DNA from: a bacterium
Lineage (GTDB): Bacteria; Omnitrophota; Gorgyraeia; Zapsychrales; Zapsychraceae
NCBI GenBank assembly: GCA_030429765.1
Contig: JAUIER010000012.1
Coordinates: 32,916 to 96,915, forward strand
DNA: 64,000 nucleotides
Direction: 5' to 3'
In this document: positions 1-64,000 of the stretch, one piece after another
Position numbering within the stretch: the stretch's first letter is position 1
How the letters are laid out: the number at the start of each line of letters is the position of its first letter
Translations under genes and position numbers: made by a program
Notes under the pieces: model-generated
What the model saw: only the letters and a program-made list of their open reading frames with translations
Told to the model about the DNA's origin: nothing
Databases searched by the model: none

Positions 1-3000
1 GAATTTCCAGATTGGCTGACCATTAGGAAATCTCAAACCACCACCAGCCGGCGTTGGACTTTCATCGTATCGTGTTACCCGAAACTTGACTATACCATCC
101 GTATTGAACAGCTCATAGCAACGCTTCAACCCCCCCTTTCGGGTATAGGTCTCCACCTTGGGCCACTTAGGATCGGGACCTCCACCAACTCCACAGGCAT
201 TGTTACACCTCTTGGGTATTCGTCCCTCGACCTTTACGATATGCCAATAGGCCTCTCCCGGAGCTGCCGGCCTGTTTTCAGGTGAATTATCCTCCTGCCA
301 CCCATAAACGATTTGATTGGGCCAATCATCTGGTGGCGCTGCGTCATAGGCTATCCGTTCGTCGATCAACGGAGGAACCGCGTTGGTCAGAAAATCCTCA
401 AATTCGACGATGGCTGTGGTGAGAATATTCCGGAAGTAGTTTAACTCAGTCATTCTCGAATCCAGATAATCCCGGCGCATAATAAATTTGTCGATCTGGT
501 TTTCCGCCTCTATAGCCGCCGTTCCCGTGGAGGCTAGCCATCCTCCCGGGTTAATGTCACAAATAGGATTGGCCTGCACCAGTGAATCTCGCACCAACGT
601 GCGCATTCCGCGAGCATCATTCAAATCATTACCGTTACAGTCAAATATGGCATTAAAGTTGGAAATAGTTCCGCTGTAGGCATAAGCGGCCCCACTAGAC
701 GATTGAGTTAACGGCATGGCGGATAACACCGGATTCCATGGTAATCCGGCCGCCATTCCACGGCAGGTTAAATCCGAGCAGGCGTGAACACATTGGAGCA
801 TAGCAGCCATATCCGGCTCATCCAGCGGATCGGCCTGCACGTAGGCATTTCGATCATATGGCGGATTCGTCACCAATGTTCGCGGCAAATTGGTACATTC
901 GGCCAATGAGCAGGTTAGTTTACAATCATTGTACTGTGCATCGTTGCCGTCAAATATGCTTGATGCATTCAGACAGGCTACATCGGGGACCCCCCCGTTA
1001 CAAGTGTAATCATATCCGTGTATCGCGTAGTTGAGGCAAGCCACAACATCCTCAATTTGTCCATCCGTGCCGTCACCATTAAAGTCAAAAGTCAATTCCT
1101 CATAGGCACTTACGTCCGGACATCCCCGTGGCGGTACACACCACGGCCCCGTCGCACAAGCACTTCCCTGAAAACTTTGGACGGCCAGTGCACTCAGCTC
1201 ATCCCGAATGTCCACCAAGGCCTGTAGCCACAAATACAACTGCCCGGCAAATGGTTGGCATTCATCCGGCGTTCCCGGATCATTATCCCAATCATAAGGG
1301 TAGCAATTACCAAAATTGCCCGTCCCTCCTGGACTGGCCGCATTGGCCAATCCCTGGCCCGGATCGATCCATCGCTGCCAATTCTCAAACCATGTCTCAA
1401 ATTGCGATGCCAACTGACCGCGACTGTATTGCAATAGCGAATCAGCTTCTCGCGTAAATGTGTGCGTGTTATATATCATCTCGTCAAGAATATCCTCAGG
1501 GAAATTAGCGGCCGCGGTATCAGCTGGGCTGGTTGACGTCGGGTCCTCGCACTCACATATGGATGGTTCAGGGGTTCCGGAGACATTCGTCGTACAGTTA
1601 CCGTTCAGGAATTTGGCACATTGCCCACTGTAAGGCCATGCGGAAGGACCATCTATATCACCATTGGAACAAAATTGATCAGACCCACGCTTCCAGAATG
1701 CCCCCCCGGCATATGGGTCCGGCGCACATGTATCAACCGGGATTTCAAACGAACCTGTTAACGCCAAGGTCACATCATCAACATACGTCTCTACACAGTA
1801 GGATGTGTCATACGTCATGGTTGACGGGTCATTCCGTAATACCAGCTGATTCATTTCATATGGAAGATTAGGCGAACACAATGTAGCAGCCCTTGAATCA
1901 CACCATTTACACCGCTGGTCAAATGGGTTATAGACAGGGTTACCGATGACAAGCGTGCCCACCGTGTCCAATGAGTCCAGATCGGTTCCCCAGTCATGGA
2001 TCTTCCACAAGAATGGGAACACACCTATACGGTTTTCCGGAGTTGATGGCGGAGGAGCCGTGTACCCCGAATAGAATCCGGTGGTGTCGTCGACATAGTA
2101 ACGAATTCCCTGCCACGGAGGAGCAAACTGCTGCGCCCAGTTAGGGTTGGAGGAATCCTTGAAGTATCGTTGATTCTCGTCATCCTTGCCTAGGAGTTCC
2201 CGGAAGGAGAAAAAGGTATTTTCAGAATTTTCGAAATTTTCGTCAAAAACCCACTGATAGAAAGTCCCCAATGATGGCTCTACAGCCCCATATGGACTAA
2301 GCAATTGACAGGTACTGGCCGTTCCGCACTCCAAGTTTGGCGGGAAGAGTGTTGGATCACAGTAATCAGGGTTGGGTACCGTGATCAACGGTCCAGACGG
2401 GTTTGTTGGATCTGGTATCTGAATCGTCGGAGGTTTACCTCGACAGTCACAACATCCTGGTCGAACCTGAATCTGTCCAAAGGAAGGGCCTCGAGGATCA
2501 GGTACCGTGTCTGGCAAACAACACAAATTACACTCGGATGGGACCGAAAAAGGAAACGGATCGGTTACAGGATTGCCGTAAGGAACGTTGATATCCACGT
2601 GGCAAGGATGCGATGGATCCAGCGGAATCGAAAACGAGTAGTTGATAGTGCTGGTTTGCAGACCCGGGACGAAAGTTCCTGGCATGGGGTCAATTAGCGC
2701 CCAAGCCGGCTGGCAGGTCGCAGAATCCAAATCACATTCAGAGGCCGGTCCACAGGTGGTTCCAAAACAATCTCCGTTGGGCCCCGGAATCTTGTAAATA
2801 AAATCTTGAAGATCAACCAAAAATTGCTCTGCCGCAGGCAGATAATTTACGGCTATCTGGTCCAGCAAGAGCGGATAATATTTGGCGTACCGGTTCATGG
2901 TATCAAGCGGTTCAGATGTCACCGGATGAAGACCAAAGATACCATCCATATCTGAATCGTACAAATCTGGAACCTGCTTGTTGTCATTGGCTGCCACTTG

Positions 3001-3474
3001 AATAGCCCCGCGCATGGCGTTGGCCATAAACTGATCCACCGTATCCAGTAAGTTGGCCTCCAGATTATTCCATGCGCTGGTGATTTGGGAGCCTATGGAC
3101 ATTTGGAGTACCACCCCGACACCGGCAACAGCCACCGTGGTTATCGCAGCTGTCGCCCCAATAGCACCAACCCCGTACGTTACAACAACCAGAATAACAA
3201 TTACAATAAACGATATCAGCGCCTTGAAGAATCCTGTGCTTTGGCATTTCTTGCGTTCCCCACCCAGCTGCTGCATAAGCAACGAGTGCCCGTAGCTGGC
3301 CATGGCCGAGGCCAATGATGCCGCCCCGGTATTAGCCCCTATCTCCGTGGAAACTTTGTTTTCAGAGATCCGCCCCAAATTTAGTGTTACAGCATAAAAT
3401 ATCAACGCAAATGCGACAACCAAAAGGATAACCAGTCCGGCCTGGCCTTCTTTTTTTCGCATCGATTTGTTCAT
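1..3474 (-). CDS. Giant Cys-rich TadG-like protein, partial: N-terminus at 3474, C-terminus beyond the window start. N-terminal Tad/TadE-like pseudopilin-type TM segment (MNKSMRKKEGQAGLVILLVVAFALIFYAVTL), then a Cys/Pro/Gly/Asp-rich extracellular region.
   Basis: Manual translation of the reverse strand from ATG at 3474 stays open to position 1 (1158 codons) with no stop. The ORF track shows only short spurious ORFs here, because the long ORF has no stop inside the window. N-terminal hydrophobic segment resembles Tad/TadG (PF13400-like) proteins. About 50 Cys, including CC and CxC pairs. Confidence 0.6.
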   Translation of the reverse strand, partial: MNKSMRKKEGQAGLVILLVVAFALIFYAVTLNLGRISENKVSTEIGANTGAASLASAMASYGHSLLMQQLGGERKKCQSTGFFKALISFIVIVILVVVTYGVGAIGATAAITTVAVAGVGVVLQMSIGSQITSAWNNLEANLLDTVDQFMANAMRGAIQVAANDNKQVPDLYDSDMDGIFGLHPVTSEPLDTMNRYAKYYPLLLDQIAVNYLPAAEQFLVDLQDFIYKIPGPNGDCFGTTCGPASECDLDSATCQPAWALIDPMPGTFVPGLQTSTINYSFSIPLDPSHPCHVDINVPYGNPVTDPFPFSVPSECNLCCLPDTVPDPRGPSFGQIQVRPGCCDCRGKPPTIQIPDPTNPSGPLITVPNPDYCDPTLFPPNLECGTASTCQLLSPYGAVEPSLGTFYQWVFDENFENSENTFFSFRELLGKDDENQRYFKDSSNPNWAQQFAPPWQGIRYYVDDTTGFYSGYTAPPPSTPENRIGVFPFLWKIHDWGTDLDSLDTVGTLVIGNPVYNPFDQRCKWCDSRAATLCSPNLPYEMNQLVLRNDPSTMTYDTSYCVETYVDDVTLALTGSFEIPVDTCAPDPYAGGAFWKRGSDQFCSNGDIDGPSAWPYSGQCAKFLNGNCTTNVSGTPEPSICECEDPTSTSPADTAAANFPEDILDEMIYNTHTFTREADSLLQYSRGQLASQFETWFENWQRWIDPGQGLANAASPGGTGNFGNCYPYDWDNDPGTPDECQPFAGQLYLWLQALVDIRDELSALAVQSFQGSACATGPWCVPPRGCPDVSAYEELTFDFNGDGTDGQIEDVVACLNYAIHGYDYTCNGGVPDVACLNASSIFDGNDAQYNDCKLTCSLAECTNLPRTLVTNPPYDRNAYVQADPLDEPDMAAMLQCVHACSDLTCRGMAAGLPWNPVLSAMPLTQSSSGAAYAYSGTISNFNAIFDCNGNDLNDARGMRTLVRDSLVQANPICDINPGGWLASTGTAAIEAENQIDKFIMRRDYLDSRMTELNYFRNILTTAIVEFEDFLTNAVPPLIDERIAYDAAPPDDWPNQIVYGWQEDNSPENRPAAPGEAYWHIVKVEGRIPKRCNNACGVGGGPDPKWPKVETYTRKGGLKRCYELFNTDGIVKFRVTRYDESPTPAGGGLRFPNGQPIWKF

Positions 3475-3509
3475 AAATGACATCATATAATTGATTGTCC
3501 CGGGGCTAA

Positions 3510-3791
3510 TTAGTTGTCCCAAATAGCATTCATCGCCGTCCCCGACGAGAAAAATGGAGAAATCTGTGCAATTTGCTGACTGTCAGATACATTGGTATAT
3601 GACCGGCTCAACGTTTGACCGGTCAATATTGTGTCATGCGCAATCCTACGATTTACGATCTCTTTTCCTGACCATTCAAAAATTTTGGTTATCGAATAAA
3701 TCATCAGAAACACGATGATCATACTGAAGGTAAACTCAATGATGACCTGACCCAAGCGTCGTTCTTCAGATGTCTTCTTTCTTCGAATCAT
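3510..3791 (-). CDS. TadE-like pseudopilin (93 aa)
   Basis: N-terminus RRLGQVIIEFTFSMIIVFLMI matches the TadE-like pattern (basic residues, then G-Q/A, then an E-containing hydrophobic helix). Spacing to neighbours is 18-40 nt. Confidence 0.55.
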   Translation of the reverse strand: MIRRKKTSEERRLGQVIIEFTFSMIIVFLMIYSITKIFEWSGKEIVNRRIAHDTILTGQTLSRSYTNVSDSQQIAQISPFFSSGTAMNAIWDN

Positions 3792-3830
3792 TATATCATA
3801 CTCCTAACCGAGGAAATTGCCTACCAAATT

Positions 3831-5246
3831 TTACGGATATAGATACTGAACAAATGGATCTCCGTCCGTCGGCGTTATCCATTTTCGGCCATGCTTATCT
3901 GTTATCCGGCTTCGGACCAAAATGTGAGGATCCTGCCCGCCCAAAGTAGGAATAACCATACAGATTCTTGTCGCATTGGCGCTGGTAAAACAACAGGCAT
4001 TATTCGGACAGCACACCTCCACAGGATTACGCACATCTGATGTCCACCCAGCCTGATTTCCTTCAATCGTGCCCGGTTGAACTACAGAACTTCCATCCCC
4101 CGCCGTACCGTTGCAAAATCTGCCCGTATCATTACTCAGTTGAACCGTCCTCTGGATCAAATCAAGTGAATCTTTACGCTGTGCAGAACGAACATATCGT
4201 CTGGAATCGCCAGCCACCTGATACAACTGCCCCTCATCGATTTGAAGATAAGTGCCCACACCGTCACCGGCAGGTGTCCAATCTTTCGTAAATGTAAACA
4301 TTTGGATGTCTTGTGTCGTGATGCCCGCTGTCGGACGCTGCGGAGCCGGATTGAGAGGATCCGGATCTGGAATTGTAAAGTCCATGTCCCCTTCCTGGAA
4401 ATCCACCACATTGGCTGTTATCGGAGTCCCCCTCAGATCATCCATTGGACGGCCGTTGATACCAACAATCCTTTCCTGGTGCAAATCTCCATCGACATCC
4501 ACAAATGTAAATTCACCGTTTTCACCATCTATCTGTGAAGGTGTCGCAGCAATCCACTGCCACCAAAAATCCTGGCAGATCGCATCCATAGCCGGATCCG
4601 ACGCCAGTCCGTCATCAAGAGCCCCGTTTCGATCCAAATCGAATCGGTAGTAGTTGTTACCGCCGATATTGTCCACACAATTGGACGCCGTACCTCCACA
4701 ATCGCACCATGGTAATGCCGGGTGGTTGTTTTCTTTCTGATATACCAGCCCCGTGGGGTTGGCCGGAGAATTAAATGCCTTTGTCGCCACATTGGCTGTA
4801 GTGAACACAAAGTGCACCCCGTTAATAAAGTAATCGATAACCGGCAAATTGGCAAATTCACCCGGATCAATCGGCATAAAAAGATTACGACTATGGGTTG
4901 CTCCCCCAATCGCTTGTTGGGGAACCCTGTCGATTGGTGCCTGCCTGGAAGATTCCACCGACAGCCTATCTTCAATTACCAAAACTGAGGCACTGTTGCG
5001 GGAGGCGGTGCCATCACGCCAGTTTCCCGGAACATTTTTCAAACCTTCCGTAAATTCAAATGACATGAGCATCGCCAAGCGGAATGCTTTATAGCGATGA
5101 TTTTGTGCATAACTAGTTGTCATGACAGATCTTACAATAAGTCCAATAACAAAAACCACAACCGATCCAAACACCGCTAGTTCCAGAGCAGTTTGCGCTG
5201 TTTTGGATCGCCCCGAAATGGCTTTTTTTGTACGGTTAATATTCAT
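3831..5246 (-). CDS. Large TadE/TadG-like pseudopilin-type protein (471 aa). C-terminal Cys-rich region (VCCPNNACCF).
   Basis: N-terminus GRSKTAQTALELAVFGSVVVFVIGLIV is a Tad-type pseudopilin leader plus TM. Shares CC motifs with the giant gene downstream. Confidence 0.6.
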   Translation of the reverse strand: MNINRTKKAISGRSKTAQTALELAVFGSVVVFVIGLIVRSVMTTSYAQNHRYKAFRLAMLMSFEFTEGLKNVPGNWRDGTASRNSASVLVIEDRLSVESSRQAPIDRVPQQAIGGATHSRNLFMPIDPGEFANLPVIDYFINGVHFVFTTANVATKAFNSPANPTGLVYQKENNHPALPWCDCGGTASNCVDNIGGNNYYRFDLDRNGALDDGLASDPAMDAICQDFWWQWIAATPSQIDGENGEFTFVDVDGDLHQERIVGINGRPMDDLRGTPITANVVDFQEGDMDFTIPDPDPLNPAPQRPTAGITTQDIQMFTFTKDWTPAGDGVGTYLQIDEGQLYQVAGDSRRYVRSAQRKDSLDLIQRTVQLSNDTGRFCNGTAGDGSSVVQPGTIEGNQAGWTSDVRNPVEVCCPNNACCFTSANATRICMVIPTLGGQDPHILVRSRITDKHGRKWITPTDGDPFVQYLYP

Positions 5247-5249
5247 TTG

Positions 5250-5564
5250 CTAGTATGCTCCCACAGCCATAGAACCGGTTTTGGTTTCCAGTGAACGCGA
5301 GACATCATTACGCATTGTTTGCAGTCCAGACGGAGTCGATACAGACACCAGAGCCGTAACCGTATTCGTTTGAATAACATGACGTATACTTCCATTAGTC
5401 GTTCGAGGATCATACTGATCGCCTAATTGATCCACCGATTCTTTCCAACGTCCTTGCATGCCTCGCTTGAAGTAGTTTTGAGAGGCCACCAAGGCCCCTA
5501 TTACGATAATTAAAATCGTCGAGTATTCGATCGCTGATTGACCTTTGTTCTTTCTAATAATCAT
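5250..5564 (-). CDS. Flp-family (class III signal peptide) pilin-like protein, 104 aa
   Basis: N-terminus MIIRKNKGQSAIEYSTILIIVIGALVA carries the G/A-Q-x3-EY prepilin motif followed by a hydrophobic helix. Confidence 0.55.
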   Translation of the reverse strand: MIIRKNKGQSAIEYSTILIIVIGALVASQNYFKRGMQGRWKESVDQLGDQYDPRTTNGSIRHVIQTNTVTALVSVSTPSGLQTMRNDVSRSLETKTGSMAVGAY

Positions 5565-5591
5565 ATATTTATACCTCGACTTTATTCACCA

Positions 5592-5939
5592 TTAAACGTC
5601 TGGTTGGATCCCCAAATTAGTCAGGGTGTTAAGTTGGCCTGAAATCGCATCATCATAGACATAATTGATTATGCCGGCTACGTCTAATGTTTGCTTGTCT
5701 ACTCTGGCACTGGATATGCCATAAGATGCATTCAAATGCCCCTGGGTTATATCATTGAATCGCTGATCGGATTCGTTCTGCACGCCAATTTGATCGGCCA
5801 CAAATCTAATCCAACCTTGGGTGGAACGACGGATCATCGTTCCCATAACAGCCGTAATTGCCACAATAATCGTCAAAATCAGCGTATATTCGACCACCGT
5901 CTGGGCTCTGTGATTAGATTGTTTACTTTGCTTGAGCAT
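5592..5939 (-). CDS. Flp-family pilin-like protein, 115 aa
   Basis: N-terminus ...HRAQTVVEYTLILTIIVAITAVMG (A-Q-x3-EY motif plus hydrophobic helix). Confidence 0.5.
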   Translation of the reverse strand: MLKQSKQSNHRAQTVVEYTLILTIIVAITAVMGTMIRRSTQGWIRFVADQIGVQNESDQRFNDITQGHLNASYGISSARVDKQTLDVAGIINYVYDDAISGQLNTLTNLGIQPDV

Positions 5940-5944
5940 ATAAA

Positions 5945-6325
5945 TTAGTCCGCGTTTATGGCCGGAACTGTGAAACTGACAGAATTTGAAAATGTTGTTT
6001 GGTTGTAATCCTTGCGAAATATTCCAGAACTAAGTGGCAAGGAAGGTAATACGGCCGTCGTATCTGCAAATAAGGTCGTGGTATCTGTAACAGAATTTCG
6101 ATAGTATGGCTCATACTGTACGAAGACATCATTACCTCCGTAGATGTTTCCTACACGATTTCGAACGGTCGTGATAATGGAACTGTGGGCATCGCGAATT
6201 TTTGCCTGCACAGCCCGTCTAAAGTACATTGTCATTCCTGACAGCATGGCAACAACCACAAAAAAAACCAGAACATATTCTCCGGCGACCATTTGGGCTT
6301 TTTCATTTTCAAATCGTCTTAACAT
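5945..6325 (-). CDS. Flp-family pilin-like protein, 126 aa
   Basis: N-terminus ...EKAQMVAGEYVLVFFVVVAMLSGMTMY (A-Q-x4-EY motif plus hydrophobic helix). Confidence 0.5.
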   Translation of the reverse strand: MLRRFENEKAQMVAGEYVLVFFVVVAMLSGMTMYFRRAVQAKIRDAHSSIITTVRNRVGNIYGGNDVFVQYEPYYRNSVTDTTTLFADTTAVLPSLPLSSGIFRKDYNQTTFSNSVSFTVPAINAD

Positions 6326-6423
6326 TCTGGTCCTTTTTTAACACGGTAAGCTTCTCTATTATACACGAATCTATGGATAAAGATCAACTAAAAACACGTA
6401 TCACAAATTGTGAGCTACTTCAA

Positions 6424-6474
6424 CAAAATATGGCTTACCTGAGCAATTATATTCCTCAAGTAAGCCATATTTTG
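6424..6474. repeat. Perfect 15-bp inverted repeat (CAAAATATGGCTTAC … GTAAGCCATATTTTG) with a 21-bp spacer, in the pilin-cluster intergenic region
   Basis: Exact reverse-complement arms seen directly. Adjacent TCACAAATTGTGA palindrome at 6401..6413. Confidence 0.6.
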
Positions 6475-6509
6475 AACAAAACGACTAGCGAGTAGCCGTT
6501 TAGACTGTA

Positions 6510-6839
6510 TTAGTTACCCCAGAATTCTGACGTGTTGTTCAGAATTGCAGAGTTCATTAGGTCATACGTTGTCTCTGCTTGAGTCAACTGAGATCGTGTA
6601 ACCCCAGAAGCAAAAGTATCACGAGACTGTCCGATGACAACCATTTTCTTGATTACGTTAGTGTTACCTTCGGAATACTGTTGTCCAATATCATCAGCCG
6701 CTTGCTTCAATCGTCCTTGAACACCACGTTTGATGTATACCTGGATCGATAAAAGGGCACCAATGATAATGATGATCAGAATCGCATATTCCAATGTACT
6801 CTGACCTTTTTTTCTTTTCTTGTTAAAGTACTTAAGCAT
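6510..6839 (-). CDS. Flp-family pilin-like protein, 109 aa
   Basis: N-terminus MLKYFNKKRKKGQSTLEYAILIIIIIGALLSI. Nearly identical leader to the 7312..7533 paralog. Confidence 0.6.
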   Translation of the reverse strand: MLKYFNKKRKKGQSTLEYAILIIIIIGALLSIQVYIKRGVQGRLKQAADDIGQQYSEGNTNVIKKMVVIGQSRDTFASGVTRSQLTQAETTYDLMNSAILNNTSEFWGN

Positions 6840-6900
6840 TGATATATCCTCCCAAATTAATCCTCTAAGTTAATAGAGGGATTAAGTTATTATCTTCAGA

Positions 6901-7260
6901 TTACAGACCTTGAATAAGACCAAGCGCGGTGTTATATGATGATTCTTGGAAACCACCAACCCCTCTTGTTCTTGCGTTATCTGTTTGCTCAGCAACTGTC
7001 GTGTTATCCAATGTTTGGATTTGGTTAGTCGCTGTATCAATCAGATAATCAGTTTGTAGGTAATACGGCTCGTATTGTGCTGCTGTTCCCAAAGCGTTTG
7101 ATTGAGTAGTCATGTACTGCCCAGCTTCACGAACCCTGGCTTGTAGAGCACGTTGTGCATATGTCTGCATCGCAATAATACCGGCCACAACCAGTGAAAT
7201 CAGGATGGCATATTCTGCAGTATTTTGCGCCTTTTTATTTTTTATTAACTTTCTGAACAT
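6901..7260 (-). CDS. Flp-family pilin-like protein, 119 aa
   Basis: N-terminus MFRKLIKNKKAQNTAEYAILISLVVAGIIAM. Confidence 0.55.
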   Translation of the reverse strand: MFRKLIKNKKAQNTAEYAILISLVVAGIIAMQTYAQRALQARVREAGQYMTTQSNALGTAAQYEPYYLQTDYLIDTATNQIQTLDNTTVAEQTDNARTRGVGGFQESSYNTALGLIQGL

Positions 7261-7311
7261 TTATTTGTCCTCCTAAGATTAAATTCATGTAAAGATTGAA
7301 TTTTTCAAACA

Positions 7312-7533
7312 TTAGTTAGAAGTAGGTCGTGAAGTGGCCAATCGGTTAGCCATATCAGTCATACCGTTTGTACCCGTCGTTAGTGTACTGTTGTACGCTG
7401 TACGGAAGATACCATTAGGTCCTAGGAAAACCAAAAGGGCTGCTAATACGGCCGCAACCAAAATGATATACTCAACGGTACTTTGACCTTTCTTTTTCTT
7501 TTTAGGATTATTATTTATATTCCTTTTAAGCAT
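7312..7533 (-). CDS. Flp-family pilin, 73 aa
   Basis: N-terminus ...KKKKKGQSTVEYIILVAAVLAALLVFLGPNG. Shares the FLxPNG motif with the orphan gene at 17400..17612. Confidence 0.6.
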   Translation of the reverse strand: MLKRNINNNPKKKKKGQSTVEYIILVAAVLAALLVFLGPNGIFRTAYNSTLTTGTNGMTDMANRLATSRPTSN

Positions 7534-7592
7534 TGTCTTCCTCCTTAAAAAAGTTCACTTTTAAGATAGCGCCCACAAAACTTCATCGTGGG

Positions 7593-7760
7593 TTACTGAT
7601 TTCTGGACTCTTGAAGAATTATTTGTTGTGTTGCTTGTACTGATCTAAATACATAGGTACTCATGGCAATTGCTCCTGCTGCCACAATGGCTGCGATTAA
7701 GGCATACTCTAGTATACTTTGACCTGTCGTGTTTCTGATTTTTTGTTTCTTTGACCTCAT
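7593..7760 (-). CDS. flp: Flp prepilin, 55 aa (MRSKKQKIRNTTGQSILEYALIAAIVAAGAIAMSTYVFRSVQATQQIILQESRNQ). Below the ORF-track size cutoff.
   Basis: Found by manual reverse-strand translation. Classic Flp motif: a predicted cleavage site after G, then QSILEYALIAAIV. Typical Flp size. First gene after a dedicated promoter and leader. Confidence 0.6.
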   Translation of the reverse strand: MRSKKQKIRNTTGQSILEYALIAAIVAAGAIAMSTYVFRSVQATQQIILQESRNQ

Positions 7761-7912
7761 CGTAACCACCTTATGTATTTCACAAATAATGCCTGCTCTC
7801 GATGTGATGTTGCTTACATCAGAATCCTGAGAGCTCTATTGCTGAAGGGGTCGACTGTCCAGCCGGCCTTCAACACTTCGAAACATCCTGACTGATTCAG
7901 AACGAACCGAAG

Positions 7913-7935
7913 GGTAAAAGCACTCGAAAGTGCTA
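7913..7935 (-). terminator. Second leader hairpin: AGCACU-UUCG-AGUGCU followed by UUUAC
   Basis: 6-bp stem with a UUCG tetraloop and a weak U-run. Confidence 0.25.
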
Positions 7936-7947
7936 TTAACTCATTCC

Positions 7948-7977
7948 AATAAAAAACCCCTACAGTTATGTAGAGGT
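7948..7977 (-). terminator. Intrinsic-terminator-like hairpin in the flp leader (attenuator candidate)
   Basis: Minus-strand RNA reads CCUCUACA-UAAC-UGUAGGGG followed by UUUUUUAUU. The 8-bp stem holds a U.G wobble only on the minus strand; on the plus strand the same position would be a C.A mismatch. Confidence 0.4.
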
Positions 7978-7984
7978 AATCGGG

Positions 7985-8053
7985 TTATGGCTGTTTCAAT
8001 GAACGCAGACAGCATCTATACGAAATTTTCGTTTTGATCTCAAAAGTATTCAT
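7985..8053 (-). CDS. Candidate leader peptide (uORF, 22 aa: MNTFEIKTKISYRCCLRSLKQP) in the flp 5' leader
   Basis: AGGAG, 6 nt, then ATG. The stop lies about 8 nt upstream of an intrinsic-terminator-like hairpin. Confidence 0.25.
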   Translation of the reverse strand: MNTFEIKTKISYRCCLRSLKQP

Positions 8054-8111
8054 TTTTTCTCCTAGGAATGAAATCGTCATATCTGTATAAATGGCTGTTT
8101 AATGTGATAAA

Positions 8112-8139
8112 AGTATATCATATATCGAGTAATTGTCAA
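8112..8139 (-). promoter_or_regulatory. Sigma70-like promoter for flp
   Basis: On the minus strand: TTGACA at 8139..8134, a 16-nt spacer, TATACT at 8117..8112. Lies immediately downstream of the stop of the 576-aa gene. Predicts a 5' UTR of about 345 nt. Confidence 0.45.
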
Positions 8140-8164
8140 GGATCATGCAATGGTTGCCCTTCCC

Positions 8165-9895
8165 TTATATTAGGTCGAAGTTTAGCCGCCGCCCCTGTCG
8201 ATCCCGGATGTCCCGTGAATTGATCTCCTTGACCGCATGAATTAGCGAAGCCTTTGAATCCGCGGCCGATCCTGCCGAAATAGTCACATATACATGGCTC
8301 TCGTCCAATCGGTATGTGGCGGCACGGTCAAAAGTATCTGAAATTGTTAGACTTACGTATTTGCTGAGATATTGCCCCTCTACATAGGCCTGAACATGAG
8401 ATAAAAGTTGCTCGAACATTCCATCGACGTTCATTATAGTTGTCGCTGCGATCGGTTGAGAAGCCGACGGATCCTCATTTGAGGATACGGGCGCTTGATT
8501 GACATATTTCCGCATGAATGCATCCAGGATGTCCGTATCGGCCGTTTCTGCATTAGTAACCAGGGCCACTAGCGGCTCAGGTGATTCGTGAGCCCAAATG
8601 GCAAATACTGTCAGTGGCTGACTCAAATCATGAACATGTTCGTTCAGAATGTCGGTCGACATCTTGGCATACTGATAGATTGTGTCGTCATCATGACAGT
8701 AATAGGGGATTCGCTGGGCCCATTTCCCCGATTTGACCAATTCCTTCAGTTCTGGCTGACTTGGATGGACTCCAATGATAAATTCCCTGCGCTTAGGGAC
8801 CACGAAGGGTAGACTGGACAATGATCGTGATTCGCCATCAAGTATGTGGACCTCGTTTATAAAAAGCTGCTCTGGAATCTCAAATGATTCGACTAACGCC
8901 GCTATCTCCGGGCTTCCCAAGGAGCGTCCCTCGCTATTAAGCAGACACAAAGTATTGCTATTACTGACGATACAGCTGTCCAAAACAGAAATAGCCTTGT
9001 AAAGCGGTAGCTTCGTTGAAAAATTGTCATTTTTTTGTCCAATCTGAAATAGCTTTGTGTCCAGTTTTAGAGATCGTCCATCCGAAAAATCGATCTGGAA
9101 ACTCTGCGCCATGTTCTTGAGTTGATCAATCTCCAACTCTGCACGGGCCCAAAACGAGCCTGACTGTGAAGAATCAGTAATTTTGCCAATGACTCCCTCA
9201 TTTTGGAGTGGAAGCAACAAGGCTAAATCATTTCGACCTGAGTCTGAAGGGCCATTTTTCTCAAGCCTTGTGAGAATCTGAAAATCCAAGGCCTGGATCG
9301 TTTCCTGAGAATTAATGTCCAAACTGAGATCTCGAAAGAGTTCTGTGTAAAAATTTGACGATAGACATTCACATACACCGGCCAACATAAAAGTCAATCC
9401 TGCGTTGCTAATCGGATGCTCCTCCAAACCTTGTTTCCTTGACCGAATTGTTTCTACGGAGCGTAAGAACTCTTCGTCCAAACCACTCTCAGATTGGACA
9501 TTATTTTTGATCGCGTCCATTTCTTCTGTTTGACCAGAATCCGACATTGTCTGTACAGCTTCACTCTTTGTCGGATCATTTTCCTGGGGAGTAGTGACCC
9601 CTTCGGTTTCGGTCGGTATCGGGATCTTGGTGAGGTCCTGCGAAATCTGAATTTTCTTTTCAGCCGGGATCTCAAACTTCTTTTTCTTCTCGACCTTGAC
9701 CTTGGCCGGTCGACCAACGGAATTGCTTAAATTAGCTTGTTTTAGGATGGTGTTGATGGAGGATTTTGACACCTTGATCTCAAATTTCTCAGATGTCATC
9801 TCGGCTAGTTTTCGACAGCCCAGCTTGGGATTTGATTGCTTCTGATCAAGTATATAGTCGATAACTTCTTTTTTTAGTTTGTGGACAACACCCAT
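8165..9895 (-). CDS. HTH-domain protein of unknown function, 576 aa. N-terminal transposase/regulator-like HTH, a Lys-rich linker, then a large uncharacterised soluble region.
   Basis: N-terminal 60 aa (…KLGCRKLAEMTSEKFEIKVSKSSINTILKQANLS) looks like an IS630/ISL3-type HTH. No TM segments. Sits where tadB/tadC would be expected. Confidence 0.65.
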   Translation of the reverse strand: MGVVHKLKKEVIDYILDQKQSNPKLGCRKLAEMTSEKFEIKVSKSSINTILKQANLSNSVGRPAKVKVEKKKKFEIPAEKKIQISQDLTKIPIPTETEGVTTPQENDPTKSEAVQTMSDSGQTEEMDAIKNNVQSESGLDEEFLRSVETIRSRKQGLEEHPISNAGLTFMLAGVCECLSSNFYTELFRDLSLDINSQETIQALDFQILTRLEKNGPSDSGRNDLALLLPLQNEGVIGKITDSSQSGSFWARAELEIDQLKNMAQSFQIDFSDGRSLKLDTKLFQIGQKNDNFSTKLPLYKAISVLDSCIVSNSNTLCLLNSEGRSLGSPEIAALVESFEIPEQLFINEVHILDGESRSLSSLPFVVPKRREFIIGVHPSQPELKELVKSGKWAQRIPYYCHDDDTIYQYAKMSTDILNEHVHDLSQPLTVFAIWAHESPEPLVALVTNAETADTDILDAFMRKYVNQAPVSSNEDPSASQPIAATTIMNVDGMFEQLLSHVQAYVEGQYLSKYVSLTISDTFDRAATYRLDESHVYVTISAGSAADSKASLIHAVKEINSRDIRDRQGRRLNFDLI

Positions 9896-9960
9896 AGTTT
9901 TCCTAAGATCATCAGATTGGACATTTAAGTATACCGTCCAAATGCGTTTAGGTCAATGGT

Positions 9961-10326
9961 CTAACCAAGAATAATTTTGTCAGCGACTTGAGTGCGGGAA
10001 GATTGGATGACTCCTACTGGAACTTCGATGGCGGATTTTGCCTTCCAGTAAATTCGGCTTAGCCGATTGGGTCGGATATTTTGGACCAAACCCACCACGG
10101 TATTATTGTCATCGATAAAAATCACATCAATGGCGAAACGCATAAAGAACATGTGAATAGAATTACAATGGGTGATTAGCAGACCGTGACCCGGCTCTAG
10201 GGACTTGTGCTTAAGTAATCCCACCATTCTGGACATAAAGGTATCTGCTAAGACGGCTTGATCTGCGATAACCGTATTACGGGTGGAGTTTTCTATCTTC
10301 ATAAGGGTTAGGTTTTGATGTGCCAA
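9961..10326 (-). CDS. DUF192 (COG1430) family protein, 121 aa
   Basis: Size and sequence pattern (…GLLITHCNSIHMFFMRFAIDVIFIDDNNTVVGL…) typical of DUF192. Confidence 0.6.
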   Translation of the reverse strand: MAHQNLTLMKIENSTRNTVIADQAVLADTFMSRMVGLLKHKSLEPGHGLLITHCNSIHMFFMRFAIDVIFIDDNNTVVGLVQNIRPNRLSRIYWKAKSAIEVPVGVIQSSRTQVADKIILG

Positions 10327-10344
10327 CGTCGACGGGGATAGGCA

Positions 10345-12504
10345 CTAGACAGGCTTGTTGAACATCTCTTTATTGAAGTTCATTCCACGGGTAATAAAGT
10401 CGTGGTAACAGTTGGGGACGTATCCTGTGGCCTCAAACTGACCGAGAATCTTGCCATTGCTGTCCATCCCCTTTTGTTTAAATACAAAAACATCCTCGAG
10501 ATGAAGTTGAAAATCGGCCGTGAGTCCTGTTGTCTCGCTGACCCCCGTGATCTTTCTCGAACCGTCTGAATAACGGTTGATGTGAACGATGATCTGAATC
10601 GCTGAGGAGATCATCTCGTTAATCGCACGCACTGGCAGCTCGATACCACTTAACAGAATCATCGAGTGCATTCGGGTCAATACATCGCGTGTTGAGTTGG
10701 CGTGTAGCGTGGTCATTGATCCATCGTGACCGGTATTCATCGCCTGAAGCATATCAAGAACCTCGCCCCCGCGACACTCACCGATAACAATCCGGTCAGG
10801 ACGCATCCGCAGACAGTTGATAAACAAATCACGAATCGTGATCTGCCCTTTACCCTCAACGTTCGCTGGGCGTGACTCCAGACGTCCCCAATGGCTTTTC
10901 TTCAATCGAAGCTCAGCGGCGTCCTCAATCGTGATAATACGCTCGCTGTCGGGAATAAATTCTGAAACGACGTTTAGGAGCGTTGTTTTACCCGCACCTG
11001 TACCACCCGAAACGATCATATTTTTACGGCAAATAACACATGCCTGAAGAAAATCGGCCATTTCCTTGGTGATACTGCCGTATTTTTCAATCAAATCATT
11101 GACCTCGATACGTTCCTGCCCAAACTTTCGAATGGTGATCATTGGTCCGCCCAACGACAAAGGTGGAATAATGGCATTGATCCGCGATCCGTCCTGCAGA
11201 CGGGCATCAACCATCGGAGTCGATTCATCGATTCGTCGACCTAATGGCGCGATGATACGATCAATAATGGAGCGCATCTTTTCATTGGAAACAAATTTTC
11301 GATTGGTAAAAATCAACTTACCATTCTTCTCGACGTAGATTTCGTCCTTGTTGTTGACCATGATATCCGTTACGTCGGGATCGGCCAGGAAATCTTCCAA
11401 AGGACCCAGTCCAAGGGCCTCATTGACAATATCACGGACCACGCGTGTGCGCTCTTCTTGTGAGGAAATCTTACCACCAGACTCCTCCATAAGTAAGTTA
11501 AGAACGACCTGCTCGGCGCTTTTCTTGACCTTTACCGCCGATTCCGGATCACCCAGCATATCAACCGAAATTCCGTCGAGATTAAGCCGTTCGACCAATT
11601 TCTCATGAATCCGTTTCTTCAGCGATATAATCTCATCCTCTTCCGTCGCAAATGTCGTTGTCGTTCCCGCTTGCTGCGTGACACCAAATTTTTCCCAGAA
11701 CGATCCTTGTCCGGACATACCGTCAGTTGATCTGACCTTTTCGACATTGCTGGTCTCAACGTAAATATCGTTCTTCTTGAGCGCATTGACCATTTTGTTG
11801 AATGCATCAGCCACCCCGCTGCGAGGGCTATCTAATACGCAAGGAATCCCCTTGTTAAGGGCCATTCCGACCGTTTTTCCATCTGAAGGAATGTGCGCTA
11901 ATATTTCAACTGGAATCGCCGATCGAACTTCCTGCCAATGGACACTTCCGCGGCTCTCCGAACGGTTTAAGATCAGGCGGACCATATTCATCGGGTAGTG
12001 GAGACTCTGTAAAACGTCCAGACAATTCTTAATCTGATACACAGATAAAATATCCGGCGTTCCGACGAGAAGAATCAAATTCGTGTGGTCCAGCGCGGCG
12101 ACTAGAATATCACTAAACGTACGACCGGCATCAATAATGACATACTCGTATTGTTTGCGGGCAATACGAAAGAACGCCTGTAAAGCCTCGGCATTAACCT
12201 GAGCGATTTCTTTATTGTTTTTTATGGCTGGTAGGAAATGAAGTCCACTTTGATGGACGGTGGCATGCTGAGCTAACGGATCTTGATCGGCATTTGGATT
12301 GCTGAACGTGGGTATGATATCGACGACGGAATTACGAACCTGGACATTAAGCATTCGGGACATATCCTGTCCGGCCTGCATGTCTAGATCGACGAGCAAC
12401 ACCTTTTTTCCAGCTTTGGCTAGTGAAGCCGAAAGGTTTACTGCCGTCAGCGTTTTTCCAACCCCGCCCTTGCTGCTAAAGACGGTAATAATTCTACAAT
12501 CCAT
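10345..12504 (-). CDS. Fused pilus ATPase: N-terminal TadZ/CpaE-like ParA/MinD-type domain (no receiver domain) plus C-terminal TadA/CpaF secretion ATPase
   Basis: Deviant Walker A SSKGGVGKTLTAVNLS at residues 10-25 (ParA/MinD class). Second P-loop VSGGTGAGKTTLLN with T2SSE-family motifs (RIITIEDAAEL, GHDGSMTTLHANS) in the C-terminal half. Confidence 0.85.
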   Translation of the reverse strand: MDCRIITVFSSKGGVGKTLTAVNLSASLAKAGKKVLLVDLDMQAGQDMSRMLNVQVRNSVVDIIPTFSNPNADQDPLAQHATVHQSGLHFLPAIKNNKEIAQVNAEALQAFFRIARKQYEYVIIDAGRTFSDILVAALDHTNLILLVGTPDILSVYQIKNCLDVLQSLHYPMNMVRLILNRSESRGSVHWQEVRSAIPVEILAHIPSDGKTVGMALNKGIPCVLDSPRSGVADAFNKMVNALKKNDIYVETSNVEKVRSTDGMSGQGSFWEKFGVTQQAGTTTTFATEEDEIISLKKRIHEKLVERLNLDGISVDMLGDPESAVKVKKSAEQVVLNLLMEESGGKISSQEERTRVVRDIVNEALGLGPLEDFLADPDVTDIMVNNKDEIYVEKNGKLIFTNRKFVSNEKMRSIIDRIIAPLGRRIDESTPMVDARLQDGSRINAIIPPLSLGGPMITIRKFGQERIEVNDLIEKYGSITKEMADFLQACVICRKNMIVSGGTGAGKTTLLNVVSEFIPDSERIITIEDAAELRLKKSHWGRLESRPANVEGKGQITIRDLFINCLRMRPDRIVIGECRGGEVLDMLQAMNTGHDGSMTTLHANSTRDVLTRMHSMILLSGIELPVRAINEMISSAIQIIVHINRYSDGSRKITGVSETTGLTADFQLHLEDVFVFKQKGMDSNGKILGQFEATGYVPNCYHDFITRGMNFNKEMFNKPV

Positions 12505-12560
12505 AATTTCAAACTTACTGAAGAATGACTAATGAAAATTTAACGTATTATATACCGCTA

Positions 12561-14222
12561 TTAGTTTGTTTGCAAACTATAAACAATCGGAATTGTTATG
12601 TTCAGTTCCTGTAAGTCTGTCTCTGGTGGAAAACTTTCAAAAGGTGCAGTTTCACGGGCTGTATTTAAGGCATAGTCATCAAAGATTTCCTGCCCGGATG
12701 TTTCCTTGACTAGAGCATAGGCCAACGTGCCATCGCTCAGGATGTGCAGACCGATTTTGACAGTCCCTTCCCATCCGTAATCCTTGGCCTCCTGAGGATA
12801 AACAACTTGCTCAGAAATAGCCTGCTGAAGGTTTTGCACGTAATCGGTCATTTCCGGTGGAATAAATGACGAGTAGTCATCTCCTCCGGACATGGACATA
12901 TCCGACATAAACTTCGTCGTCGTAGGGTGCGGAACCTGACTATCCATCATCTTTTTACGAGGCGAATCCTCATTGAGCCCCGTATCGATTCGATGAGGTG
13001 TTAGTGAAATCACTAACTCGACATCTGAATCTGGTGATGGTGTTGATCGGGATCGGAAAACCAATCCGACAACTGGAATGCTGCCTAAAAATGGTACCTT
13101 TTTAACCAATTCACCCGAACGCTGTTGGATCAAACCGGCCAATACGATCGTTTGTCCATCATCAAGGAATAGCTGTGTGCTTGCGCTTCGCGTAACGAAG
13201 GCCACGTCATCCCCCACCGCATTCGAGTTGTCAATATCACTGATCTCAATATTGATCTGAACGTCAATCTTGTTACGCCGAATCGTCGGTGTGATCGTCA
13301 TTCCAATACCATACTCCTTAAATTCGACGTTTTCTTGAGTAGACGTTCCTGTCGATGTCGTCGTACGAATTGGAATTTCACCACCAATTAGGAAACTAGC
13401 CTCTTCGCCGCTCAGAACTACGAGTTTAGGTTGCGATAGGATTCGTCCCATACCTTCTTCTAATAGAGCATTTACGGTAGAAATCAGGGCGCTTGTACGA
13501 CGGAAGTCCCCAATCTTGAAGAAATCTCCAATGGATCCATCAAAATCAGGCAAGTCCTCTGCATAGTCCAGCTTAATACCTCCGCCGGATCCGGTGGCGC
13601 CATTACCACCACCAGCTGTCCAGTCAATCCCTAGACTCTTGGTTAAGGTGGTGTTAAGCTCCGTAACTTGTATGTCGATTTGAACCAAATCTTCGATGTC
13701 CTCTTCTTCCACAAGGCTTAGAACATGTTGGTCAAACGGAGCAATGATATCATCAAACAGTATGGCCTTTTTGTCAGGCACACTACCAGTTAGGACAACC
13801 CGCCCTTCCGGCTTATTGATATCCAATTTTACGTTGTTAATTCCAGCCCCATTGAGAAGTCGTTCAAGTCGATCTTTAATGACGCTTAACTCGGTTCCTG
13901 AGACGTTAATCATAACCACACGTTTGCCATGTTCGTCCCAGATAAATAAAGGTGTTTGGCCCACGTTTTTGGCAATCAGCAGGATTTCCTGTTCGTCGGC
14001 ATCGACAACGTCAGCAATGTCTGGATCAGTCATCGAAAGTCGGGTCAGGGAATATACGCGTAGTTGCGTCAACTCCCCCAGAACCATGTTGACTTCATCG
14101 GTGTATATTGTATCTAAAGCCTCAGCATCGGCTTGTTGAGGTCTTATTAGCCCAAGTCCCATTATTAGGAAGAGCGCCATTATGGTGAAAAATCTGTTAT
14201 GAGTTATCTGTGCTGTTTTCAT
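12561..14222 (-). CDS. CpaC/RcpA-type secretin with a C-terminal TonB_C-like domain
   Basis: Signal peptide, secretin N-domain, secretin core (…LIGGEIPIRTTTSTGTSTQENVEFKEYGIGMTITPTI…). The C-terminal roughly 90 aa (VVYPQEAKDYGWEGTVKIGLHILSDGTLAYALVKETSGQEIFDDYALNTARETAPFESFP) matches the TonB C-terminal domain pattern (PF03544). Confidence 0.8.
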   Translation of the reverse strand: MKTAQITHNRFFTIMALFLIMGLGLIRPQQADAEALDTIYTDEVNMVLGELTQLRVYSLTRLSMTDPDIADVVDADEQEILLIAKNVGQTPLFIWDEHGKRVVMINVSGTELSVIKDRLERLLNGAGINNVKLDINKPEGRVVLTGSVPDKKAILFDDIIAPFDQHVLSLVEEEDIEDLVQIDIQVTELNTTLTKSLGIDWTAGGGNGATGSGGGIKLDYAEDLPDFDGSIGDFFKIGDFRRTSALISTVNALLEEGMGRILSQPKLVVLSGEEASFLIGGEIPIRTTTSTGTSTQENVEFKEYGIGMTITPTIRRNKIDVQINIEISDIDNSNAVGDDVAFVTRSASTQLFLDDGQTIVLAGLIQQRSGELVKKVPFLGSIPVVGLVFRSRSTPSPDSDVELVISLTPHRIDTGLNEDSPRKKMMDSQVPHPTTTKFMSDMSMSGGDDYSSFIPPEMTDYVQNLQQAISEQVVYPQEAKDYGWEGTVKIGLHILSDGTLAYALVKETSGQEIFDDYALNTARETAPFESFPPETDLQELNITIPIVYSLQTN

Positions 14223-14225
14223 AGT

Positions 14226-15104
14226 CTATAGCTCCGCGCCCCCCCGAAAGATTTGAACAAAAGGCAAGTCATCCGCTTCAACTTCCTCGACTTCGACAGA
14301 CTCACGCCGCTCTGCTTTTTTCTGCTTTGGCAGATTGAGCTCTGTCCCTTGCTTATCCAAAACATAATCGGATAGTGAATCCCAGGCGGCCACTTGTAAC
14401 GCTTTAGTGTCTTTCTCCGCCGGAGATCGTAGGGCTAGTTTTAACTTTCCGTATTTCTGAGAAAAAGTGATCAACCCCGCTTCTTCAGGGGCGACTGCGA
14501 TCGTGACATTCAAGTCCCTTGATTTTTGTTGTTGCTGATAAACCAGCGCACTTCCTACCGGTTTAAAATTCGAATTGACGGCCAGCACCTGAATGTTCTG
14601 GAAGAGCACAGATGTAACTTCCAGTGGTTTTTCGAGAGGATCTTGGGGATGTGGCACCTGCAGATCAGCCAAGATATCTACATAATCTCCCGGATTGATC
14701 AATCCACCTACCGCCGATAGAGAATCGATCAGAATTGTCATGGCGCGTTTTCCTGGAGGTGTGATTGAAGCGAACACTGTACTGTCCACAATTTGCGTCG
14801 GCATGCCGGCGGCTGATTTGGCAACTTCACCTTTTGGAAGGTTAGCTAACTGTGCCTGCAACGCTTTTTGCTGTTGCTGCGCCATGGCCTGCATTTGTTT
14901 ATGTAATTCGCGGTTTTTGATCTCCATCTCTTTCCGCAAAGCAGCCGTTTGGGCTTGGGACTTCTTTTCGTAGTCCTGGGCCAATGCCTTGGTTTGTGAT
15001 TCAATACTTCCTTTAACGTATTGACTCATCAAGAAGGCAGCCACAAGCCCTAAACCCACAGCTAGTAGTATCGTTGCAAATTGTTTTTTGTTTTCAATGT
15101 TCAT
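14226..15104 (-). CDS. CpaB/RcpC-like pilus assembly protein: N-terminal TM, Gln-rich coiled coil, SAF/RcpC-like domain
   Basis: Matches CpaB in topology, domain pattern and position upstream of the secretin. Confidence 0.6.
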   Translation of the reverse strand: MNIENKKQFATILLAVGLGLVAAFLMSQYVKGSIESQTKALAQDYEKKSQAQTAALRKEMEIKNRELHKQMQAMAQQQQKALQAQLANLPKGEVAKSAAGMPTQIVDSTVFASITPPGKRAMTILIDSLSAVGGLINPGDYVDILADLQVPHPQDPLEKPLEVTSVLFQNIQVLAVNSNFKPVGSALVYQQQQKSRDLNVTIAVAPEEAGLITFSQKYGKLKLALRSPAEKDTKALQVAAWDSLSDYVLDKQGTELNLPKQKKAERRESVEVEEVEADDLPFVQIFRGGAEL

Positions 15105-15117
15105 AGTTTCACCTCGG

Positions 15118-16125
15118 TTATTTTAGCAAATCCTCCCGGACCTCAACAGTTACCTTTTCTTTGACATTGTCGATGTAATCCAGTATGGCTTGTTGTTGTT
15201 TGAGCAAGGTTTGTGACTGGATGATGTCTTCTTTGATTTCACTGAAAGGTATCGTTTTACCGCCACGAATATCTTCCAGTTTTATGATGTAAAAGCCTTT
15301 GGGGCCTTTAAATACGTTACTGGTACCGCCCTTTTCAAGAGCCAAAATTTCCTGGGCCATCGCCGGAAATGGTTCCTGGGTGATGTAGCCCAAATCTCCG
15401 CCTTTTGACTTTGAATCGGCAATTGAATTGAGTTTGGCTAACTCGGCAAAATCGGATCCCTTGAGCACATCCACCAGGATCTCATTGGCTTTAATCTGGT
15501 CCTTGACCACGATTTCGCGAACCCGGTATTCCGATGGTTCGACCAATTGCTCTTTTTGCTCTTCATAGAATTTTTTGGCGTCTTCTTCCGTGACCTCAAC
15601 GTTTTCGGTGATCTTTCGAGCTGATTCCCGAACCAGAAGAGTGCGTCTGAATTCTTCGACAGCCGCTACGATATCTTTGTCTTGGGCCACACCGGTCCGT
15701 TCGGCATCTTCTACTAATAGTTGCTGACGGACTAACTCCTCCAGAATCAGCTTTTTGGCATCAACATTCTCTGCATCGAAATCGGGGACTACCTCTTTAA
15801 GGGCATCCAACCGTTCGTTAAACTCATCTAATGTGATGGTCCAATTACCCACTTTGGCCAGAAAGTTACCGTCTGATGGTTTGGATGGCATACTTTTCGG
15901 CATCGCTTTTTGAGGTGTTTCAGCTTTGGCCATTTGTTGTGGAGGTGGAGATTGTGGTTGAGTCTGTTTATTGACAACCGGCGGCTTGGGTGTGGAAGTA
16001 GCCACCATCTTCTTTTTGTCTTTCGAGAGGTGTTCTTTAATTGAGGAAATCATGTCGCATCCGGAGACGCTTGAAACAAACACAGTTGCCAACAACAATT
16101 TGAAAATAACGTACCTGGTTTTCAA
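15118..16125 (-). CDS. SurA/PrsA-like parvulin-type peptidyl-prolyl isomerase lipoprotein
   Basis: Lipobox VSSVSGC. Pro/Gln-rich linker. PpiC-type domain (…SKSKGGDLGYITQEPFPAMAQEILALEKGGTSNVFKGPKGFYIIKLE…). First gene of the minus-strand cluster. Confidence 0.7.
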   Translation of the reverse strand: MKTRYVIFKLLLATVFVSSVSGCDMISSIKEHLSKDKKKMVATSTPKPPVVNKQTQPQSPPPQQMAKAETPQKAMPKSMPSKPSDGNFLAKVGNWTITLDEFNERLDALKEVVPDFDAENVDAKKLILEELVRQQLLVEDAERTGVAQDKDIVAAVEEFRRTLLVRESARKITENVEVTEEDAKKFYEEQKEQLVEPSEYRVREIVVKDQIKANEILVDVLKGSDFAELAKLNSIADSKSKGGDLGYITQEPFPAMAQEILALEKGGTSNVFKGPKGFYIIKLEDIRGGKTIPFSEIKEDIIQSQTLLKQQQAILDYIDNVKEKVTVEVREDLLK

Positions 16126-16371
16126 TTGAGGCTCCTTACTATTTGCAATTTTTATTTATAAAGTATATCCGCTATCCTCGCCTCTGACAAGCCTGTTTCG
16201 GCTGTTTATGCAAAATTATCAAAATTTTACATATCTTTGGCAATTAAATCATCGAATAACTTGCCCAATATTTGTGCAACACATTCAATGATATCATATT
16301 ATGAGAGCAATGCAAAATTTTTTAGGCTTATTTTTTGTAAATATATGATTTTTATATATTTATGTTATTTT

Positions 16372-17355
16372 TTAGACCAATTCCTGAACAGCATCCCGCT
16401 CGGACTTCAATTCGTCATAGGTCGCCTGAATTTTTTGCTTGGCAAAGTCATTGAGCTGAAGATTTTGCACAATTGTCCAATTTGCCCCATCTGATCGCAC
16501 AGGAAAACTAAACATCAGTCCTTCCTCAATTCCATAGCTCCCGTCTGAGCTAACAGCGACGGAAAAGTACTCACCTTCCGGGGTTGGTGTGGTTAGGTTT
16601 CTGACGGTATCCACTACGGCATTGGCCGCTGAGGCTGCCGAGGATAAGCCTCGGGCTTGAATGATGGCCGCCCCACGCTTCTGGACCGTTTCGATGAAGG
16701 TCGTTTTAAGCCAATTGTCGTCGGAAATAACCTCATCAATCGCTTTTCCGTTGATCGTGCCGTTGTACACATCCGGATATTGTGTCGCGGAATGGTTTCC
16801 CCAAATCGCGATGTTCTGGATGTCGTTAACTGACACGCCTGCCTTTTGACTAATTTGAGCATATGCTCTATTTTGATCCAGCATCGTCATGGCAAAAAAG
16901 TTACTGGCCGGGATGTTCGGCGCGGAGGCTTTAGCTATGTAAGCATTTGTATTGCAAGGATTTCCGACAACAACCACCTTACAGGTCGGTTTGGCATTAT
17001 TGTTGATCGCCTGTCCCTGCGCCGTGAAGATTCCACCATTGATCTTCAGTAGATCTCCACGCTCCATCCCGGCTTTACGCGGGACACTTCCAACGAGTAA
17101 CGCCCAATCGACATCCGAAAATGCCTTGTTTAAATCCGATGTTTGAGTCACCGATTTCAGCAGTGGAAAGGCGCAATCGTCAAGCTCCATACAAACCCCG
17201 TTTAAGGCCGGCAAAGCCGCCTCAAGTTCCAACAAATTCAGATGGACTTGGGTATCCGGACCAAACATCTGGCCTGAAGCGATTCGAAACAACAAGGCAT
17301 ATCCGATTTGACCGGCCGCTCCCGTTACGGCTACACGTACTTCTTTGCCTGACAT
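16372..17355 (-). CDS. mdh: Malate dehydrogenase (NAD-dependent, LDH-like family)
   Basis: N-terminal [23 protein letters not shown] Rossmann motif. Length and conserved catalytic region match. Confidence 0.9.
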
Positions 17356-17399
17356 ACTTTCCTCCTTAACATAAATATTTGGAATTAAAAGATTTAGGA

Positions 17400-17612
17400 T
17401 TAGTTTCCTGTGAGATCATCAAAAACATCCGTTCCAACCGCATTCATCGTATACATGGTGGATTGTAGGGATTGATTGATATTATTGACAAACATTCCGT
17501 TGGGTCTTAGGAATATGAACATAATAACCAGAACGGCGGCAATCATCATTAAGTATTCCGTCATACTCTGGGCCGATCTGGATGTGTGAGAATTGGGCTT
17601 GAGTTTTAGCAT
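17400..17612 (-). CDS. Orphan Flp-family pilin-like protein, 70 aa
   Basis: N-terminus …[30 protein letters not shown] resembles the 7312..7533 paralog. Confidence 0.5.
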
Positions 17613-17640
17613 GAAATCCCCCTGTGCGTGCGCGTAATTG

Positions 17641-18429
17641 TCATACCTTTATCCGTTGGCGTGTCGACTGAATTAACTTCCTATCAAGTGTAGCATATAG
17701 TATTTCCTCGCGGTCTGATGATCCTTCCGCAATAACTTTCCCCCATGGATCCACGACGGCCGAATGTCCATAGTACCGGATACCACGGTGATCTTTCCCT
17801 ATCTGATTGGGGGCCAATATGTAACACTGATTTTCGATAGCCCTGGCCCTCAGGAGAGTCATCCAGTGCGCCTGACCGGTTTCGTAAGTGAATGAAGCCG
17901 GAACACACAGGACCTCAGCACCACGCCGGCGGTATTCGCGATATAACTCTGGATAACGAAGATCAAAACAAATTGAAAGCCCCACCGACCATCCCTGAAC
18001 CTTGGCGACCTGAAATCGTCGACCGGCTAAAAATGTCCTGGATTCGTCGACATCCGTCCGACCCACCCGGGCACGGAACAAATGTTGTTTGCGGTACTTG
18101 GCTTCAATATTTCCTCGATTATCAATTAAAATCGAGGTGTTGTAGACCTTTTTTTCACCGGATCTCTTTTCGTATATCGACCCCAGCAAAATTGACACAT
18201 GATGATCACAGGCAATTTTTGCAAATTTTCTCGTCGAGAATCCGGGAATATATTCAGCAACGGACAGTCGTTCAGCCGTACGGCTCAGATCTCCCCGATA
18301 GACAAATACCTCGGGTAAACAAATCAAATCCGCCCGCTTCTTCGCGGCCTTTAGTACCAATTGTTCCGCCTTGAGCAAATTAAACGGCTTATCTGATCCG
18401 GCATCGAGTTGTATCAGTGCTACTTTCAT
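17641..18429 (-). CDS. Carbon-nitrogen hydrolase (nitrilase/Nit-family amidohydrolase)
   Basis: C-N hydrolase signatures (E, K, and C in …GLSICFDLRYPELYR…). Confidence 0.8.
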   Translation of the reverse strand: MKVALIQLDAGSDKPFNLLKAEQLVLKAAKKRADLICLPEVFVYRGDLSRTAERLSVAEYIPGFSTRKFAKIACDHHVSILLGSIYEKRSGEKKVYNTSILIDNRGNIEAKYRKQHLFRARVGRTDVDESRTFLAGRRFQVAKVQGWSVGLSICFDLRYPELYREYRRRGAEVLCVPASFTYETGQAHWMTLLRARAIENQCYILAPNQIGKDHRGIRYYGHSAVVDPWGKVIAEGSSDREEILYATLDRKLIQSTRQRIKV

Positions 18430-18507
18430 TCACTCAAGATTGTCGTCGATATTGAACCTGAAACCTATTCTCATTCTAGTTTCATATTGTGAAAAAGGCA
18501 ATGTGTT

Positions 18508-19476
18508 TTATGATATCTGCAGCGAATGCAAAAAAGATCCTTGGGTGAGAAAATGCTGAATGGAATCCACCGTCGCCCGGGTTTTACGGGCTAATCCTTC
18601 GATTGTGTTAAACGCATTGTGCGGGGTAAACAGGACATTATCCCGTTGAGATAACTTAGCCGCTGTTTCAATCCAGGTATGACGCATATGCCCGGCCCTG
18701 AGCCCATCCGCCAGAACGCCCTCCTGCTCAAAGACATCCATGGCCAAGCCATTCAAAATACCTTCATCCAGTAACCGACGCATATCCTCCAGCGGTGTAA
18801 TCTCACCCCGCGAAATATTGACCAGACACATCAAAGATCCGCTGTTCTTGATTCGCTCGTAACCGAGCATACCGTGGGTCAAATCCGTGAGAGGCAAGGC
18901 GCAGACGACAATATTCGCCCAGCTTAGGCCATCCTCCAACCCCACATACTCACACATATCTGTTTGTGGGCTGATATCCACCCCCCGAACCTCCATACCC
19001 AGGGCCTGAGCCATCTTCACTACCTGACGACCAATATGGCCGACACCGACAACCAATACCCGTTTCCCAGGGCATTCATAACCAGTCAAATCGTCCCGGT
19101 TAAACGTTTGGAAATGAAGGTATTGCCTTTTAAACTGCCGGAGTAAAGAGATCACTGAAAAAACGGCGTGCTCCGCTACCGAATAACTGCAATAATCACC
19201 TAAATATCCCAATGATACTCTCGCATTTGATCCCGCAAACATCCTGGTTAAATGATCATAACCTTGACTACGTGTCAGTACAGCATCAATCGTCCCATAC
19301 CAATCAGCGGGAATGACGGATTGCGTTCTTATACAGATAATTCTGGAGATAGGGGCTGATTCGTCGGCCTCCTGAACGGTTTCAGGGTGATATTGAACCT
19401 TCAGCGTCGGGGGAAGGATCGACTTTAGACGATCCTGTTCTTCACGAAACACTTCGTAAAAGGCAACATCATACAT
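18508..19476 (-). CDS. D-isomer-specific 2-hydroxyacid dehydrogenase
   Basis: NAD-binding motif VLVVGVGHIGRQV. The ORF track extends to 19545, but that overlaps the upstream gene. The internal Met at 19476 is the more likely start. Confidence 0.75.
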   Translation of the reverse strand: MYDVAFYEVFREEQDRLKSILPPTLKVQYHPETVQEADESAPISRIICIRTQSVIPADWYGTIDAVLTRSQGYDHLTRMFAGSNARVSLGYLGDYCSYSVAEHAVFSVISLLRQFKRQYLHFQTFNRDDLTGYECPGKRVLVVGVGHIGRQVVKMAQALGMEVRGVDISPQTDMCEYVGLEDGLSWANIVVCALPLTDLTHGMLGYERIKNSGSLMCLVNISRGEITPLEDMRRLLDEGILNGLAMDVFEQEGVLADGLRAGHMRHTWIETAAKLSQRDNVLFTPHNAFNTIEGLARKTRATVDSIQHFLTQGSFLHSLQIS

Positions 19477-19481
19477 AAAAA

Positions 19482-20054
19482 TCAGGATTCTTTCATTGGG
19501 GACAGCCAAATTTTGAAATGTTCGGCTGGAAACATATACGTCCAAAAACGTTCATATGCCATCGGGTATTTATTAAAAATTTTGTGTAGAAAGAATCTTC
19601 GGTGGGCCCGGTGAAAGGTGATTTCTTTTTTGAGAAGTCGGAATTTCTTGCCTTTTAGCCAGGTGTATTCATCTTCGATATAATCGTCAAATCCGAAAAA
19701 ATTGAAACGTAGTTTGTGGTGAGGTGTATTCGCGCACCAGGAAGAATGATGCGGAACTTCAATATAGATCGTTCCATCCTTACGACAGATCCGATGAAGT
19801 TCACTCATAACCGGCGGTAAATTTTCTAGATGTTCAAGTACATGATGACAAATGATCTCTTGAAATTGATTGTCCTTGAAGGGATAAGGACATTGATTGA
19901 GATCATGAATCACATCGGGATTATGTTCGGGATCAATATCCAGCGTGACGGCGTCATCGTCCTGTTTTCCGGCATGCCCCAGGACCAATTTTGACTTGGT
20001 TGTCTCAATTTCCCGACGTGAAGAAGGTTTGATTAACTCTTGCTGATTCATCAA
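19482..20054 (-). CDS. Class I SAM-dependent methyltransferase
   Basis: Methyltransferase type-11-like motifs (…ICHHVLEHLEN…RICRKDGTIYIEVP). Confidence 0.65.
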   Translation of the reverse strand: MMNQQELIKPSSRREIETTKSKLVLGHAGKQDDDAVTLDIDPEHNPDVIHDLNQCPYPFKDNQFQEIICHHVLEHLENLPPVMSELHRICRKDGTIYIEVPHHSSWCANTPHHKLRFNFFGFDDYIEDEYTWLKGKKFRLLKKEITFHRAHRRFFLHKIFNKYPMAYERFWTYMFPAEHFKIWLSPMKES

Positions 20055-20108
20055 TTGCGCTCCGATTTGCCAAAAAAGATAGGGCCATCAAATGATGGCC
20101 CTATATAA

Positions 20109-20186
20109 TGGCGACCCCAGCGGGATTTGAACCCGCGCTGCTAGCTTGAAAAGCTAGAGTCCTAACCAGGCTAGACGATGGGGTCG
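20109..20186 (-). tRNA. tRNA-Glu (anticodon TTC), CCA encoded
   Basis: Cloverleaf by eye: acceptor CGACCCC/GGGGTCG, anticodon stem-loop CTAGC-TTTTCAA-GCTAG, T-arm GGGTTCAAATCCC. Confidence 0.85.
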
Positions 20187-20264
20187 AAATATCGACGTAC
20201 TTCAAATTCAGAATCCCTATTATATTCAAGATTTATTCCGGGTCAAGTAAAATTATTCGACGAT

Positions 20265-22715
20265 TTACCCTTCCTTGGAAACCACGTTGGCGATCGAGGT
20301 CACATGATCTTCACCCTTAAGTGTGATCAATCGGACACCTACCGCACTGCGGCCGGTCTGACGAATTTCGTCGGGCGAACAACGCACAATCATCCCCGTT
20401 TTCGTGACGGCCATGATCTCGTCATCCTTCATTACCGCCAACACGCCCACAACCTTTCCGTTACGATCGGTGACCTTGACATTGATAATCCCTTTGCCGC
20501 CTCGGCTTTGAATACGGTAATCGTTAAAGTCAGAACGCTTCGCGTATCCACTCTGTGTCACGGTCAATAATGTGCGTCCGGTTTTACTGATGTCCGGCGG
20601 GAACACTATCATACTTACGACTTCATCGTCTTTGGCCAGATTAATTCCCCGAACCCCTTTCGCGGAACGTCCCATCGGCCGGATATTCTTTTCCGGAAAC
20701 CGTAAGGCCTTACCGGCTCTTGTCGCCAGGATAACCTCACTCTTGCCATTACTTAAGGCGGTTCCAATCAAGGAATCCCCTTTATCCAGCGTAATTCCAA
20801 CAATACCACCCTTACGTGGATTACTGAAAAGAGACAGATTTGTCTTCTTTACATTTCCTTTAGCCGTCGCCATGACCAATTCAAAATCTTCAGCAAATTC
20901 TTTAACCGCGACAATCGAACTGATCCGTTCGTTGTTTTTCATCGATAACAGATTCACGATATTCTTTCCCTTCGCTGTACGCGAAGCAATTGGAATCTCG
21001 TAAACCTTCAGCCACCGGACAATCCCCAGATTAGAAAAAATCAAGAGATAGTCTTTCGAAGACGCTACAAATAATTGCTTAACAAAGTCTTCTTCCTTCG
21101 TTGACATCGCGGAAACACCCTTACCGCCTCGACGCTGTTTTCGATAGGAAGACACAGCAATTCGTTTGATATAGCCTGAGTTACTGATCGTAATCGCCAT
21201 ATCTTCTTCAGCGATCAAATCTTCTACTTCGATTTCCTCGGCTTTGGCTGCGATTTCTGTTCTTCGTTCGTTGGCATACTTCTTTTTTATATGTTCCAAT
21301 TCGGTTTTGATAATTCCATCGATCTTTTGTTCCGAAGCCAAAATCGCCCGGTAATTATCAATATCTTTTAACAGCGCTTGATACTCGGCTTCGATTTTGT
21401 CGCGCTCTAAGGCTGTTAAACGCTGCAATTGCATTTCCAGAATTGCTTGGGCCTGAATCTCGGAAAGCCCGAATTTATTCATCAGATTAACCTTAGCCTC
21501 GGCTGTACTCTTGGATTCCCGAATCGTCTTGATGATCAGATTAATCTTATCAATCGCAATCTTAAGACCTTCAAGAATATGGGCGCGTCGAAGGGCACGA
21601 TCCAAATCAAATTGCGTTCGTCGTCGGATAATAATCCGGCGGTGATTCAGATAGTGATACAGAATCTCTTTAACATTGAGAATTTTAGGACGACCACTCA
21701 CAATAGCCAGATTAATAATTCCAAAGGTGGTCTCTAATTGGGTGTGTTTGAAAAGTCTATTCAGGACAATTTGAGGTTCAACATCCCGACGCATCTCAAT
21801 CACAATTCGGATACCATCTTTATCCGATTCATCACGAATATCTGTAATCCCATCGATCTTTTTATTTTGAACAAGGGAAGCGATTGATTTGATCAAATTC
21901 GCTTTATTGACCTGATAAGGAATTTCAGTAATGACAATAAAATCTTTTTTATTGTTCTGTTTTTCGATAATTGCTTTAGCTCGGACGACAAGTTTACCTC
22001 GCCCCGTCTCATACGCACTCTTAATCCCGTCTTTACCGCAGATAATTCCTCCTGTCGGGAAATCCGGTCCTTTGATCGTTGAGCTTAATTTCTTAATCGA
22101 GATATCAGGATCTTCAATCAACTTAACGGCCGCATCGACAACTTCACCAAGATTATGCGGCGGCATATTTGTTGCCATCCCAACCGCGATACCACTTGAC
22201 CCATTGATTAAAAGATTGGGTAGGGCTGCAGGTAAAATAACCGGTTCTTTAAGTGAATCATCAAAATTAGGTTGAAAGTCGACCGTATTTTTTTCGATAT
22301 CCCCCAGCATTTCGCTAGTAATCGCGGCCATACGGGCTTCGGTATATCGCATCGCGGCAGCGGCATCACCATCAATCGATCCGAAGTTGCCCTGTCCATC
22401 GACAAGCGGATAGCGCAGCGAAAAATCCTGAACCATACGGACAATTGTGTCATAGATCGCCGAATCACCATGAGGGTGATACTTACCCATCGTCTCACCA
22501 ACGATACGCGCGGATTTTTTATAGGGTTTACCATAATCCAATGAAAGTTCTTTCATCGCATATAGGACACGACGGTGAACCGGCTTCAATCCATCCCGGA
22601 CATCCGGTAATGCACGGCCAACGATAACACTCATCGAGTAAGCGAGATACGATTTACGCATCTCCTCTTCGATATATACCGGGATAATTTTTTGTTTATC
22701 TGATGAATCTTTCAT
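20265..22715 (-). CDS. gyrA: DNA gyrase subunit A
   Basis: 816 aa. Conserved N-terminus (…[25 protein letters not shown]…) and C-terminal beta-pinwheel repeats. Confidence 0.95.
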
Positions 22716-22738
22716 TATATTCCTTTCACATCATAAAC

Positions 22739-25482
<2,744 letters not shown>

Positions 25483-25520
25483 AAGCCTTTTTTAATATCT
25501 ATGATTTTTTTAAAATTAAA

Positions 25521-26609
25521 TCAGATTCGCATAGGTAAGGCCAGATATAAATAGTCATTCATCCGCATGACCGCAGGCTTATCCACTCCCATTAACTCCA
25601 TGTGAATTTCCTCGTCATTGATGTTTTTTAGAAAATCAATCAGGAATTGAGGATTAAATCCCACCACCATTTCGGAACCCTTGTATTCCACTGGAATCTC
25701 TTCACGCGATTCACCCACATCCGGGGTGGTTTTAGAAACAACCATTTTATCGGTAAACACCTCGAATTTTACGGCCTGAAAATCTGGAGTTGACAATAAA
25801 TTGGCTCGACGAATACTGGACAATAATTCCTGTGTGTTCATAACTATTTTATTATCAGCAGGTTTTGGAATAACTTGATTATAATTTGGGAATTCGCCCT
25901 CAATCACACGAGTGGCTATTAACACTCCACCAATATCAAACAGGATCTGATTGGATCCTATGATAAAGGATACTGTCCCTTCATCTTTGAGATTTCGGTT
26001 GATTTCCTGAATGGCCTTGATGGGAATAATGACATTGGTGTCGTTTTTTAAAGGCGATTTGACTGTTCTCTCGATTTTAGCCAAACGGCGTCCATCAGTA
26101 GCAACGACACGAATCGTATTTCCGCTGATTTCAAAAAGAACACCATTCAATACGTATCGCGATTCTTCATGTGAAACAGCAAATGACGTCAGTTTGAACA
26201 TTTCCTTAAGTAGAGATTGTTCAATTTCAATCCGATCTTTCTTGTTAAACTCCGGAAACTTTGGAAACTCATCTCTCGGCAGGCCGATCAGTTTAAAGCG
26301 GTAATTGGTCCCTTCGATATCGATCTGATTGTTCTTTTTGGTATTCACGATGATATCCCCAAACGGGACTTCTTTAATGATGTCACTAAAACGTTTAGCG
26401 GGAATAGTTATTGCCCCTTCTTCAATTGTTTCCACAGGTATTTCACATGATATGCCGATGTCTAAATCGGTGGCATTTAAACGAAGAATATTATCCTTAG
26501 TCTCAGCTAAGATGTTGCTTAATATAGGTAGAGTCACTTTTGTCGATACAACGTTTTGTACTGTCTGTATTCCAAAAAGTAGGTTTTCCTTTGATGCTTT
26601 AAATTTCAT
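25521..26609 (-). CDS. dnaN: DNA polymerase III beta sliding clamp
   Basis: 362 aa, three-domain clamp pattern, adjacent to dnaA. Confidence 0.9.
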   Translation of the reverse strand: MKFKASKENLLFGIQTVQNVVSTKVTLPILSNILAETKDNILRLNATDLDIGISCEIPVETIEEGAITIPAKRFSDIIKEVPFGDIIVNTKKNNQIDIEGTNYRFKLIGLPRDEFPKFPEFNKKDRIEIEQSLLKEMFKLTSFAVSHEESRYVLNGVLFEISGNTIRVVATDGRRLAKIERTVKSPLKNDTNVIIPIKAIQEINRNLKDEGTVSFIIGSNQILFDIGGVLIATRVIEGEFPNYNQVIPKPADNKIVMNTQELLSSIRRANLLSTPDFQAVKFEVFTDKMVVSKTTPDVGESREEIPVEYKGSEMVVGFNPQFLIDFLKNINDEEIHMELMGVDKPAVMRMNDYLYLALPMRI

Positions 26610-26669
26610 TTGTTAACACCTCGCTAACTATATTTTTTAAATTAAACTAGTCTTCGTATTAGTAGAACC

Positions 26670-26678
26670 TGTGGATAA
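26670..26678. promoter_or_regulatory. Consensus DnaA box (TGTGGATAA) in the dnaN-dnaA intergenic region
   Basis: Exact 9-mer match. Confidence 0.5.
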
Positions 26679-26758
26679 TTTGAACAAATTTATAACATAC
26701 TGAATTAATTGAATTTACAACTTAAATCGATGTTTATAACCTATGTGCAAACCCGTGG

Positions 26759-28105
26759 TTATTGTTTTAATTGTGTTGTTAACTTCAGGACAGCTGTTTT
26801 TAACTCAGGATTTGATTCCAAATCATTATCAACTTTTTTACAGGCATGCAAAACAGTAGTGTGATCTTTACCCCCAAAGGCATTGCCGATTTCGGGAAGT
26901 GACATATTAGCCAGGTTGCGACACAGATACATAGCAACTTGACGAGCGACAACAATATTCTTGGTTCTTTTTTTAGCCCGAAGATCCGCCATCGTTACGG
27001 TAAAAAATTGGGCCACCGTTTTTTGGATCATTTCGACACTGATAATCTTAGTGCTCTCCTGAACCATGTCTTTCAAAATAATCTTGGCCATGTCCAACGA
27101 AATAGGTGTATCTTCAAGTAATGCATAAGCCGCAACCCGGATCAGGGCTCCTTCCAGTTCGCGGATATTGGTTTTGATCTCTTCGGCAATAAAATAGATC
27201 ACATCTTCCGGGACTTTTACTGTTTCGCTTTCCATTTTCTTTCGCAGAATCGCAACGCGCGTTTCAAAGTCTGGTGGCTGGATATCAGTAATGAGCCCCC
27301 ACGAAAACCGGGAACTCAATCGCTCCTCGAGATTAGATATCTCTTTAGGCGGTCGGTCCGATGTGATGATAATCTGTTTACGGCTGTCGTGCAGCACATT
27401 AAACGTATGAAAAAATTCTTCTTGTGTCGATTCTTTACCGGCGATGAACTGAATGTCGTCGATCAATAGAATATCAATCTCGCGGTATTTCTTACGGAAA
27501 TTATTTGTCGAGCGGGTCCGGATCGAATCGATGAGTTCATTGGTAAACCGCTCCGACGACATATAAAAATGTTTGAGTTGCGGATGGACTTGTGAAATCT
27601 TATGAGTGATGGCCTGAATCAAATGGGTTTTTCCTAATCCCACTTGACCATATATAAAGAGAGGATTATAAGCTTTGGCCGGTGACTCGGCTACAGCTAA
27701 TCCGGCGGCCGCGGCAAATCGGTTTGACGACCCCACAACAAAATTATCAAAGGTAAAACGGGCATTGAGTTTTGACGGTGACGTCGTCGAGAGATTAGGT
27801 GTTTGGTTGAATCCCTTCTCGAATTCTGTCAACCGATGTTGCGTGTCTTTTTTGAGGATATTCGAATTAACCGCAAATTCCAGGTTCAGGGATTGGGTAG
27901 ATAAAGTTTGCAGTGTGTCCTGGATGAAAGTTTTATAGTGTTCGACAATCCAGTTTTTAAAAAAGTCGTCAGGTGTCTCAATGATAAGAGTGTCGGGACT
28001 TTTTTCTTTGACTTGAACGGTTGAAAACCAGGTTTCATAGGAGGTGGCTCCGACCTTTTCTTTGATATCGTCCTGGGCTTTTTCCCAAATTCCGGTAAGA
28101 CTCAT
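26759..28105 (-). CDS. dnaA: Chromosomal replication initiator DnaA
   Basis: AAA+ Walker A GQVGLGKTHL. C-terminal DnaA-box-binding domain (…HTTVLHACKKV…). Confidence 0.95.
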   Translation of the reverse strand: MSLTGIWEKAQDDIKEKVGATSYETWFSTVQVKEKSPDTLIIETPDDFFKNWIVEHYKTFIQDTLQTLSTQSLNLEFAVNSNILKKDTQHRLTEFEKGFNQTPNLSTTSPSKLNARFTFDNFVVGSSNRFAAAAGLAVAESPAKAYNPLFIYGQVGLGKTHLIQAITHKISQVHPQLKHFYMSSERFTNELIDSIRTRSTNNFRKKYREIDILLIDDIQFIAGKESTQEEFFHTFNVLHDSRKQIIITSDRPPKEISNLEERLSSRFSWGLITDIQPPDFETRVAILRKKMESETVKVPEDVIYFIAEEIKTNIRELEGALIRVAAYALLEDTPISLDMAKIILKDMVQESTKIISVEMIQKTVAQFFTVTMADLRAKKRTKNIVVARQVAMYLCRNLANMSLPEIGNAFGGKDHTTVLHACKKVDNDLESNPELKTAVLKLTTQLKQ

Positions 28106-28679
28106 ATGCGAAACCGACCCCCCGCTAAGGCAGTTAATAACTCATTTGTTCTAAATAACTGTTATTAAAAAATTTAGGACTATAAAAAAACAATGTTAAC
28201 AGGTTATCCACATTGTGGGTATATGTCATATGGATGTTCTGTTGGGGAAACAACGAAAGAGATTCCCAAAAGTAAGGTGTTGAAAACGCGCGAACAGGTG
28301 TCTGACCGATCATTTTCCGACGAGATTAAGGCAATGAAAAATCGAAATAGTGATTCATTATAACAAAGAAAAAATGTAATTCAAATCAAATTTTGTTGGC
28401 CAAAATGCCGATGGTTCCCAAACAAGATGATCAATATTTTTTTTCTCGACGAGAAGATTCAAAAGCTCAGGACAAAAAAATCCAGCCTTTTTCAGGCTGA
28501 GAAAGTATGTCCCAGAGTCGTATATCATTGTGGGGCATAAATTTTCACTTTTAATGCCATAAATCCCTTGACTAAGATTAGGCCTATGCTATAATTGGCG
28601 GATTAATGACTGGGATCAGTCACCAAACAGATCATCGGGATGGTTAAGGATAACCATCCTATTTTTTAAGGAACATGTC
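28106..28679. promoter_or_regulatory. Probable oriC region between divergent dnaA and rpmH
   Basis: Perfect DnaA box TTATCCACA at 28204..28212, abutting an inverted imperfect box (TGTGGGTAT). AT-rich stretch at 28150..28195. Canonical origin position. Confidence 0.55.
28568..28595 (+). promoter_or_regulatory. Sigma70-like promoter for rpmH (TTGACT, 16 nt, TATAAT)
   Basis: Followed by the 5' UTR hairpin GGATGGTTA-AGGA-TAACCATCC at 28638..28659. Confidence 0.45.
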
Positions 28680-28817
28680 ATGAAAAAGAACTTAAAGACT
28701 CCTACAATATTGAAGGGTAAACGAACGCACGGGTTTCGCAAGCGAATGAGTACTCAAGATGGTCGAGATATCATCAATCGACGTCGTCGAAAAGGGCGTA
28801 AAAGTTTAGCGAAATAG
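28680..28817 (+). CDS. rpmH: 50S ribosomal protein L34, 45 aa (below ORF-track cutoff)
   Basis: [45 protein letters not shown] is a canonical L34. Confidence 0.9.
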
Positions 28818-28886
28818 GCCCGACCAATGCGTTTTAAACAGGCTTTTAACCAAAAATAATACACACATTTGTGTGGTTTTTAAGCT

Positions 28887-30542
28887 ATGGAAAAAAGACT
28901 TGTTATATCCTTTGTATTATCCTTTCTCGTCCTCTACATTTGGGCCAGTCTGGCTCCAAAATCCGATAATGTCCAATCTGAATTTTCCCGCGAAGCGGAA
29001 ACGATTCTTGAATCTGAGCAAATTACGGATCTAAAAGACGTTAAAGACCCCGCTTCACTTGGCTCAAGCATACCCACGGCATCACAATCTTCTAAAATCA
29101 TCGAGGAAAATTACACCTTAGAGAATGAACTTTTCATTTTGACGTTCTCTAATAAAGGCGGTAATCTCAAGAGCGTCTACCTCAAGGAGTATAAGACACT
29201 CCTGCCTGTAACAAATATCGTATCCCTTCCAGATTTTAACGCCTCGGAATTTTCTATTTCAAGTCAGACTGAAAAGCAGGTCATATTTGAGTATGTGTCG
29301 GAGGAATTAAAGATTGTGAAGATGTACACCATCCTCGAAAATGAGTACATCATTGATGCCGACATTAGCATTATCAATTTGCAGGAAATGTCCAAAAAGA
29401 TTTCAACGGAAATCAAGAGTTTCACGTTGAACATGGCCAACTTGGATAATGCCGGTAAGAAGCTCGAAGATGTTGATGAAAAGAAAGATGTCTCGGCGCA
29501 ACGTGACCGTGGTCTCAATGAGTATGTAATCAACAGTACTAAAGGAATCAAGCGCAAGAATAACGCATTTAAGTTTAGTGACAAGGATCGCGTGACAGGC
29601 GATGATCCCATCAATTGGCTGGGTTTCCGGAATCGATACTACACGGCGATCGTGGAGCCCAAGTTTGATAACATTGGACATTCTATAAAAAATATTGAAG
29701 AATCGAGTGCTGATTTTATCGTGCGAACCGAAGATTTTACATTGGCACCTCAGGAAGGTCGAACTTTCTCGACTCACGCGTTTGTTGGCCCAGAAAAAAT
29801 TGCTTTGCTTAAACAGTATGATTCTGGTCTTGAAGATATTCAGCGTTACTACAAATTCGGGTTATTTGACGGAATTGCCAAGATCATTTACAAGATGATG
29901 AATGTCATCCACAAGGTTGTTCCAAATTGGGGGCTTTGTATCATCATTATCAGCGTAATTATCTACTATTCGATGTATCCTTTGACGGCCAAGGGAATGG
30001 CCTCCATGCGTAGGATGCAGGCCTTGCAGCCGAAAATTCAGGCGCTTAAGGAAAAGCACGAGAAAAATCCACAGAAGCTCAATCAGGAAATGCTCGAGCT
30101 GTACAAGCGCGAAAAGATCAATCCATTGGGTGGTTGTCTACCGATACTGTTCCAAATGCCGGTATTTATCGGTCTCTATCAAGTGCTATGGCGTAATGTT
30201 GAGTTTAAAGGGGCGAATTTCCTATGGATCCAGGATCTGTCACGTCCGGACCGATTGTTTGTACTGGATTTCAGCCTACCGATCATAGGCAACGAAATAA
30301 ATTTATTGCCTTTGTTAATGGTCGTGATTATGTTCTTTCAGCAAAAATTTTCATCAAGAAATATGACATTAACCGATCCGGCACAGATTCAACAGCAGAA
30401 GATGATGATGATGATCATGCCAATCTTCCTTGGATTCATCTTTTACAAGTTTGCTAGCGGTCTGACACTTTACTTCACCATGTTCTACATTTTTTCAACT
30501 ATTACACAGTGGAAAATTTCACAGTCTCCTAAAGCAGCCTAG
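28887..30542 (+). CDS. yidC: Membrane protein insertase YidC
   Basis: 551 aa. N-terminal TM, periplasmic domain, C-terminal 5-TM insertase core (…LGGCLPILFQMPVFIGLY…). Confidence 0.9.
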   Translation: MEKRLVISFVLSFLVLYIWASLAPKSDNVQSEFSREAETILESEQITDLKDVKDPASLGSSIPTASQSSKIIEENYTLENELFILTFSNKGGNLKSVYLKEYKTLLPVTNIVSLPDFNASEFSISSQTEKQVIFEYVSEELKIVKMYTILENEYIIDADISIINLQEMSKKISTEIKSFTLNMANLDNAGKKLEDVDEKKDVSAQRDRGLNEYVINSTKGIKRKNNAFKFSDKDRVTGDDPINWLGFRNRYYTAIVEPKFDNIGHSIKNIEESSADFIVRTEDFTLAPQEGRTFSTHAFVGPEKIALLKQYDSGLEDIQRYYKFGLFDGIAKIIYKMMNVIHKVVPNWGLCIIIISVIIYYSMYPLTAKGMASMRRMQALQPKIQALKEKHEKNPQKLNQEMLELYKREKINPLGGCLPILFQMPVFIGLYQVLWRNVEFKGANFLWIQDLSRPDRLFVLDFSLPIIGNEINLLPLLMVVIMFFQQKFSSRNMTLTDPAQIQQQKMMMMIMPIFLGFIFYKFASGLTLYFTMFYIFSTITQWKISQSPKAA

Positions 30543-30544
30543 GT

Positions 30545-30733
30545 ATGAGTAATCCAGAAAGTAAGAGTTTTGAGTTTGAAGCATGCTCGGTTGACGAAGC
30601 TATTTCCAAGGCCTTGGATGCGCTAAAAGTCAAACGGGAAGAAATATCCGTCAAGGTTGTCAGCGAGGAGAAAAAGGGATTATTTGGCATGGAAGGTGCT
30701 AATCCAGCTAAAATCAAAGTTACGCTAAAATAA
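30545..30733 (+). CDS. Jag/KhpB N-terminal-domain-only protein, 62 aa. The KH and R3H domains are absent.
   Basis: Position directly after yidC. Jag_N-like sequence. Confidence 0.5.
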   Translation: MSNPESKSFEFEACSVDEAISKALDALKVKREEISVKVVSEEKKGLFGMEGANPAKIKVTLK

Positions 30734-30793
30734 TCCCGAAAGTTCTTGATTTTTATTTTTGTTTGTAAGAGAATAGTTCCATAGTCACAGATT

Positions 30794-30809
30794 TGTTTCA
30801 CGTGAAACA
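30794..30809. promoter_or_regulatory. parS centromere site (TGTTTCACGTGAAACA, perfect consensus)
   Basis: Exact 16-bp palindrome, 28 bp upstream of parA. Confidence 0.85.
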
Positions 30810-30836
30810 CAATTCTAACCCCCTACCCTCCATTTT

Positions 30837-31757
30837 ATGGCAAAGATAATTTCAGTTTGTAATCAAAAAGGTGGAACCGGAAAAACAACGACGGTTGTCA
30901 ATCTGGCTTCAGCTTTGGCTCAGTTAGGCAATCGTGTTTTGATCGTTGATGTTGATCCCCAAGGAAATGCCACCAGTGGCGTGGGTGTCAATAAGAGTGA
31001 GCTTAATAAAACGATTTACGAATTGTTGCTCAATCGGGCTACGGCTCGAGAGGTAATCCTCGAGAATGTCTATCCCAGTTTGGACATTATACCGTGTAAC
31101 ATCAATCTTACCGGGGCCGAAATAGAGTTGGTGGGTGCTATCGCCCGCGAAACCCGTCTGAAGAACGCGCTGGCTACGGTACAGGATCACTATGACTATA
31201 TTTTTACTGATTCGCCGCCTTCGCTTGGTCTTTTAACTCTTAATGCGTTAGTTGCCAGCAATTCTATTATTATTCCGATCCAATGTGAGTTTTACGCCCT
31301 TGAGGGTGTATCCCAGTTATTGAATACGTTGAATTTGATTCGCGAAGGTCTAAACCCTCGATTGTCGATTGAAGGTGTCTTGTTGACGATGGCCGACTAT
31401 CGAACGAATCTGACCAATGAGGTTATCACGGAGATCAAGTCCTACTTTAAAGATAAGGTGTACGAGACGATCATCCCACGAAATATTCGTCTGAGTGAGG
31501 CGCCTAGTCATGGTAAGCCGATCGCACTATACGATAGTAACTCGATTGGGGCCATTCGATACGCGGAATTGGCGCAAGAGGTATTAAGCGCCTCTCAGCC
31601 TCAATCTATCGTAACCTCTGAGAATCGGGTGGACGAAATATCAGATACAGAATCTACTACAGAAACGCCAACTGAACCTCAACCGGAAACACAGGCGGTT
31701 TCGGAATCAATTCAGGATGTACCTAAAGATCCGGTGAATCATGATAATGCAATATAA
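30837..31757 (+). CDS. parA: Chromosome partitioning ATPase ParA/Soj, with an acidic T/P/E-rich C-terminal tail of about 45 aa
   Basis: Deviant Walker A KGGTGKTTT. 306 aa. Confidence 0.9.
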   Translation: MAKIISVCNQKGGTGKTTTVVNLASALAQLGNRVLIVDVDPQGNATSGVGVNKSELNKTIYELLLNRATAREVILENVYPSLDIIPCNINLTGAEIELVGAIARETRLKNALATVQDHYDYIFTDSPPSLGLLTLNALVASNSIIIPIQCEFYALEGVSQLLNTLNLIREGLNPRLSIEGVLLTMADYRTNLTNEVITEIKSYFKDKVYETIIPRNIRLSEAPSHGKPIALYDSNSIGAIRYAELAQEVLSASQPQSIVTSENRVDEISDTESTTETPTEPQPETQAVSESIQDVPKDPVNHDNAI

Positions 31758-31787
31758 TGTTCAAATATTGAACAAAAGGAGTTGTTA

Positions 31788-32669
31788 ATGGATAATCGAG
31801 CTCTTGGAAAAGGGTTGTCAGCGTTGATTCCTGGTCACACAGAGACAGATGACCTTGACGATACACAGCGGGCAGCCTCCGCCGATGTTTTGACCGTCGA
31901 GACAAAGCTTATCAGCAACAATACCTTACAGCCTAGAATTGACTACGATGAAGAAAAATTGCTGGAACTGAAAAATTCTATTCGTGAACAGGGCGTGCTG
32001 CAACCGATCCTGGTTCGTGCCAAAGGTGATGGGTATGAGGTAGTAGCTGGAGAACGTCGACTCAAGGCCGCTCGATCGCTCAAGCTTGAGACCGTGCCAG
32101 TCATTATCAAGAATGTTACGGATAAAGAGGCATTAGAGATTGCGTTGGTTGAAAATATTCAACGTGAAGAATTGAATCCCATTGAGGAGGCCAAGGCTTT
32201 TCGTAAATTGATAGATGAGTTTCAGTATACACAAGAAGAAGTTGCTCAAGCCGTGGGTAAGGATCGCTCAACGATCACAAATTTATTACGTGTCTTGAAC
32301 CTGCCTGAGAATATTCAGCAAGGCGTGTTTGATGGTAAGATCAGTATGGGGCACGCCCGAACGTTGTTGGGGGTTGATTCACAAAATGAAAAGAACCGTC
32401 TGTTTGACTTGGTTGTTCAGGATGCATTATCGGTCCGTGAATTGGAAAATTTAGTCAAGGCGCAAGCGCCTCGGGATGCAGGACTTGGATCTCGACGGGT
32501 GAAGAAAGAAAAAACCAAAAATCATGAAATTATCGCCTTGGAAGAGGATCTGCAAAAGACCCTTGGTACCAAGGTTCGGGTGGATGCATCCAAAAAAAGA
32601 GGAAAGATTGTAATTGAATATTATTCGCTTGAAGACTTGCAGCGGGTGATTCAATTGATTCGCAAATGA
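31788..32669 (+). CDS. parB: Chromosome partitioning protein ParB/Spo0J
   Basis: ParB box (…GERRLKAA…) and HTH. The ATG at 31788 sits behind the RBS AAAGGA; the ORF track used a TTG at 31782. Confidence 0.9.
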   Translation: MDNRALGKGLSALIPGHTETDDLDDTQRAASADVLTVETKLISNNTLQPRIDYDEEKLLELKNSIREQGVLQPILVRAKGDGYEVVAGERRLKAARSLKLETVPVIIKNVTDKEALEIALVENIQREELNPIEEAKAFRKLIDEFQYTQEEVAQAVGKDRSTITNLLRVLNLPENIQQGVFDGKISMGHARTLLGVDSQNEKNRLFDLVVQDALSVRELENLVKAQAPRDAGLGSRRVKKEKTKNHEIIALEEDLQKTLGTKVRVDASKKRGKIVIEYYSLEDLQRVIQLIRK

Positions 32670-33166
32670 AAGAAGCAGCACTCGTACTTATCAAGCCGGA
32701 CGGCATTAGCAAGGGATTGACTGGGGCCGTTTTTACCAAATTTTCACAGGCTGATCTGGAGATCATTGGGATCAAAATTGCCAAGGCCTCACGTCCATTG
32801 GTCGAGAAGCATTACGAGCATCTCAAGGACGAACCTTTTTTTAAAGGTGTGATAGACTACCTCATGGGTAAGGGCTATAAGCGTAAGAAGCTTTTGGCCA
32901 TTATCTATTATGGGGAAGGCGCCATTAAAAAATGTCGCAAAATCGCTGGTGTTACAAATCCTGAGGAAGCTCACCCCTTTAGTATCAGAGGATCCTATGG
33001 CCGGATTACGACCAAGGGGTTATATGAGAATGTTGTGCATGTCTCCTCGAGCCGCCGGGACGCCAAGCGCGAAATTCAATTATGGTTCGAACCCGCCGAA
33101 ATCACCCGCGAGTTGTATCCTGAAAACAAGATTGTAGAGCAAGAGAAGAAGCGAGTCTGGAAATGA
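32666..33166 (+). CDS. ndk: Nucleoside diphosphate kinase
   Basis: NDK fold pattern (…LVLIKPDG…, …NVVHVSSS…). Confidence 0.8.
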   Translation: MKEAALVLIKPDGISKGLTGAVFTKFSQADLEIIGIKIAKASRPLVEKHYEHLKDEPFFKGVIDYLMGKGYKRKKLLAIIYYGEGAIKKCRKIAGVTNPEEAHPFSIRGSYGRITTKGLYENVVHVSSSRRDAKREIQLWFEPAEITRELYPENKIVEQEKKRVWK

Positions 33167-33984
33167 TCAAGGGAATGACCGGATTTGGCAGCGCCGAATG
33201 TACGTCTGGAAACGTAAAGGCCATCATTGAAATCAAGAGCGTTAACCATCGCTACTTTGATATCAACTATTATCTGCCGATTGGCTTTGGGTCGTTGGAG
33301 CGAAAGATCCAGCAACTGATCCGCACGCAGTTGCAGCGCGGCCGTGTCACTCTCTCTATCAAGATCACCGAAAAACCCAGCAGCACCATTGTCCTTCACA
33401 AAGATGTAGTTAAAAAACATCTCACGTATGCCAAACAATTGAAACGTGAATTCAAACTTGATAATGATCTCACCTTGTCCGACATTATTCGGTTACCGGG
33501 GGTTCTGGAATCCAAAGAGACTTTGGTACATCCAGACAAGATATGGCCAAGCTTAAAAAAATCTTTGACCAAGGCCGTGACTATGCTTGAGCAGATGCGT
33601 AAAAGCGAAGGCCGGAGTTTATGCACCGATGTCGGTAATCAACTCAAGAAAATGTCAACCCAAATACGGATGATTCAAACCCGTTCCAGGGTGATCCTCA
33701 AAGACAAAAAAAGTAAGCTCACCGTAGAAGAATTTTCTTCGGTCCAGAAAAGTCTGGACATCAACGAAGAACTAGCACGTCTTAAACATTATATTCAGGA
33801 AGTCAAAGCCCTGCTGAAATCCAGTGTTCCCGTCGGGAAGAAGGTGGATTTTATTGCTCAGGAGATGCAGCGCGAAACCAACACCATTGGATCAAAGCTT
33901 CAAGACGGAGTGGTGTCTAATGCGGTGATCTCTATTAAAAGCAAGATTGAAAAGATCCGTGAGCAGGCCCAGAATATTGAATAA
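33163..33984 (+). CDS. YicC family stress-induced protein (TIGR00255)
   Basis: N-terminal MTGFG… YicC_N motif. Located upstream of gmk-rpoZ, as in many bacteria. Confidence 0.8.
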   Translation: MIKGMTGFGSAECTSGNVKAIIEIKSVNHRYFDINYYLPIGFGSLERKIQQLIRTQLQRGRVTLSIKITEKPSSTIVLHKDVVKKHLTYAKQLKREFKLDNDLTLSDIIRLPGVLESKETLVHPDKIWPSLKKSLTKAVTMLEQMRKSEGRSLCTDVGNQLKKMSTQIRMIQTRSRVILKDKKSKLTVEEFSSVQKSLDINEELARLKHYIQEVKALLKSSVPVGKKVDFIAQEMQRETNTIGSKLQDGVVSNAVISIKSKIEKIREQAQNIE

Positions 33985-34036
33985 GCGCATCCTTTGGATA
34001 AATCAACATCGCCGGATGTTGTAAGCGGATAATTAA

Positions 34037-34600
34037 ATGAGTCGAGGCAAAATTATTATTTTATCGGGACCATCTGGATCCGGTAAAACCACCCTGTATC
34101 AAAAGCTTCTCAAAACCAACGCGCATCTCTCCAAATCCATTTCAGTGACGACCCGGTCCAAACGGCCGGGCGAGGTTCACGGTAAGGATTATTTTTTTGT
34201 CAGTCCAAAGATGTTTGAATACAAAATTCGTATGGGACATTTTTTGGAGTATGAGAAATTTTTTGGTAACTATTATGGAACACCCCGCCGTTATGTTTTG
34301 GATTTGTTGCGTAAAGGCCAGTCCGTATTACTTTGCATTGATGTTAAGGGGGCCGAAACGGTCAAAAAGAATCACCGGGAGGCGGTCCGTATCTTTATCA
34401 AAACGCCAACCATCCAGGATTTAAAGGATCGACTGCTCAAGCGCGGATCTGAGGACTTGGAAACCATTCAGAAACGTCTCGACCGGGTGGAAATGGAGCT
34501 CAAACAGGCCAGGCACTATGACTATGTCATTATCAATGCCAATCTGAACACGGCTCAGGGGGAGTTAAATCGAATTGTCCGGGAGATCACCGCCGGATAA
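34037..34600 (+). CDS. gmk: Guanylate kinase
   Basis: P-loop GPSGSGKTT. 187 aa. Confidence 0.9.
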   Translation: MSRGKIIILSGPSGSGKTTLYQKLLKTNAHLSKSISVTTRSKRPGEVHGKDYFFVSPKMFEYKIRMGHFLEYEKFFGNYYGTPRRYVLDLLRKGQSVLLCIDVKGAETVKKNHREAVRIFIKTPTIQDLKDRLLKRGSEDLETIQKRLDRVEMELKQARHYDYVIINANLNTAQGELNRIVREITAG

Positions 34601-34679
34601 ACTGTGGTTGGATATCCTAAACCTTAGAATGAGCTATATTTAAGGAAAATGGCCGCCAAAAATCAGCCGTAACTTTCTT

Positions 34680-34714
34680 TTGACAATCTTTCAAGGTTGT
34701 GATAAATTATTGCC
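34680..34714 (+). promoter_or_regulatory. Candidate promoter upstream of rpoZ (TTGACA, 17 nt, TG-extended TAAATT-like -10)
   Basis: By eye. Weak -10. Confidence 0.25.
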
Positions 34715-34787
34715 CATTATATTTGAATATATAATAGGCATTTTTTATTAATATATACGAAGACCTGACTTTAGGAGGCAATCCCGA

Positions 34788-35048
34788 ATGGCTCAACAAC
34801 CCATAGAAGAACTTTTACCGAAGGCAAATTATAGTGTGTATCGTCTGGTTAGAATGGCTGCAAATCGTGCGTTGGAATTAGCTGACGGCAAGCCTCCGTT
34901 GATCAAAAATCCGGGTACGGATAAACTGACATCGATTGCGCTAGAGGAAATTTATCAAGGGCGAATTTTGACTCCGGAAGCCGCTGAAAATGCCGAAGAG
35001 CATCAGAAAAAGGCGGATATCGAAGAGAGCAAAGAGTCGGATGAGTAG
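34788..35048 (+). CDS. rpoZ: DNA-directed RNA polymerase subunit omega
   Basis: N-terminal omega motif (…NYSVYRLVRMAANRALEL…). Confidence 0.8.
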   Translation: MAQQPIEELLPKANYSVYRLVRMAANRALELADGKPPLIKNPGTDKLTSIALEEIYQGRILTPEAAENAEEHQKKADIEESKESDE

Positions 35049-35053
35049 GTTTT

Positions 35054-35599
35054 GTGAGTAAAAAGTCCAGAGTTATTTTAGGAGTCACCGGCAGTATTGC
35101 CGCGTATCGTGCGGCGGATTTAACCAGGGGATTAATCGACAAGGGGTTAAGGGTTTCGGTGGTGATGACCAAGTCCGCCGAGCGTTTTATAACCCCTTTG
35201 ACTTTTTCCAGTTTAAGTGGTGAACGGGTTTACCGTTCGATGTTTGACAAGCAGAGTGATCCGTCTCAAATGGATCATATTGAGTTAGCGAAGTCAGCAG
35301 ATGTTCTTTTGATAGCACCCGCGACGGCTGATACCATTGCCCGGATCGCGGGAGGGTTTGCGGATGATTTGTTAGCATGTGTAGCCATGGGGACGCGGGC
35401 ACCGATCCTGATTGTCCCCGCCATGAACACAAACATGTACCAGAATCCAATTGTTCAGAGTAATATTCAGAAACTTAAGGATATTGGCGTAAAATTTATC
35501 GACCCCAAAAAAGGCAAACTGGCCTGTGGGGATTACGGTGACGGGCATATCGCGGACGAACAGACAATCATTGAGGCCGTACTTGACGTTTTGAAGTGA
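35054..35599 (+). CDS. Phosphopantothenoylcysteine decarboxylase-type flavoprotein (standalone CoaC-like)
   Basis: Flavoprotein motifs (…ILGVTGSIAAYRA…, …PAMNTNM…). 181 aa with no CoaB domain. Confidence 0.75.
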   Translation: MSKKSRVILGVTGSIAAYRAADLTRGLIDKGLRVSVVMTKSAERFITPLTFSSLSGERVYRSMFDKQSDPSQMDHIELAKSADVLLIAPATADTIARIAGGFADDLLACVAMGTRAPILIVPAMNTNMYQNPIVQSNIQKLKDIGVKFIDPKKGKLACGDYGDGHIADEQTIIEAVLDVLK

Positions 35600-35605
35600 C
35601 ATTGC

Positions 35606-35677
35606 GGCGTGGTGGCCAAGTGGTAAGGCGGGGGCCTGCAAAGCCCTTATTCACCGGTTCGATTCCGGTCCACGCCT
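35606..35677 (+). tRNA. tRNA-Cys (GCA)
   Basis: Acceptor GGCGTGG/CCACGCC, anticodon loop CTGCAAA, T-arm CCGGTTCGATTCCGG. No encoded CCA. Followed by a T-run. Confidence 0.85.
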
Positions 35678-35704
35678 TTTTTGTTCTGATACAATTGATT
35701 TGTT

Positions 35705-35787
35705 GGGCAAGTGGTGGAATGGCATACACGTTGGACTTAAAATCCAATGACCGTAAGGTCGTGTGGGTTCGACTCCCACCTTGCCCA
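35705..35787 (+). tRNA. tRNA-Leu (TAA), type II with long variable arm
   Basis: Acceptor GGGCAAG/CTTGCCC, anticodon loop CTTAAAA, variable arm GACCGTAAGGTC. Confidence 0.85.
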
Positions 35788-35809
35788 CATTAGAGATTTA
35801 CAAAATTAC

Positions 35810-35886
35810 GGACCCGTAGCTCAGTTGGTTAGAGTACTACCTTGACATGGTAGGGGTCACAAGTTCGAATCTTGTCGGGTCCACCA
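35810..35886 (+). tRNA. tRNA-Val (GAC), CCA encoded
   Basis: Acceptor GGACCCG/CGGGTCC, anticodon loop TTGACAT, T-arm CAAGTTCGAATCTTG. Confidence 0.85.
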
Positions 35887-35912
35887 TTTATCTAATTCCA
35901 ATAAAGGAGAAC

Positions 35913-36473
35913 ATGATGAAAAAATTGGGTATGACACTTGCCGTATGTGCGGCCTTAACCATTGCGGTTTCAAAACCGGCAATGGCGGATGAAGCGTCAC
36001 ACAAAAAAGCCACGGTTGATTTACTTAAACTGTTAAAGATTGATACACAAATCGGTGCGATGGTTGACAACATGAGAGAATCAGCCACGGCACAATTGGA
36101 CGCACAAAATTTCCCAGCCGAATTGGGACAAAAGTTTGAAAAAGTTATCAACAAGCAATTTGACCTGATCAATGACGAAATCGGATGGGACAAGATCAGC
36201 GGCGAGTACATCTCCCTATATATGGAAATGTTCACGGAAGAAGAAATTGTTCAGCTCAACAATTTTTACAAGACAGATTTAGGACAAAAATTGGTCGACA
36301 AAATGCCGGAACTTTTTGCCCGAGGGATGGAAATCGGCCAACGACGAATGATGTCAAAGCAAGTAGAAATCCAACAGACAATGGCTGAGGAATGGAAAAA
36401 TTTTGAGGCGTCCCTGACAGAAGAAGAGCGGGAACTGCTAGAGAAAAATTTGCCAGCAGGTTATGGACTATAA
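35913..36473 (+). CDS. Secreted DUF2059-like protein. Start refined to MMKKLGM behind the RBS AAGGAGA.
   Basis: Signal peptide ending AMA-DE. The ORF track's 35847 start overlaps tRNA-Val. Confidence 0.55.
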   Translation: MMKKLGMTLAVCAALTIAVSKPAMADEASHKKATVDLLKLLKIDTQIGAMVDNMRESATAQLDAQNFPAELGQKFEKVINKQFDLINDEIGWDKISGEYISLYMEMFTEEEIVQLNNFYKTDLGQKLVDKMPELFARGMEIGQRRMMSKQVEIQQTMAEEWKNFEASLTEEERELLEKNLPAGYGL

Positions 36474-38193
36474 GACAGACCTAGATAAACTCAGACATAG
36501 CTGTTCTCATATCATGGCTCAGGCTGTTCAGGAGCTATGGCCGGAAACCAAAGTCACCATTGGACCGGCGATCGATAACGGGTTCTATTATGATTTTGAT
36601 AAACCGGAACCATTTACCGATCAAGATTTGAAGAAAATTGAAAAGCGTATGCGCAAGATTATTGAACGCAAACCGGCGTTCAAGCAATCGTTCATGCCGC
36701 GAGAGGAAGCGATTCAGTTCTTTCATGATAAGAACGAGTCGTATAAAGTTGAGCTCATTGAAAACCTAAACGATGATCAAGTATCCATTTTTCACACCGG
36801 TGATGAATGGATGGATCTGTGTAAAGGACCGCACATCGAGAATGCGGGGGCCATCAAGGCTTTTAAGCTATTGTCGGTGGCGGGCGCTTACTGGCGCGGT
36901 GATGAAAATCGCGAACAGCTTCAGCGGATTTATGGAACGGCATTTGAGAGCAAAGAAGAACTGGATGCCTATCTGAATATGCTGGAAGAAGCGCAAAAGC
37001 GGGATCACCGTAAGTTAGGGCCGCAGTTAGACCTTTACAATATTTACCAGGAAGAAGCCGGCGCCGGGTTGATTTTTTATCCGCCGGCAGGAGCGACACT
37101 CCGCAATATTTTGGAGAATTATATCCGCGAGGAAAATTCCAAAAGGGGATATGAATTGGTCATGACACCGCATCTTCTGCGAGGCAAGCTTTGGGACCAA
37201 AGCGGTCACTCGGGGCATTATAAAGAGAACATGTATTACCTCGACATAGACAATGAAGAATATGCGGTTAAGCCGATGAATTGTCCAGGGCATAATTTGA
37301 TCTACAATTCGAAAGTCCGATCTTACCGTGAGCTTCCAATTCGATTTTTCGAATTGGGTACGGTATATCGTCAGGAGAAGGCCGGGGTTTTACACGGTTT
37401 GCTGAGGGTTCGCGGATTCACTCAAGATGATGCTCACATTTATTGCCGTGAAGATCAGCTCAAAGATGAGATCAAGAGTGTGATCGATTTTGTCTTTAGT
37501 ATCTCTAATGATTTTGGTTTTAAAGATATCGAGATTGAGCTGAGTACACAGCCGGAAAAATTTATCGGCGATCAAAAAAATTGGGATCATGCCACGGATA
37601 CACTTAAAGCCGCGTTAACCGAAAAAGATATTGAATTCAAGATCAATGAGGGTGACGGCGCGTTTTACGGACCCAAGATTGATTTCAAGCTCCGCGACGC
37701 CTTAAACCGCGAATGGCAATGTGCCACCATTCAATGTGATTTTTCATTGCCGGAGCGTTTCAATTTGACGTATGCGGATGATCAGGGCAATAAAGTTCGG
37801 CCGATTATGATTCACCGGGCGATCCTGGGAAGTGTGGAGCGTTTTTTAGGCACATTGATCGAACATTACGCCGGCGCGTTTCCAGCCTGGCTGGCGCCGA
37901 CACAGGCGATAATCATACCGATCAAGGATTCCCATGAGGAGTATGCCGCACAGCTTCGAGAAAATTTACAAAATCAAGGGTTTAGGGTTATAGTTGATCG
38001 CCGTAACGAAGGATTGGGCAAGAAGATTCGAGAGGGTACCATCAAGAAAGTCCCATATTTGCTTATTATCGGGGATAAGGAAATTGAGGAAAATAAGGTT
38101 GCGATAAGAAAGTATGGAAAAGGAGACATTGGATCTTTTTCCGTTGAGGAATTTATTCAAACATTAGAACAAGAAATACGGGATAAAAAGTAA
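36463..38193 (+). CDS. thrS: Threonyl-tRNA synthetase (no N-terminal TGS domain)
   Basis: HSCSH editing/zinc motif near the N-terminus. Class II catalytic core and anticodon-binding domain. thrS-infC-rpmI-rplT synteny. Confidence 0.9.
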   Translation: MDYKTDLDKLRHSCSHIMAQAVQELWPETKVTIGPAIDNGFYYDFDKPEPFTDQDLKKIEKRMRKIIERKPAFKQSFMPREEAIQFFHDKNESYKVELIENLNDDQVSIFHTGDEWMDLCKGPHIENAGAIKAFKLLSVAGAYWRGDENREQLQRIYGTAFESKEELDAYLNMLEEAQKRDHRKLGPQLDLYNIYQEEAGAGLIFYPPAGATLRNILENYIREENSKRGYELVMTPHLLRGKLWDQSGHSGHYKENMYYLDIDNEEYAVKPMNCPGHNLIYNSKVRSYRELPIRFFELGTVYRQEKAGVLHGLLRVRGFTQDDAHIYCREDQLKDEIKSVIDFVFSISNDFGFKDIEIELSTQPEKFIGDQKNWDHATDTLKAALTEKDIEFKINEGDGAFYGPKIDFKLRDALNREWQCATIQCDFSLPERFNLTYADDQGNKVRPIMIHRAILGSVERFLGTLIEHYAGAFPAWLAPTQAIIIPIKDSHEEYAAQLRENLQNQGFRVIVDRRNEGLGKKIREGTIKKVPYLLIIGDKEIEENKVAIRKYGKGDIGSFSVEEFIQTLEQEIRDKK

Positions 38194-38209
38194 TTACGGA
38201 GGTGTAGCT

Positions 38210-38728
38210 ATTAGAAAATTTACACGAGTTAATCAGCGTATTAAGGCCTCGGAAGTCCGGGTTATTGGACCGGACTCGGAGCAGTTAGGTGTAGTGGCAT
38301 TAAGCCGGGCCTTAGATTTAGCTCAGGAACATGATCTTGATCTGGTTGAAATTGCACCAACGGCCAACCCGCCGGTTTGCCGAATTATGGATTACAGCAA
38401 ATTTAAATACGATCAAGAGAAGAAAGAACGCCGAATCAAGAAAAATCAGCATGTGACGCATCTGAAACAAATTCGTTTGAAGCCGCATATTGGAGACGCC
38501 GATTATGAAATGAAGATGAGACAGGCCGCTGGTTTTCTTAAAAAGAAAGACAAAGTCAAGGCGAATATGTTTTTCCGCGGACGGGAGATGATGCACCGGG
38601 AACTCGGACGGGAAATTCTGGATCGCTTGATTGTTGATTTAGCGGAATTTGGAACACCGGAACGTGCTCCATCCATGGAAGGCCGGGTCATGTCGGTGCT
38701 TTTCAATCCGATATCCGATAAAAAATAA
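38210..38728 (+). CDS. infC: Translation initiation factor IF-3, ATT start codon
   Basis: In-frame extension upstream of the first ATG reads IRKFTRVNQRIKASEVRVIGPDSEQLGVV, a conserved IF3 N-terminus. ATT/AUU start is the classic autoregulatory feature. Confidence 0.8.
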   Translation: MRKFTRVNQRIKASEVRVIGPDSEQLGVVALSRALDLAQEHDLDLVEIAPTANPPVCRIMDYSKFKYDQEKKERRIKKNQHVTHLKQIRLKPHIGDADYEMKMRQAAGFLKKKDKVKANMFFRGREMMHRELGREILDRLIVDLAEFGTPERAPSMEGRVMSVLFNPISDKK

Positions 38729-38795
38729 ATTTAGTTACAGCATAAATCATTGCGCGTTTTTATGCAGGAACGGTTTAGAGGGAGGAACCAAAATC

Positions 38796-38993
38796 ATGCC
38801 AAAGTTAAAGACGAACAGATCTGCGGCAAAACGTTTTAAGATTACCAAGAGCGGTAAGATCAAAAAACGTAGTGCAAGGCGGGGACATATATTGGGAAAA
38901 ATGAGTCGAAAAGCAAAACGAAATTTGCGTCAAAGCAGCTATTTATCCGACGCGGATTCGAAGAAGATAAGGAGGCTTCTGCCTTATGGTTAG
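38796..38993 (+). CDS. rpmI: 50S ribosomal protein L35
   Basis: MPKLKTNRSAAKRFKITKSGKIKKR…, 65 aa. Confidence 0.9.
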   Translation: MPKLKTNRSAAKRFKITKSGKIKKRSARRGHILGKMSRKAKRNLRQSSYLSDADSKKIRRLLPYG

Positions 38994-39657
38994 AATTAAA
39001 ACATCGGTTGCGTCGCACAGACGAAGAAAGCGTGTCTTAAAAGATGCGAAGGGGCAGTTCGGACAAAGAAGCCGGAACTTCACACAAGCCAAACGGTCGG
39101 TCATCAAAGGTTTAGTCTACGAGTACCGTGACCGTAAGGTTAAAAAGCGTGAATTTCGCCGATTATGGATCATTCGAATCAATGCCGCATGCGCGGAAGA
39201 AGGTATCAAGTACAGCCGCTTCATTAAAGGGTTGTCAGATGCGAATGTCGAAATCAATCGAAAGGCCATCGCCGAATTGGCTGTAAGTTCTCCAGAGGCA
39301 TTCAAGGAACTGGTCAAGATCGCACAAAACGGATCGTCAGCGGCGCCAAAGAAAAAAGAAGCCCCGGCCAAGCCAAAAGCCAAAAAGGCCGACTTTGTTG
39401 ATGCCATCGTTTTAATCGATGGAATCGGACCCAAGGCGGAAAAAACATTGGCCGATCAGGGAATCACGAAGCTAACTCAATTGGTGAAGATGTCCGATAA
39501 GGAAATCGCGGAGTTGGAAGAAGCCATTGGGAAGCCTGGTATCGTCGAAAAGGAAGAATGGATTGTCCAGGCCAAAGAAATGATCGGTGGAGCAGAACCG
39601 CGGGCGCAGGTTGATAAGGATCTGGCCGCGAAAATGCGAAAAGCTGCCGAAAAATAG
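38986..39657 (+). CDS. rplT: 50S ribosomal protein L20 with a C-terminal HhH-like extension of about 100 aa
   Basis: The N-terminal 118 aa are a canonical L20. The extension holds a Lys/Ala/Pro linker and LIDGIGPKAEKTLADQGITKLTQL (helix-hairpin-helix-like). Confidence 0.85.
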   Translation: MVRIKTSVASHRRRKRVLKDAKGQFGQRSRNFTQAKRSVIKGLVYEYRDRKVKKREFRRLWIIRINAACAEEGIKYSRFIKGLSDANVEINRKAIAELAVSSPEAFKELVKIAQNGSSAAPKKKEAPAKPKAKKADFVDAIVLIDGIGPKAEKTLADQGITKLTQLVKMSDKEIAELEEAIGKPGIVEKEEWIVQAKEMIGGAEPRAQVDKDLAAKMRKAAEK

Positions 39658-39683
39658 TATCATTATAGAAATCAAAAATCAGA

Positions 39684-39716
39684 TTGGGCCCTTAATTTAA
39701 GGGCCCAATTTATTTA
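39684..39716 (+). terminator. Rho-independent terminator after rplT
   Basis: GGGCCCTTA-ATT-TAAGGGCCC stem-loop followed by AATTTATTTAT. Confidence 0.6.
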
Positions 39717-39806
39717 TAGGGACAATTTACCGGAATAGAGTTGTCCGGACTTTTTTTCTATATTAGAATTTATAGATTAACAGCAGTCTGTATACCCAAT
39801 TAAAAT

Positions 39807-41156
39807 ATGAAAATAGTCATTGTTGGAGCAGGTCGGATTGGTCGAAATCTCTCGAAGACTTTGTCGGAGGAGGGGAATGAGGTCTATCTGATCGAAAATA
39901 ACAAGGCCGTGGCCACGCGGTTCGGAGATAAGCTCGATGTCAAGATTATCATCGGCACCGGCTCGGACCCGAATACTTTGCTCAAGGCTGATATCGCCAA
40001 TGCTGATTTGGTTCTGGCCGTGACCACATCCGATGAAACCAATTTGGTGGTATGTACGTTGGCGGCGTCGTTCGGAACCAAAAGACGGATCGCCAGGGTG
40101 CGCAATACCCGGCTTAGGGCGACAATCGCCGAGTTTGGCTATAATATTTTCAATGTAAATGAGATTATTAATCCGGAACTTGTGGCCGCCGAAGCGATTG
40201 TTAAAACGATCCACACGCCCGGTGCCAGTGAGGTTGGAGAGTTTGCTTCCGGCCGTATACTGTTGAGGGCTTTTGACATCTCCGGATCATCGCCTTTGTG
40301 CGGTGTCAAGATTGGCGAGTTTGCCGATGATGATTTTCCTTGGCCGTTTCTGATTATCTCAATTGTGCGTGATCATGAAGTATTTATCCCCAAAGGCGAC
40401 ACCGTCGTCGAAGAAGGGGATCATATCTATGTTCTCTTGCCACGCCATTCTCTGGCCGAATTTGTGTCAGTTGTTAATCCGGAGATTAAGCCGCCGCGAA
40501 AAGTGGTTATTTATGGCGCCAGTATTACCGGAAGGCAATTGGCGACGTCCCTATCGCAAACCATCAAAGATGTCATCCTAATTGAGGAAGATAGAGATCT
40601 AGCACAGCGCGTGTCTGAAGAAATCAGTAATGTCACGGTAATTAATGGATCAGCGTCAGAGTCGGAGATCTTGAATGAATGCGGCGTCGAGGTGGCGGAC
40701 GCCTACATTGCCACATCCAAAGATGATGACTCCAACCTCATTAGTTCGGTGTTGGCCAAACGTTTGGGCGCTCGGATGACTATCATCACAACACAGCAGC
40801 CGGAGTATATGGCGATCGTTGATGCCTTGAATATCGATGCCATTATCAACCCTCATTATCTGGCGGTGGAACAGATTCTACAGATGGCTCGCGGACGTAG
40901 TATCAGCTCGGTTACCAAATTAATGGAGTGTGATGCCGAGGCCATTGAATTGGTTCCGCAAAAAAATGCCCTCATCACCCGCAATCCCCTCAAAAATATT
41001 AAGCTTCCCAAAAACTCTATTGTCGGCGCAGTCTCATCTGAAAATGAGGTCACGTTGGCCAATGGTGATACACATATTAAGGAAGGCGAAAAAGTCATTG
41101 TTTTTTGTCATGAATCCGCCCTTAAAAAAGTTCAAGCGCTTTTTGCTCCTAAGTAA
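39807..41156 (+). CDS. trkA: Trk potassium uptake system NAD-binding subunit TrkA
   Basis: Two RCK/TrkA-N Rossmann domains (VGAGRIGRNL and YGASITGRQL). Confidence 0.85.
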   Translation: MKIVIVGAGRIGRNLSKTLSEEGNEVYLIENNKAVATRFGDKLDVKIIIGTGSDPNTLLKADIANADLVLAVTTSDETNLVVCTLAASFGTKRRIARVRNTRLRATIAEFGYNIFNVNEIINPELVAAEAIVKTIHTPGASEVGEFASGRILLRAFDISGSSPLCGVKIGEFADDDFPWPFLIISIVRDHEVFIPKGDTVVEEGDHIYVLLPRHSLAEFVSVVNPEIKPPRKVVIYGASITGRQLATSLSQTIKDVILIEEDRDLAQRVSEEISNVTVINGSASESEILNECGVEVADAYIATSKDDDSNLISSVLAKRLGARMTIITTQQPEYMAIVDALNIDAIINPHYLAVEQILQMARGRSISSVTKLMECDAEAIELVPQKNALITRNPLKNIKLPKNSIVGAVSSENEVTLANGDTHIKEGEKVIVFCHESALKKVQALFAPK

Positions 41157-41175
41157 TTCCTAATCGTCCACTATT

Positions 41176-42630
41176 ATGCACAAGAGATTTGTTATTAATA
41201 TTATTAGTCGAATCGTCCTCTTTGTCTGTGCTTTGATGCTGATACCACTGGCATGGGCCGTAGTGGACGATGTGCACCATCAGGAAGTTGAAGCGTTTAT
41301 CATTACAATTATTTTCGGTGCTATTGTTTCCAGTCTTTGTCTATTCTTTTTTCGTTTTCAAAAATCAGATTTTAAAAAAATTAATTCCAAGGACGGGTTG
41401 GCTATTGTCGGCTTGTCATGGGTGATTTTGTCGGCCTTTGGGGCGTTACCGGTGTATTTGAGTGGCGAGGTATTGAGTTTTACAGACGCGTTTTTTGAGA
41501 CGGCCAGCGGTTTTACCACGACGGGGGCGACCATCATGACAGATATTGAGGCCCTCTCACCGGGCATCATGTTCTGGCGGAGTCTCACGCATTGGCTGGG
41601 CGGAATGGGGATTATCGTGTTGTATATCGCCCTGCTTCCGGCTATCGGGGCCAATACTTTTCAATTATACAAAGCCGAGGCCCCCGGACTAGATGTGGAG
41701 CGGATCGAACCGCGTATTCGCGAGACGGCCAAAAAGCTCTGGTTTGTCTACTTTGGGTTTACGATCGTTCAGACGGTTTTGTTGATGTTCGGCGGGATGT
41801 CACTTTTTGATGCTTTATGTCATACATTTGGAACCATCGCCACGGGTGGTTTCTCAACCAAAAATCTGAGTGTTGCGTACTACAATGATTATATCCAGTG
41901 GGTGATTATTGTATTCATGTATCTGGCCGGGATCAATTTTATCCTGCATTTTCAATTGATCCGGGGTAATGTTAAAGCGATTTTTAGGAACGAAGAGTTT
42001 CGATACTATACGGCCATAATTCTGGTGATGACTGCCATTAGTGCCTTTTTGATCTCCATGACCGGCATGTCAGAAAAGCCGATCCAGGATGCGGCGTTTC
42101 AGGTGGTATCTGTTCTCACATCCACGGGATTTATAACGGCCGATTTTGACTTGTGGCCTAATGCCTTGAGATTTTTATTTGTACTGATGATGTTTGTCGG
42201 CGCCTGCGGCGGGTCAACGGGCGGAGGGATGAAGATTGTCCGGTTTTTTCTGGCGATCAAAATCTCGATACGATCAATCCTGCAGACGGTCTTTCCAAAC
42301 GCGGTTTTTTCCATCAAATTTAATGATAAGCCATTATCGGAAAAAGTCGTCACGGCTGTTCTCGCCTACTTTACGATTTATATGTTTTTGTTTTTATTCG
42401 GGGCGGCTTTATTTACCCTAACTGAATCGTGTGACTTGATTACATCAATGACGGCTTCTGTATCAGCCCTGAGTAATATTGGTCCCGGCCTCGGCAGGAT
42501 CGGCCCCGTACAGAATTATGCCTGGGTCAGCGTCCCGGGAAAATGGCTGCTGACATTTTTGATGTTGGCCGGCCGTTTGGAGCTGTATTCGATCCTGATC
42601 CTGTTTGTCCCGGCGACCTGGAAAAAATAG
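41176..42630 (+). CDS. trkH: Trk-type potassium transporter TrkH
   Basis: Multi-TM protein with the TrkH/KtrB selectivity-filter pattern (…SGFTTTGAT…, …STGGFST…). Confidence 0.85.
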   Translation: MHKRFVINIISRIVLFVCALMLIPLAWAVVDDVHHQEVEAFIITIIFGAIVSSLCLFFFRFQKSDFKKINSKDGLAIVGLSWVILSAFGALPVYLSGEVLSFTDAFFETASGFTTTGATIMTDIEALSPGIMFWRSLTHWLGGMGIIVLYIALLPAIGANTFQLYKAEAPGLDVERIEPRIRETAKKLWFVYFGFTIVQTVLLMFGGMSLFDALCHTFGTIATGGFSTKNLSVAYYNDYIQWVIIVFMYLAGINFILHFQLIRGNVKAIFRNEEFRYYTAIILVMTAISAFLISMTGMSEKPIQDAAFQVVSVLTSTGFITADFDLWPNALRFLFVLMMFVGACGGSTGGGMKIVRFFLAIKISIRSILQTVFPNAVFSIKFNDKPLSEKVVTAVLAYFTIYMFLFLFGAALFTLTESCDLITSMTASVSALSNIGPGLGRIGPVQNYAWVSVPGKWLLTFLMLAGRLELYSILILFVPATWKK

Positions 42631-42689
42631 TAAGGAAAAATAATTTTTGGTGTTATAATGCTCCCGTTTATCACAGAGGGAAAGACGAT

Positions 42690-43700
42690 ATGAGTATGAA
42701 TTTTGAAGAGATAAAAGCCAGTATATCCACGGAAGCGGCCCAGGTATCCGATGCCCAGCAGCTTGAGGCGTTTCGGATCAAGTATTTGGGCAAGAAAGGC
42801 GTGATTCAGGATATCTATGCCTCGCTGGCCCAGGCCCCGAATGAAGAAAAGCGGACGATTGGAAAGGCGGCCAATGAAATCAAACAGCTGGCGACTCGCG
42901 TCATGGAGGAGCTCAAAACTCGTGTTGGATCGGCCGGCGGAGGGAAAGCACGACGATCTATTGATCCGACCATCCCCGGGGTGGCGCCTAGGGTGGGATA
43001 TAAGCACTTGCTGACCCAGACGATCGAGGAAATATCGGATATATTTGAGAAGCTGGGTTTTGTCATTGAAGATGGACCGGAAGTTGAGACCGAATTTAAT
43101 AATTTCACGGCACTAAATATTCCTGAAAATCATCCATCCCGCGACGGTTTTGACACGTTTTACACGACCGCCCGGAATCCCGAGGATCAATCATCTCATC
43201 TACTTCTGCGGAGTCACACATCACCCGGACAGATTCGAATTATGCAGAACAACAAGCCGCCTTTGGCGGTGATCATCCCGGGACGCGTGTATCGACCCGA
43301 CGCCGTTGATGCCAGCCATTCATTTATGTTCCATCAGATTGAAGGTTTGTTGGTCGATAAGGATGTGAAATTTTCAGATTTAAAGGGATTACTGAACGCG
43401 TTTTGCAAGCGTCTGTTTGGCAATGATATTCAGATGCGGTTTCGACCGCATTATTTTCCATTTACCGAGCCCTCAGCGGAGGTTGATATTTCCTGGCGCG
43501 GCGGTAAACGCGACTGGCTGGAGATTATGGGATGCGGAATGGTTCATCCGAAAGTCTTTGAGTATGCGGGATATCCCAAGGGAAAATATACGGGATTGGC
43601 CTTCGGACTTGGTGTTGAACGAATGACGATGCTGAAGTACGGCATCAAGGATATTCGGCTTTTTTATGAGAATGATCAAAGATTTCTGGAGCAATTTTAG
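42690..43700 (+). CDS. pheS: Phenylalanyl-tRNA synthetase alpha subunit
   Basis: Class II motifs (…FRPHYFPFTEPS…, …GLAFGLGVERM…). Start refined to the ATG at 42690 behind a GAGGGA RBS. The ORF track's 42543 start overlaps trkH. Confidence 0.9.
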   Translation: MSMNFEEIKASISTEAAQVSDAQQLEAFRIKYLGKKGVIQDIYASLAQAPNEEKRTIGKAANEIKQLATRVMEELKTRVGSAGGGKARRSIDPTIPGVAPRVGYKHLLTQTIEEISDIFEKLGFVIEDGPEVETEFNNFTALNIPENHPSRDGFDTFYTTARNPEDQSSHLLLRSHTSPGQIRIMQNNKPPLAVIIPGRVYRPDAVDASHSFMFHQIEGLLVDKDVKFSDLKGLLNAFCKRLFGNDIQMRFRPHYFPFTEPSAEVDISWRGGKRDWLEIMGCGMVHPKVFEYAGYPKGKYTGLAFGLGVERMTMLKYGIKDIRLFYENDQRFLEQF

Positions 43701-43703
43701 ATT

Positions 43704-45731
43704 ATGAAGATAAGTCTGAACTGGATTAAAGATTACGTCGACGGAAAATTCAAGGCCGATACCCTGGCGCATCGATTAACCATGGCCGGCCTTGAGGTCG
43801 AAGAGATATCACATGTCGGCAAGGATACGGTGTTTGAATTGGAAATCACACCGAACCGTGCCGATTGTTTGAGTATGTTGGGTATGGCCCGGGAGATCGC
43901 TACAATTTTTGAGTCAAAACTGACCGTTCCATCCATCCCAAAATCCAAGGCCGTTAAGGCCACAGTGCCGGTCAAGATCGAGGATAAAAAAGATTGCCGA
44001 ATTTATACCGGACAATTGATTGAAGGGGTAGCCGTCAAGGAGTCACCGAAGGAAATTCAGCAGCGATTGCAGTCAATCGGTATCCGGCCGATCAGTAATC
44101 TCGTCGATGTTACCAACTTTTGTATGATGGAAATGGGCCAGCCGCTTCATGTTTTCGATGCGGATAAACTGGCCGGCGGATCTATTGTGGTGCGTCGGGC
44201 GCGTAAGGGTGAAAAGATCGTGACCATCGACGATGTAGAACGAGAATTAGATGAAGGCGTGTTGGTGATTGCCGATGCCGAAAAGCCGGTCGCCATTGCC
44301 GGGATCATGGGTGGAAAAGATACGGAGGTCACGTCCGCGACCCGGAATGTTCTGCTGGAGAGTGCCTATTTCGATCCGATCTTGATTCGGCGCACATCAA
44401 GAAAGCTGGGATTGTCGAGTGATTCATGCTATCGATTTGAACGCGGTGTGGACATCGCCGGCGTGAACCGCGTGGGACAACGGGCGTTAGATATGATCTT
44501 GAATTTGGCCGGCGGCAAGGTTGTCGCGCGCGGACAGGCCGGAACAGATCAGGTGAAGGCAGTTAAACCGGTCAAGATCAGTTTGGATCGAATTAATTCT
44601 TATTTGGGAACATCATTGAACGCCACTCAGGTCAAGGGAACCCTGAAGAAATTGAATTTTTCCATTGTTTCCCCCAAAGCCGGTCATTTTGAAGTGACGG
44701 CACCGTCATCGCGCAGCGATATTCATTCAGATGTGGATTTGATCGAAGAGGTGGCCCGTATTATTGGGTATGACAATCTTCCAGAGAGTCTACCGAATAT
44801 TCAGGTCGTCAATATTCCGGAAAATTCGGACCGACAGCGACGGCAGCAGCTGCGGGAAATGATGCTGTCACAAGGGTTCAGCGAAGCGATTACATTTTCT
44901 TTGCTAAACCGCAAAGAGCTGGCGCAGGCCAAGGTCGAAAGCAAAGATGTGTTAGCCATTTCAAATCCGTTATCGCTCGATCAGGAAATTCTACGTTCCA
45001 GTATGTTGCCGTCACTGCTTCAGGTGGTCCGGGCCAATGTCAACCGCGGGCAGCGGCATCTGCGTCTTTTTGAGCTAGGTAAGATCTATCAAAGTACGGG
45101 GCGGGAAGCTTATACATTAGGGATAGTTTGTACGGGAAACCTCGTCGACGATTGGCGTGAACTAAAAAAGCGAAACATCGGTTACTATGATATTAAAGGC
45201 GCCATTGTTCAGGCCTTTGAACGAGCCTCCCTGGGAGGTTTAGAATTTGAGGCCTCTCAGTTTCCCTATTTTGAAGAGGGAAACAGTGTCGCGATGATGC
45301 AGGGTGGTAAGCCATCCGGTATGATTGGCCGCGTACAGGATGGTGTCTTGAAAAATTTTGGGATCAAGATCAAGGATGTGTGGTTTGCGCAGGTCCGTGT
45401 GCCAGCCGTCGGTAAGCCGATACCGGTTGTTAAATTTAAGGAGTTGTCGGAGTATCCGGCCATCACACGGGATATCAGTTTGGCCCTGGACCAGAATATT
45501 CAGTATAAAGATGTACTGGCGGCGGCCAGGAGTAACGGCGGTGAATTTTTGCAGGACGTCGTATTCTGCGAGGAATACTTAGGCGAAAAGATTCCTGCGG
45601 GTCAACGCGGGATCATTATTTCTCTAAAATATCAATCCAACGACCGGACATTGACAGAGCAAGAGGTCAATGACGCGCATCAACAGGTGCTGGATCAGAT
45701 AGTCAGCTCCTTCCAGGCAACCATTCGATAA
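43704..45731 (+). CDS. pheT: Phenylalanyl-tRNA synthetase beta subunit (short form, 675 aa)
   Basis: B3/B4, B5 and FDX-ACB domain order. Directly after pheS. Confidence 0.9.
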   Translation: MKISLNWIKDYVDGKFKADTLAHRLTMAGLEVEEISHVGKDTVFELEITPNRADCLSMLGMAREIATIFESKLTVPSIPKSKAVKATVPVKIEDKKDCRIYTGQLIEGVAVKESPKEIQQRLQSIGIRPISNLVDVTNFCMMEMGQPLHVFDADKLAGGSIVVRRARKGEKIVTIDDVERELDEGVLVIADAEKPVAIAGIMGGKDTEVTSATRNVLLESAYFDPILIRRTSRKLGLSSDSCYRFERGVDIAGVNRVGQRALDMILNLAGGKVVARGQAGTDQVKAVKPVKISLDRINSYLGTSLNATQVKGTLKKLNFSIVSPKAGHFEVTAPSSRSDIHSDVDLIEEVARIIGYDNLPESLPNIQVVNIPENSDRQRRQQLREMMLSQGFSEAITFSLLNRKELAQAKVESKDVLAISNPLSLDQEILRSSMLPSLLQVVRANVNRGQRHLRLFELGKIYQSTGREAYTLGIVCTGNLVDDWRELKKRNIGYYDIKGAIVQAFERASLGGLEFEASQFPYFEEGNSVAMMQGGKPSGMIGRVQDGVLKNFGIKIKDVWFAQVRVPAVGKPIPVVKFKELSEYPAITRDISLALDQNIQYKDVLAAARSNGGEFLQDVVFCEEYLGEKIPAGQRGIIISLKYQSNDRTLTEQEVNDAHQQVLDQIVSSFQATIR

Positions 45732-45779
45732 AATGTTGTGGGTTTATCGAACAGTTGTGTTAAAATAATTGCATTGAAG

Positions 45780-46000
45780 TAATCCCTGCTGTGTTTGTTA
45801 GGGCGATAAAAAAATGAACCTAACATAATAAACGGGACGCCTGATGACTAAAACGCCCGTGGGCTTTTAGAGAGGGTACCCACTTGGTGGCTCGGTTCAC
45901 CAATTATATCGTCCGACGGCATAAGTGGGGATTACTTTGCTTTTCCCTCCTACCTTCCGATTTCTTCACCTAAATAATGACCAAAATCTGCGATTTCCAC
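45780..46000 (+). ncRNA. Candidate 6S RNA (ssrS), inferred from synteny
   Basis: A 355-bp non-coding gap immediately upstream of a 5-formyltetrahydrofolate cyclo-ligase gene, matching the conserved ssrS-ygfA linkage. Local stems exist (CCCACTT…AAGTGGG). The fold could not be verified by eye and the boundaries are uncertain. Confidence 0.25.
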
Positions 46001-46086
46001 CCCGATTTTAAGATTGTACAAAATCTAAAATAATGCTAAGATATTGCCACTTAAAATATATTTCGTTGCTGTTCTAAGCGATTAAC

Positions 46087-46644
46087 GTGCAAATAAATAC
46101 AAAAAAAGAGTTACGGAAGTATGTCATAACGCTTTTAAGAGGGCAGGAGGAAGAAAAGCGACAAGAAAAAAGCTTGGCGATACATCGTAAGCTTTTAAAT
46201 ATGAATGAGTTTCAACAATCATCTCATATTTTATTCTATGCATCGACCGAAGAGGAAGTCATCACAACAGGAATGATCAATGATTCACTTGATCTGGGCA
46301 AAACGGTAGGATTGCCGTATTTTGATCCGGCTGATCCGCATATACAGCCCAGAATTATCCATAATTTGGAAACCGATACGCAACAAGGACCTTATGGTAT
46401 CCGACAACCAAAAATCCAAGACAACAACATCATGCCGTCGATTGATATGGTCATCGTGCCCGGTGTGGCGTTTGACATGTCCAACCGACGCTTGGGTCGA
46501 GGTGGCGGATACTATGACCGGTTTCTAGGAACACTGCCAGCCGGGACTATTACCGTCGGCCTTGCCTACGACATTCAAGTTTTTGATCAATTACCTCAGG
46601 TCGAGTCACATGATGTTCCTGTGACGCATGTCTTGTCTAATTAG
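46087..46644 (+). CDS. 5-formyltetrahydrofolate cyclo-ligase
   Basis: 5-FTHF cyclo-ligase family pattern (…VPGVAFD…GRGGGYYDRFL…). Confidence 0.8.
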   Translation: MQINTKKELRKYVITLLRGQEEEKRQEKSLAIHRKLLNMNEFQQSSHILFYASTEEEVITTGMINDSLDLGKTVGLPYFDPADPHIQPRIIHNLETDTQQGPYGIRQPKIQDNNIMPSIDMVIVPGVAFDMSNRRLGRGGGYYDRFLGTLPAGTITVGLAYDIQVFDQLPQVESHDVPVTHVLSN

Positions 46645-46709
46645 ACGCTCGTCTTCCAACCATTACCCCTGCCGCATATCTCCGGACCATTGATAGAGAG
46701 GAGTCACCT

Positions 46710-48287
46710 ATGACTGAAGAAGCAGGAATTTATACGCAAAGCATTGTTTTATCCATCATCGTTATGGGGTCGGTTTTGGCCGGCTATCTGTTGCGATGGT
46801 TTTTTGCCAATAAAAAGCTGAAAGACGCCCAAGCTATGGCCAAAGGAATTGTTGATCAGGCCAAGCGTGAGGCGGAAAACCGTAAGAAAGAAATTGAGCT
46901 TCAGGGCAAAGATATGATGCTTCAATTGCGCCAGGAGTTTGAAGAAGAGACCCGTCACCGCCGTGAAGAGAACAATAAAATTGAAAAACGACTGATGCAG
47001 AAAGAGGAGAATCTGGATAAACGGGTGGATCTTCTGGAGCGTAAAGAAAAGGACATGGAAGAACGTCTGGATGAGTTGAAGGTCAAAGAGCAGAAGGTGA
47101 TCGATAACAATGAACAACTGGAAAAGGTCATTGCTGAAGAAAAAGATCGATTACAGAAAATTTCATCGATGACTGAAGAAGATGCCAAAAAGCTATTGTT
47201 ATCTCGGGTTGACGAAGATTTGCTGCAGGAAAAAGCATCACGTATCCGCGCTATGGAAGAAGAAATTAAAAGTACCGTGGATAAAAAATCACGGGAAATT
47301 CTGAGTGTTGCCATTCAACGGTGTTCATCGGAACATACAGCGGCATCGACCGTGACCGTGGTGTTATTACCGAGCGATGAAATGAAGGGACGGATTATCG
47401 GACGTGAGGGGCGTAACATCCGCGCGCTGGAAGCGGCGGCAGGGGTGGATATCATTATTGATGATACCCCGGAGGCGGTCACGATTTCAGGATTTGATAT
47501 GTACCGTCGTGAAACAGCCCGAATCGCGTTGGAAAACCTGATTGCGGACGGTCGGATTCATCCGGGCCGGATTGAGGAGGTTGTTGAAAAGGCCAAAAAG
47601 GAAATGGAGAACCTCATCAAAGAAGAAGGCGAAAAAACGGCCTTTGATTTAGGGATTCATGGGATGCATGTTGAGCTGTTAAAATTGGTCGGACGTCTGA
47701 AATTCCGTACCAGTTATGGTCAGAATGGTCTGCAGCACACCAAAGAGGTCGCGATGTTGATCGGTTCAATGGCCTCGCAATTAGGTCTTGATTCTAAACT
47801 GGCGATGCGTGCCGGATTGCTGCATGACATTGGAAAGGTTGTCAGTCAGGATGTTGAAGAAGGAACACACGCGATCGTGGGTGGAAATCTCGCCCGCAAA
47901 TATGGCGAACGAGAAGAGGTCGCCAATGCCGTTGAGAGTCATCATGACGAGGTTGAGTCAACGACGATTTACGGGGCATTGGTTTGCGCGGCGGATGCCA
48001 TCAGCGCGTCCAGGCCCGGAGCGCGGGCGGAAACGTTGGAGACATACGTCAAGCGTCTGGAAAATCTGGAAAAGATTGCCAATTCATTTAAAGGAATCAG
48101 CAAGGCGTACGCATTGCAGGCCGGGCGAGAGGTCCGCATGCTGGTTGATCCGGACAAGATTAATGATGATGAGGCGATTGTTCTGGCCCGTGATTTGCGA
48201 AAGAAGATTGAAGAGGAAATGGAATATCCAGGACAGATCAAGGTCATTGTCCTTCGTGAGACACGCGCGGTTGAATTTGCCAAATAG
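46710..48287 (+). CDS. rny: Ribonuclease Y
   Basis: N-terminal TM, long coiled coil, KH domain, HD domain (…HDIGK…). Confidence 0.9.
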   Translation: MTEEAGIYTQSIVLSIIVMGSVLAGYLLRWFFANKKLKDAQAMAKGIVDQAKREAENRKKEIELQGKDMMLQLRQEFEEETRHRREENNKIEKRLMQKEENLDKRVDLLERKEKDMEERLDELKVKEQKVIDNNEQLEKVIAEEKDRLQKISSMTEEDAKKLLLSRVDEDLLQEKASRIRAMEEEIKSTVDKKSREILSVAIQRCSSEHTAASTVTVVLLPSDEMKGRIIGREGRNIRALEAAAGVDIIIDDTPEAVTISGFDMYRRETARIALENLIADGRIHPGRIEEVVEKAKKEMENLIKEEGEKTAFDLGIHGMHVELLKLVGRLKFRTSYGQNGLQHTKEVAMLIGSMASQLGLDSKLAMRAGLLHDIGKVVSQDVEEGTHAIVGGNLARKYGEREEVANAVESHHDEVESTTIYGALVCAADAISASRPGARAETLETYVKRLENLEKIANSFKGISKAYALQAGREVRMLVDPDKINDDEAIVLARDLRKKIEEEMEYPGQIKVIVLRETRAVEFAK

Positions 48288-48291
48288 TTGA

Positions 48292-48346
48292 GAGCTGCAG
48301 ATTGCTGATTTTGTTTGTGAAATTTGGCAGCTGCAGCTTTTTTATT
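48292..48346 (+). terminator. Possible terminator after rny
   Basis: AGCTGCAG…CTGCAGCT inverted repeat followed by TTTTTTATTT. The loop is large. Confidence 0.3.
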
Positions 48347-48374
48347 TACATCTATAAATGGAATTGAGGAACGT

Positions 48375-49169
48375 ATGAACGTTTTATGTATTGGAGATAT
48401 TGTAGGGCGTCCGGGACGAGAGGCGTTGGAACATTGTCTGGATAAAATCAAAGAGGAATATCAGGTAGACTTCACCATTGTGAATTCAGAAAACGCGGCG
48501 GGTGGTGCCGGATTAACATCAAGGATAGCCAAAAAATTTTTAAAGTTCGGTTGCGATGTGCTGACACTCGGAGACCATACGTGGGACCAGAAGGAATTGG
48601 AGGAATATTTGGAGGATTCCGAACGGGTGATACGACCGGCGAACTTTCCCGAAGGCGCGCCGGGCCGCGGATGGTGCGTGCAGACCAGTCAATCGGGCGT
48701 TAAGGTCGGTGTGATCAATTTATTGGGGCGGACATTCATGCGTCATCAAGTTGAATGCCCGTTCCGGGCGGTCAAGGCTATTGCTGAAGAGATCCGTCAG
48801 CAAACACCGGTCATTATTCTGGATATGCATGCCGAAACCACCAGCGAAAAAATGGCCATGGGGCATTTCTGCAACGGCATGGTATCGGCTGTATATGGAA
48901 CCCATACGCATATTCAAACGGCGGACGAGACCGTGCTTGACCGCGGGACGGCCTATATCACTGATGTCGGCATGAGTGGTCCATATGATTCGGTGATAGG
49001 ACAGAATACCGAAAATATCATCGAGCGTTTTTTGAGCAGCCGGCCGATCCGGTTTCAGGTGGCCGAACAGAATATCAAGATTTGCGGAGTGGTGGTGTCG
49101 ATTGACGAAGCATCGGGTCAAGCCAGCAAGATACAGCGGATCCAATATCCGTACCAACCCCAGTCATAG
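48375..49169 (+). CDS. YmdB-like metallophosphoesterase (TIGR00282)
   Basis: MNVLCIGDIVGRPG…, follows rny as in Firmicutes-type rny-ymdB pairs. Start refined to 48375 behind the RBS GAGGAA. Confidence 0.8.
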   Translation: MNVLCIGDIVGRPGREALEHCLDKIKEEYQVDFTIVNSENAAGGAGLTSRIAKKFLKFGCDVLTLGDHTWDQKELEEYLEDSERVIRPANFPEGAPGRGWCVQTSQSGVKVGVINLLGRTFMRHQVECPFRAVKAIAEEIRQQTPVIILDMHAETTSEKMAMGHFCNGMVSAVYGTHTHIQTADETVLDRGTAYITDVGMSGPYDSVIGQNTENIIERFLSSRPIRFQVAEQNIKICGVVVSIDEASGQASKIQRIQYPYQPQS

Positions 49170-49274
49170 CCAATAAGGAATCTACAATTACCTTGTTCGG
49201 CTTTGGATCATATACTATAATTTACGTATCGCCGAAATTATCGCGATCGAAATGGCCTAGATAAAGGGGGATAT

Positions 49275-49664
49275 ATGGGAAATTGGGACGGATTAGATCG
49301 AAGAAAGTTTCCGCGGGTCAAATATCCGTGTTTGGTTATCCTCAAAGACGCAGAGGATAACAAAGAAATTATTCTCAGTCATACTGAAAATATCGGCATC
49401 GGCGGAATTTGTGTTATTCTAAAGAAAAACGTTAAAATGTTTTCCACCGTCGAGATCGAACTTGATTTGCTGGATATGAGTCAGCATATCAAGTGTCAGG
49501 GAAAGATCGTCTGGAACGTCCAGCGGAAGGATGATGCCAAGAAAAAACCGGCGTTTTACGACGTGGGTATTGAATTTAAGGATATCACAGACAAGGAACG
49601 TGAACGGGTCGAGCACATCATCACCAAACTGGCCGGTTTGGATCGAGAGGTCCCATACACATAG
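49275..49664 (+). CDS. PilZ-domain (c-di-GMP-binding) protein
   Basis: RRxxxR-like motif (DRRKFPRV) and the D/N-x-S-x-x-G motif (TENIGIGG). Confidence 0.7.
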   Translation: MGNWDGLDRRKFPRVKYPCLVILKDAEDNKEIILSHTENIGIGGICVILKKNVKMFSTVEIELDLLDMSQHIKCQGKIVWNVQRKDDAKKKPAFYDVGIEFKDITDKERERVEHIITKLAGLDREVPYT

Positions 49665-49708
49665 ACAAACGCCATCGTTTTAACTTCTTTCGAATATAGA
49701 GGATCCAC

Positions 49709-50986
49709 ATGATAAAAGTACGATTTGCCCCGAGTCCAACGGGGTTTTTGCATATTGGAGGCGCCCGGACTGCGCTTTTTAACTGGATGTACGCCCGCGC
49801 TCAAAAGGGAACGTTTGTATTGCGCATTGAGGATACCGATCAGCAGCGTTCTAAAAAGGAATTTGAAGAAGAGATTTTGCGCAGCATGAAATGGCTGGGC
49901 TTCGACTGGGATGAACTGCATTATCAGAGTCAACGTTTTGACATTTATCGCGAACACGCCCATCGTTTGCTGGATGAAGGTAAGGCTTACAAAGAAGGCG
50001 AGGCGATTATCCTGAAGATGATTCCTGATCAAGAGATCAAGATCTATGATTTGATCCGGGACGAGATTACATTTGATAGTTCTGATCTCAAAGATCAAGT
50101 GCTGATGAAGTCGGATGGTTCGCCGGCGTATAGTTTCTGCTGTGTGGTCGACGACGCGTTAATGGAAATTTCGCATGTCATCCGGGGAGAAGATCACATC
50201 TCTAATACACCGAAACAGATCATGATTTATAACGCGCTTGGGTGGAAGGTTCCCAAGTATGCTCATTTGCCATTGATCATGGGAGAGGACGGCAGCCGTT
50301 TGTCTAAACGTAACGGCGCGGTGGCGGTGAGCGACTACAAGAATCAGGGATTTATCGCCGAGTCGCTCGTGAATTACTTGATGCTGCTGGGCTGGTCTCC
50401 GGGAAACAACCAGGAAAAGACTACGCTTGAGGCGGCCGTTAAAAAATTCTCGATCAAGAAAGTCAACAAGGCCGCGGCCATTTTTTCTATGGAAAAGCTG
50501 CGGTGGCTGAACAATCAATATTTTAAGGAAATGAAGACCGATCAATTGATCGAGATACTTAAAGAAAATCTGCAAGAGCGTAAGGTCGATATGAATCTTG
50601 TCGATGATGCGCAATTCCGTGAGCTGGTGGATTTGTACAAAGGACGACTGGCGACGCTGAATGATTTTTACGACTGGACAGATTTTGCGTTTGTCAGTGA
50701 TGTCAAAATCAGTGATGAGCTTAAGTCTAAGTATCTGGCCGCGGAAAAATGTGAGATTCTTAAAAAACTTGCCGACGCATTGGCCGGAGTCGGCCAGTTT
50801 GATGCGTCAACGGCAGAAAGCGTTTTCAAGCAAACAGTAGAAAGCAGCGGACATACCTCCAAAGATTATATCCATCCAGTTCGTGTCGCCCTGACCGGAA
50901 AAGAGGTGGGACCGAGTTTATTCCATATTATGTCGATACTTGGCAAAGACAAAACGGTCAGTCGGTTAAACCATGTTTCTATTTAG
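49709..50986 (+). CDS. gltX: Glutamyl-tRNA synthetase (short, 425 aa)
   Basis: HIGG (…SPTGFLHIGGARTALFN…) and KMSKS-like (…LSKRNG…) class I motifs. Confidence 0.9.
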   Translation: MIKVRFAPSPTGFLHIGGARTALFNWMYARAQKGTFVLRIEDTDQQRSKKEFEEEILRSMKWLGFDWDELHYQSQRFDIYREHAHRLLDEGKAYKEGEAIILKMIPDQEIKIYDLIRDEITFDSSDLKDQVLMKSDGSPAYSFCCVVDDALMEISHVIRGEDHISNTPKQIMIYNALGWKVPKYAHLPLIMGEDGSRLSKRNGAVAVSDYKNQGFIAESLVNYLMLLGWSPGNNQEKTTLEAAVKKFSIKKVNKAAAIFSMEKLRWLNNQYFKEMKTDQLIEILKENLQERKVDMNLVDDAQFRELVDLYKGRLATLNDFYDWTDFAFVSDVKISDELKSKYLAAEKCEILKKLADALAGVGQFDASTAESVFKQTVESSGHTSKDYIHPVRVALTGKEVGPSLFHIMSILGKDKTVSRLNHVSI

Positions 50987-51005
50987 CCAACATAAGGAGA
51001 AAGTC

Positions 51006-51155
51006 ATGAAAATTTTTGGACGTCTTGTTTGTTTATGTGTGCTGACATTGCTGTTACAGGGATGTGAAACGTGGCGCGGGGCCAGAGACGGTTTTTCAGA
51101 GGATTGGAGACGCTGGACGGAGCGAGACAAACAGGTTCAGGAAAAATATTGGTAG
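51006..51155 (+). CDS. Small lipoprotein (49 aa) with lipobox LLQGC
   Basis: Signal peptide plus Cys. Short and unverified. Confidence 0.3.
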   Translation: MKIFGRLVCLCVLTLLLQGCETWRGARDGFSEDWRRWTERDKQVQEKYW

Positions 51156-51170
51156 CGGTAACAGGGCTGA

Positions 51171-51755
51171 TTAGTCCAGCAATGCCGGAATGACTTTGAC
51201 TTTGGGTTTTGAATCCGGAGCGGGAGCGAATGGATCCGGTGTTGGAGCCGGTTTAGGAGTGAGCTTTTCCTGGATTTTTTCCGCCGGAATTTTTTCAAAA
51301 TCCGCAACATCTTCGGAATCCAGTGTGGCATCCAGACCGTGACCGCCCTGGATGGCGAGAATATCTTCGGGATTCATATCCGATACCTCAAAAGATTTGA
51401 CCTTCCAGTCCATCCCCGAACGGATCAGGACATATTCCCACTGACTATTCATGGGAAGATACCGATTTCGGACAAATTTGATATCGACATTAATCTTGAC
51501 CAGCATTTCGTCTTTGTTCTTGAGCAGACGCCGGCTTTTGATACGATATGATATAACCTTGACCACATTCGGGTATTTGTCCCGATCTTCCCAATGGTTC
51601 ATGGCCGTTAACATACTGTCCTGAGACCACTCATCAAGAATGTTTTTAACCACTTTGGACGCAGCCCCTTTATGAACGGCGGGCATCATAATAAAGTGAA
51701 CGATACCCAGAAAAATAACAATGGCGGCTACGATTAGGTTAGATCTGTCTTGCAT
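51171..51755 (-). CDS. Hypothetical membrane-anchored protein with a Pro-rich C-terminal tail
   Basis: N-terminal TM. No recognisable domain. Confidence 0.5.
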   Translation of the reverse strand: MQDRSNLIVAAIVIFLGIVHFIMMPAVHKGAASKVVKNILDEWSQDSMLTAMNHWEDRDKYPNVVKVISYRIKSRRLLKNKDEMLVKINVDIKFVRNRYLPMNSQWEYVLIRSGMDWKVKSFEVSDMNPEDILAIQGGHGLDATLDSEDVADFEKIPAEKIQEKLTPKPAPTPDPFAPAPDSKPKVKVIPALLD

Positions 51756-51885
51756 GGTGGTAATAGTCAGTTTTTATAAGTTGAATGATACTATAAGTTA
51801 CCACACATAAACCGGCATAGCAATAAGTTTCACCGGGTATGTCAAAAAGTATTTATCTAGCCGGAAACTTGTGCTATAAAGGAGA

Positions 51886-52479
51886 GTGTCTGTCAAAAAC
51901 ATGTGCAAAATCAATGGGTTGGGAGAAATTTTCCGCCGAATGGGCGTGGGTGTCTGCCTGGTTCTGGTCAGTTTCTCGCTGGTCGGCTGCGACTATATTT
52001 ACCGATTGTTGGATAAGGAAGGCGCCGAGGAATTGGAATTGGTCGGGGAGATGTCCCCTTTTGAGAAGAATCCGACAGTTGAAGAAATTCAGCATTTGCT
52101 CAAAATATACGGTTACAGCCCCGGGGCGGTAGACGGGGTGCTGGGTTTACGGACCCGGAATTCCATCGAGAAATTTCAGAACGACCATGGACTCAAACCT
52201 TCCCGATTTGTCGATGACGAGACGTGGGCCATGCTGTGTGTGCATAAAGACAACGGCTTAGTGGTGGACGGTGAGGTCAGCATCACCCGCGTTCAGGAAC
52301 TGCTCACGCGGGCCGGCCATGACATCGGTGCGGTAGACGGCAAGTTCGGCCCCAAAACTCAGAAAGCCGTGGAAGAATTTCAAAAGGCGCATCAACTGAA
52401 AGTTGATGGCAAAATCGGTTACAATACCATGAAGGCCATGGCGCTCTACATTAATCAACCCATACAAACGACCCCATAA
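51886..52479 (+). CDS. Lipoprotein with two peptidoglycan-binding (PG_binding_1) repeats
   Basis: Repeats …GAVDGVLGLRTRNSIEKFQNDHGL… and …GAVDGKFGPKTQKAVEEFQKAHQL…. The start may be internal at 51940. Confidence 0.7.
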   Translation: MSVKNMCKINGLGEIFRRMGVGVCLVLVSFSLVGCDYIYRLLDKEGAEELELVGEMSPFEKNPTVEEIQHLLKIYGYSPGAVDGVLGLRTRNSIEKFQNDHGLKPSRFVDDETWAMLCVHKDNGLVVDGEVSITRVQELLTRAGHDIGAVDGKFGPKTQKAVEEFQKAHQLKVDGKIGYNTMKAMALYINQPIQTTP

Positions 52480-52480
52480 C

Positions 52481-53281
52481 ATGACTCAATCGAACAATCC
52501 GGTTTTGAAAGAAATTCAACAACACTTAACGCAAAAAAAATTGATCCTTTTTTTGGATTATGATGGCACATTGACACCGATCGTGGATACGCCGGATCAG
52601 GCGGTGTTGTCGGCATCGAACCGTGAGCTGGTCGCGTCCATTGCCGCGCTGGCGCGGGTGGCGATCGTCAGCGGACGGGCAACAGAAGATGTCAAAAAGA
52701 AGGTCGATATCGACGGGATATTTTATGCCGGCAGTCATGGATTTGAAATCGTTCAGCCCGACGGAAATGTCCATGTGAATGAGGAGGCCCAACAGGTCCG
52801 GAAAACCCTTGAACATATTCTGAAACAATTAGGCGAACGCCTTCGAGACATTGACGGTGTTTTGATCGAAGATGTCAAATACACCGTTTCAGTGCATTAC
52901 CGGCTGGTTGACGAGGCGGATGTCCCAACGGTCGAGGCCGAGGTAGATCGAATTTTGAGCGAGGTCAGCGGCTTTCAGAAAATGTGCGGCAAGAAGGTCT
53001 TTGAGATCCGTCCTCAGATAGACTGGCATAAAGGCAAAGCCGTGCGTTGGATTCTGGATTTGCTGAGGTATAACCCCGCGCAGGATTTTGCCGTCTATAT
53101 CGGAGATGACACCACCGATGAAGATGCTTTTGAGGTCCTCAAGGGCAATGGGATGGGGATATTGGTCGCGGAGAAGGCACGGGCGTCTCATGCCGACTTC
53201 AGGATCAAGGATACAGCGGAGGTCTCGATGGCGCTCGAAGTTGTCCTCAAGCATCTGAAAAATCTTGAAAATCAGGATTAG
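52481..53281 (+). CDS. otsB: Trehalose-6-phosphate phosphatase
   Basis: HAD motif I (FLDYDGTL), motif IV (GDDTTDE). Confidence 0.8.
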   Translation: MTQSNNPVLKEIQQHLTQKKLILFLDYDGTLTPIVDTPDQAVLSASNRELVASIAALARVAIVSGRATEDVKKKVDIDGIFYAGSHGFEIVQPDGNVHVNEEAQQVRKTLEHILKQLGERLRDIDGVLIEDVKYTVSVHYRLVDEADVPTVEAEVDRILSEVSGFQKMCGKKVFEIRPQIDWHKGKAVRWILDLLRYNPAQDFAVYIGDDTTDEDAFEVLKGNGMGILVAEKARASHADFRIKDTAEVSMALEVVLKHLKNLENQD

Positions 53282-53368
53282 TCGTTTAAATCGCCGATAA
53301 AGCTCTTGCTTTTTCGGAAAAAATCGCTATTATCAATTTATTCACATTTGTAATCCTCACATCTGATT

Positions 53369-54502
53369 ATGAAAATTCACGAATATCAAGCCTCAGAATT
53401 ATTTAAGAAATCCGGATTGCCGGTTGTCGATGGACAGGTGACGTCCGAAGTCGACGAAGCGGTATCGTTTGCGCAATCGATAGGATATCCGGTTGTCTTG
53501 AAAAGTCAGGTTCTCGTCGGAGGACGGGGCAAGGCCGGCGGTATCAAGGTCGTCAAATCCGAGGAAGAGTTACGTGAAAAGTATCAGGATCTGAAAAATC
53601 TCACCATCAAAGGCTATCCGGTCAGAAAGATTCTCGTCGTCAAGGCCATTGATATCCAGAAAGAATTCTATTTGGCCGCCATTGTCGATACGGCTCAGGA
53701 TGACATTGTCCTGATCGCCAGCTCTGAAGGCGGTGTGGAAATCGAGGAGACGGCCAAGACCAATCCGGATGCCATCAAGAAATATTATCTGCAAGGTCAG
53801 AAATCGCTCGATCCGGCGCGATTTCCATCATTTATTCAGGGGGTATTTGATACGCCCGAATTGCAGGCCCAGGGAACGAAGGTCTTTGAAGGACTACTGA
53901 AAACATTTTTTGACAATGATTGTTCGCTGGCCGAGATCAATCCGCTGGTTATCGACGGCACAGGAACGATATATGCGGCGGACGCCAAGATTAATCTGGA
54001 TGACAATGCCTTGATGCGGCACGAAGGTTTGGAAGATTTGCGGGATATGGATTATGAAAATGCCGATGAGCTCGAGGCCAAGAAGCACAACTTGAGTTTT
54101 GTCAAGCTCGACGGTAATGTTGGATGTATTGTCAATGGTGCCGGGCTGGCGATGGCCACGATGGACATCGTGAAGTTATCTGGCGGAAACCCGGCCAACT
54201 TTCTCGACGTGGGCGGCAGTTCCAATCCGGAAAAGGTCTTAAACGCGATCAAGATCATTTTGCGCAGTCCCGAGGTCAAGGCAATCCTGATCAATATCTT
54301 CGGCGGGATTACGCGTTGCGATGATATCGCCAACGGAATTCTGGAAGCCAAAAAGCAGATCGATTTGCCGGTTCCACTTGTTATCCGTCTGACCGGGACT
54401 AATGAAAAAGAAGCCAAAGATATCCTAACGGCCGCGGGGGTTGAGACATTCTCGACCATGCGCGAAGCGGTCAACAAAGTGGTGGAACTCGCCCGAGGCT
54501 AA
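53369..54502 (+). CDS. sucC: Succinyl-CoA synthetase beta subunit
   Basis: ATP-grasp N-terminus ([12 protein letters not shown]…). 377 aa. Confidence 0.9.
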
Positions 54503-54507
54503 ACACT

Positions 54508-55377
54508 ATGAGCGTTATTGTTGATAACAACACAAAAGTCATTGTTCAGGGAATAACCGGCCGGGATGGATCTTTTCACGCCCAGCAGATGCTCGAGTAC
54601 GGCACCAAGGTTGTCGGCGGGGTCACCCCGGGCAAGGGCGGACAGGAAGTTCACGGTGTGCCTGTATTTAATTCGGTGGCAGAGGCCAAATCAGCGACGG
54701 GAGCCAATTGCGCGATTATCTATGTCCCGGCCAAATTTGCCAAGGCGGCGATGCTTGAAGATATCGAGGCGGGTATGGAACTGATTATCTGTATCAGCGA
54801 AGGATTACCGATGCTCGATATGGTAGATGTCCGTCACGCGATGAAAGGTAAAAATATTCGGCTTATCGGGCCCAACTGTCCGGGAGTAATTTCACCGGGA
54901 CAATGCAAGGTCGGGATTATGCCTGGTCATATTCACAAGCCGGGGCCAATCGGAGTTGTATCGCGCAGCGGCACGCTCACCTATGAAGTTGTTTATAATC
55001 TTACCCTCAATGACATCGGTCAAACTAGTTGCGTGGGAATCGGCGGCGATCCCATTATCGGAACACGTTTTATCGATGTACTGGAAATGTTCAATAAAGA
55101 CGACGAGACCCAGGGAATCGTCATGGTCGGTGAGATCGGTGGTCAGGATGAACAGATCGCGGCCGAGTACATCAAACGAGAGATCAAAAAGCCTGTCGTC
55201 GGATTTATCGCCGGACGGACAGCGCCCAAAGGTAAACGTATGGGGCACGCCGGAGCGATCATTTCTTCGGGCGACAGCACGGCTGAGGCCAAGCGCGCGA
55301 TTCTGGAAGACGCCGGCGTTCATGTCGTTGACTTTCCGGATGAAATTCCACCTATTTTTAAGCAAAAATTAGCTTAA
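54508..55377 (+). CDS. sucD: Succinyl-CoA synthetase alpha subunit
   Basis: CoA-binding and phospho-His loop (…SRSGTLTYE…GHAGAI…). Confidence 0.9.
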
Positions 55378-55428
55378 TTCCCTCCAAATCGTATTATAAT
55401 AACTCAAGTCAATCAGGCTGTTTGTCCT

Positions 55429-56535
55429 ATGAAGAAAAAAATTTTCAAGAATATTTTTGTATCTTCCATCCACCAAAATGCCGGTAAGACCACGATGTCG
55501 CTGGGTCTCTACCAGGCCCTCAAGAGCCGAAAAATCCGTACCACCTTTCTCAAGCCCATTGGTCAGCAATTTGTGAATGTCGGTGATCTGAGCGTCGACA
55601 AGGATTCATATCTGATTGGTGAGGTTTTTAAGATGGGAAAAAAGCTCAAGGAGATGAGCCCGGTCACCATCGGACGCGGCTACACGGAAAAGTATATTTT
55701 TAATCCCAACAAGGCTGCCCATGAACGCAAGATTGTCCGGGCGTACGAAAGTCTGATCAAACGCAAAGACGCGATCATCGTCGAGGGGACGGGGCACGCG
55801 GGCGTCGGGTCGGTCATTGATCACTCCAACGCCGATGTGGCGAAGTTGCTGGGATCAAAAGTGATCATTATCAGCGAGGGCGGGATCGGACGCTGTATTG
55901 ATGAAATCACACTCAACAAGGCCTTGTTTGATCTCAAACAAGTCGAAATTATCGGCGTCATTGTCAATAAGGTGCTCCCCGAGAAATACAATAAGATCAA
56001 ACGTATTTTGTCACGGGGCTTGAAAAATAAGGGATTAAAATTGTTGGGTGTCATTCCCGTGAATCCGCTGATGAGTTCACCGACGGTGGCGCAGATCCGG
56101 TCGCGTCTGAAATTGCAGGTGCTGTGCGGGATGACGGCCACATCACGCCGGGTCAAGAACGTTATTGTGGCGGCGATGGAACCGCACAATATGGTCCATT
56201 ACTTACGGGACGGCACGCTGGTGATCACGTCGGGCGATCGGGTTGACAACATTTTGCTGGCGGTCAGTACGCATCTGGTGCGGGACGGACGAAGTTTTCA
56301 GATCTCAGGGATAATACTTACGGGAGGTTTGATGCCGAACCCCCAAATCGTGGAACTCCTTAAAAAAAGTGAAATCCCGGTTTTGATCACCGATGAGGAC
56401 ACCTACACCATTGCCGCGACAGTCGAACATATGATCTGCAAGATCCAGAAAACCGATAAAGACAAAATCGAAGAGGCGGGTAAGCTGGTCCGCAAATATG
56501 TGGACGTAAACACGATTCTCAAGAGTTTTGACTAG
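55429..56535 (+). CDS. Standalone Pta N-terminal-like protein (AAA_26/BioD-like plus DRTGG domains). The phosphotransacetylase catalytic domain is absent.
   Basis: P-loop-like HQNAGKTT, and a DRTGG-like segment (…LVITSGDRVDNILLA…). Confidence 0.65.
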   Translation: MKKKIFKNIFVSSIHQNAGKTTMSLGLYQALKSRKIRTTFLKPIGQQFVNVGDLSVDKDSYLIGEVFKMGKKLKEMSPVTIGRGYTEKYIFNPNKAAHERKIVRAYESLIKRKDAIIVEGTGHAGVGSVIDHSNADVAKLLGSKVIIISEGGIGRCIDEITLNKALFDLKQVEIIGVIVNKVLPEKYNKIKRILSRGLKNKGLKLLGVIPVNPLMSSPTVAQIRSRLKLQVLCGMTATSRRVKNVIVAAMEPHNMVHYLRDGTLVITSGDRVDNILLAVSTHLVRDGRSFQISGIILTGGLMPNPQIVELLKKSEIPVLITDEDTYTIAATVEHMICKIQKTDKDKIEEAGKLVRKYVDVNTILKSFD

Positions 56536-56712
56536 AAATAGACTGAAAAAATTGCCTAAGAATCGGGCAGGCTCAAGTCGGATCTGTCAGGTAAAAAGCA
56601 GTGATAAAATGTGTTGATTTAAGATTAACAAAATGTTATCATGCGGACTTAATATTTATTAGCGCATCAGCCGACCGGCTCCATTGATTAACATTTAACC
56701 ATCATAATCCAT

Positions 56713-58062
56713 ATGAGCTCATTCAATATCAAACGAGGTAAAGACATTCAGCTTAAGGGCGAGGCCCGACGAGAATACATCGATGTCTTAGCCCCTCAGC
56801 GGGTTGCAATTCAGCCCCCGGATTTTCGTGGCCTCAAGGCCAGAGTTCTCGTCAAAGAAGGCGAAAAGGTCCAACGCGGATCGGTTGTTATCGAGGATAA
56901 AGATATCGACGGATTGAATCTGCTGTCGCCGATCAGCGGTACGGTCAAGGCGATCAACCGCGGCGCCAAGCGGGCCCTGCTTAGTATCGTCATCGAGAAC
57001 GATAAGTCTAACGACAGCCGTGACTTCAAGAAATACAGCGCGGCCGATATCAAAAAACTCAAGCGAAAAGACATCGTGGCCAGCCTGCTGGAAGGCGGCT
57101 TGTGGCCGACCATCCGGCAACGACCGTTCGGTAAGATCGCTTCTCCCCAAGACAAACCCAAATCCATTTTCGTCCGGGCCATCAACACGGATCCTCTGGC
57201 CGCGGATACTGATTTTATTCTCAATGACCAGGAAAAAGATTTTCAGGCTGGTCTGAACATTCTCACCAACTTAACAGACGGAAAAGTCCATCTGTGCATT
57301 AAAGATACGGCAAATTCGGCGGCTTTAACGTCGGCGGAGGGCGTCGAAGTGCATTTGTTCTCAGGTCCTCATCCGGCTGGAAATGTGGGAACTCACATAC
57401 ATCACGTTGACCCGATTAATAAAGGCGATGTGGTGTGGTACGTTGAGGCTCAAGATGTTGTACGAATCGCGCAGTTGTTCTCAACCGGACAGTACCCGAA
57501 CCGATGCGTGGTCGCGCTGACCGGAGAAGGGGCCAAAGACAATGTCTACGCCTTTACTCTTCAGGGAGCTTCCATTAAAGATTTGCTGAGCGGGACGGAT
57601 TTTGCCGGCAAACGCTGCCTGACGGGCAGTGTACTGAGTGGACGAGACGTCGGCGCGGATGGATTTCTGGGATTTTATGATTCGCAGATCACGATTGTTC
57701 CGGAAGGTGGAAATCGTGAGTTTCTAGGTTGGTTAGTTCCGGGATTCAAGAAATACACGCTGTCACACACATACGCATCGGCGTTTTTACCCGAAAAACC
57801 TGTCTCACTCGACACCGACGAAAACGGCGGTCATCGAGCGATTGTTCTCAATCACCTATACGACTCTTACGTCGCATTGGATGTTGTGACGTATTTTCTG
57901 CTTAAGGCGATCCTGGCCGAAGATATTGATGAGGCCGAACGCCTGGGTATTCTGGAATGTGATCCCGAAGATTTCGCCTTATGTACATTTGTCTGTCCTT
58001 CCAAGGTGAACGTCGGATCGATCATTCGACAAGGATTGGATATCATAGAGAAAGAAGGATAA
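56713..58062 (+). CDS. nqrA: Na+-translocating NADH:quinone oxidoreductase subunit A
   Basis: 449 aa. First gene of a six-gene nqr operon. Confidence 0.9.
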   Translation: MSSFNIKRGKDIQLKGEARREYIDVLAPQRVAIQPPDFRGLKARVLVKEGEKVQRGSVVIEDKDIDGLNLLSPISGTVKAINRGAKRALLSIVIENDKSNDSRDFKKYSAADIKKLKRKDIVASLLEGGLWPTIRQRPFGKIASPQDKPKSIFVRAINTDPLAADTDFILNDQEKDFQAGLNILTNLTDGKVHLCIKDTANSAALTSAEGVEVHLFSGPHPAGNVGTHIHHVDPINKGDVVWYVEAQDVVRIAQLFSTGQYPNRCVVALTGEGAKDNVYAFTLQGASIKDLLSGTDFAGKRCLTGSVLSGRDVGADGFLGFYDSQITIVPEGGNREFLGWLVPGFKKYTLSHTYASAFLPEKPVSLDTDENGGHRAIVLNHLYDSYVALDVVTYFLLKAILAEDIDEAERLGILECDPEDFALCTFVCPSKVNVGSIIRQGLDIIEKEG

Positions 58063-58093
58063 CCTCGTTAACACAGCGATGGTGAATTAAAAT

Positions 58094-59266
58094 ATGAGTT
58101 TTCTAGCCAAAAAATCCAAAGAAATTGAAGAAAAGTTTTTCGCCAAGGGCAAGCCCCTCGAAAAGATGTATCCGCTGTTTGACGCTCTGGATACATTTCT
58201 ATTGACACCAGGCAAAACGACCAAGGCCGCGCCGCATGTGCGTGATGCCGTGGACATCAAACGGGTCATGATCTTTGTTGTTGTGGCCCTTATTCCTTGT
58301 ATTATCATGGGGATCTACAATGTCGGGTATCAAATGCTGCTGGCCAAGGGAGCCGAAGTCAGCTTGATGGGAGCCATGGGACAGGGAGCTTTGAAGGTCC
58401 TCCCTATTATCATCGTCACATACGCCGTTGGGGGGATGTGGGAAGGTTTGTTTGCTATTGTCCGTAAGCACGAGATCAATGAAGGATTTCTGGTGACCGG
58501 AATTCTCTTCGCGCTGACATTGCCGCCGACGATCCCTTTGTGGATGGTCGCGGTGGGGATTTCGTTCGGAGTCGTGATTGGGAAAGAGATTTTTGGCGGT
58601 ACCGGATACAACGTGTTGAACCCGGCCTTAACGGCGCGGGCGTTTGTATTTTTTGCCTATCCGGCTCAGATGTCAGGAGATGCCGTTTGGGCGGCCGTGG
58701 ATGGATTTTCCCGGGCGACACCTTTAGCGGTGGTGGCCGGCGCGGACCGTGGTTCTTCAGCCGTGGAGGCCTTGACGTCAGCAGGATATACATTTAGCGA
58801 TATCGCGCTGGGATTTATTCCGGGCTCAATCGGTGAGAGTTCGGCGGTGGCGTGTTTGCTCGGTTTGATCTTCTTGTTAGTGACACGTGTCGCCAGCTGG
58901 CGAGTGATTGCCGGTTGTGTGATTGGGTTATTCGCGATGAGCTTTATTTTTTCGCTTTTTCAAGGCAGTGAGGCTTTGGCCTTCTTTAGTCTGCCGGCGC
59001 ATTGGCATTTGGTGATGGGAGGTTTCGCGTTTGGGGCGGTATTTATGGCCACCGATCCGGTTTCCTCAGCCGCGACAAATACAGGCCGCTGGATTTATGG
59101 GATTCTAATCGGTATGCTGGTCGTCCTGATTCGGGTCGTTAACCCAGCCTATCCGGAAGGGGTTATGCTGGCCATCTTATTTATGAACGTATTTGCTCCG
59201 ACAATTGATCATTTTGTTGTCCAGGGGAATGTAAAAAGGAGGCTAGCTCGTGTCCAAAAAGCGTAG
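58094..59266 (+). CDS. nqrB: NQR subunit B
   Basis: Polytopic. FMN-attachment region. Confidence 0.9.
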   Translation: MSFLAKKSKEIEEKFFAKGKPLEKMYPLFDALDTFLLTPGKTTKAAPHVRDAVDIKRVMIFVVVALIPCIIMGIYNVGYQMLLAKGAEVSLMGAMGQGALKVLPIIIVTYAVGGMWEGLFAIVRKHEINEGFLVTGILFALTLPPTIPLWMVAVGISFGVVIGKEIFGGTGYNVLNPALTARAFVFFAYPAQMSGDAVWAAVDGFSRATPLAVVAGADRGSSAVEALTSAGYTFSDIALGFIPGSIGESSAVACLLGLIFLLVTRVASWRVIAGCVIGLFAMSFIFSLFQGSEALAFFSLPAHWHLVMGGFAFGAVFMATDPVSSAATNTGRWIYGILIGMLVVLIRVVNPAYPEGVMLAILFMNVFAPTIDHFVVQGNVKRRLARVQKA

Positions 59267-59969
59267 TCAATTTTATACATTTCAATTTGCCCTGGGGATT
59301 TGCATTATCTGCAGCATCTGCCTGACGCTTGTGTCGGAAGGATTGCGTCCCAAGAAAGAATTCAATGAAGCGCTCGACGTTAAGAAGAATATCCTTAAGG
59401 CCGTTGATTTGCGAACGCCACTCGCCGATAAGGCCACAAACGCGGATATCGAGAGTGTGTATCAGAAATACATCGACGTGAAGGTGATTGACGGTTCCGG
59501 AAATGTGATTGAAGGTAAATCGCCGGCTGATATTCAGGAAGGCGAAGATGCGTATCCGTTGTACGTTTATAAAGAAGGCAGCGAGAAGGTGGCCTACGCG
59601 TTTCCAATCGTGGGTAAAGGACTGTGGTCGACACTGTACGGATATTTGGCGCTGGAACCGGATGCCAAGACCATCCGCGGGATCACCTTCTACAAGCATG
59701 GTGAAACGCCTGGTCTGGGAGCCGAGATTGAAAAAGATTGGTTCCAAAACAATTTCAAAGGCAAGAGTATCTGGGATTACAAAGACGGTCAGTTGTGGCC
59801 GGTGGCGGTTATCAAAGGGAAAGTTTCGGAGAAGATTTCCGATCCGGAGCAGAAGAAGCATTATGTTGACGGAATCAGCGGGGCGACAATGACAGCTAAC
59901 GGTGTCACGGAAATGGTCGACCGTGAGATTCGAAAATACGAACCATTCTTTGCGAAAATTCGACGATAG
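59250..59969 (+). CDS. nqrC: NQR subunit C
   Basis: Single TM plus FMN-binding domain (…ISGATMT…). Confidence 0.85.
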   Translation: MSKKRSQFYTFQFALGICIICSICLTLVSEGLRPKKEFNEALDVKKNILKAVDLRTPLADKATNADIESVYQKYIDVKVIDGSGNVIEGKSPADIQEGEDAYPLYVYKEGSEKVAYAFPIVGKGLWSTLYGYLALEPDAKTIRGITFYKHGETPGLGAEIEKDWFQNNFKGKSIWDYKDGQLWPVAVIKGKVSEKISDPEQKKHYVDGISGATMTANGVTEMVDREIRKYEPFFAKIRR

Positions 59970-59993
59970 GACCCGATCAGGGGAGGAATTATT

Positions 59994-60638
59994 ATGGCGA
60001 GTACACTACTGAGAAAAGAACGCAAGCAAGTCAAAGACGCGATGTGGGACAACAACCCGGTAACGCTACAGGTATTGGGGATCTGTTCGGCGCTGGCGGT
60101 TACGGTTCAATTAAATACGGCCCTGGTTATGTGTGCGGCACTGACATTTGTATTGTGTTTGTCGAATGTGATTATTTCATTGATCCGTAACATGATTCCT
60201 AATGAAATCCGTGTTATCGTTCAGCTTTCCGTCATCGCGTCGTTGGTTATCATTGCCGATCAGCTGCTCAAGGCGTTTATGTTTGATGTCAGCAAGCAGT
60301 TAAGTGTTTTTGTCGGATTGATCATCACCAACTGTATTGTTATGGGGCGGGCTGAGGCCTTTGCGATGGCCAACGAGTGGAAATCATCTTTTGTGGATGG
60401 ATTAGGAAACGCCTTTGGGTACAGTGCGGTATTGATATTGGTCGCTTCCGGTCGTGAGATCCTAGGCAGCGGATCCTTGTTGGGATTCAAGATTGTTCCC
60501 AAGGCATTATACGAAATGGGATATGTGGATTGCGGGATGATGGTTCTGGCACCAGGGGCCTTCTTCCTATTAGGGCTTTTGATTTGGGGACAACGAGCAC
60601 TGTCGCCGGAATTGGCCGATAAAGATTCGACGAGATAA
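59994..60638 (+). CDS. nqrD: NQR subunit D
   Basis: NqrD/RnfE-family membrane protein. Confidence 0.9.
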
Positions 60639-60652
60639 ACGAGGTTAATATT

Positions 60653-61261
60653 ATGGAACATTATCTGAGCTTAGCGGTTAAATCAATTTTCGTAGAAAAT
60701 ATCCTTTTGGCGTATTTCCTTGGCATGTGCTCGTTTTTGGCATGCTCGAAAAAGATTGAAACGGCGATTGGATTGGGATGCGCGGTTATCTTTGTTTTGA
60801 CGGTTACATGTCCGGCCAACTGGGCCATCAACAACTTCCTTTTATCCAAAGGGGCGTTGAGCTGGGCCGGTTTACCGGATGTTGACCTGAGCTTCTTGAC
60901 GTTTATTGCTTTTATTGCGGTTATCGCGGCGATGGTGCAGATCGTCGAGATGGTGCTGGACCGATTTAGCCCCAAGCTGTACACGGCACTGGGAATCTTT
61001 CTTCCGCTTATTGCGGTAAACTGCTCTATCTTAGGTGGTTCATTATTTATGGCCGAGCGCGGATACAATTTCGCGGAATCAGCGGTATTCGGATTCGGGT
61101 CCGGTGTCGGATGGGCGTTAGCCATCGTCGCCATGGCCGCCATCAGAACAAAACTTCAATATTCTAATGTTCCAAAATCATTACAAGGTCTTGGCCTGAC
61201 AATGATCATAACCGGATTAATGGCGATGGGCTTTATGTGCTTCGCCGGAATCCAACTGTAG
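60653..61261 (+). CDS. nqrE: NQR subunit E
   Basis: NqrE/RnfA-family membrane protein. Confidence 0.9.
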
Positions 61262-61281
61262 ATTCTATTCGAGAGGTTATT

Positions 61282-62514
61282 ATGGGATTAGGTGGATACT
61301 TACTACTCAGCACGGCTGTTTTCGCGGTCATCACTTTGGTGCTCGTATCATTGCTGATGTTCGTCAAAAATAAGATTATGCAGCAAGGTGATTGCAAGAT
61401 CACGGTCAACAATGAAGCCGAGCCGATTGCGGTGCCTTCCGGCGGAACGCTGTTGACTGCACTGGCGACACAGAATGTATTTCTTCCATCGGCCTGCGGA
61501 GGCGGTGGAACATGCGCCATGTGTAAATGTCAGGTTTTGGAAGGCGGCGGCGACATTCTGCCGACGGAAACCGGTTTGATCCCGCGTAAGGAGCAGAAAG
61601 AAAACTATCGTCTGGCCTGTCAGGTAAAGATCCGTCAGGACATGAAGATCAAGATTCCTGATGAGATCTTCAAGATTCAAAAATTTGATTGTACCGTTCG
61701 CTCCAATGATAACGTTGCGACGTTTATTAAAGAGCTCGTACTCGAACTGCCCAAAGATCAGACCTTGGACTTTGAGGCTGGTGGATATATTCAGATTGAT
61801 ATTCCGCCATATGAGCTTGAGTTCAAGACATTTGATATCCAAAAGGAATATCATCCGGATTGGGATAAATTTAAGATCTGGGATCTGAAATCAGTGAATG
61901 AAGAACCGATTTTCCGGGCATACTCCATGGCTTCACATCCGGCCGAGCCGGGTATTGTGATGTTGAATGTCCGTATCGCCACGCCACCACCACGCGAATG
62001 GAGTTTACCGCCGGGTAAGGCGTCGTCATATATCTTTAACCTGAAACCGGGTGACAAGGTAACGATCAGCGGGCCTTATGGTGAGTTCTTTATCAAAGAC
62101 ACGAAACGTGAAATGTGTTACATCGGTGGAGGCGCTGGGATGGCGCCAATGCGTTCGCATCTGTTCCATCTGTTCCATACATTAAAGACCAAGGACCGCA
62201 AGGTCAGCTTCTGGTATGGAGCGCGTTCGAAACGGGAGATGTTTTACACGGATCATTTCGAAAAGATTGAAAAAGAATATCCGAATTTTAAGTATAATGT
62301 GGCTCTGTCAGAACCTCTTCCCGAAGACAATTGGGATGGGCCGACAGGATTTATTCACCAGGTTGTTCTTGAAAATTATTTGAAGAATCATCCGGAACCC
62401 GAAGAGATTGAATACTATTTGTGCGGACCGCCGATGATGATCAGTGCTGTTCAGAATATGCTGGATAGCTTGGGTGTTCCCGAAGAGATGATTGCGTTTG
62501 ATTCGTTCGGGTAA
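61282..62514 (+). CDS. nqrF: NQR subunit F (TM, 2Fe-2S ferredoxin, FAD/NADH-binding)
   Basis: [12 protein letters not shown] cluster motif. Start refined to MGLGGYLLL behind the RBS GAGAGG. The ORF track's 61237 start overlaps nqrE. Confidence 0.9.
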
Positions 62515-62520
62515 TAAAAA

Positions 62521-62550
62521 AAAGGGACAGTCAACTGACTGTCCCTTTTA
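62521..62550. terminator. Bidirectional rho-independent terminator
   Basis: GGGACAGTC-AACTG-ACTGTCCC perfect 9-bp stem, flanked by A-run and T-run. Sits between convergent nqrF and the NqrM-like ORF. Confidence 0.65.
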
Positions 62551-62564
62551 CATTTAGGCGGTAT

Positions 62565-62726
62565 TTAATTCGTACACTGGGTAGGATCTTTGCCTTCAGC
62601 CCGGCAGGCGCAGGATTCAGGATCGTCAGAACAGCCCTTCTTCAGGGCCTTCTTCGTCACGATCAGACCGATCGCCATACCCAGCAAACATCCGCCAAAA
62701 ACTATAAAGGTCACTAAATATTTCAT
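62565..62726 (-). CDS. NqrM-like small membrane protein, 53 aa (MKYLVTFIVFGGCLLGMAIGLIVTKKALKKGCSDDPESCACRAEGKDPTQCTN)
   Basis: Single TM followed by a Cys cluster (GC…CAC…C) like the NqrM/DUF539 maturation factor. Adjacent to nqrF. Below the ORF-track cutoff. Confidence 0.45.
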   Translation of the reverse strand: MKYLVTFIVFGGCLLGMAIGLIVTKKALKKGCSDDPESCACRAEGKDPTQCTN

Positions 62727-62773
62727 ACCGGTAGTATAATTCAATCCAGATTATTAATCAACCAGCAAAACAT

Positions 62774-64000
62774 ATGACTCCTGCCAAAAGCGAAAAATTA
62801 AATATCAGTCCGGATACGGAACTGGATGTCCTGCGTAAAATTGTTGAAATAACCAATTCTGAGTTGGATTTAAACCTGATCCTGGGGGAGGTCGTCAAGA
62901 TTGTTAACGAGATGACCAAGGCCGACTCGGTCTTTATCTATCTGTTTGACGACCGCCGTAAACATCTAACCTTGATGGCCTCAAAGACGCCTCACAAGAA
63001 AGAATTGGGAAATGTAACCCTTAAGGCGGGTGAGGGGATAACCGGTTGGGTAGCCAAGGAAAACAAGCCGGTGGCGATCGGCAAGGACGCGAGTCACGAT
63101 AAGCGTTTCAAAAATTTTGACGTGTTGCCTGAAGATAAATATGAAGCCTTTTTATCAGTACCGGTTGTGTATAAGGACCGCGCGATTGGCGTTGTAAATA
63201 TTCAGCACAAGAAGCCGCATGAGTATGCCAAGGGAACCATCGATTTGATCACGTTGATCGCCAAGCAGATCAGTGGATCGATTCAGCATGCCCGGCTCTA
63301 CGAGGAGACCAAAAAGAAAGCCTTGCAGTTTGATAGCCTCAATAAGGTAAGCCAGTCGATCATATCGCATGATTATCTCGACGAGATCTTAAATTTGATC
63401 GTTGTGGTTACGGCCGAGATGCTGAATTCCAAAATCTGCTCCATTATGCTGCTCGATAAGAACGGCAAGGAACTCAAGATGCAGGCGACGCATTCACTTA
63501 ATAAGAGTTATACCAAGCGGCCGAATTTAAAGATCAGCGGCAGTCTTAGCGGGGACGCGATCAAGAAGCGTGAACCGATCATCGTGGAGGACGTCCAGGA
63601 AAACAAAAAATATCAGCTTATGGATATGGCCATCAAAGAAAACCTGTCGTCGCTGTGCATCGTTCCGATGGTGGTAAAGGATCAGGCCATTGGTGTGATT
63701 ACTGTGTATACCAAGGACAAACACGTGTTCACAGAAGAAGAAGTCAATGTGTTGCAGATGGTCGCCAATCAGGCCGCGGTTGCGGTTGAGAATACGAAAT
63801 TGGTGGATGAGATGGTCCGCGCCAAAGAGGCCCTGGAAACCCGTAAACTGGTTGAACGGGCCAAGGGGATCTTGATGAAGATGAGTAATCTCAGTGAGGA
63901 GGCCGCCCACCGGCTGATTCACAAAAAGGCCATGGATTCCTGCAAGACCATGAAAGATATCGCCGAGTCCGTCATTCTGATGGACGAACTTCAATCCTAA
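62774..64000 (+). CDS. GAF-GAF-ANTAR RNA-binding regulator
   Basis: Two GAF-like regions. C-terminal ANTAR motif (…LVERAKGILMKMSNLSEEAAHRLIHKKAMDSCKTMKDIAESVI…). Confidence 0.75.
   Translation: MTPAKSEKLNISPDTELDVLRKIVEITNSELDLNLILGEVVKIVNEMTKADSVFIYLFDDRRKHLTLMASKTPHKKELGNVTLKAGEGITGWVAKENKPVAIGKDASHDKRFKNFDVLPEDKYEAFLSVPVVYKDRAIGVVNIQHKKPHEYAKGTIDLITLIAKQISGSIQHARLYEETKKKALQFDSLNKVSQSIISHDYLDEILNLIVVVTAEMLNSKICSIMLLDKNGKELKMQATHSLNKSYTKRPNLKISGSLSGDAIKKREPIIVEDVQENKKYQLMDMAIKENLSSLCIVPMVVKDQAIGVITVYTKDKHVFTEEEVNVLQMVANQAAVAVENTKLVDEMVRAKEALETRKLVERAKGILMKMSNLSEEAAHRLIHKKAMDSCKTMKDIAESVILMDELQS

Follow-up and report, generated by a model that had tools for sequence, protein, structure and literature searches.

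Positions 1-16125 of the window, the whole 64,000-nt stretch of DNA analyzed, carry a series of genes, all on the minus strand (Table 1). They represent the upstream four-fifths of a Tad-type (type IVc filament) cluster conserved in Omnitrophota, which is flanked on one side by origin-proximal dnaA-dnaN-gyrB-gyrA and on the other by a giant ORF. An earlier sequence-only reading had described a Tad/Flp-type locus; every gene that it listed is present, its main domain calls were upheld by Pfam and TIGRFAM searches, and the locus type is borne out by the CpaF, RcpA, CpaB, and TadB/TadC assignments. The gaps of 3-65 nt that it reported throughout do not hold between the HTH gene and flp (404 nt) or between the 109-aa and 126-aa pilin-like genes (184 nt).

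Table 1. Features of the Tad-type cluster and of one detached pilin-like gene (window coordinates; the vertical bar in motifs marks the presumed prepilin cleavage position)
Feature	Position	Strand	Evidence
Periplasmic PPIase (parvulin type, SurA/PrsA-like), probable lipoprotein; first cluster gene	15118..16125	-	Rotamase_2 5.8e-20
CpaB/RcpC	14226..15104	-	PF16976 RcpC 5.3e-23
RcpA/CpaC-type secretin with C-terminal TonB_C	12561..14222	-	Secretin 1.8e-40, T2SS-T3SS_pil_N 2.3e-10
Fusion ATPase: MinD/ParA-family (residues ~1-255) and TadA/CpaF motor (~330-700)	10345..12504	-	
DUF192 protein, fixed place after ATPase	9961..10326	-	PF02643 4e-18
576-aa protein, putative N-terminal helix-turn-helix	8165..9895	-	HTH_Tnp_Tc3_2 4.4e-4, HTH_32 1e-3
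Sigma-70-like promoter ahead of flp	8112..8139	-	TTGACA-16-TATACT with TG, 11/12 matches
flp, putative short Flp-type prepilin, 55 aa (~42 aa mature)	7593..7760	-	Flp_Fap 4e-4, below cut-off
Second short Flp/class III-type prepilin, 73 aa	7312..7533	-	Class_IIIsignal 1.5e-6, above cut-off
Minor pilin-like, 119 aa	6901..7260	-	A|QNTAEY motif, then hydrophobic helix
Minor pilin-like, 109 aa	6510..6839	-	Class_IIIsignal 0.013; G|QSTLEY motif
Minor pilin-like, 126 aa	5945..6325	-	A|QMVAGEY motif, Glu shifted to +6
Minor pilin-like, 115 aa	5592..5939	-	A|QTVVEY motif
Minor pilin-like, 104 aa	5250..5564	-	Class_IIIsignal 0.059; G|QSAIEY motif
Large pilin-like protein, 471 aa	3831..5246	-	Prepilin-type N-terminus and beta-rich 10-Cys globular domain
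Putative TadE-like small pseudopilin, 93 aa	3510..3791	-	TadE E=0.19; G|QVIIEF motif
Cys-rich TadG-like giant, first 1162 of 1270 residues	1..3486	-	
Detached Flp/class III-like gene, 70 aa	17400..17612	-	A|QSMTEY motif; Class_IIIsignal 0.061

The PPIase also matches the Pfam families Rotamase_3, Rotamase and, weakly, SurA_N_3 (5e-5), and its N-terminus (...VFVSSVSG|C) constitutes a lipobox. Promoter-like sites are located ahead of the gene at 16243-16215 and 16190-16162, and a homologue occupies the same position in 69 of 81 loci. CpaB, which possesses a single N-terminal TM segment, scores 102.5 bits against TIGR03177 (pilus_cpaB; cut-off 71) and has homologues in 74/81 loci. The nearest solved structure to the secretin is RcpA (8odn; 7e-36); its TonB_C domain spans residues 472-550 (3.1e-14), and this end is covered by all 79 secretin homologues in the related loci. 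The fusion ATPase matches AAA_31 (2.3e-21), ParA (1.2e-17), T2SSE (2.6e-59), and the TadA family TIGR03819 (6e-99). Its C-terminal half matches Caulobacter CpaF (8rkd/9e24) at 3e-112 versus 5e-36 for archaeal FlaI, while the N-terminal half sits in the TadZ/CpaE position and has ParA/MinD (3ea0; 1e-15) as its top match. The 55 matches to this half at E≤1e-3 include no chain under the name TadZ; in sequence the domain is MinD/ParA-like, orthology to TadZ not being demonstrable. Both domains are kept in 78 homologues. The DUF192 protein has homologues in 74/81 loci, and a sequence search for solved relatives found none.

Both HTH matches of the 576-aa protein fall below the Pfam cut-offs, and a PDB profile search gave no match. 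Homologues occur in 60/81 loci, with good conservation limited to the first ~60 residues, and HTH families are the only ones recurring among 30 members of the group; the protein is a probable regulator of the locus. When 40 related loci are aligned, at least 70% retain the flp promoter motif, which is followed by a structured 345-nt leader (folding z = -3.29).

The motif of Flp is G|QSILEY, and 39 of 40 orthologues display [GA]|Q with Glu+5 and Tyr+6; it is the candidate major pilin. Of the six further pilin-like genes after flp, one, the 73-aa prepilin (G|QSTVEY; Glu+5 in 56/56 orthologues), exceeds the Class_IIIsignal cut-off. Glu+5 is likewise found in 102/103 members of the 109-aa family, 30/31 of the 115-aa family, and 35/35 of the 104-aa family; in the 126-aa family Glu is mostly at +6 (14/19), and the 119-aa protein is paralogous to flp and the other pilin-like genes. 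The detached 70-aa gene, which lies outside 1-16125, belongs to the same pilin family, matching the 73-aa pilin at 1e-10. The motif [GA]|QxxxE[YF] is common to all pilin-like genes, and the Pfam families recurring in 131 pilin-like proteins are Class_IIIsignal (22), Flp_Fap (20), TadE (5), and Flp1_like (4). The TadE-like family possesses Glu+5 in 26/29 and Phe+6 in 21/29 members. The flp, TadE, and HTH assignments are putative ones, drawn from sub-threshold Pfam matches together with motifs.

The two large Cys-rich pilin-like or TadG-like proteins (471 and 1270 aa) noted previously are present, and neither matches Pfam. The globular domain of the 471-aa protein bears DxDxDG-like acidic loops; its predicted structure, a confident model, joins a long helix at the N-terminus to a beta domain and has no match among PDB folds. 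The 1270-aa protein contains 48 Cys and has a prepilin-like N-terminus with a GQxxL[ILV] motif, yet Glu+5 is found in 0/30 homologues. Two hydrophobic segments occur beyond the prepilin-like one, with hydrophobic stretches at residues 11-41 and 80-133. The family comprises 432 clusters at 50% identity (E≤1e-3); a PDB search gave no match, and the AlphaFold2 model (pLDDT 33.5) offers no usable structure.

A second contig, L001, is identical to the window (0 mismatches over 11,476 nt) and extends it beyond position 1. The Cys-rich giant, previously given as open-ended at >1158 aa, ends 327 nt past this position and is complete at 1270 aa (L001 7991-11803). Beyond it lie one further Cys-rich pilin-like gene and two T2SSF platform genes (TadB/TadC), the latter two ~880-2620 nt outside the window and encoding proteins of 285 aa (3.6e-17) and 292 aa (1.9e-13); their reported absence was an artifact of the window edge. 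These are followed by the giant ORF of at least 9568 aa, which has a Peptidase_C39 domain and transmembrane segments. The functional tie of the cluster to this ORF is one of adjacency only. The inventory includes one short Flp pilin and at least eight further prepilin-like genes besides the 471-aa and 1270-aa proteins.

The machine is genetically complete except for a prepilin peptidase. The absence of TadV was correctly recognized: no Peptidase_A24 was found in the window, the L001 extension, or, across 80 related loci, the ~10 kb flanking the ATPase on each side, and prepilin processing is assumed for this reason. Tad models permit a missing prepilin peptidase, and PMC8460266 characterizes these enzymes as promiscuous.

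Of the 188 relatives of the fused ATPase, the best 80 share the gene order and both fusions: gyrB-gyrA-mdh-PPIase-CpaB-secretin/TonB_C-MinD/CpaF fusion-DUF192-HTH-flp-pilins-471aa-TadE-like-giant-TadB-TadC. At least 80 species-level genomes, almost all of them carrying an Omnitrophota label, conserve this lineage-specific form, and the ATPase from the closest species-representative genome is 68% identical. Across this uncultured phylum the cluster strictly adjoins giant genes. West-Roberts 2023 reports, in section 11, a conserved locus resembling type II secretion that precedes the giant genes of Omnitrophota and has more than 10 genes, among them gspD/E/F homologues, rcpC, a gene for a Rotamase_2 PPIase, and several for class III signal peptides; giants that begin with a C39 domain at the N-terminus form a known class (bioRxiv 10.1101/2023.11.21.568195). 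Seymour 2023 cite a complete Tad complex in V. archaeovorus LiM (CP019384.1 12382-29832), with expression in co-culture with Methanosaeta (PMC10066038). Our cluster is an ordinary member of this published, lineage-specific kind, already outlined in the literature. New here are the shared [GA]|QxxxE[YF] motif in all pilin-like genes, the lack of Glu5 in any of the 30 giant homologues, and a confident predicted 471-aa pilin-like model lacking a PDB fold match; neither these nor the MinD/ParA-CpaF and secretin-TonB_C fusions figure in the locus descriptions of those passages of the two papers.

We are fairly confident that the region belongs to a complete gene cluster for a predicted Tad-type (type IVc) pilus or secretion machine. 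An unlinked A24 prepilin peptidase would cut the prepilins at [GA]|Q-x3-E-[YF], and the CpaF hexamer on TadB/TadC would polymerize Flp through the CpaB-secretin conduit, while the many Glu5-bearing minor pilins, the 471-aa protein included, may prime or decorate the fiber. The Glu5-less, three-segment giant may be either a first-in tip or cap subunit (GspK-like) or an unprocessed TadG-like membrane anchor; its two extra hydrophobic segments speak against extraction into a fiber. The PPIase presumably aids folding or insertion of the secretin and the disulfide-rich subunits. By analogy with roles proposed in the relevant passages on V. archaeovorus (PMC10066038) and the Myxococcus Kil system (PMC8460266), the machine and the adjacent giant surface protein likely act together in attaching to a host or prey cell, or in attacking it on contact.

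Judged by its genes, the machine would be compatible with either a filament or a short pseudopilus, and it might act mainly as a type II secretion-like exporter in which a short minor-pilin pseudopilus, not an adhesive pilus, pushes substrates through the secretin. Such substrates might be pieces of the adjacent giant protein, hydrolases, or the two Cys-rich proteins of 471 and 1270 aa. The term used in the West-Roberts section (type II secretion system-like, fixed upstream of giant genes), the unusually many minor pilin-like genes (at least nine), the Glu5-less subunit recalling GspK, and the Kil paper, which leaves a secretion role possible for a Tad-like machine (PMC8460266), all favor export. 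However, the core is entirely Tad-type (CpaF, RcpA, CpaB, a TadB/TadC pair, a 42-aa mature Flp), none of the T2SS-defining GspC/L/M proteins was seen, and the giant, which is at least 9568 aa long and has transmembrane segments, is an improbable secretin substrate; we consider an exporter unlikely.

The sequence-only reading had suggested a new type IV filament class in which large Cys-rich proteins substitute for TadB/TadC and the prepilin peptidase, and had named tadB/tadC/tadV next door as the finding that would contradict it; tadB and tadC are there, and tadV was not found. No T2SSF or Peptidase_A24 gene lies inside 1-16125, and the peptidase was not found near any related locus, but TadB and TadC are directly downstream on the identical contig and present in related loci, and the promiscuity ascribed to prepilin peptidases also argues against a new class, which is very improbable. 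A platform-less type IV filament system is refuted by TadB/TadC, which L001 places just outside the window; the variant is distinct as the lineage-specific form already reported. Some bacteria take up DNA with Tad-like pili, and the locus content does not contradict a competence/DNA-uptake or surface-motility pilus unrelated to host interaction and the neighboring giant gene. Given that comEA, comEC, and dprA were not seen in the cluster or window, the strict adjacency to giant genes, and the co-culture expression reported in the cited passage on V. archaeovorus (PMC10066038), such a pilus is scarcely credible.

The Tad-type pilus reading invites comparison with the canonical Tad/Cpa systems (Aggregatibacter flp-tad-rcp; Caulobacter cpa), with which the cluster shares the CpaF/TadA motor, the TadB/TadC pair, the RcpA/CpaC secretin, RcpC/CpaB, a short Flp with the G/XXXXEY motif, TadE-like pseudopilins, and a TadG-like last large protein. 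As the earlier reading recognized, order and fusions depart from the textbook flp-tadV-rcpCAB-tadZABCDEFG operon: tadBC follow the pilins, TadA is joined to a TadZ-position domain that has no TadZ_N receiver-like domain, and the secretin carries TonB_C. The locus lacks tadV, tadD, and rcpB, and adds the PPIase, DUF192, and HTH proteins, at least nine pilin-like genes, and the Cys-rich 471/1270-aa subunits. As in tip or priming minor-pilin complexes (T2SS GspK-GspI-GspJ; T4aP minor pilins with PilY1), one large Glu5-less, GspK-like subunit is present, its gene lying among several Glu5-bearing minor pilins, and the large subunits have acidic DxDxDG-type loops of the kind in the PilY1 calcium site. 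Neither sequence nor fold similarity to these complexes was detected, and the giant differs in its extra hydrophobic segments and 48 Cys; the likeness is positional only.

The Myxococcus xanthus Kil system is likewise a Tad-derived machine in a predator-type organism, contact-dependent prey killing being Kil's, with an ATPase bearing an extra fused N-terminal domain, an atypical secretin, no TadD or RcpB, many associated genes of unknown function, and a dispensable or shared prepilin peptidase (PMC8460266). In contrast, the Kil ATPase carries FHA in place of a MinD/ParA domain, the kil genes form two separate clusters with three pilins only, and Kil lacks the giant Cys-rich subunits and adjacent giant ORF (PMC8460266); the homology considered here is that of the Tad core. 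The closest counterpart is the Omnitrophota locus described in the passages of West-Roberts (bioRxiv 10.1101/2023.11.21.568195) and for V. archaeovorus LiM (PMC10066038): it shares the phylum, more than 10 genes, gspD/gspE/gspF-type homologues, rcpC, the Rotamase_2 PPIase, many small class III signal peptide genes, placement immediately upstream of a giant ORF whose N-terminus bears a C39 domain, and a location within ~10-30 kb of the genome start, near dnaA. From these descriptions our cluster looks orthologous to it, with no essential difference.

The Tad/Flp-type locus is real and conserved, and it does not lack its platform. All cluster genes in the window lie on the minus strand, and the gene for the Cys-rich giant protein runs past the edge at position 1. 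A look-up with the 471-aa protein led to L001, a 43.8-kb Logan contig that extends past this edge and is identical to the window across all 11,476 common bases. On L001 the giant is complete at 1270 aa, and beyond it lie a Cys-rich prepilin-like gene and two mutually related T2SSF proteins, TadB and TadC. The sequence-only reading had reported the platform as missing; this was therefore an artefact of the point at which the window was cut. Its observation is confirmed in part and its interpretation supported in part, the conserved Tad-type character standing and the platform-less character falling. The gaps of 3-65 nt that it gave hold for most genes, but flp is preceded by a gap of 404 nt and the 126-aa gene by one of 184 nt. 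About 700 nt to 1 kb beyond TadC begins an open reading frame of at least 9568 aa (the giant ORF), which belongs to the known Omnitrophota giant-gene class with an N-terminal C39 domain.

Features of the Tad-type cluster and its surroundings (window positions unless L001 is given; a slash marks the cleavage site)
Feature	Position	Strand	Evidence
Parvulin-type PPIase	15118-16125	-	Rotamase_2 5.8e-20; SurA_N weak; N-terminus ending in VSG/C lipobox
CpaB/RcpC	14226-15104	-	PF16976 5e-23; TIGR03177 above cut-off
Secretin	12561-14222	-	Pilus N-terminal domain; Secretin 2e-40; C-terminal TonB_C 3e-14
Fusion ATPase, 719 aa	10345-12504	-	First ~255 residues MinD/ParA-family (AAA_31 2e-21); last ~370 T2SSE (2.6e-59)
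DUF192	9961-10326	-	4e-18
576-aa protein	8165-9895	-	Weak N-terminal HTH only
HTH-flp spacer	7761-8165	-	404 nt
Promoter in spacer	8139-8112		Strong, sigma-70-like
Mini-ORF in spacer	about 8052-7984		22 codons, with ribosome-binding site (MNTFEIKTKISYRCCLRSLKQP)
Hairpin ahead of flp	7977-7956		Terminator-like, with T-run
flp	7593-7760	-	55 aa; Flp_Fap 4e-4, under Pfam cut-off; TG/QSILEY
Six more prepilin-like genes	7312-7533, 6901-7260, 6510-6839, 5945-6325, 5592-5939, 5250-5564	-	
471-aa protein	3831-5246	-	No Pfam match
93-aa protein	3510-3791	-	TadE E=0.19
Cys-rich giant	1-3486, continues past edge	-	No Pfam match
Cys-rich prepilin-like protein, 119 aa	L001 11827-12186	+	A/QSTIEI; 8 Cys in C-terminal half; between giant and TadB
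TadB, 285 aa	L001 12359-13216		PF00482 3.6e-17
TadC, 292 aa	L001 13219-14097		PF00482 1.9e-13
Giant ORF, at least 9568 aa	L001 15141 to contig end	locus strand	Peptidase_C39 at residues 209-332, 5e-11
Detached Flp/class III-like gene, 70 aa	17400-17612	-	A/QSMTEY; between CN-hydrolase gene and mdh
Genes upstream of cluster	16372-28141	-	dnaA at 26759-28141; dnaN, gyrB, gyrA
YidC, likely ParA/ParB, likely TrkA, TrkH, Rnf/Nqr-type membrane complex	28884-32669, 39804-42630, 56692-62514	+	TrkH confirmed

On sequence grounds, the cluster is best described as a bacterial Tad (type IVc) machine with lineage-specific additions, because it combines a CpaF-like ATPase, an RcpA-like secretin, CpaB, a TadB/TadC pair and a Flp of 42 aa when mature. 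Among PDB entries, the ATPase half scores best against Caulobacter CpaF (8rkd/9e24, 3e-112), the values for archaeal FlaI/GspE2 and VirB11 being ~5e-36 and ~1e-32; the best solved relative of the secretin is Pseudomonas RcpA (8odn, 7e-36). The best NCBIfam model for the ATPase is the TadA-family TIGR03819 (6e-99, under its own equivalog cut-off), and the GspE model TIGR02533 reaches 1.5e-10. GspE models thus score far below TadA/CpaF, and a type II secretion system was rejected; such a system has one GspF, whereas the cluster has two short T2SSF proteins, and GspC, GspL and GspM had no match in Pfam scans of the window and L001 proteins. An archaeal class III signal peptide pilus of the Epd/Aap type resembles the cluster in its pilin N-termini (PF04021), but the likeness is limited to these. 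The archaeal type has no secretin, and the combination of a CpaF-like ATPase with a secretin is bacterial Tad-type, so this candidate was likewise rejected. Compared with the Tad set, the cluster possesses TadA/CpaF, TadB/TadC, Flp, RcpA and CpaB but no TadV/CpaA (Peptidase_A24) in the locus.

Some of the remaining names are looser. The N-terminal domain of the ATPase retains an intact KGGVGKT motif, and its best PDB match is the MinD/ParA-like 3ea0 (1e-15); no TadZ_N domain was detected and no chain named TadZ occurred among the PDB matches at E<=1e-3. "TadZ" is therefore a positional call that does not imply orthology. The giant is TadG-like in its N-terminus and gene position, and a scan with PF13400 gave no match. 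For the DUF192 protein no PDB relative was found by sequence, and none of the 15 top-ranked DUF192 papers listed is about pili; a PDB profile search with the 576-aa HTH protein was without match.

When the fusion ATPase was searched against species-representative genomes, 188 relatives were recovered, and the surroundings of the best 80 were analyzed. These best 80 of the 188 match over the full length at 51-68% identity, and nearly all are labelled Omnitrophota or Omnitrophica; the Planctomycetales label on some binned MAGs is taken to be mislabelling. Comparison of the window proteins with six-frame ORFs of the related loci using phmmer reveals a constant order, gyrB-gyrA-(CN hydrolase)-mdh-PPIase-CpaB-secretin-ATPase-DUF192-HTH-flp, continued beyond flp by the pilins, the 471-aa protein, the TadE-like protein, the giant, the Cys-rich pilin, TadB and TadC. 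The TonB_C extension is present in 79/79 secretin homologues from these loci, and both ATPase domains in 78 homologues. In the window, dnaA, dnaN, gyrB and gyrA are found upstream of the cluster, with dnaA ~10 kb away, and the GC skew changes sign, with a turn in its cumulative curve, at ~26-28 kb; in 27 of the related Omnitrophota loci, gyrA is found upstream of the ATPase gene at a distance of no more than 10 kb. The Tad cluster and the giant gene are therefore origin-proximal across the clade. The Tad locus of V. archaeovorus (genome positions 12382-29832; Seymour et al. 2023, PMC10066038) is likewise origin-proximal. Housekeeping genes fill the remainder of the window. Its Rnf/Nqr-type complex consists of RnfD, one subunit with FMN_bind and two Rnf-Nqr subunits; ParA/ParB are likely, by their translated N-terminus only, TrkA is likely as well, and an Rfam scan of positions 1-30000 returned a single tRNA and nothing else.

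The pilin-like families all have the same N-terminal layout: after a basic leader come the [GA]/Q site, Glu at +5 (Glu5) and an aromatic position +6, and the hydrophobic helix that follows leads into Y[VI]xR[GSA]. Glu5 is kept in 39/39 flp sequences (the processing motif in 39/40 orthologues), 56/56 of the 73-aa family, 67/69 of the 119-aa, 102/103 of the 109-aa, 30/31 of the 115-aa and 35/35 of the 104-aa families, as well as in 26/29 TadE-like and 28/29 471-aa proteins. The 126-aa family carries its Glu at +6 instead, and none of 30 homologues of the giant has Glu5, its place being taken by I, L or V. The Pfam families that recur among 131 pilin-like proteins scanned singly are Class_IIIsignal (22), Flp_Fap (20, best 2e-7), TadE (5) and Flp1_like (4). 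The detached 70-aa gene lies ~1.3 kb before the cluster starts and is paralogous to the 73-aa pilin (1e-10); by best match, L012 alone among the 80 related loci has a counterpart, which sits inside the pilin run. Ahead of flp, the spacer promoter recurs in at least 70% of the 40 related loci compared, and the 345-nt flp leader is well folded (z = -3.29). Together with the mini-ORF and the hairpin, this leader could exert attenuator or leader control over the major pilin, or could hold a separate small gene.

The enzyme that would cut these leaders is the one element of the earlier claim of absence that was borne out. Because the common motif is the Flp G/XXXXEY site, an A24-type peptidase would be expected; no Peptidase_A24 was found in the window or in the L001 extension, nor within ~10 kb on either side of the ATPase at the 80 related loci, where a motif scan was run and Pfam was applied to every unassigned ORF with at least four hydrophobic segments. 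The multi-TM ORFs scanned in the window (YidC, TrkH, Rnf subunits) include no T2SSF protein or Peptidase_A24. The giant ORF's C39 domain was rejected as the prepilin peptidase, since C39 enzymes cleave after double-glycine leaders and the pilin motif reads [KRN][GA]/Q. A more novel reading would have the clade dispense with a dedicated A24 enzyme. The cluster would then be specialised in exporting and assembling large, disulfide-rich surface subunits, the 471-aa pilin and the Glu5-less 1270-aa family, and would act mechanically, where the cell touches its host, together with the neighbouring protein of at least 9568 aa that bears the C39 domain; DUF192, the PPIase, C39 or other parts peculiar to the locus would handle processing or assembly. 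We consider this very improbable. Under Tad models tadV may be encoded apart (PMC6668835), and promiscuity of prepilin peptidases has been described (PMC8460266). Neither tadV nor a prepilin peptidase is mentioned in the supplements of Seymour et al. 2023.

The 471-aa protein has at least 150 homologues, and the source names among the matches listed are all Omnitrophica/Omnitrophota hypothetical proteins. AlphaFold2 modeling from a 72-sequence alignment was confident (pLDDT 84.4, pTM 0.79) and yielded a β-rich domain behind an N-terminal helix of 64 residues, a predicted build which is pilin-like. Conserved acidic DxDxDG-like loops (D252, D254, E258, D282, G286, D287) and four invariant Cys residues suggest a putative calcium-binding, disulfide-stabilised extracellular domain. 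A profile search against the PDB returned no match, and the confidently predicted fold has no structural match in the PDB either.

The giant contains 48 Cys, many of them invariant. Its N-terminus is prepilin-like but lacks Glu5, and two more conserved hydrophobic segments are present (residues 80-133). A first homologue search and its alignment-based repeat returned the same 9 proteins; the exhaustive search showed the family to be far larger. Clustered at 50% identity, it numbers 432 clusters at E<=1e-3 and 328 at E<=1e-10, and its proteins are roughly 950-1700 aa long. No Pfam domain was detected in the giant, six distant members included, and a PDB profile search was without match; modeling of 1162 aa with a 9-sequence alignment gave no usable structure (pLDDT 33.5). 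The absence of Glu5 fits either a GspK-like first-in tip subunit or an unprocessed TadG-like membrane anchor, and the extra hydrophobic segments would favor the anchor. Cys residues are confined to a subset of the pilin-like proteins, namely the 119-aa L001 pilin (8), the 471-aa protein (10) and the giant, all others having none. In three divergent loci (L073, L075 and L076) TadB/TadC directly follow the small pilin genes, and phmmer detected no 471-aa or 1270-aa homologue there; the large Cys-rich subunits may therefore be subclade-specific, or have diverged past detection.

Omnitrophota are widespread, uncultured and ultra-small, and are thought to be predators or parasites; the cluster and the adjoining giant gene are the main genomic candidates for their attachment to, and attack on, other cells. 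The value of the present analysis is corrective and descriptive, in that what had looked like a new machine without a platform is a complete Tad-type one. The parts peculiar to the lineage are two fusions found across the phylum, the PPIase, DUF192, the HTH protein, about ten prepilin-like genes with a common cleavage motif, the 471-aa pilin and the Glu5-less giant family. V. archaeovorus grown with Methanosaeta is the one cultivated system in which proteomics, cryo-ET and structure prediction could address them.

Loci of this kind have already been published. According to the available text of West-Roberts 2023 (10.1101/2023.11.21.568195), Omnitrophota giant genes, which carry N-terminal C39 domains when full-length, generally have a conserved secretion system in front of them. 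It numbers more than 10 subunits and includes gspD/gspE/gspF homologues, rcpC, a conserved PPIase with Rotamase_2 and numerous small genes for class III signal peptide proteins. Each of these components, as well as the giant gene directly downstream and the Omnitrophota genome, is matched here, and the window cluster is that locus as described there. To this are added the complete inventory of parts and their coordinates, the status of both fusions across the family, the common cleavage motif, the Glu5-less giant family and the confident, unmatched 471-aa fold. A 2026 preprint (10.64898/2026.06.07.730766) reports secretion or pilus genes beside 13/14 giants and a C39 giant class of 24. In the available text of Seymour et al. 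2023 (PMC10066038), V. archaeovorus LiM has a complete, expressed Tad complex, and 74/116 Velamenicoccia species have two or three TadBC/RcpA-complex proteins. By analogy, a functional precedent for the cluster is Myxococcus Kil, a Tad-derived machine for contact-dependent prey killing, which has an ATPase with an extra fused N-terminal domain and an atypical secretin, lacks TadD/RcpB, and for which the peptidase is dispensable (PMC8460266).

Follow-up and report, generated by a model that had tools for sequence, protein, structure and literature searches.

What do two large, cysteine-rich proteins with pilin-like N-termini do in a Tad-like pilus locus of the Omnitrophota? We addressed this question in a stretch of 64,000 nucleotides, hereafter the window, from a Candidatus Omnitrophota chromosome on which both genes lie inside a complete Tad-like pilus locus, beside dnaA. 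We refer to the shorter protein, of 471 aa, as p471 and to the longer one as the giant. Neither is described in the literature that we searched, though the locus itself has been published. The most likely reading of our results is that p471 and the giant build the priming or tip end of a Tad-like pilus, as members of a TadE/F/G-like (KilLMN-like) set.

Both open reading frames are real and far beyond what chance would give, and both belong to large families in which most cysteines are invariant or nearly so. The p471 gene is intact at 3831..5246 on the minus strand (as are all features given below in window coordinates), as an earlier note on this DNA had read it, and has at least 150 relatives; all those to which the source gave a name are Omnitrophota or Omnitrophica. 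The frame of the giant contains no stop between 3582 and base 1 of the window, and translation could begin at an ATG at 3486, 3483, 3474 or 3462. Counting from 3474, the earlier note had arrived at 1158 aa or more running past the window start, and had proposed extending the contig. That extension bore the claim out: on L001, an identical, longer Logan contig whose overlap with the window was checked, the full giant has 1,270 aa (P0001; L001 7991-11803). The window holds the first 1,162 of the 1,270 codons (1..3486), and the remaining 108 lie outside its start. The giant family comprises 832 clusters (50% identity, E ≤ 1e-3).

The composition described in the earlier note, rich in Cys with Pro, Gly, Asp and Asn raised, was confirmed. 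Cysteine accounts for 3.8% of the giant (44 in 1,161 in-window residues) and 2.1% of p471 (10 in 471), against 0.9% in the window's other ORFs; Trp is also raised in both proteins and Lys is depleted. Each has two CC pairs, and there are two CxC motifs in the giant and one in p471. The full-length giant has 48 cysteines, most of them at invariant or nearly invariant positions in the family. In both proteins the cysteines are conserved and mostly even in number (120 of 161 giant-family members, 105 of 119 p471-family members), and the acidic DxDxDG-type loops are invariant. Conservation of the giant peaks in the N-terminal 80 residues and in the C-terminal beta domain, while residues 241-400 and 881-960 are variable and prone to insertions.

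The locus encodes nine other pilin-like genes, and a [G/A]↓Gln(+1) site (the arrow marks the cut) is common to all of its pilin-like genes. The gene order p471, p93, giant, 119-aa pilin, TadB, TadC was kept in all related loci examined, down to 24% identity, with the four-gene block always between the small pilins and TadB/TadC. A p471 homolog was found upstream of the giant in 27/27 loci having at least 2.9 kb of upstream sequence; p93 and the 119-aa pilin recurred in the same way at their own places in the block, and TadB/TadC followed the giant wherever the contig reached that far (here at L001 12359-14097, outside the window). The minimal pilin-like protein p93 (RRLG↓QVIIEF...; 3510..3791) always separates p471 from the giant, with homologs in the same place in 27 loci, and its N-terminus aligned with that of p471 at an hhalign probability of 84%. 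The 119-aa pilin, with eight cysteines, lies just outside the window. These four consecutive pilin-like genes are unrelated to one another.

On the other side of p471 stand five pilin-like genes of 104-126 aa within 5250..7260 (5250-5564, 5592-5939, 5945-6325, 6510-6839 and 6901-7260), all with [KR][GA]↓Q-x-x-x-E-Y, with weak Class_IIIsignal matches and with homologs in all loci. Two candidate major pilins occupy 7312..7760: a 73-aa class III signal pilin (7312-7533; PF04021, 28.4 bits, above cut-off) and a 55-aa Flp-like pilin (7593-7760; PF04964, E = 4e-4, below cut-off). They are followed by genes assigned with Pfam, namely a 576-aa soluble protein with an N-terminal HTH and no hydrophobic segment (8165-9895) and a DUF192 protein (9961-10326), both at conserved positions in the locus, then a TadZ-TadA fusion ATPase (10345-12504), a secretin with a TonB_C domain (12561-14222), RcpC/CpaB (14226-15104) and a Rotamase_2 PPIase (15118-16125). 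The genes of p471 and the giant are neighbours within a tad locus that has TadA, TadB, TadC, RcpA, RcpC and Flp. Neither loss of the G/A↓Q site in many relatives nor regular occurrence of the genes outside tad loci was seen. The ORFs that were scanned in the window and L001 included no gene for a prepilin peptidase (A24 family). In 13/14 loci with enough sequence, a super-giant ORF of 9,568 to 33,164 aa with a conserved N-terminus comes after TadB/TadC.

The evidence that p471 is a large minor pilin is convincing. Its leader, MNINRTKKAISGRSKTA followed by QTALE (5181..5246), has a putative cleavage site at A17↓Q18 (...SKTA↓QTALELAVFGSVVVFVIGLIV), which places Glu22 at +5. E22 is invariant and Q18 nearly invariant in the family, and 116/120 relatives carry [AGS]Q-x-x-x-E. 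The N-terminus is homologous to those of the locus pilins (hhalign probability 94.7%, E = 5.8e-8), and the AlphaFold2 model (pLDDT 75, pTM 0.72) has a 64-residue helix, residues 3-66, and then a beta-rich head. Foldseek comparison of this model with the PDB returned no pilin and no related solved fold. A motif scan located an EF-hand-like acidic loop, DLDRNGALDD (4611..4640; family consensus RFDLDRxG), with F202 and L204 invariant and D203 almost invariant, and a DxDxDG-type loop, DVDGDLHQE (4473..4499), was found with D250, D252, D254 and E258 invariant. A likeness of the latter to the FG-GAP-type loops of YesX was a weak, motif-level match and not significant (E = 0.13).

For the giant, the pilin reading is supported in part: the G↓Q site is kept, but there is no Glu5, and behind the first helix comes a hydrophobic hairpin of two helices. 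The protein has a basic leader, MMSFMNKSMRKKEG, that ends at Gly14 (3445..3486) in a putative prepilin-peptidase site (...KKEG↓QAGLVILLVVAFALIFYAVTL). G14 and Q15 are invariant in 35/35 aligned relatives, and [GA]Q with a hydrophobic run is found in 162/174. Residues 15-81 (3244..3444), hydrophobic and then amphipathic, with Val at +5, run to an invariant Cys81 and are the most conserved part of the protein (2.8 bits per column); Cys81 lies 67 residues after G(-1) in relatives in which both motifs could be located. Position +5 is I, V, L, M or A in 162/162 scorable relatives and Glu in none, and Glu5 is present in p471, p93 and the 119-aa pilin. Alignment of the giant's N-terminus with the locus pilins reached an hhalign probability of 57%, with a gap at the pilins' x-E-Y. 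Absence of Glu5 is typical of the known cap subunits, among them GspK and PilX, and so is compatible with a pilin.

The hairpin, residues 82-135 (3082..3243), is uncharged and by hydropathy consists of two hydrophobic stretches of about 20 residues with a Gly/Pro/Ser/Trp-rich turn between them; it is a putative membrane hairpin. Its length in the scored relatives ranges from 45 to 70 residues, of which at most three, and mostly none, are charged. This second hydrophobic stretch had gone unmentioned in the earlier note. No pilin known to us has such a conserved, uncharged segment directly behind its first helix. A hairpin that spans the membrane twice would be costly to pull into a filament, and together with the absence of Glu5 it means that extraction of the giant from membrane to filament is not assured.

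The giant ectodomain, modelled by AlphaFold2 without the N-terminal 135 residues, gave a pLDDT of 79 and a pTM of 0.77, and Foldseek found no related solved fold for it in the PDB (best E 1.2). Near its start is an acidic DxDxDG-type loop, DNKQVPDLYDSDMDG (2941..2985), a putative Ca2+ site located by motif scan, with D168, D174, D177, D179 and D181 invariant in the family alignment. An EF-hand/dockerin-like acidic loop, DFNGDGTDGQIED (1048..1086), was located by motif scan and family consensus (TFDxNxNGxxGDxEDV). In the model, a 67-residue amphipathic helix, residues 983-1049 (340..540; ectodomain helix 848-914, local pLDDT about 90), runs into a C-terminal beta-sheet domain. The strands of this domain, residues 1081-1160 (7..246), are second in conservation at 2.8 bits per column (WHIVKV...RC...WPKV...KRCYEL...VKFRVTRYDE), with H1082, C1094, C1123, K1134 and R1139 invariant.

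We compared the two proteins with each other and with known families. Neither had any match in Pfam or NCBIfam, enzymatic or other, in keeping with the earlier note, which had seen no enzymatic motifs; the two proteins match no known protein family and no solved fold. The earlier note had also called p471 a paralog of the giant, a label that we drop: BLASTP gave nothing better than E = 1.3, and hhalign of the family alignments gave a probability of 3.5%. A pilin-type leader, a short basic segment that ends in Gly or Ala and runs directly into a hydrophobic helix some 20 residues long, is found in both, as the earlier note had proposed. The N-termini are not equivalent, since p471 has the full motif with Glu at +5 and the giant has G↓Q with an Ile/Val-type residue at +5. 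The description of the leaders as TadE-like holds as a likeness of motif but not as family membership: Pfam TadE (PF07811), Tad_N (PF13400) and TadF (PF16964) gave no match at E ≤ 0.01 in 35 giant-family and 38 p471-family members. The T2SSK and PilC models likewise matched no member of either family. Among the window proteins, the giant and p471 remained unmatched by these models at E ≤ 0.1, and the lone match of the TadF model was the neighbouring 73-aa pilin (E = 0.059). When N-terminal profiles of the two families were searched in the tad loci of Serratia (TadE/F/G) and Ralstonia, the best E values among 285 ORFs were 0.06-0.11. No tandem or internal repeats were found in either protein (Tandem Repeats Finder, self-BLASTP, Pfam repeats), and sequence searches for lectin, Ig, vWA and beta-helix domains were negative in both, as were the checks for repeats and for these folds that the earlier note had proposed. 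A repeat-type adhesin (Ig-like, cadherin, RTX or beta-helix) was rejected for both proteins on the absence of tandem domain repeats.

We put at about 0.5 the probability that p471, p93, the giant and the 119-aa pilin are the minor-pilin set of an Omnitrophota Tad-like (type IVc, archaeal-Epd-like) filament and form its tip. Incorporation into, or priming of, a Tad filament, as first suggested in the earlier note, is supported by the locus context and the pilin features of p471, and for the giant only in part. The cut after the G/A would be made by a prepilin peptidase whose gene lies at another place in the genome, and the N-terminal helices of the four subunits would come together on the TadB/C platform as a bundle that primes assembly of the filament. 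The giant, lacking Glu5, would sit at the top as a cap, as is thought for GspK, PilX and TadG/KilN. Oxidative folding in the periplasm would turn the heads into domains stabilised by disulfides and Ca2+. With extension of the filament through the secretin, they would become its tip, where they may contact the super-giant protein of the neighbouring gene or a cell of the prey or host. For both proteins, then, we infer tip location, Ca2+ binding, disulfides and adhesion.

In predatory Myxococcus, Tad pili are primed by heterotrimeric tip complexes of KilL/M/N, which are homologs of TadE/F/G, and KilN is a large pilin with one domain that has no PDB homolog (PMC12075869). In Bdellovibrio, TadG is treated as a tip protein required for prey invasion, TadZA is a fusion, and the tad loci have no TadV gene (bioRxiv 10.64898/2026.07.08.737194). 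The Omnitrophota locus likewise has a TadZ-TadA fusion and no peptidase gene. It resembles the TadE/F/G and KilL/M/N sets in its consecutive genes within a tad locus, in a short bona fide pilin (p93, as KilM), in larger members with C-terminal extensions, the largest with a domain without PDB homolog (as KilN and TadG), and in its predatory or epibiotic lineage. It differs from them in having no Pfam match of p471 or the giant to TadE, Tad_N or TadF, four genes rather than two or three, 10 and 48 cysteines, the giant's hairpin and Gln always at +1, and its 471 and 1,270 aa look large beside the 169/189/412 aa of Serratia TadE/F/G.

Among the GspH-I-J-K minor subunits, four in number, one is large and lacks Glu5, and GspK binds Ca2+. 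The minor pseudopilins of type II secretion (GspK with GspH/I/J) and PilX/FimU/PilV/PilW of type IVa pili are like the present set in having four minor subunits, with a presumed cap that is the largest of them and has no Glu5. GspK also carries a large alpha-domain inserted in the pilin core, and in the giant conservation is highest in the N-terminal helix and the C-terminal beta domain. Membership of the GspK family was nevertheless rejected: the giant has no T2SSK match in Pfam and no PDB fold match, having only the absence of Glu5 and large size in common with GspK, of which it is presumably about four times the size. The machine is Tad-type rather than Gsp-type, and the hairpin and cysteine content have no counterpart in GspK. 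PilY1/PilC of type IVa pili (about 1,100-1,200 aa) are displayed at the tip with minor pilins, and their Ca2+-binding acidic loops matter for function; the giant is of similar size class and also has conserved acidic loops of the DxDxDG type. PilY1 is not a pilin and has a Sec signal and a C-terminal beta-propeller, and neither a Pfam match to PF05567 nor a propeller-like fold match (Foldseek best E 1.2 for the giant) was obtained for our proteins.

Streptococcus sanguinis PilB (vWA) and PilC (lectin), as cited in PMC12075869, are modular pilins of type IV pili with a bulky functional module as C-terminus, displayed at the tip. The concept of a pilin with a C-terminal tip module is the same, but the S. 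sanguinis modules are recognisable, whereas those of the giant and p471 are not, by sequence or by fold. Archaeal class III signal peptide pilins (PF04021, formerly DUF361) are EppA-type substrates with Gln at +1. Leaders running to [KR][GA]↓Q are found here too, and the 73-aa neighbour lies above the PF04021 threshold, whereas p471 and the giant do not reach it, and the machine here belongs to a bacterium and includes a secretin. An archaeal origin has been proposed for Tad systems, and the leaders and the PF04021 neighbour fit this proposal.

The hairpin leaves a real, though less likely, alternative: that the giant is an inner-membrane-anchored part of the periplasmic machine, with three membrane helices, and not a filament subunit, p471 still being a minor pilin. 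The giant's 1,135-residue disulfide-rich domain would then lie between RcpC, the secretin and the TadB/C platform and would serve to anchor, align or gate them. The giant does have three hydrophobic segments; its hairpin keeps hydrophobicity, length range and central turn rather than sequence, as expected for membrane helices; and most of the ectodomain is highly conserved, unlike that of a purely diversifying adhesin, with adhesin-type domains and repeats absent. However, its G↓Q is the same as in all locus pilins, which suggests the same peptidase, and an uncleaved anchor needs no conserved G↓Q. The absence of Glu5 is a hallmark of cap subunits, the gene lies within the minor-pilin block, and a basic ERKK directly before the hairpin, on what would be the periplasmic side, contravenes the positive-inside rule. 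Such an arrangement is near the older 'membrane anchor' view of TadG.

It is unlikely that the locus is instead a type II secretion-like piston, in which the four pseudopilins would form a short tip that docks the super-giant protein or its fragments and pushes them out or holds them at the surface, the Cys-rich heads being cargo-docking modules rather than prey adhesins. The position of the super-giant ORF after TadB/TadC is consistent with this, as are the dockerin-like acidic loops, the parallel with GspH-I-J-K and the conserved T2SS-like locus reported to precede giant genes (West-Roberts et al., bioRxiv 10.1101/2023.11.21.568195). Against it, the locus has the hallmarks of Tad (TadZ, RcpC, split TadB/TadC, Flp-like pilin) and not GspC/L/M, a protein of such length, from a class reported to have many membrane segments, is an improbable T2SS cargo, and co-location is the sole link to it. 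Least credible is that the two have no part in the filament and reside at the surface or in the periplasm, for instance as structural components of the envelope or as secreted effectors, with an N-terminal anchor and mere co-transcription with tad: they have no detectable homology to characterised pilin families and no fold match, but they show strict synteny in the pilin/TadBC block across the phylum, the [GA]↓Q(+1)...E5 motif is common to nine other pilin-like genes, and p471 has a pilin-homologous N-terminus and a model suggestive of the pilin lollipop, in which a long N-terminal helix packs on a beta-sheet head.

Returning to the preferred reading, a minor-pilin set at the filament tip, we regard one extension of it as a long shot. 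The giant would be a new type of type IV filament cap, cleaved and without Glu5, with its hairpin in the end helix bundle or in the target membrane and a 24-disulfide head that couples the filament to the neighbouring protein of 10,000-33,000 aa. If this were true, the pilus would serve to deploy the super-giant 'attack' protein on prey cells or to anchor it there.

The earlier note had described a Cys-rich protein of at least 1158 aa running off the start of the window, with a 471-aa paralog beside it. Inspection of the first ORF showed a frame open on the minus strand from 3582 to base 1, with candidate ATG starts at 3486, 3483, 3474 and 3462; the length of at least 1158 aa is the count from the ATG at 3474. 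Using the exact sequence of the 471-aa protein (p471; 3831-5246, minus strand), we retrieved an identical contig, L001, from a public assembly (Logan ERR3428548). Window bases 1-200 match L001 exactly, and the contig runs beyond the window edge, where the ORF closes at 1,270 aa (protein P0001, here called the giant); the extension proposed in that note has thus given the complete gene. A 93-aa ORF (p93; 3510-3791, minus strand) lies between the two genes. The reported composition was also borne out, with Cys at 3.8% (44/1,161) in the in-window part of the giant and 2.1% (10/471) in p471, versus 0.9% in the other window ORFs, and with Pro, Gly, Asp, Asn and Trp raised and Lys depleted in both proteins. 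There are two CC pairs in each, and two CxC motifs in the in-window part of the giant and one in p471; the full-length giant has 48 Cys. No tandem or internal repeats were found in either protein. Paralogy, however, was ruled out: the best BLASTP match between the two had E = 1.3, and hhalign comparison of their family alignments gave a probability of 3.5%.

Both genes sit within a complete Tad-like pilus locus. On the minus strand of the window it encodes a Rotamase_2 PPIase (15118-16125), RcpC/CpaB (14226-15104), a secretin with a TonB_C domain (12561-14222), a fusion of a ParA-like TadZ to a T2SSE-type TadA (10345-12504), a DUF192 protein (9961-10326), a soluble 576-aa HTH protein (8165-9895), a 55-aa Flp-like pilin (7593-7760), a 73-aa pilin scoring above the Pfam Class_IIIsignal threshold (7312-7533) and five pilin-like proteins of 104-126 aa (5250-7260), and it ends within the window with p471, p93 and the first part of the giant (1-3486). 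The fusion is a single 719-aa protein (ParA/AAA_31 plus T2SSE), and the same unusual arrangement has been reported in Bdellovibrio bacteriovorus. The C-terminal TonB_C domain of the secretin is also kept in two related loci, L002 and L003. The only recognisable domain of the 576-aa protein is a transposase-type HTH at the N-terminus, and the position of this protein between the DUF192 protein and the Flp pilin is kept in all loci (22-55% identity).

Directly beyond the giant, outside the window, L001 carries a 119-aa pilin with eight Cys (11827-12186), a number that is exactly the same in nearly all loci, and then TadB and TadC, two T2SSF proteins. About 1 kb past TadC begins a super-giant ORF of 9,568 aa with a Peptidase_C39 domain at its N-terminus. 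Between loci, the first 835 residues of these super-giant ORFs, which contain this domain, share 30-51% identity (starting part at 15141-17646 in L001, 18697 onward in L002 and 17032 onward in L003). No prepilin peptidase (Peptidase_A24) gene was present among the Pfam-scanned ORFs of the locus, the window or L001, and the enzyme would have to be encoded elsewhere in the genome. The conserved 576-aa protein was considered for this role and ruled out, being soluble and bearing an HTH.

The window is chromosomal and covers the replication origin region (25521-28105 and about 26000-28000), with dnaA at 26759-28105 followed by dnaN, gyrB and gyrA, and with a sign change in GC skew there. The tad locus lies at most 12 kb from this region; the Tad locus of V. 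archaeovorus occupies genome positions 12382-29832 (Seymour et al., PMC10066038). Elsewhere in the window are a stand-alone PilZ domain protein (49275-49664, plus strand) and six consecutive ORFs (56713-62514, plus strand) that, judged by eye from the ORF list, resemble an nqr operon for Na+-translocating NADH:quinone reductase.

Every relative of the giant or p471 whose source was named came from Candidatus Omnitrophota/Omnitrophica. A scan of GTDB species genomes gave 26 loci, most of them labelled Omnitrophota or Omnitrophica; seven were in MAGs labelled Planctomycetales or Planctomycetia, and one was on a short contig binned as Lysobacterales. At 50% identity the giant family fell into 832 clusters with E ≤ 1e-3, 388 of these with E ≤ 1e-30. 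L002 and L003, the loci of relatives with 29% and 24% identity, have the same gene order as the window locus and terminate in ORFs of 19,267 and 33,164 aa. We surveyed synteny in 29 loci, 27 of which had enough sequence to look upstream of the giant homolog and 14 of which extended at least 2.8 kb past TadC. A p471 homolog was upstream in 27/27, and the same held for p93 and the 119-aa pilin in their places. TadB and TadC came next in every locus whose contig continues, and a homolog of the super-giant N-terminus followed in 13/14. Because this order recurs across the surveyed loci, the p471-p93-giant-119-aa pilin block is a fixed part of this machine.

P0041, a protein encoded at 145-4278 of contig L032, joins about 530 initial residues of the giant family to a GH20 hexosaminidase and was dropped as a functional clue. 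Its contig begins 144 nt upstream of it and has an RND efflux pump downstream instead of the pilin-TadB-TadC genes; P0041 is probably a chimeric assembly. An apparent p471-p93 fusion in another related locus (L014, 7776-9875) is an artefact with a masked base (X in translation) inside it, and the p93 homolog there bears a long Cys-rich C-terminal extension.

The earlier note had read both N-termini as pseudopilin-type, which stood for p471 but in part only for the giant. All eleven pilin-like genes of the locus encode Gln at +1 in the motif [KR][GA]↓Q-x-x-x-E-[YFLI] (arrow, predicted cleavage site), which we take to resemble class III signals of the EppA/DUF361 type in archaea. The corresponding sequence in p471 is ...SKTA↓QTALEL; [AGS]Q-x-x-x-E was found in 116/120 relatives, and E22 is invariant in the alignment. 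In hhalign, its N-terminal 70 residues matched the locus's small pilins (probability 94.7%, E = 5.8e-8) and also p93 (84%). In the giant, G↓Q is retained in 162/174 relatives, with G14 and Q15 invariant in the alignment, but position +5 is Ile, Val, Leu, Met or Ala in 162/162 and never Glu, and comparison with the locus pilins reached just 57%, with a gap exactly at their x-E-Y. Where both motifs could be located in relatives, this Gly lies 67 residues ahead of the invariant C81. Past C81 lies an uncharged stretch of 45-70 residues, not remarked on before, that looks like two hydrophobic helices with a Gly/Pro/Ser/Trp-rich turn; its character is conserved and its sequence is not. It is chiefly this hairpin that stands against reading the giant simply as a pseudopilin. 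Both it and the broad conservation would suit a protein that remains in the inner membrane on three helices as an anchor or alignment module, a role we consider unlikely though worth weighing, as the G↓Q is conserved and the basic residues are on the "wrong" side of the hairpin.

We built AlphaFold2 models on the family alignments for full-length p471 and for the giant ectodomain (residues 136-1270). The p471 model (pLDDT 75, pTM 0.72) has a helix at 3-66 followed by a beta-rich domain, a predicted shape like that of a pilin with a large head. The ectodomain model (pLDDT 79, pTM 0.77) is mixed and non-repetitive, with a helical middle of high confidence and a helix of 67 residues (983-1049) that runs on into a beta sheet at the C-terminus. 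Conservation in the giant peaks in the N-terminal 80 residues, at 1081-1160 in the C-terminal sheet and in the last 30 residues, and residues 241-400 and 881-960 are variable and hold most insertions. This pattern would suit a pilin-like core of N-terminal helix and C-terminal sheet with a large body inserted into it. About 35 of the giant's 48 Cys fall at invariant or nearly invariant positions, and Cys counts are even in 120/161 members of the giant family and 105/119 of the p471 family, which fits an all-disulfide periplasmic or extracellular protein. Invariant acidic loops of DxDxDG or EF-hand type occur in the giant (VPDLYDSDMDG, 172-182; DFNGDGTDGQIED, 801-813) and in p471 (DLDRNGALDD, 203-212; DVDGDLHQE, 250-258), and may bind Ca2+.

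No Pfam or NCBIfam model matched the giant or p471, in agreement with the claim that they lack recognisable enzymatic motifs, and Pfam found no match in 35 giant-family and 38 p471-family members or in the five longest giant-family members. Profiles of both families detected no sequence relatives in the PDB; the p471 DVDGD loop matched FG-GAP-like loops of YesX at motif level, without significance. Foldseek searches of the PDB (both models) and BFVD (giant) gave no match below E = 0.2. Repeat detection, structure prediction and fold search, all suggested previously, have thus returned no repeats and no related solved fold. The TadE, Tad_N, TadF, T2SSK and PilC models did not match either family, and neither family scored significantly against real TadE/F/G genes from the tad loci of a Serratia plasmid and a Ralstonia megaplasmid. 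Because none of these comparisons placed them in a known family, we regard the giant and p471 as functional counterparts of TadE/F/G-type or GspK-type minor pilins, outside those families.

GspH-I-J-K and FimU-PilV-W-X each consist of four minor subunits, the largest without Glu5; the Omnitrophota set likewise has four genes, with the giant the largest and without Glu5. The closest described analogue of the block is the TadE/TadF/TadG set. In Myxococcus, KilL/M/N, of TadE/F/G type, assemble into a heterotrimer at the tip; this complex primes the Kil Tad pilus, and prey killing depends on it. One domain of KilN, a large pilin, lacks homologs in the PDB (PMC12075869). TadG of Bdellovibrio is regarded as a tip protein on which prey invasion depends; Bdellovibrio also has a TadZ-TadA fusion and tad loci without a peptidase gene (bioRxiv 10.64898/2026.07.08.737194), as the Omnitrophota locus has the fusion and, as far as found, no peptidase gene.

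The reading we favour for the four genes is that of a minor-pilin set for a Tad-like filament, and a set that primes the filament and forms its tip is the best explanation overall, with a probability of roughly 0.5. From the parallels with TadE/F/G, Bdellovibrio TadG and the Gsp and Fim/Pil subunits, we propose that a peptidase encoded elsewhere would cleave after the G or A, that the four subunits would bundle on TadB/C with the giant topmost, that their heads would fold with disulfides and Ca2+, and that the complex would sit at the filament tip and contact a host or prey cell or the super-giant protein. We think p471 probably a minor pilin; the giant as an extracted filament cap is a tentative assignment. 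The machine could instead work as a T2SS-like piston, docking the super-giant protein at its tip, an improbable arrangement for which the two pointers are co-location and the description by West-Roberts et al. That the giant and p471 are unrelated envelope proteins is hardly credible given the synteny and the shared N-terminal motif.

The locus as a whole is already published. Seymour et al. described Tad complexes in Velamenicoccia (PMC10066038), and West-Roberts et al. reported that the giant genes are preceded by a conserved T2SS-like locus with over 10 subunits, naming gspD/E/F, rcpC, a Rotamase_2 PPIase and small class III signal peptide genes and finding other components less well conserved (bioRxiv 10.1101/2023.11.21.568195); this description was repeated in a 2026 preprint. 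The literature searched held no description of the 471-aa and 1,270-aa families. New here are two dark, phylum-wide families within a known type of machine, with unusual features in their size, about 24 predicted disulfides, Gln at +1, and a giant with a hydrophobic hairpin and without Glu5.

Omnitrophota are widespread, uncultured and mostly ultra-small, with a presumed predatory or parasitic way of life. Genomic clues to their mode of attack on other cells come chiefly from the super-giant genes and the secretion or pilus locus preceding these, and that locus has so far been known through its recognisable parts alone (gspD/E/F-like genes, rcpC, PPIase and class III signal peptides). The giant and p471, which are among its largest unannotated genes and are conserved across the phylum, are now given a concrete, testable role and placed in a four-gene minor-pilin block. 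Two families are defined for which no Pfam/NCBIfam model or solved-structure relative was detected, and at 50% identity the giant's family comprises at least 832 clusters. Should the giant prove to be a filament cap, it would widen the range of what pilins are able to carry (1,135 residues, about 24 disulfides) and would point to the surface at which Omnitrophota touch their hosts.

Follow-up and report, generated by a model that had tools for sequence, protein, structure and literature searches.

Several described systems come close to the locus analysed here. The Kil Tad pilus of Myxococcus xanthus consists of a major pilin (KilP), Flp-like adapters (KilK and KilO) and KilL/M/N tip complexes (PMC12075869, PMC8460266), and its tips are Cys-rich and of the TadE/F/G type (PMC12075869). 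Bdellovibrio bacteriovorus carries flp1-flp4, two of them in the tad operon and two elsewhere, and these four genes were called in 2017 the largest known type IVb pilin complement (PMC5430801). The Epd pilins of Methanococcus maripaludis begin with a leader of 5-13 aa whose last residue is Gly, followed by Gln at +1 and Glu at +5. The major pilin has 74 aa and the minor pilins, at 130-156 aa, have roughly double that length; an Epd-like archaeal system is the presumed ancestor of Tad systems (PMC3875500, PMC6668835).

Omnitrophota are abundant, uncultured and ultra-small, and are thought to be predators or parasites. Few concrete leads exist on how they contact their hosts, and their Tad locus, situated beside giant genes, is one of them. 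Tad complexes have been reported in the phylum and are expressed in V. archaeovorus, and Omnitrophota TadB and TadC group with those of Bdellovibrionales (PMC10066038). We analysed a stretch of 64,000 nucleotides (the window) holding such a locus. Seven or more distinct pilins, forming a fixed set with a fixed gene order, are encoded there alongside candidate tip proteins; five of the pilins form families without any Pfam or NCBIfam model that they pass. We did not find this complement described in the accessible papers published on the Omnitrophota Tad locus.

The Tad locus and its pilin genes

The ATPase, ParA-like protein, secretin, RcpC and pilins expected of a Tad locus are encoded in the window (Table 1), and TadB and TadC (285 and 292 aa, with one T2SSF domain each) lie just beyond its start on an identical contig. 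We identify it as the Tad (type IVc) pilus locus of a member of Candidatus Omnitrophota. Of the 80 loci with the most similar ATPases, nearly all bear the title Omnitrophota/Omnitrophica or that of relatives, and the 61 best of these 80 match at least residues 6-715 of the fused ATPase. Some of the 80 bear the automatic title 'uncultured Planctomycetales/Planctomycetia' and one is labelled Deltaproteobacteria. An A24 prepilin peptidase was not found among the large ORFs of the window, in L081 or in the 10 kb beyond the window, and a crude scan of all related loci for the GxGDxK peptidase motif returned no match.

Table 1. Features of the Omnitrophota Tad locus, in window coordinates (arrow, predicted processing site)
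Feature	Position	Strand	Description
TadG/KilN-like protein	1..3486	-	N-terminal 1162 of 1270 residues in window; G↓QAGLV; 48 Cys
93-aa pilin-like protein	3510..3791	-	G↓QVIIEF; TadE- or KilM-like; no Cys
471-aa pilin-like protein	3831..5246	-	leader, then A↓QTALELAVFG; 10 Cys
w7	5250..5564	-	104-aa extended pilin
w6	5592..5939	-	115-aa extended pilin; start 5 nt past w5 stop
w5	5945..6325	-	126-aa extended pilin
Promoter-like site ahead of w5	6358..6387	-	TTGATC-18-TATAAT, 10/12 consensus matches
Hairpin	6424..6474	-	perfect stem, 36 nt past w4 stop, then UUUUGUUG
w4	6510..6839	-	109-aa extended pilin; last gene of the probable first unit
w3	6901..7260	-	119-aa extended pilin
w2	7312..7533	-	73-aa prepilin, 57 aa mature
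w1	7593..7760	-	55-aa prepilin, 42 aa mature, little more than the alpha-1 helix
Intergenic leader upstream of w1	7770..8164	-	395 nt
w1-leader elements	8139-8112; 8052-7984; 7977-7956		promoter-like site; 22-aa small ORF; terminator-like hairpin
Fused CpaE/TadZ-like ParA + CpaF/TadA ATPase	10345..12504	-	719 aa; T2SSE 2.6e-59; AAA_31/ParA at residues 4-242
RcpA-type secretin with C-terminal TonB_C	12561..14222	-	Secretin 1.8e-40, T2SS-T3SS_pil_N, TonB_C 3.1e-14
RcpC/CpaB	14226..15104	-	Pfam RcpC 5.3e-23
w8	17400..17612	-	70 aa; paralogue most like w2; flanked by a CN-hydrolase gene and mdh

A preliminary description of this DNA had reported, at 5250-7760, seven tandem genes whose products begin with a basic leader, [G/A]-Q-x3(4)-E-Y and a hydrophobic helix, and an eighth paralogue about 10 kb away. 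Both observations hold. The minus strand carries the seven small ORFs (w1 to w7), with intergenic gaps of 3-61 nt and one exception of 184 nt between w4 and w5. Their leaders have 8-16 residues, with 3-7 Lys/Arg and a final G or A, and are followed by Gln(+1), Glu(+5), Tyr and a hydrophobic run of 14-19 residues; none of the seven contains Cys. In w5 the Glu falls at +6 because of a one-residue insertion, and this 4-residue spacer is shared by 11 of 13 w5-type proteins, while about 340 other proteins all lack it. The eighth gene, w8, is a real gene and most resembles w2; in many relatives a second w2-like gene is located after w4 instead of remotely. In an alignment of the window paralogues the Gln, Glu and Tyr of the processing motif are invariant, and all eight combine the short basic leader ending in G/A, the Glu5-Tyr6 'Flp motif' and the hydrophobic helix. 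A six-frame scan of the whole window for the motif recovered only these eight ORFs and a 93-aa ORF at 3510-3791, that is, 9 matches against a mean of 0.005 in 200 shuffled sequences. The 55 aa of w1 are counted from an ATG, and the NCBI and Logan calls give the same product. A GTG at 7769 falls within the Shine-Dalgarno sequence.

Assignment to a curated family depends on the model. At the Pfam gathering thresholds (32.2 bits for Flp_Fap PF04964, 23.7 bits for Class_IIIsignal PF04021), the best Flp_Fap score, that of w1, stays below the cut-off (20.4 bits, E 4e-4), and the other six array members have no match at E<=1. For PF04021, w2 alone of the eight passes (28.4 bits), with sub-threshold scores for w4 (15.8), w7 (13.8) and w8 (13.7). 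TadE PF07811 does not match w1-w7 at E<=1, and no NCBIfam model matches any of the seven. When 150 array pilins, relatives included, were screened at E<=0.01, Class_IIIsignal was found in 36, Flp_Fap in 17 and TadE in 4. With Gln+1 and Glu+5 in every window paralogue, the +1 Gln signature appears to be a better fit to the archaeal class III signal model than to Flp_Fap. Homologues of w4 carry the JGI label 'UPF0333 family'. Membership of the archaeal Epd pilins themselves was considered and is contradicted by the bacterial locus with secretin and RcpC and by the invariant Tyr+6 of the window paralogues.

Size gives a similar picture. As the preliminary description noted, most of the products (55-126 aa) exceed the usual Flp size, five of the seven by about twofold. 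Only three of the eight (w1, w2 and w8) fit the small, all-helical Flp form with a precursor of ~50-80 aa, because w3-w7 are too long, and the model of w4 contains four beta strands. The name 'Flp family' is therefore apt only in a broad sense: these are prepilin-type proteins with a class III signal peptide and a conserved processing motif, in a Tad locus, which do not reach the Pfam Flp_Fap cut-off. Curated HMMs lend weak support overall, with Flp_Fap below threshold and nothing in NCBIfam, as would suit unrelated small membrane proteins sharing an N-terminal pattern by chance; against this stand the specificity of the motif, its three invariant residues, the embedding of the genes in a conserved Tad locus, and PF04021, whose threshold w2 passes and which has matches in 36 of the 150 array pilins. 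That the genes do not encode pilins thus has a practically negligible probability.

Beyond w7 the series of pilin-like genes continues with three ORFs, of 471, 93 and 1270 aa, that the preliminary description missed. The 471-aa protein has no Pfam or NCBIfam match, and its orthologues retain [G/A]Q-x3-E-[LI]-A-[VI]-F-G; judged by its sequence features, it is probably a TadE/F- or KilL-like tip component. The 93-aa protein scores only E 0.19 against TadE PF07811, and 21 of 29 closer arrays have its gene in the corresponding place. Among the pilin-type proteins here, Glu5 is missing only from the 1270-aa protein, as it is from the 12 orthologues with the N-terminus shown. The tip pseudopilin of type II secretion, GspK, likewise lacks Glu5, and the 1270-aa protein is a probable tip-most subunit. 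A 119-aa Cys-rich pilin is encoded just beyond the window.

Conservation and paralogy of the array

Downstream sequence of 8 kb or more was available for 46 related Omnitrophota loci; 40 of these have arrays of 5-11 such genes, and six lack an array adjoining the ATPase. The closer relatives keep the order w1-w2-w3-w4-(w2'..)-w5-w6-w7-471aa-93aa, and synteny of the whole locus is conserved as well. The first four genes are the most conserved and widespread (23-29 of 29 closer arrays): w2 and w3 were found in all 29, and a w1 orthologue was scored in 23, with two more found by eye. Profile-profile comparison indicates that all seven are homologous (probability 95-99.9%). Orthologues resemble each other more than paralogues do: paralogues share 30-50% identity over the first 40-55 residues only, and orthologues 43-50% over their full length for w1-w4 and w7.

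The individual proteins fall into a short and an extended form. The w1 profile matches those of w3-w7 over their N-terminal ~45 columns; w1 is a candidate shaft subunit, and w2, with the usual Flp layout of a helix, a G-P-N-G-x-F turn and a second helical stretch, is a candidate shaft or adapter subunit. Homology of w3 to w4 and w5 spans 79-86 columns, and w3 and w5 have a QYEPYY motif in common; the closest paralogue of w7 is w4 (50% identity over 54 aa, profile match over 69 columns). We found 1170 homologues of w4, and all those with an organism name are from Omnitrophota; a search at E<=1e-10 gave 801 clusters of 50% identity. AlphaFold predicts for w4 a helix at 15-51 and four strands within 60-99 with moderate confidence (mean pLDDT 73, only 62-72 in the beta-sheet part), and a Foldseek search against the PDB gave no significant match.

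The preliminary description had also considered that the array might be a repertoire for antigenic or functional variation. On such a reading the paralogues would be alternative major pilins, only one of them being expressed at any moment, and would serve to vary antigenicity or host range. Tandem paralogues are indeed many, and in some relatives (L001, L020, L030 and L038) the w2-w3-w4 block has been duplicated as a unit and has diverged, which could give alternative fibres or tips; within a genome the copies share 40-76% identity per pair (~65-72% in L001 and L038), mostly more than w4 copies do between genomes (42-55%). There is also a precedent for alternative tips, since those of Kil are interchangeable (PMC12075869). 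However, the seven fall into distinct orthogroups whose order is conserved in the closer relatives; they are therefore old, non-interchangeable paralogues, which is evidence against such a repertoire. Their lengths and C-terminal parts differ, the tight gaps suit co-expression, and no long DNA repeats or invertible elements were found in the array, the only DNA common to the paralogues being a 30-nt motif-coding stretch of 67-77% identity. We consider a variation repertoire very unlikely. Our preferred reading, which we regard as likely, is that the seven are prepilin-type subunits of a Tad pilus, old paralogues with separate conserved roles.

Probable expression units and proposed subunit roles

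The preliminary description assigned a promoter of its own to the first gene alone. This is doubtful, since a hairpin of high stability and a promoter-like site both lie in the w4-w5 gap. The inverted repeat past w4 has 24-nt arms, 92% complementary, and a folding energy of -34.3 kcal/mol (z -7.4). Its position is conserved: 21 of 93 w4-type genes reach a folding energy of <= -28 kcal/mol within the 90 nt past the stop codon, compared with 0/32 for w1, 1/60 for w2, 1/68 for w3, 0/12 for w5 and 0/26 for w6. It is a probable intrinsic terminator, or mRNA 3' stabiliser, closing a w1-w4 unit. The site ahead of w5 is a consensus match only, promoter-like sites in the region being no more frequent than in shuffled sequences. 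Upstream of w1, the sequence of the leader is not conserved in relatives. From these signals, the array is probably split into two expression units, w1-w4 and then w5-w7 with the tip genes and TadB/TadC.

A terminator after w4, and not after w1, suits a co-expressed w1-w4 set equally well as one major pilin with minor pilins. The shaft could then be a heteropolymer, in which co-transcribed w1-w4 are all abundant and form a mixed filament instead of a single-Flp homopolymer, for instance with w3 and w4, both carrying a beta-sheet, arranged as decoration on a core of helices only. The recurrence of the hairpin after w4 in relatives, the wide conservation of w1-w4 and the duplication of w2-w3-w4 as a unit all point this way, as do the Shine-Dalgarno sequences, which are best at w2 (a strong AAGGAGG), w3 and w4. 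On the other hand, co-transcription does not fix stoichiometry, and the two solved Tad filaments matched (8u1k, 8u2b) each list a single 45-residue pilin chain, so we think a heteropolymeric shaft rather unlikely. The array is best read as a division, much as the preliminary description suggested, between one or more shaft subunits and several minor or cap subunits, with the stoichiometry inferred.

In the assembly we envisage for this shaft and its minor pilins, a TadV/CpaA-type peptidase, for which the window has no gene, would cut the basic leader between [G/A] and Gln(+1). The TadB/TadC platform, powered by the fused CpaE-CpaF ATPase, would then lift the hydrophobic alpha-1 helices from the inner membrane, and the helices would stack into a filament that exits via RcpC and the secretin. 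The Flp-sized w1 and w2 would provide the shaft and/or an adapter layer, while w3-w7 (96-116 aa mature) would act as low-copy minor pilins that initiate assembly and connect the shaft with a Cys-rich tip, which is presumably built from the 471-, 93- and 1270-aa proteins and the 119-aa Cys-rich pilin. In view of the published lifestyle of the phylum, the pilus probably serves to attach the bacterium to a host or prey cell.

A short piston is conceivable in place of a long adhesive pilus. Roughly five small minor pilins, presumed to carry beta domains, and a large subunit without Glu5 recall GspH-K of type II secretion; the structure would be a pseudopilus of one major and 4-5 minor pseudopilins that exports or displays a cargo. 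A candidate cargo is at hand, since a giant ORF encoding a 9568-aa protein lies directly downstream of TadC, and a preprint reports that secretion or pilus cassettes usually flank the giant ORFs of this phylum (bioRxiv 10.64898/2026.06.07.730766). Yet the machinery is all Tad-type, with RcpC, an RcpA-like secretin, CpaF and split TadB/TadC. Moreover, the giant protein has a Peptidase_C39 domain near its N-terminus, which suggests a different export route because this domain is typical of ABC-type exporters. A secretion pseudopilus therefore has little probability in our view, and an assembled Tad pilus is retained as the preferred reading.

Comparison with known systems

Like Kil, the pilus of a predatory bacterium, the Omnitrophota system has a Tad-type machine and several pilin classes. 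Kil combines a shaft, all-helical adapters of ~59 aa, a Cys-rich TadE/F/G tip and a very large apex, and its tip trio is predicted to form a heterotrimer on a bundle of alpha-1 helices; here the 471-, 93- and 1270-aa genes come after the Flp-like ones, and two of the tip candidates are Cys-rich, with 10 and 48 Cys. We liken this trio to the Kil tips by sequence features only (class III-type N-termini, Cys, a largest member without Glu5). In contrast to Kil, whose tip genes form four scattered clusters, the pilin genes here stand in one locus in a fixed order, and they include five conserved extended pilins (104-126 aa) without a described Kil counterpart.

With the canonical Tad systems (Aggregatibacter flp-tad, Caulobacter cpa, Pseudomonas aeruginosa flp-tad/rcp) the locus shares RcpC/CpaB, an RcpA-type secretin, TadZ/CpaE, TadA/CpaF and split TadB/TadC, as well as the short basic leader, the Glu5-Tyr6 'Flp motif', the hydrophobic helix and a small first pilin gene. 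Those systems encode, besides TadE/F/G, one to three Flp pilins of 50-80 aa, whereas here there are seven in tandem and one remote, five of them above 100 aa. Textbook Flp pilins carry Ala, Val or Thr at +1, unlike the Gln found here. Further differences are the TadZ-TadA fusion, the TonB_C domain of the secretin, the lack of tadV in the locus and the Flp_Fap threshold that is not passed. Bdellovibrio is also a predator with multiple, differentially used Flp pilins (PMC5430801), but its four flp genes are well exceeded by the seven plus one here and by up to 10 or 11 in relatives.

The likeness to the archaeal, EppA-dependent Epd pilins lies in the form of the leader, Gln+1, Glu+5, a short pilin accompanied by pilins about twice as long, and PF04021/UPF0333 as the best-matching curated model; the differences are the bacterial diderm locus with secretin and RcpC, and Tyr+6, which is kept here and absent from Methanococcus pilins (PMC3875500). 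One could imagine that the Omnitrophota fibre is a layered or mixed filament whose fixed set of components numbers eleven or more pilin-type proteins, including a phylum-wide 'extended Flp' family (alpha-1 plus a mini beta-sheet, with no curated model), and that short pilins, pilins of about double length and Gln+1 are a bacterial survival of the complement of an archaeal Epd-like ancestor. We regard this as improbable; if true, it would supply a concrete intermediate structure linking archaeal type IV pili with the Tad pili of bacteria, and this in ultra-small organisms that prey on archaea and bacteria.

Our results provide specific candidates for shaft, adapter and tip and a testable expression architecture. 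The pilin set is richer and more conserved than in the Tad systems studied, in a locus still recognisable as that of a Tad pilus. Because the system remains a Tad pilus, the advance over those systems is in degree and detail, not in kind.

Seven prepilin-type genes and their family assignment

The preliminary description had placed seven genes at 5250-7760 and had read a common prepilin-type N-terminus in each of them. Both points were borne out, the first by the ORFs themselves, which lie on the minus strand and are called as genes with identical products in the NCBI and Logan assemblies, and the second by alignment. In w1-w7, the seven array proteins, a leader of 8-16 residues with 3-7 Lys/Arg ends in Gly or Ala and precedes Gln, a spacer of three residues (of four in w5), Glu-Tyr and then a hydrophobic run of 14-19 residues; none of the seven contains cysteine. 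The eighth paralogue reported outside the array (w8) is also present, on the minus strand, and is w2-like. A six-frame pattern scan of the whole 64-kb window recovered w1-w8 and a 93-aa ORF and no others, that is, 9 matches against a mean of 0.005 in 200 shuffles of the window. Chance ORFs are rejected, as the shuffles, the gene calls and the conservation described below are all contrary to them. The likely start of w1 is the ATG at 7760, because the GTG at 7769 falls within the GGTGG ribosome-binding site.

Features of the pilin array and its surroundings (window positions)
Feature	Position	Strand	Description
w1	7593-7760	minus	ORF, 55 aa
w2	7312-7533	minus	ORF, 73 aa
w3	6901-7260	minus	ORF, 119 aa
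w4	6510-6839	minus	ORF, 109 aa
w5	5945-6325	minus	ORF, 126 aa
w6	5592-5939	minus	ORF, 115 aa
w7	5250-5564	minus	ORF, 104 aa
w8	17400-17612		ORF, 70 aa
471-aa protein	3831-5246		class III-type N-terminus
93-aa protein	3510-3791		class III-type N-terminus
576-aa protein	8165-9895	minus	between ATPase and pilins
DUF192 protein	9961-10326	minus	between ATPase and pilins
ATPase fusion	10345-12504	minus	719 aa
Secretin	12561-14222	minus	RcpA-type
Inverted repeat	6424-6474		in the w4-w5 gap
Promoter-like site	6387-6358		ahead of w5, TTGATC-18-TATAAT
Spacer upstream of w1	7770-8164	minus	395 nt
Promoter-like site	8139-8112	minus	best of region, 11/12, extended -10 TG
Small ORF	8052-7984	minus	22 aa, with Shine-Dalgarno
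Terminator-like hairpin	7977-7956	minus
Second small hairpin + UUUU	~7934-7917	minus	recurs in 4/7 relatives

The support of curated models for pilin identity is only partial. Against Flp_Fap w1 scored 20.4 bits (cut-off 32.2), w2 passed Class_IIIsignal PF04021 (28.4, cut-off 23.7), w4 and w7 matched PF04021 weakly, and w3, w5 and w6 had no relevant match among these models. Among 150 array pilins, 36 matched PF04021, 17 Flp_Fap and 4 TadE, while NCBIfam gave few matches, weak and unrelated, and no relevant family for the array proteins. The w4 family has 1170 homologues in a 90%-clustered database; those named by organism are all from Omnitrophota, and some carry the JGI labels 'UPF0333 family' or 'Flp pilus assembly pilin Flp'. 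An exhaustive HMM search for this family returned 801 clusters, built at 50% identity, with E<=1e-10.

AlphaFold predicted w4 with a pLDDT of 65.5 from a 37-sequence alignment and of 73.2 from 77 diverse sequences. This moderately confident model consists of a helix (residues 15-51) and, after it, four strands (60-99) whose sheet has a pLDDT of 62-72, and the predicted fold is a miniature of the general type IV pilin layout; its comparison with solved structures gave no significant match. A sequence profile search of the PDB was marginal and covered the N-terminal helix only, with geopilin at E 0.01 and the solved Tad pilins Flp pilin 8u2b and Caulobacter PilA 8u1k at E 1.4 and 3.3. In effect w1 is the helix alone, with 42 mature residues against the 45-residue chains of two solved Tad pilins, and w2 and w8 are laid out like ordinary Flp pilins, with a helix, a Gly/Pro turn and a second helical stretch.

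The Tad locus and the conservation of the array

Upstream on the array strand, Pfam identified a PpiC-type rotamase, RcpC/CpaB, a secretin and an ATPase fusion. The secretin bears a C-terminal TonB_C domain (E 3e-14), unusual in a Tad secretin, and the fusion joins a TadZ/CpaE-like ParA domain to a CpaF/TadA secretion ATPase. The best 80 loci found with the fused ATPase (top identity 68%) are nearly all titled Omnitrophota/Omnitrophica or relatives, the exceptions including some automatic 'uncultured Planctomycetales/Planctomycetia' titles and one Deltaproteobacteria label, which assigns the window to an Omnitrophota bacterium; the 61 best of these 80 align over at least residues 6-715. The 576-aa and DUF192 genes have positional counterparts in 59 and 72 of the 80 loci, respectively, and the only family match of the 576-aa protein is a weak N-terminal HTH-like one.

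Class III-type N-termini continue past w7 in the 471-aa protein (A/QTALELAVFG), the 93-aa protein (G/QVIIEF) and an ORF truncated by the window start, which is 1270 aa long on the identical Logan contig L081. There it is followed by a 119-aa Cys-rich pilin-like protein (L081 11827-12186; A/QSTIEI; 8 Cys; matches in 39 related loci), by TadB and TadC with one T2SSF domain each, and by a 9568-aa giant ORF, which begins at L081 15141, ~1 kb downstream of TadC, and has a Peptidase_C39 domain at residues ~209-332. The order from PpiC through TadC is kept as a whole in relatives. Neither Pfam on the large ORFs of the window nor a crude motif scan found a prepilin peptidase. The remainder of the window holds origin-proximal housekeeping genes, including dnaA, dnaN, gyrB, gyrA and parAB. 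The region at ~20000-31000 resembles a chromosomal origin: its minus strand carries dnaA, dnaN, gyrB and gyrA, its plus strand yidC and parAB, and the sign of the GC skew switches near 26-28 kb. This makes the Tad locus origin-proximal, as reported for that of V. archaeovorus (locus 12382-29832; PMC10066038). Elsewhere, the ribosomal protein L20 ORF (38986-39657, plus strand) encodes 223 aa, roughly double the 107 positions of the Pfam L20 model, and its C-terminal stretch has a weak Ribosomal_S13 likeness (29.9 bits, just under the cut-off).

We surveyed the array in the 46 related loci with >=8 kb downstream of the ATPase. In 40 of them we found 5-11 small pilin-like genes, the array starting at a median of 2.7 kb past the ATPase. 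Each gene of a relative was given to the best-matching window paralogue, an assignment that is fuzzy in the most distant loci. In closer relatives the order is fixed: w1 (~51 aa), w2 (60-90), w3 (~120) and w4 (~108), then optional extra copies, and then w5, w6, w7 and the 471-aa and 93-aa proteins. Of 29 closer arrays, all 29 have w2 and w3, 27 have w4 and at least 25 have w1 (23 scored plus two scan misses spotted by eye). The window paralogues share 30-50% identity confined to their first 40-55 residues; full-length orthologue identity, in genomes whose ATPase is ~57-68% identical, is 43-50% for w1-w4 and w7 and ~31-33% for w5 and w6. Profile-profile comparison confirmed that w1-w7 are all homologous (95-99.9% probability), with alignments extending well past the helix for w3-w4, w3-w5, w4-w7 and w6-w7. 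A one-residue insertion (Glu at +6) marks 11 of 13 w5-type proteins and 0 of ~340 others. Glu5 is absent from the 1270-aa protein and 12 of its orthologues and retained by those of the 471-aa protein. The preliminary description had also offered a repertoire for antigenic variation, a reading that we disfavour because orthogroups and order are conserved and DNA repeats are absent.

Four genomes carry a duplication of the entire w2-w3-w4 block, and the copies within a genome are mostly closer than w4 copies between genomes, which suggests that a module of genes working together was duplicated repeatedly. In the arrays of many relatives (L006, L008, L011, L013, L019, L023 and L041 among the related loci) w4 is directly followed by another w2-like gene, 60-66 aa long. 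In the window this slot is empty, no w2-like remnant being found in the w4-w5 gap, and w8, 10 kb off beside mdh, may be the relocated gene.

Signals for transcription of the array

From w1 on, successive intergenic gaps are 59, 51, 61, 184, 5, 27 and 3 nt. The 184-nt gap between w4 and w5 contains an inverted repeat with 24-bp arms, 92% complementary, followed by UUUUGUUG; the hairpin has a folding energy of -34.3 kcal/mol (81-nt segment; z-score -7.4). Counting folding energies <= -28 kcal/mol within 90 nt after the stop, we found a hairpin after 21 of 93 w4-type genes, against 0/32 for w1, 1/60 for w2, 1/68 for w3, 0/12 for w5 and 0/26 for w6. Its position is conserved and its sequence is not, T-runs follow many of the w4-type hairpins, and in duplicated modules it comes after the last w4. 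We read it as a putative intrinsic terminator or 3' stabiliser closing a w1-w4 unit; w5-w7 would belong, together with the tip genes and TadB/TadC, to a second one. We infer this two-unit model from sequence signals and their conserved position.

The claim that only the first gene has a promoter is doubtful: a promoter-like site precedes w5 too, and sequence signals in the spacer upstream of w1 gave no confident location for the w1 promoter itself. Overall, the promoter scan showed no enrichment over shuffles, and an Rfam search of window positions 3000-18000 gave no match. That spacer contains a promoter-like site, a small ORF and hairpins, features that may represent an attenuator or mark where the upstream operon ends; the w1 leader sequence is not conserved in relatives, where the second small hairpin alone recurs.

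A candidate Tad pilus and its known counterparts

Most likely, w1-w7 are Tad pilus subunits. If they behave like the Tad and other type IV systems already studied, a TadV-type peptidase would cleave before Gln+1, the helices would be assembled into a fibre by TadB/TadC and the CpaE-CpaF ATPase, and the fibre would exit by way of RcpC and the secretin. Probably w1 and/or w2 make up the shaft or an adapter layer, with w3-w7 probably minor pilins and the tip probably composed of four proteins, of which those of 471, 1270 and 119 aa are Cys-rich and that of 93 aa is Cys-free. The Glu5-less 1270-aa protein would form the apex, by analogy with type II secretion, in which the apex subunit GspK likewise lacks Glu5. 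The main rival to a shaft of w1 and/or w2 with minor pilins is a mixed fibre built from co-transcribed w1-w4.

Published work on Omnitrophota already describes Tad complexes, their expression in V. archaeovorus, the grouping of TadB and TadC with Bdellovibrionales counterparts and the common occurrence of giant ORFs (PMC10066038); Tad cassettes beside giant ORFs appear in a 2026 preprint (10.64898/2026.06.07.730766). In the literature searched we found no description of the Omnitrophota Tad pilin complement. In the Tad locus described here the pilin set is unusually large, ordered and conserved across the phylum, and it includes extended pilin families without any curated model. In 2017 Bdellovibrio, with four flp genes, was credited with the largest type IVb pilin set then known (PMC5430801). 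Archaeal Epd pilins (PMC3875500) resemble the array in Gln+1/Glu+5 and in combining a short pilin with minor ones of roughly double its length, and Tad systems are believed to descend from an Epd-like one (PMC6668835). The closest worked example for the proposed arrangement of w1-w7 and tip is the Myxococcus Kil pilus, in which a major pilin is accompanied by Flp-like adapter pilins and by disulfide-rich TadE/F/G-type tips (PMC12075869).

Follow-up and report, generated by a model that had tools for sequence, protein, structure and literature searches.

In the pyrBI operon of Escherichia coli, a leader ORF extends up to or through an intrinsic terminator, and coupling between the ribosome and RNA polymerase suppresses termination with no need for an antiterminator helix. 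The signal sensed there is UTP, through polymerase pausing at U-rich tracts. In the tad locus of Aggregatibacter actinomycetemcomitans, flp is the first gene, terminators lie after it, and expression of the locus is differential. Among pilus genes, the Streptococcus gallolyticus pil1 leader encodes a short peptide ahead of a terminator: when the stop codon of this peptide lies 39 bp before the terminator, transcription terminates (Danne et al., 2014, PMC3894217). When the stop codon lies within or close to the terminator, the ribosome prevents the hairpin and transcription reads through, the switch between the two states being slippage of GCAGA repeats that shifts the frame (PMC3894217).

Here, we analyzed the leader of a Tad pilin gene, flp, in a 64,000-nucleotide stretch of DNA from a bacterium of the phylum Omnitrophota (hereafter, the window). 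We know of no work on how Omnitrophota regulate attachment. These uncultured nanobacteria are believed to use Tad pili to attach to other microbes or prey on them (PMC10066038). Their tad loci have already been described (PMC10066038; bioRxiv 10.64898/2026.06.07.730766), with no mention of an RNA leader or riboswitch in either work, and our literature searches found no published description of an Omnitrophota flp leader RNA. A first-pass annotation, made from the letters of the window alone, had proposed a structured leader with a promoter, a 22-codon ORF and two terminator-like hairpins, and had read it as translation-coupled attenuation or a riboregulator of pilin expression. Our results confirm the structured leader and place its main feature elsewhere, in a conserved RNA fold that ends at the flp ribosome-binding site and that, as far as we found, has not been described before.

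Results

The flp gene lies downstream of tad assembly genes

All genes of the locus lie on the minus strand. They encode, in order, a rotamase, RcpC, a secretin with a TonB_C tail, a TadZ-like::TadA fusion, a DUF192 protein and a 576-aa protein with a transposase-type HTH at its N-terminus. The last of these is encoded immediately upstream of the leader, which is followed by flp, two more pilin-like genes and several small ORFs (Table 1). The flp product matches Pfam Flp_Fap with E = 4e-4, below the curated cut-off. Its processing motif, G/XXXXEY, can be read as TTG/QSILEYA, and together with the hydrophobic helix and the adjoining tad assembly genes (among them RcpC, the secretin and the TadZ-TadA fusion) it identifies the product as a Flp/Fap type IVb prepilin.

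The exact sequence of the window is present in one public assembly. Taken alone, it says little about regulatory sites: promoter-like sites (7 found, 7.8 expected from shuffles) and terminator-like sites (4 found, 3.2 expected) occur at shuffle level, so the case for function must rest on comparison across genomes. For this comparison we used 45 flp loci from GTDB genomes, almost all Omnitrophota, which were retrieved by Flp alignment and of which the flanks were covered. The flp product is strongly conserved over these 45 loci. Homologues of the 576-aa protein are rare and share 23–28% identity across most of the query; as a single query against GTDB genomes, this protein gave no matches. The contigs that carry its distant homologues, one of which (P0007, a partial protein) is named Candidatus Omnitrophica, were looked up individually. 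Gene order is conserved on them, and a gap of 265–422 nt precedes flp in the two, of three, that reach that far.

Table 1. Positions of the features of the flp leader in the window (minus-strand elements are read from high to low coordinates)
Feature	Position	Strand	Description
Sigma-70-type promoter	8112..8139	-	-35 TTGACA 8139-8134; -10 TATACT 8117-8112
TG extension of the promoter	8120-8119	-	At the end of the spacer
Possible weak start hairpin	8049..8072	-	UUCAUU (8072-8067) with AAUGAA (8054-8049)
Short-ORF Shine-Dalgarno (SD) sequence	8063-8059	-	AGGAG; five A between SD and ATG
Short leader ORF	7985..8053	-	22 codons, MNTFEIKTKISYRCCLRSLKQP; ATG 8053; TAA stop ending at 7985
Intrinsic terminator T1	7948..7977	-	9-bp stem-loop 7977-7956, -11.0 kcal/mol; U6AUU 7955-7948
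flp leader RNA fold	7758..7941	-	Full covariance-model match, model R1, 146.8 bits
Fold 5′ flank	5′ of H1	-	GAGUUAAU
H1	7919..7934	-	AGCACU-UUCG-AGUGCU, then UUUUA
H1/P2 junction	Between H1 and P2	-	UUUUACC
P2	7912-7876	-	Fold helix
P3	7875-7840	-	Fold helix
AAUAGAG junction	~7841-7835	-	Between P3 and P4
P4	7834-7795	-	Internal loop AGGAUUC
Conserved tail	After P4 to AUG	-	Holds the flp SD
Proposed P5	7764..7791	-	Anti-SD CAUUAUUU (7791-7784) with flp SD region AGGUGGUU (7771-7764)
flp SD	7771-7766	-	AGGUGG
flp	7593..7760	-	55-aa Flp-type prepilin MRSKKQKIRNTTG/QSILEYA...AMSTYVFRSVQATQQ; ATG 7760

A conserved promoter gives flp a long leader

The near-consensus promoter that the first-pass annotation had placed right after the upstream gene stands. 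It matches the consensus at 11 of 12 positions, its 16-nt spacer ends in TGa, and it ranks first among the sites of the 4 kb scanned; sigma-54-type spacing is absent from the window. Transcription is predicted to start at about 8105, which gives a 345-nt flp leader. This leader folds as a whole at -97.8 kcal/mol (z = -3.29), a value that none of 100 dinucleotide shuffles equalled.

One near-consensus, TG-extended promoter per locus (TTGACA, 16–18 nt, TATAcT) was found in more than 40 of the 45 loci, directly after an upstream ORF of 557–680 aa and 155–605 nt ahead of the flp ATG. In L021 the -10 element is a variant, TATAGT, that our search pattern missed. As judged by this phylogenetic footprint, the recurrence shows that the promoter is real and that a long flp leader, of roughly 150–600 nt, is the rule. 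A second recurrent element upstream of H1, UCUUUGAC, was considered as another promoter and rejected: it is -35-like, but has no -10 at usable spacing.

The leaders sort into three groups. In 15 loci the promoter lies only 15–51 nt from H1, so that transcripts from it include H1 and the remainder of the fold; these loci carry the fold without the terminator module. In 17 loci, including the window, a terminator stands between promoter and fold. In seven loci (L002, L009, L010, L012, L013, L041, and L045) a stretch of 80–317 nt precedes H1 with no terminator just before it, and all seven have the fold. Two further loci, L011 and L048, keep the promoter with a leader of only 21–27 nt, which holds neither fold nor terminator module. 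The short ORF with its terminator is thus an optional module, found in 17 loci, and with 15 loci carrying the fold without it and two carrying neither, both tiers are, on the comparative evidence, dispensable in some lineages.

The 3′ part of the leader forms a conserved RNA fold

The second of the two proposed terminator-like hairpins is present, but is no terminator. Only 2–4 U's come after it in the family, too few for an intrinsic terminator, and it corresponds to H1, the first helix of the fold. The first-pass annotation had passed over the stretch between this hairpin and flp, given there as some 150 nt (158 nt from the end of H1 to the flp start), yet no other part of the leader is as conserved or as clearly structured. 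It occurs also in loci without the short ORF and the terminator.

About 40 loci preserve H1 through compensatory changes. In consensus the family reads ACACC-loop-GGUGU and then UU(U)A, and stems of the form CCCGU/ACGGG, CCUGC/GCAGG, ACGCC/GGCGU, and GCACC/GGUGC are found where the window has GCACU/AGUGC. Pairing is maintained in 97% of the cells of this helix, and 5/5 pairs are changed on both sides. P2 and P3 vary in length and diverge almost completely in sequence while the helices are kept; they are missing in some loci (L015, L032, and L036–L038). The family P4 is closed by CCC/GGG and contains a GGAAUUC internal loop. The tail, GGGCAAGGnUYAUCUGUUnAACACnnnAGGUGGnnGCGAUGAGGC, runs into the flp start. 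The highly conserved nucleotides sit in junctions and loops (UUUAU, AAUAGAG, GGAAUUC, and GGGCAAGGnUYAUCUGUUnAACAC), and conservation of the unpaired AAUAGAG, GGAAUUC, and tail as far as ACAC greatly exceeds that of the helices.

To describe the fold we built a covariance model, R1, from the window and its three closest relatives, with the structure checked by hand. Besides a single copy within the 64-kb window, it found full-length matches in another 19–22 loci, with E between 4e-14 and about 0.1 and each immediately ahead of flp. On the R1-based alignment, 90.3% of cells form standard pairs, compared to 40–48% with slid partners. All 34 pairs of the fold are changed on both sides, with 209 such cells against 61 in shuffles; these counts are somewhat inflated by the fitting of the alignment to the structure, and a one-column shift of the window's own sequence in H1 and P4 has the opposite effect. 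Folding that does not depend on an alignment points the same way: 37 leader cores gave a mean z of -3.42, 81% of them below -2, while coding stretches of equal length taken 900 nt upstream gave -0.42. From 28 whole leader cores, MAFFT with RNAalifold retrieved H1 alone, as the variable-length hairpins misalign. We consider the structure of the fold, which rests on this comparison, well supported.

In Rfam 15, the whole window matched only tRNAs and 6S RNA, located elsewhere. A permissive search of 7500–8400 gave nothing better than E = 1.9 or 17 bits, and the 17 related loci searched gave no match at gathering score. The fold has riboswitch-like traits, namely an aptamer-like arrangement, covarying helices, and conserved unpaired core nucleotides. 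Additional pairings were tried and rejected. RNAalifold predicted one between the 5′ flank and arm of H1 and the flp SD and AUG in four close relatives, which a family permutation did not support (p = 0.33). By inspection, covariation was absent from pairing of AAUAGAG with UCUGU, of the J1 UUUAUU with AAUAGA, and of the P5-loop ACAC with the 3′ arm of H1.

The tail of the fold may cover the flp ribosome-binding site

Within the tail, a U-rich strand can pair with the flp SD region to form a putative helix, P5, whose pairs are mostly G-U and whose loop contains the conserved ACA(C). At the family level, GRUUAUCU can by inspection pair with AGGUGGNN. In this register 78.6% of cells pair over 28 loci, compared to 37–50% when the partner is slid by 1–3 nt. 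Covariation is weak (the observed values were reached by 11–13 of 500 shuffles), since the sequences are too conserved to covary much. P5 is thermodynamically weak, and RNAalifold alone on the tail returned no consensus structure and did not predict it. From the register preference, it is plausible that P5 covers the flp SD.

We also inspected the leader for CsrA-type sites. GGA is not conserved in the flp tail, which has GGU, GAU, or GCA depending on the locus. An ACGGA-like motif occurs in the loop of the short-ORF hairpin (GCCACGGAG) in about eight loci and is absent from the window.

Upstream of the fold, a short ORF runs to a predicted intrinsic terminator

The first hairpin of the earlier reading, with its U6AUU tract, proved to be a genuine predicted terminator, T1. 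It has the form ACCUCUACA-UAAC-UGUAGGGGU with 4 G-C pairs, has the stem and U-tract of an intrinsic (Rho-independent) terminator, and was flagged only on the minus strand. Its position is conserved in the 17 loci, 105–215 nt after the predicted start and 16–57 nt before H1. Stems are mostly (A)AGCCUCC...GGAGGCUU, and stabilities range from -9.4 to -16.9 kcal/mol. Beyond the terminator, 15 of the 16 loci scanned contain no sigma-70-type site. The exception is L006, and its close relative L008 shares the site, from which the start would fall inside the terminator. Apart from these two, transcription of flp from the conserved promoter would therefore have to read through.

The SD-led 22-codon ORF was likewise borne out. 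Its stop codon lies 7 nt before the 9-bp stem (8 nt before the 8-bp stem drawn earlier). An ORF is present in all 16 non-redundant terminator loci listed and is SD-led in 14. In these 16 loci it starts about 40–130 nt after the transcription start; it ends between -7 and +20 nt from the start of the terminator stem in 10 and runs through the terminator in the other 6. For the open frame we fixed a crude rule beforehand, namely the first SD-preceded start codon, with the frame open up to 7 nt before the stem. The frame was open to the terminator in 10 of the 14 loci scored, compared to 2.8 expected from dinucleotide shuffles (P ~1e-5), and stop codons in frames 0, 1, and 2 numbered 12, 22, and 23. 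The window narrowly fails this rule, its stop falling exactly at the 7-nt limit. Except for a loose cluster of Tyr and Cys, the peptide lacks conservation, and it has no protein family match. An unconserved peptide in a frame kept open fits a leader ORF of which the translation matters, and not the product.

The SD-led ORF between promoter and terminator is the arrangement of a leader-peptide attenuator, and its stop is placed so that a ribosome would overlap the terminator 5′ arm, as in pil1 and pyrBI; the window, at -7 nt, is borderline. There, a ribosome terminating 7 nt short of the stem would disrupt no more than its first few pairs, an effect of uncertain size. Neither the antiterminator helix nor the regulatory codon run of the trp/his type was found. 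An antiterminator made by the short-ORF body and the terminator 5′ arm was rejected, as no locus-specific pairing emerged (permutation p = 0.98); the only recurrent partner of that arm is the short-ORF SD, whose complementarity to CCUCC is trivial. The leader ORFs contain no run of regulatory codons. The proposal of translation-coupled attenuation is partly supported: its layout recurs in 17 loci with a frame open far more often than expected, as such attenuation predicts, and no antiterminator helix is supported.

The start of the short ORF may itself be folded. The window has a weak predicted hairpin there, with AGGAG as part of the loop and the AUG within the 3′ arm. Stronger equivalents, of 7–11 bp including the start codon and with the loop (U)AAGCCACGG, are predicted in L007, L009, L014, L016, L018, L022, and L033, so that SD and AUG of the ORF lie in a conserved-loop hairpin in at least seven loci. 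The stems differ among relatives (UUAUUUCU/AGAAAUAA and UUGUUUCU/AGAAACAA). The hairpin comes from folds of each sequence separately, as MAFFT could not align its 5′ arms.

Discussion

Our analysis describes a leader whose structure is well supported by comparison and whose regulatory mechanism we infer. The structured leader probably sets the amount of pilin made. The reading that we prefer, with middling confidence, is that the major Tad/Flp pilin mRNA has a composite 5′ leader, in which the upstream module would attenuate transcription and the fold would set translation or stability. Comparison indicates that one strong, TG-extended sigma-70-type promoter drives the long leader and that its 3′ 180 nt form the H1-P2-P3-P4 fold ending in the flp ribosome-binding site.

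In the first tier, RNA polymerase would stop at the terminator unless a ribosome on the short ORF intervenes. The open frame, the unconserved product, the stop at or beyond the 5′ arm, and the lack of a downstream promoter are together what ribosome-dependent suppression of the terminator predicts: a ribosome that reaches or crosses the 5′ arm would prevent the stem from forming, and transcription of the pilin gene would track translation of the short ORF. The likely control point is initiation on this ORF, which the hairpin over its SD and AUG would gate. In the second tier, the fold would set flp translation, mRNA stability, or both in the transcripts that read through. From the conserved unpaired nucleotides and the tail overlapping the SD, we suspect that the fold contains a site at which a ligand or protein would bind and control flp translation or stability. 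In the likeliest route, such a ligand or protein would bind the conserved core and open or close the weak, G-U-rich P5 over the flp SD.

A bolder form of this proposal, which we regard as rather unlikely, is that H1-P2-P3-P4-tail is a new class of riboswitch or protein-responsive sensor tying the Tad pilin to a signal, with a hairpin-gated attenuator stacked upstream in half of the lineages. Conceivable signals are a second messenger, a host-derived molecule, or the pool of pilin awaiting assembly. The pilin gene context gives no metabolic clue, and no ligand candidate emerged.

The fold could also act with no sensing at all, as a constitutive stabilizer of the mRNA or booster of translation comparable to the ompA 5′ UTR, with the terminator fixing how many short transcripts are made per long one. 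A pilus takes large quantities of its major pilin, and the promoter is the strongest-looking of the region. A stable hairpin near the 5′ end, as H1 is, is a classic protection against RNase E, and the length variation and occasional loss of P2 and P3 would fit a loose structural role. However, unpaired nucleotides that are better conserved than the helices are typical of a binding site and not of a passive stabilizer, and the conserved tail overlaps the SD in the favored pairing register, which makes this explanation possible but doubtful. Another explanation takes the upstream half for a gene of its own: promoter, short ORF, and terminator would make a small protein, a small RNA of about 150 nt, or both, and flp would depend on its own promoter of an unseen type or on leak-through. 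A promoter, some 150 nt, and a strong terminator are indeed the standard anatomy of a small RNA gene, the conserved-loop hairpin lies near the 5′ end in several loci, and L006 and L008 carry the sigma-70-like site with a predicted start inside the terminator. Yet in the 15 loci where the promoter stands next to H1 there is nothing between the two, and the promoter there is that of flp; where a terminator is present, the gap that separates it from H1 is short and, in 15 of 16 loci scanned, free of sigma-70-like sites. A small protein is difficult to reconcile with the fast divergence of the module and its unconserved peptide, and a purely noncoding RNA with a reading frame that is kept open. 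We therefore find a separate small gene quite improbable.

Finally, the sites could have arisen by chance in AT-rich intergenic DNA, or the region could encode a protein on one strand. The shuffle-level frequency of sites in the window and two mechanical ORFs of 40 and 51 aa on the plus strand speak for it. Against chance, promoter, terminator, and fold hold their positions over dozens of loci; against coding, the helices covary and the hairpins change in length by numbers that are not multiples of three. This extremely unlikely reading is, on the comparative data, already refuted.

A structured pilin leader that extends across the phylum offers a concrete and testable handle on the regulation of attachment, without culturing, and adds a well-supported candidate to the orphan cis-regulatory RNAs. 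If attenuation in our preferred composite leader is true, this would be a second, independent pilus gene controlled by a leader ORF running into a terminator. If the sensor reading is true, the Tad pilin, part of the presumed host-attachment organelle of ultra-small, host-dependent bacteria, would be tied to a specific signal.

Among the systems described so far, pil1 resembles the module. In either case a promoter precedes an SD-led short leader ORF, an intrinsic terminator stands before the pilus gene or genes, and the stop in all 16 non-redundant loci listed here falls either between -7 and +20 nt from the stem or past it. The two are unrelated in sequence; pil1 encodes Gram-positive sortase pili and the pilus here is of the Tad/Flp type. 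No repeats are found here, and control would act instead at the hairpin over the SD and AUG of the leader ORF; the Omnitrophota leaders add a second, conserved structured domain. As in pyrBI, the leader ORF runs to or through the terminator without a separate antiterminator helix, although no comparable UTP or pausing signal was identified and the regulated genes are unrelated. The tail recalls riboswitches that sequester the SD and fourU thermometers, in that a U-rich anti-SD (UUAUCU or UAUUU) could bind AGGUGG, for the most part by G-U and A-U pairs. Like a riboswitch, it places this strand downstream of a multi-helix domain with conserved unpaired nucleotides; unlike known riboswitches, it has no Rfam match and its P5 covaries weakly, and the fold is much larger than any thermometer. 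As in Aggregatibacter, RNA-level elements beside flp are predicted to set pilin output relative to the assembly genes, but here flp lies downstream of these genes, has its own internal promoter, and is preceded, not followed, by the terminator.

Sequence elements of the flp leader in related loci

The terminator that follows the short ORF upstream of flp, the Tad/Flp major pilin gene, has a recurrent stem sequence. In nearly all of the 17 loci bearing this ORF-terminator module, among them the window, L027, L029, L034 and L047, the 5' arm reads CCUCC or CCUCU and the 3' arm GGAGG or GGGGG. These arms look like an anti-Shine-Dalgarno/Shine-Dalgarno pair, so the 5' arm is complementary to the Shine-Dalgarno sequence of the short ORF as well.

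A U-rich element, (GA)UCUUUGA(CUAU), recurs 10–40 nt 5' of H1, the first helix of the conserved leader fold, in related loci (for example L017, L036–L039 and L044). It resembles a -35 box, and no -10 was found at usable spacing after it in these loci. The window and its closest relatives carry the similar UUCAUUGAAA within the short ORF, toward its end.

Analysis of two other related loci, L011 (3915–3983) and L048 (3892–3968), showed that the consensus promoter is kept with a 5' UTR of only 21–27 nt, while both the fold and the terminator module are absent. The leader is therefore dispensable in some lineages.

Genes and structures flanking flp

Table. Features of the window outside the conserved fold
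Feature	Position	Strand	Description
Hairpin CCCAC-N11-GUGGG	about 7568-7588	-	just past the flp stop codon, before the next pilin-like gene
Terminator stem	7977-7956		
UUCAUUGAAA	7999-7990		
576-aa protein gene	8165-9895	-	N-terminal transposase-type helix-turn-helix; soluble
Pilus ATPase gene	10345-12504	-	single 719-aa fusion of ParA/TadZ-like and TadA (T2SSE) domains
Secretin gene	12561-14222	-	TonB_C domain at C-terminus
dnaA-dnaN-gyrB-gyrA cluster	20265-28105	-	
6S RNA gene	45780-45935	+	60 bits

The hairpin 3' of flp lacks a U tract. It could act as a 3' stabiliser, or it could terminate transcription partially and thereby set how abundant flp transcripts are relative to downstream ones.

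Directly 5' of the flp promoter, most related Omnitrophota loci carry an ORF of 557–680 aa at the place occupied in the window by the 576-aa protein gene. No Pfam or NCBIfam match of the 576-aa protein reached threshold, and comparison with solved structures found no relative. This protein is a candidate flp regulator or, alternatively, a candidate domesticated transposase.

Elsewhere in the window, a 6S RNA gene was detected, and the dnaA-dnaN-gyrB-gyrA cluster suggests a replication origin region near 28.1–28.9 kb.

Two loci with conserved synteny, L002 and L004, share both the ATPase fusion and the TonB_C domain of the secretin; in a further related locus, L003, the ATPase gene is absent from that position and the secretin is present.
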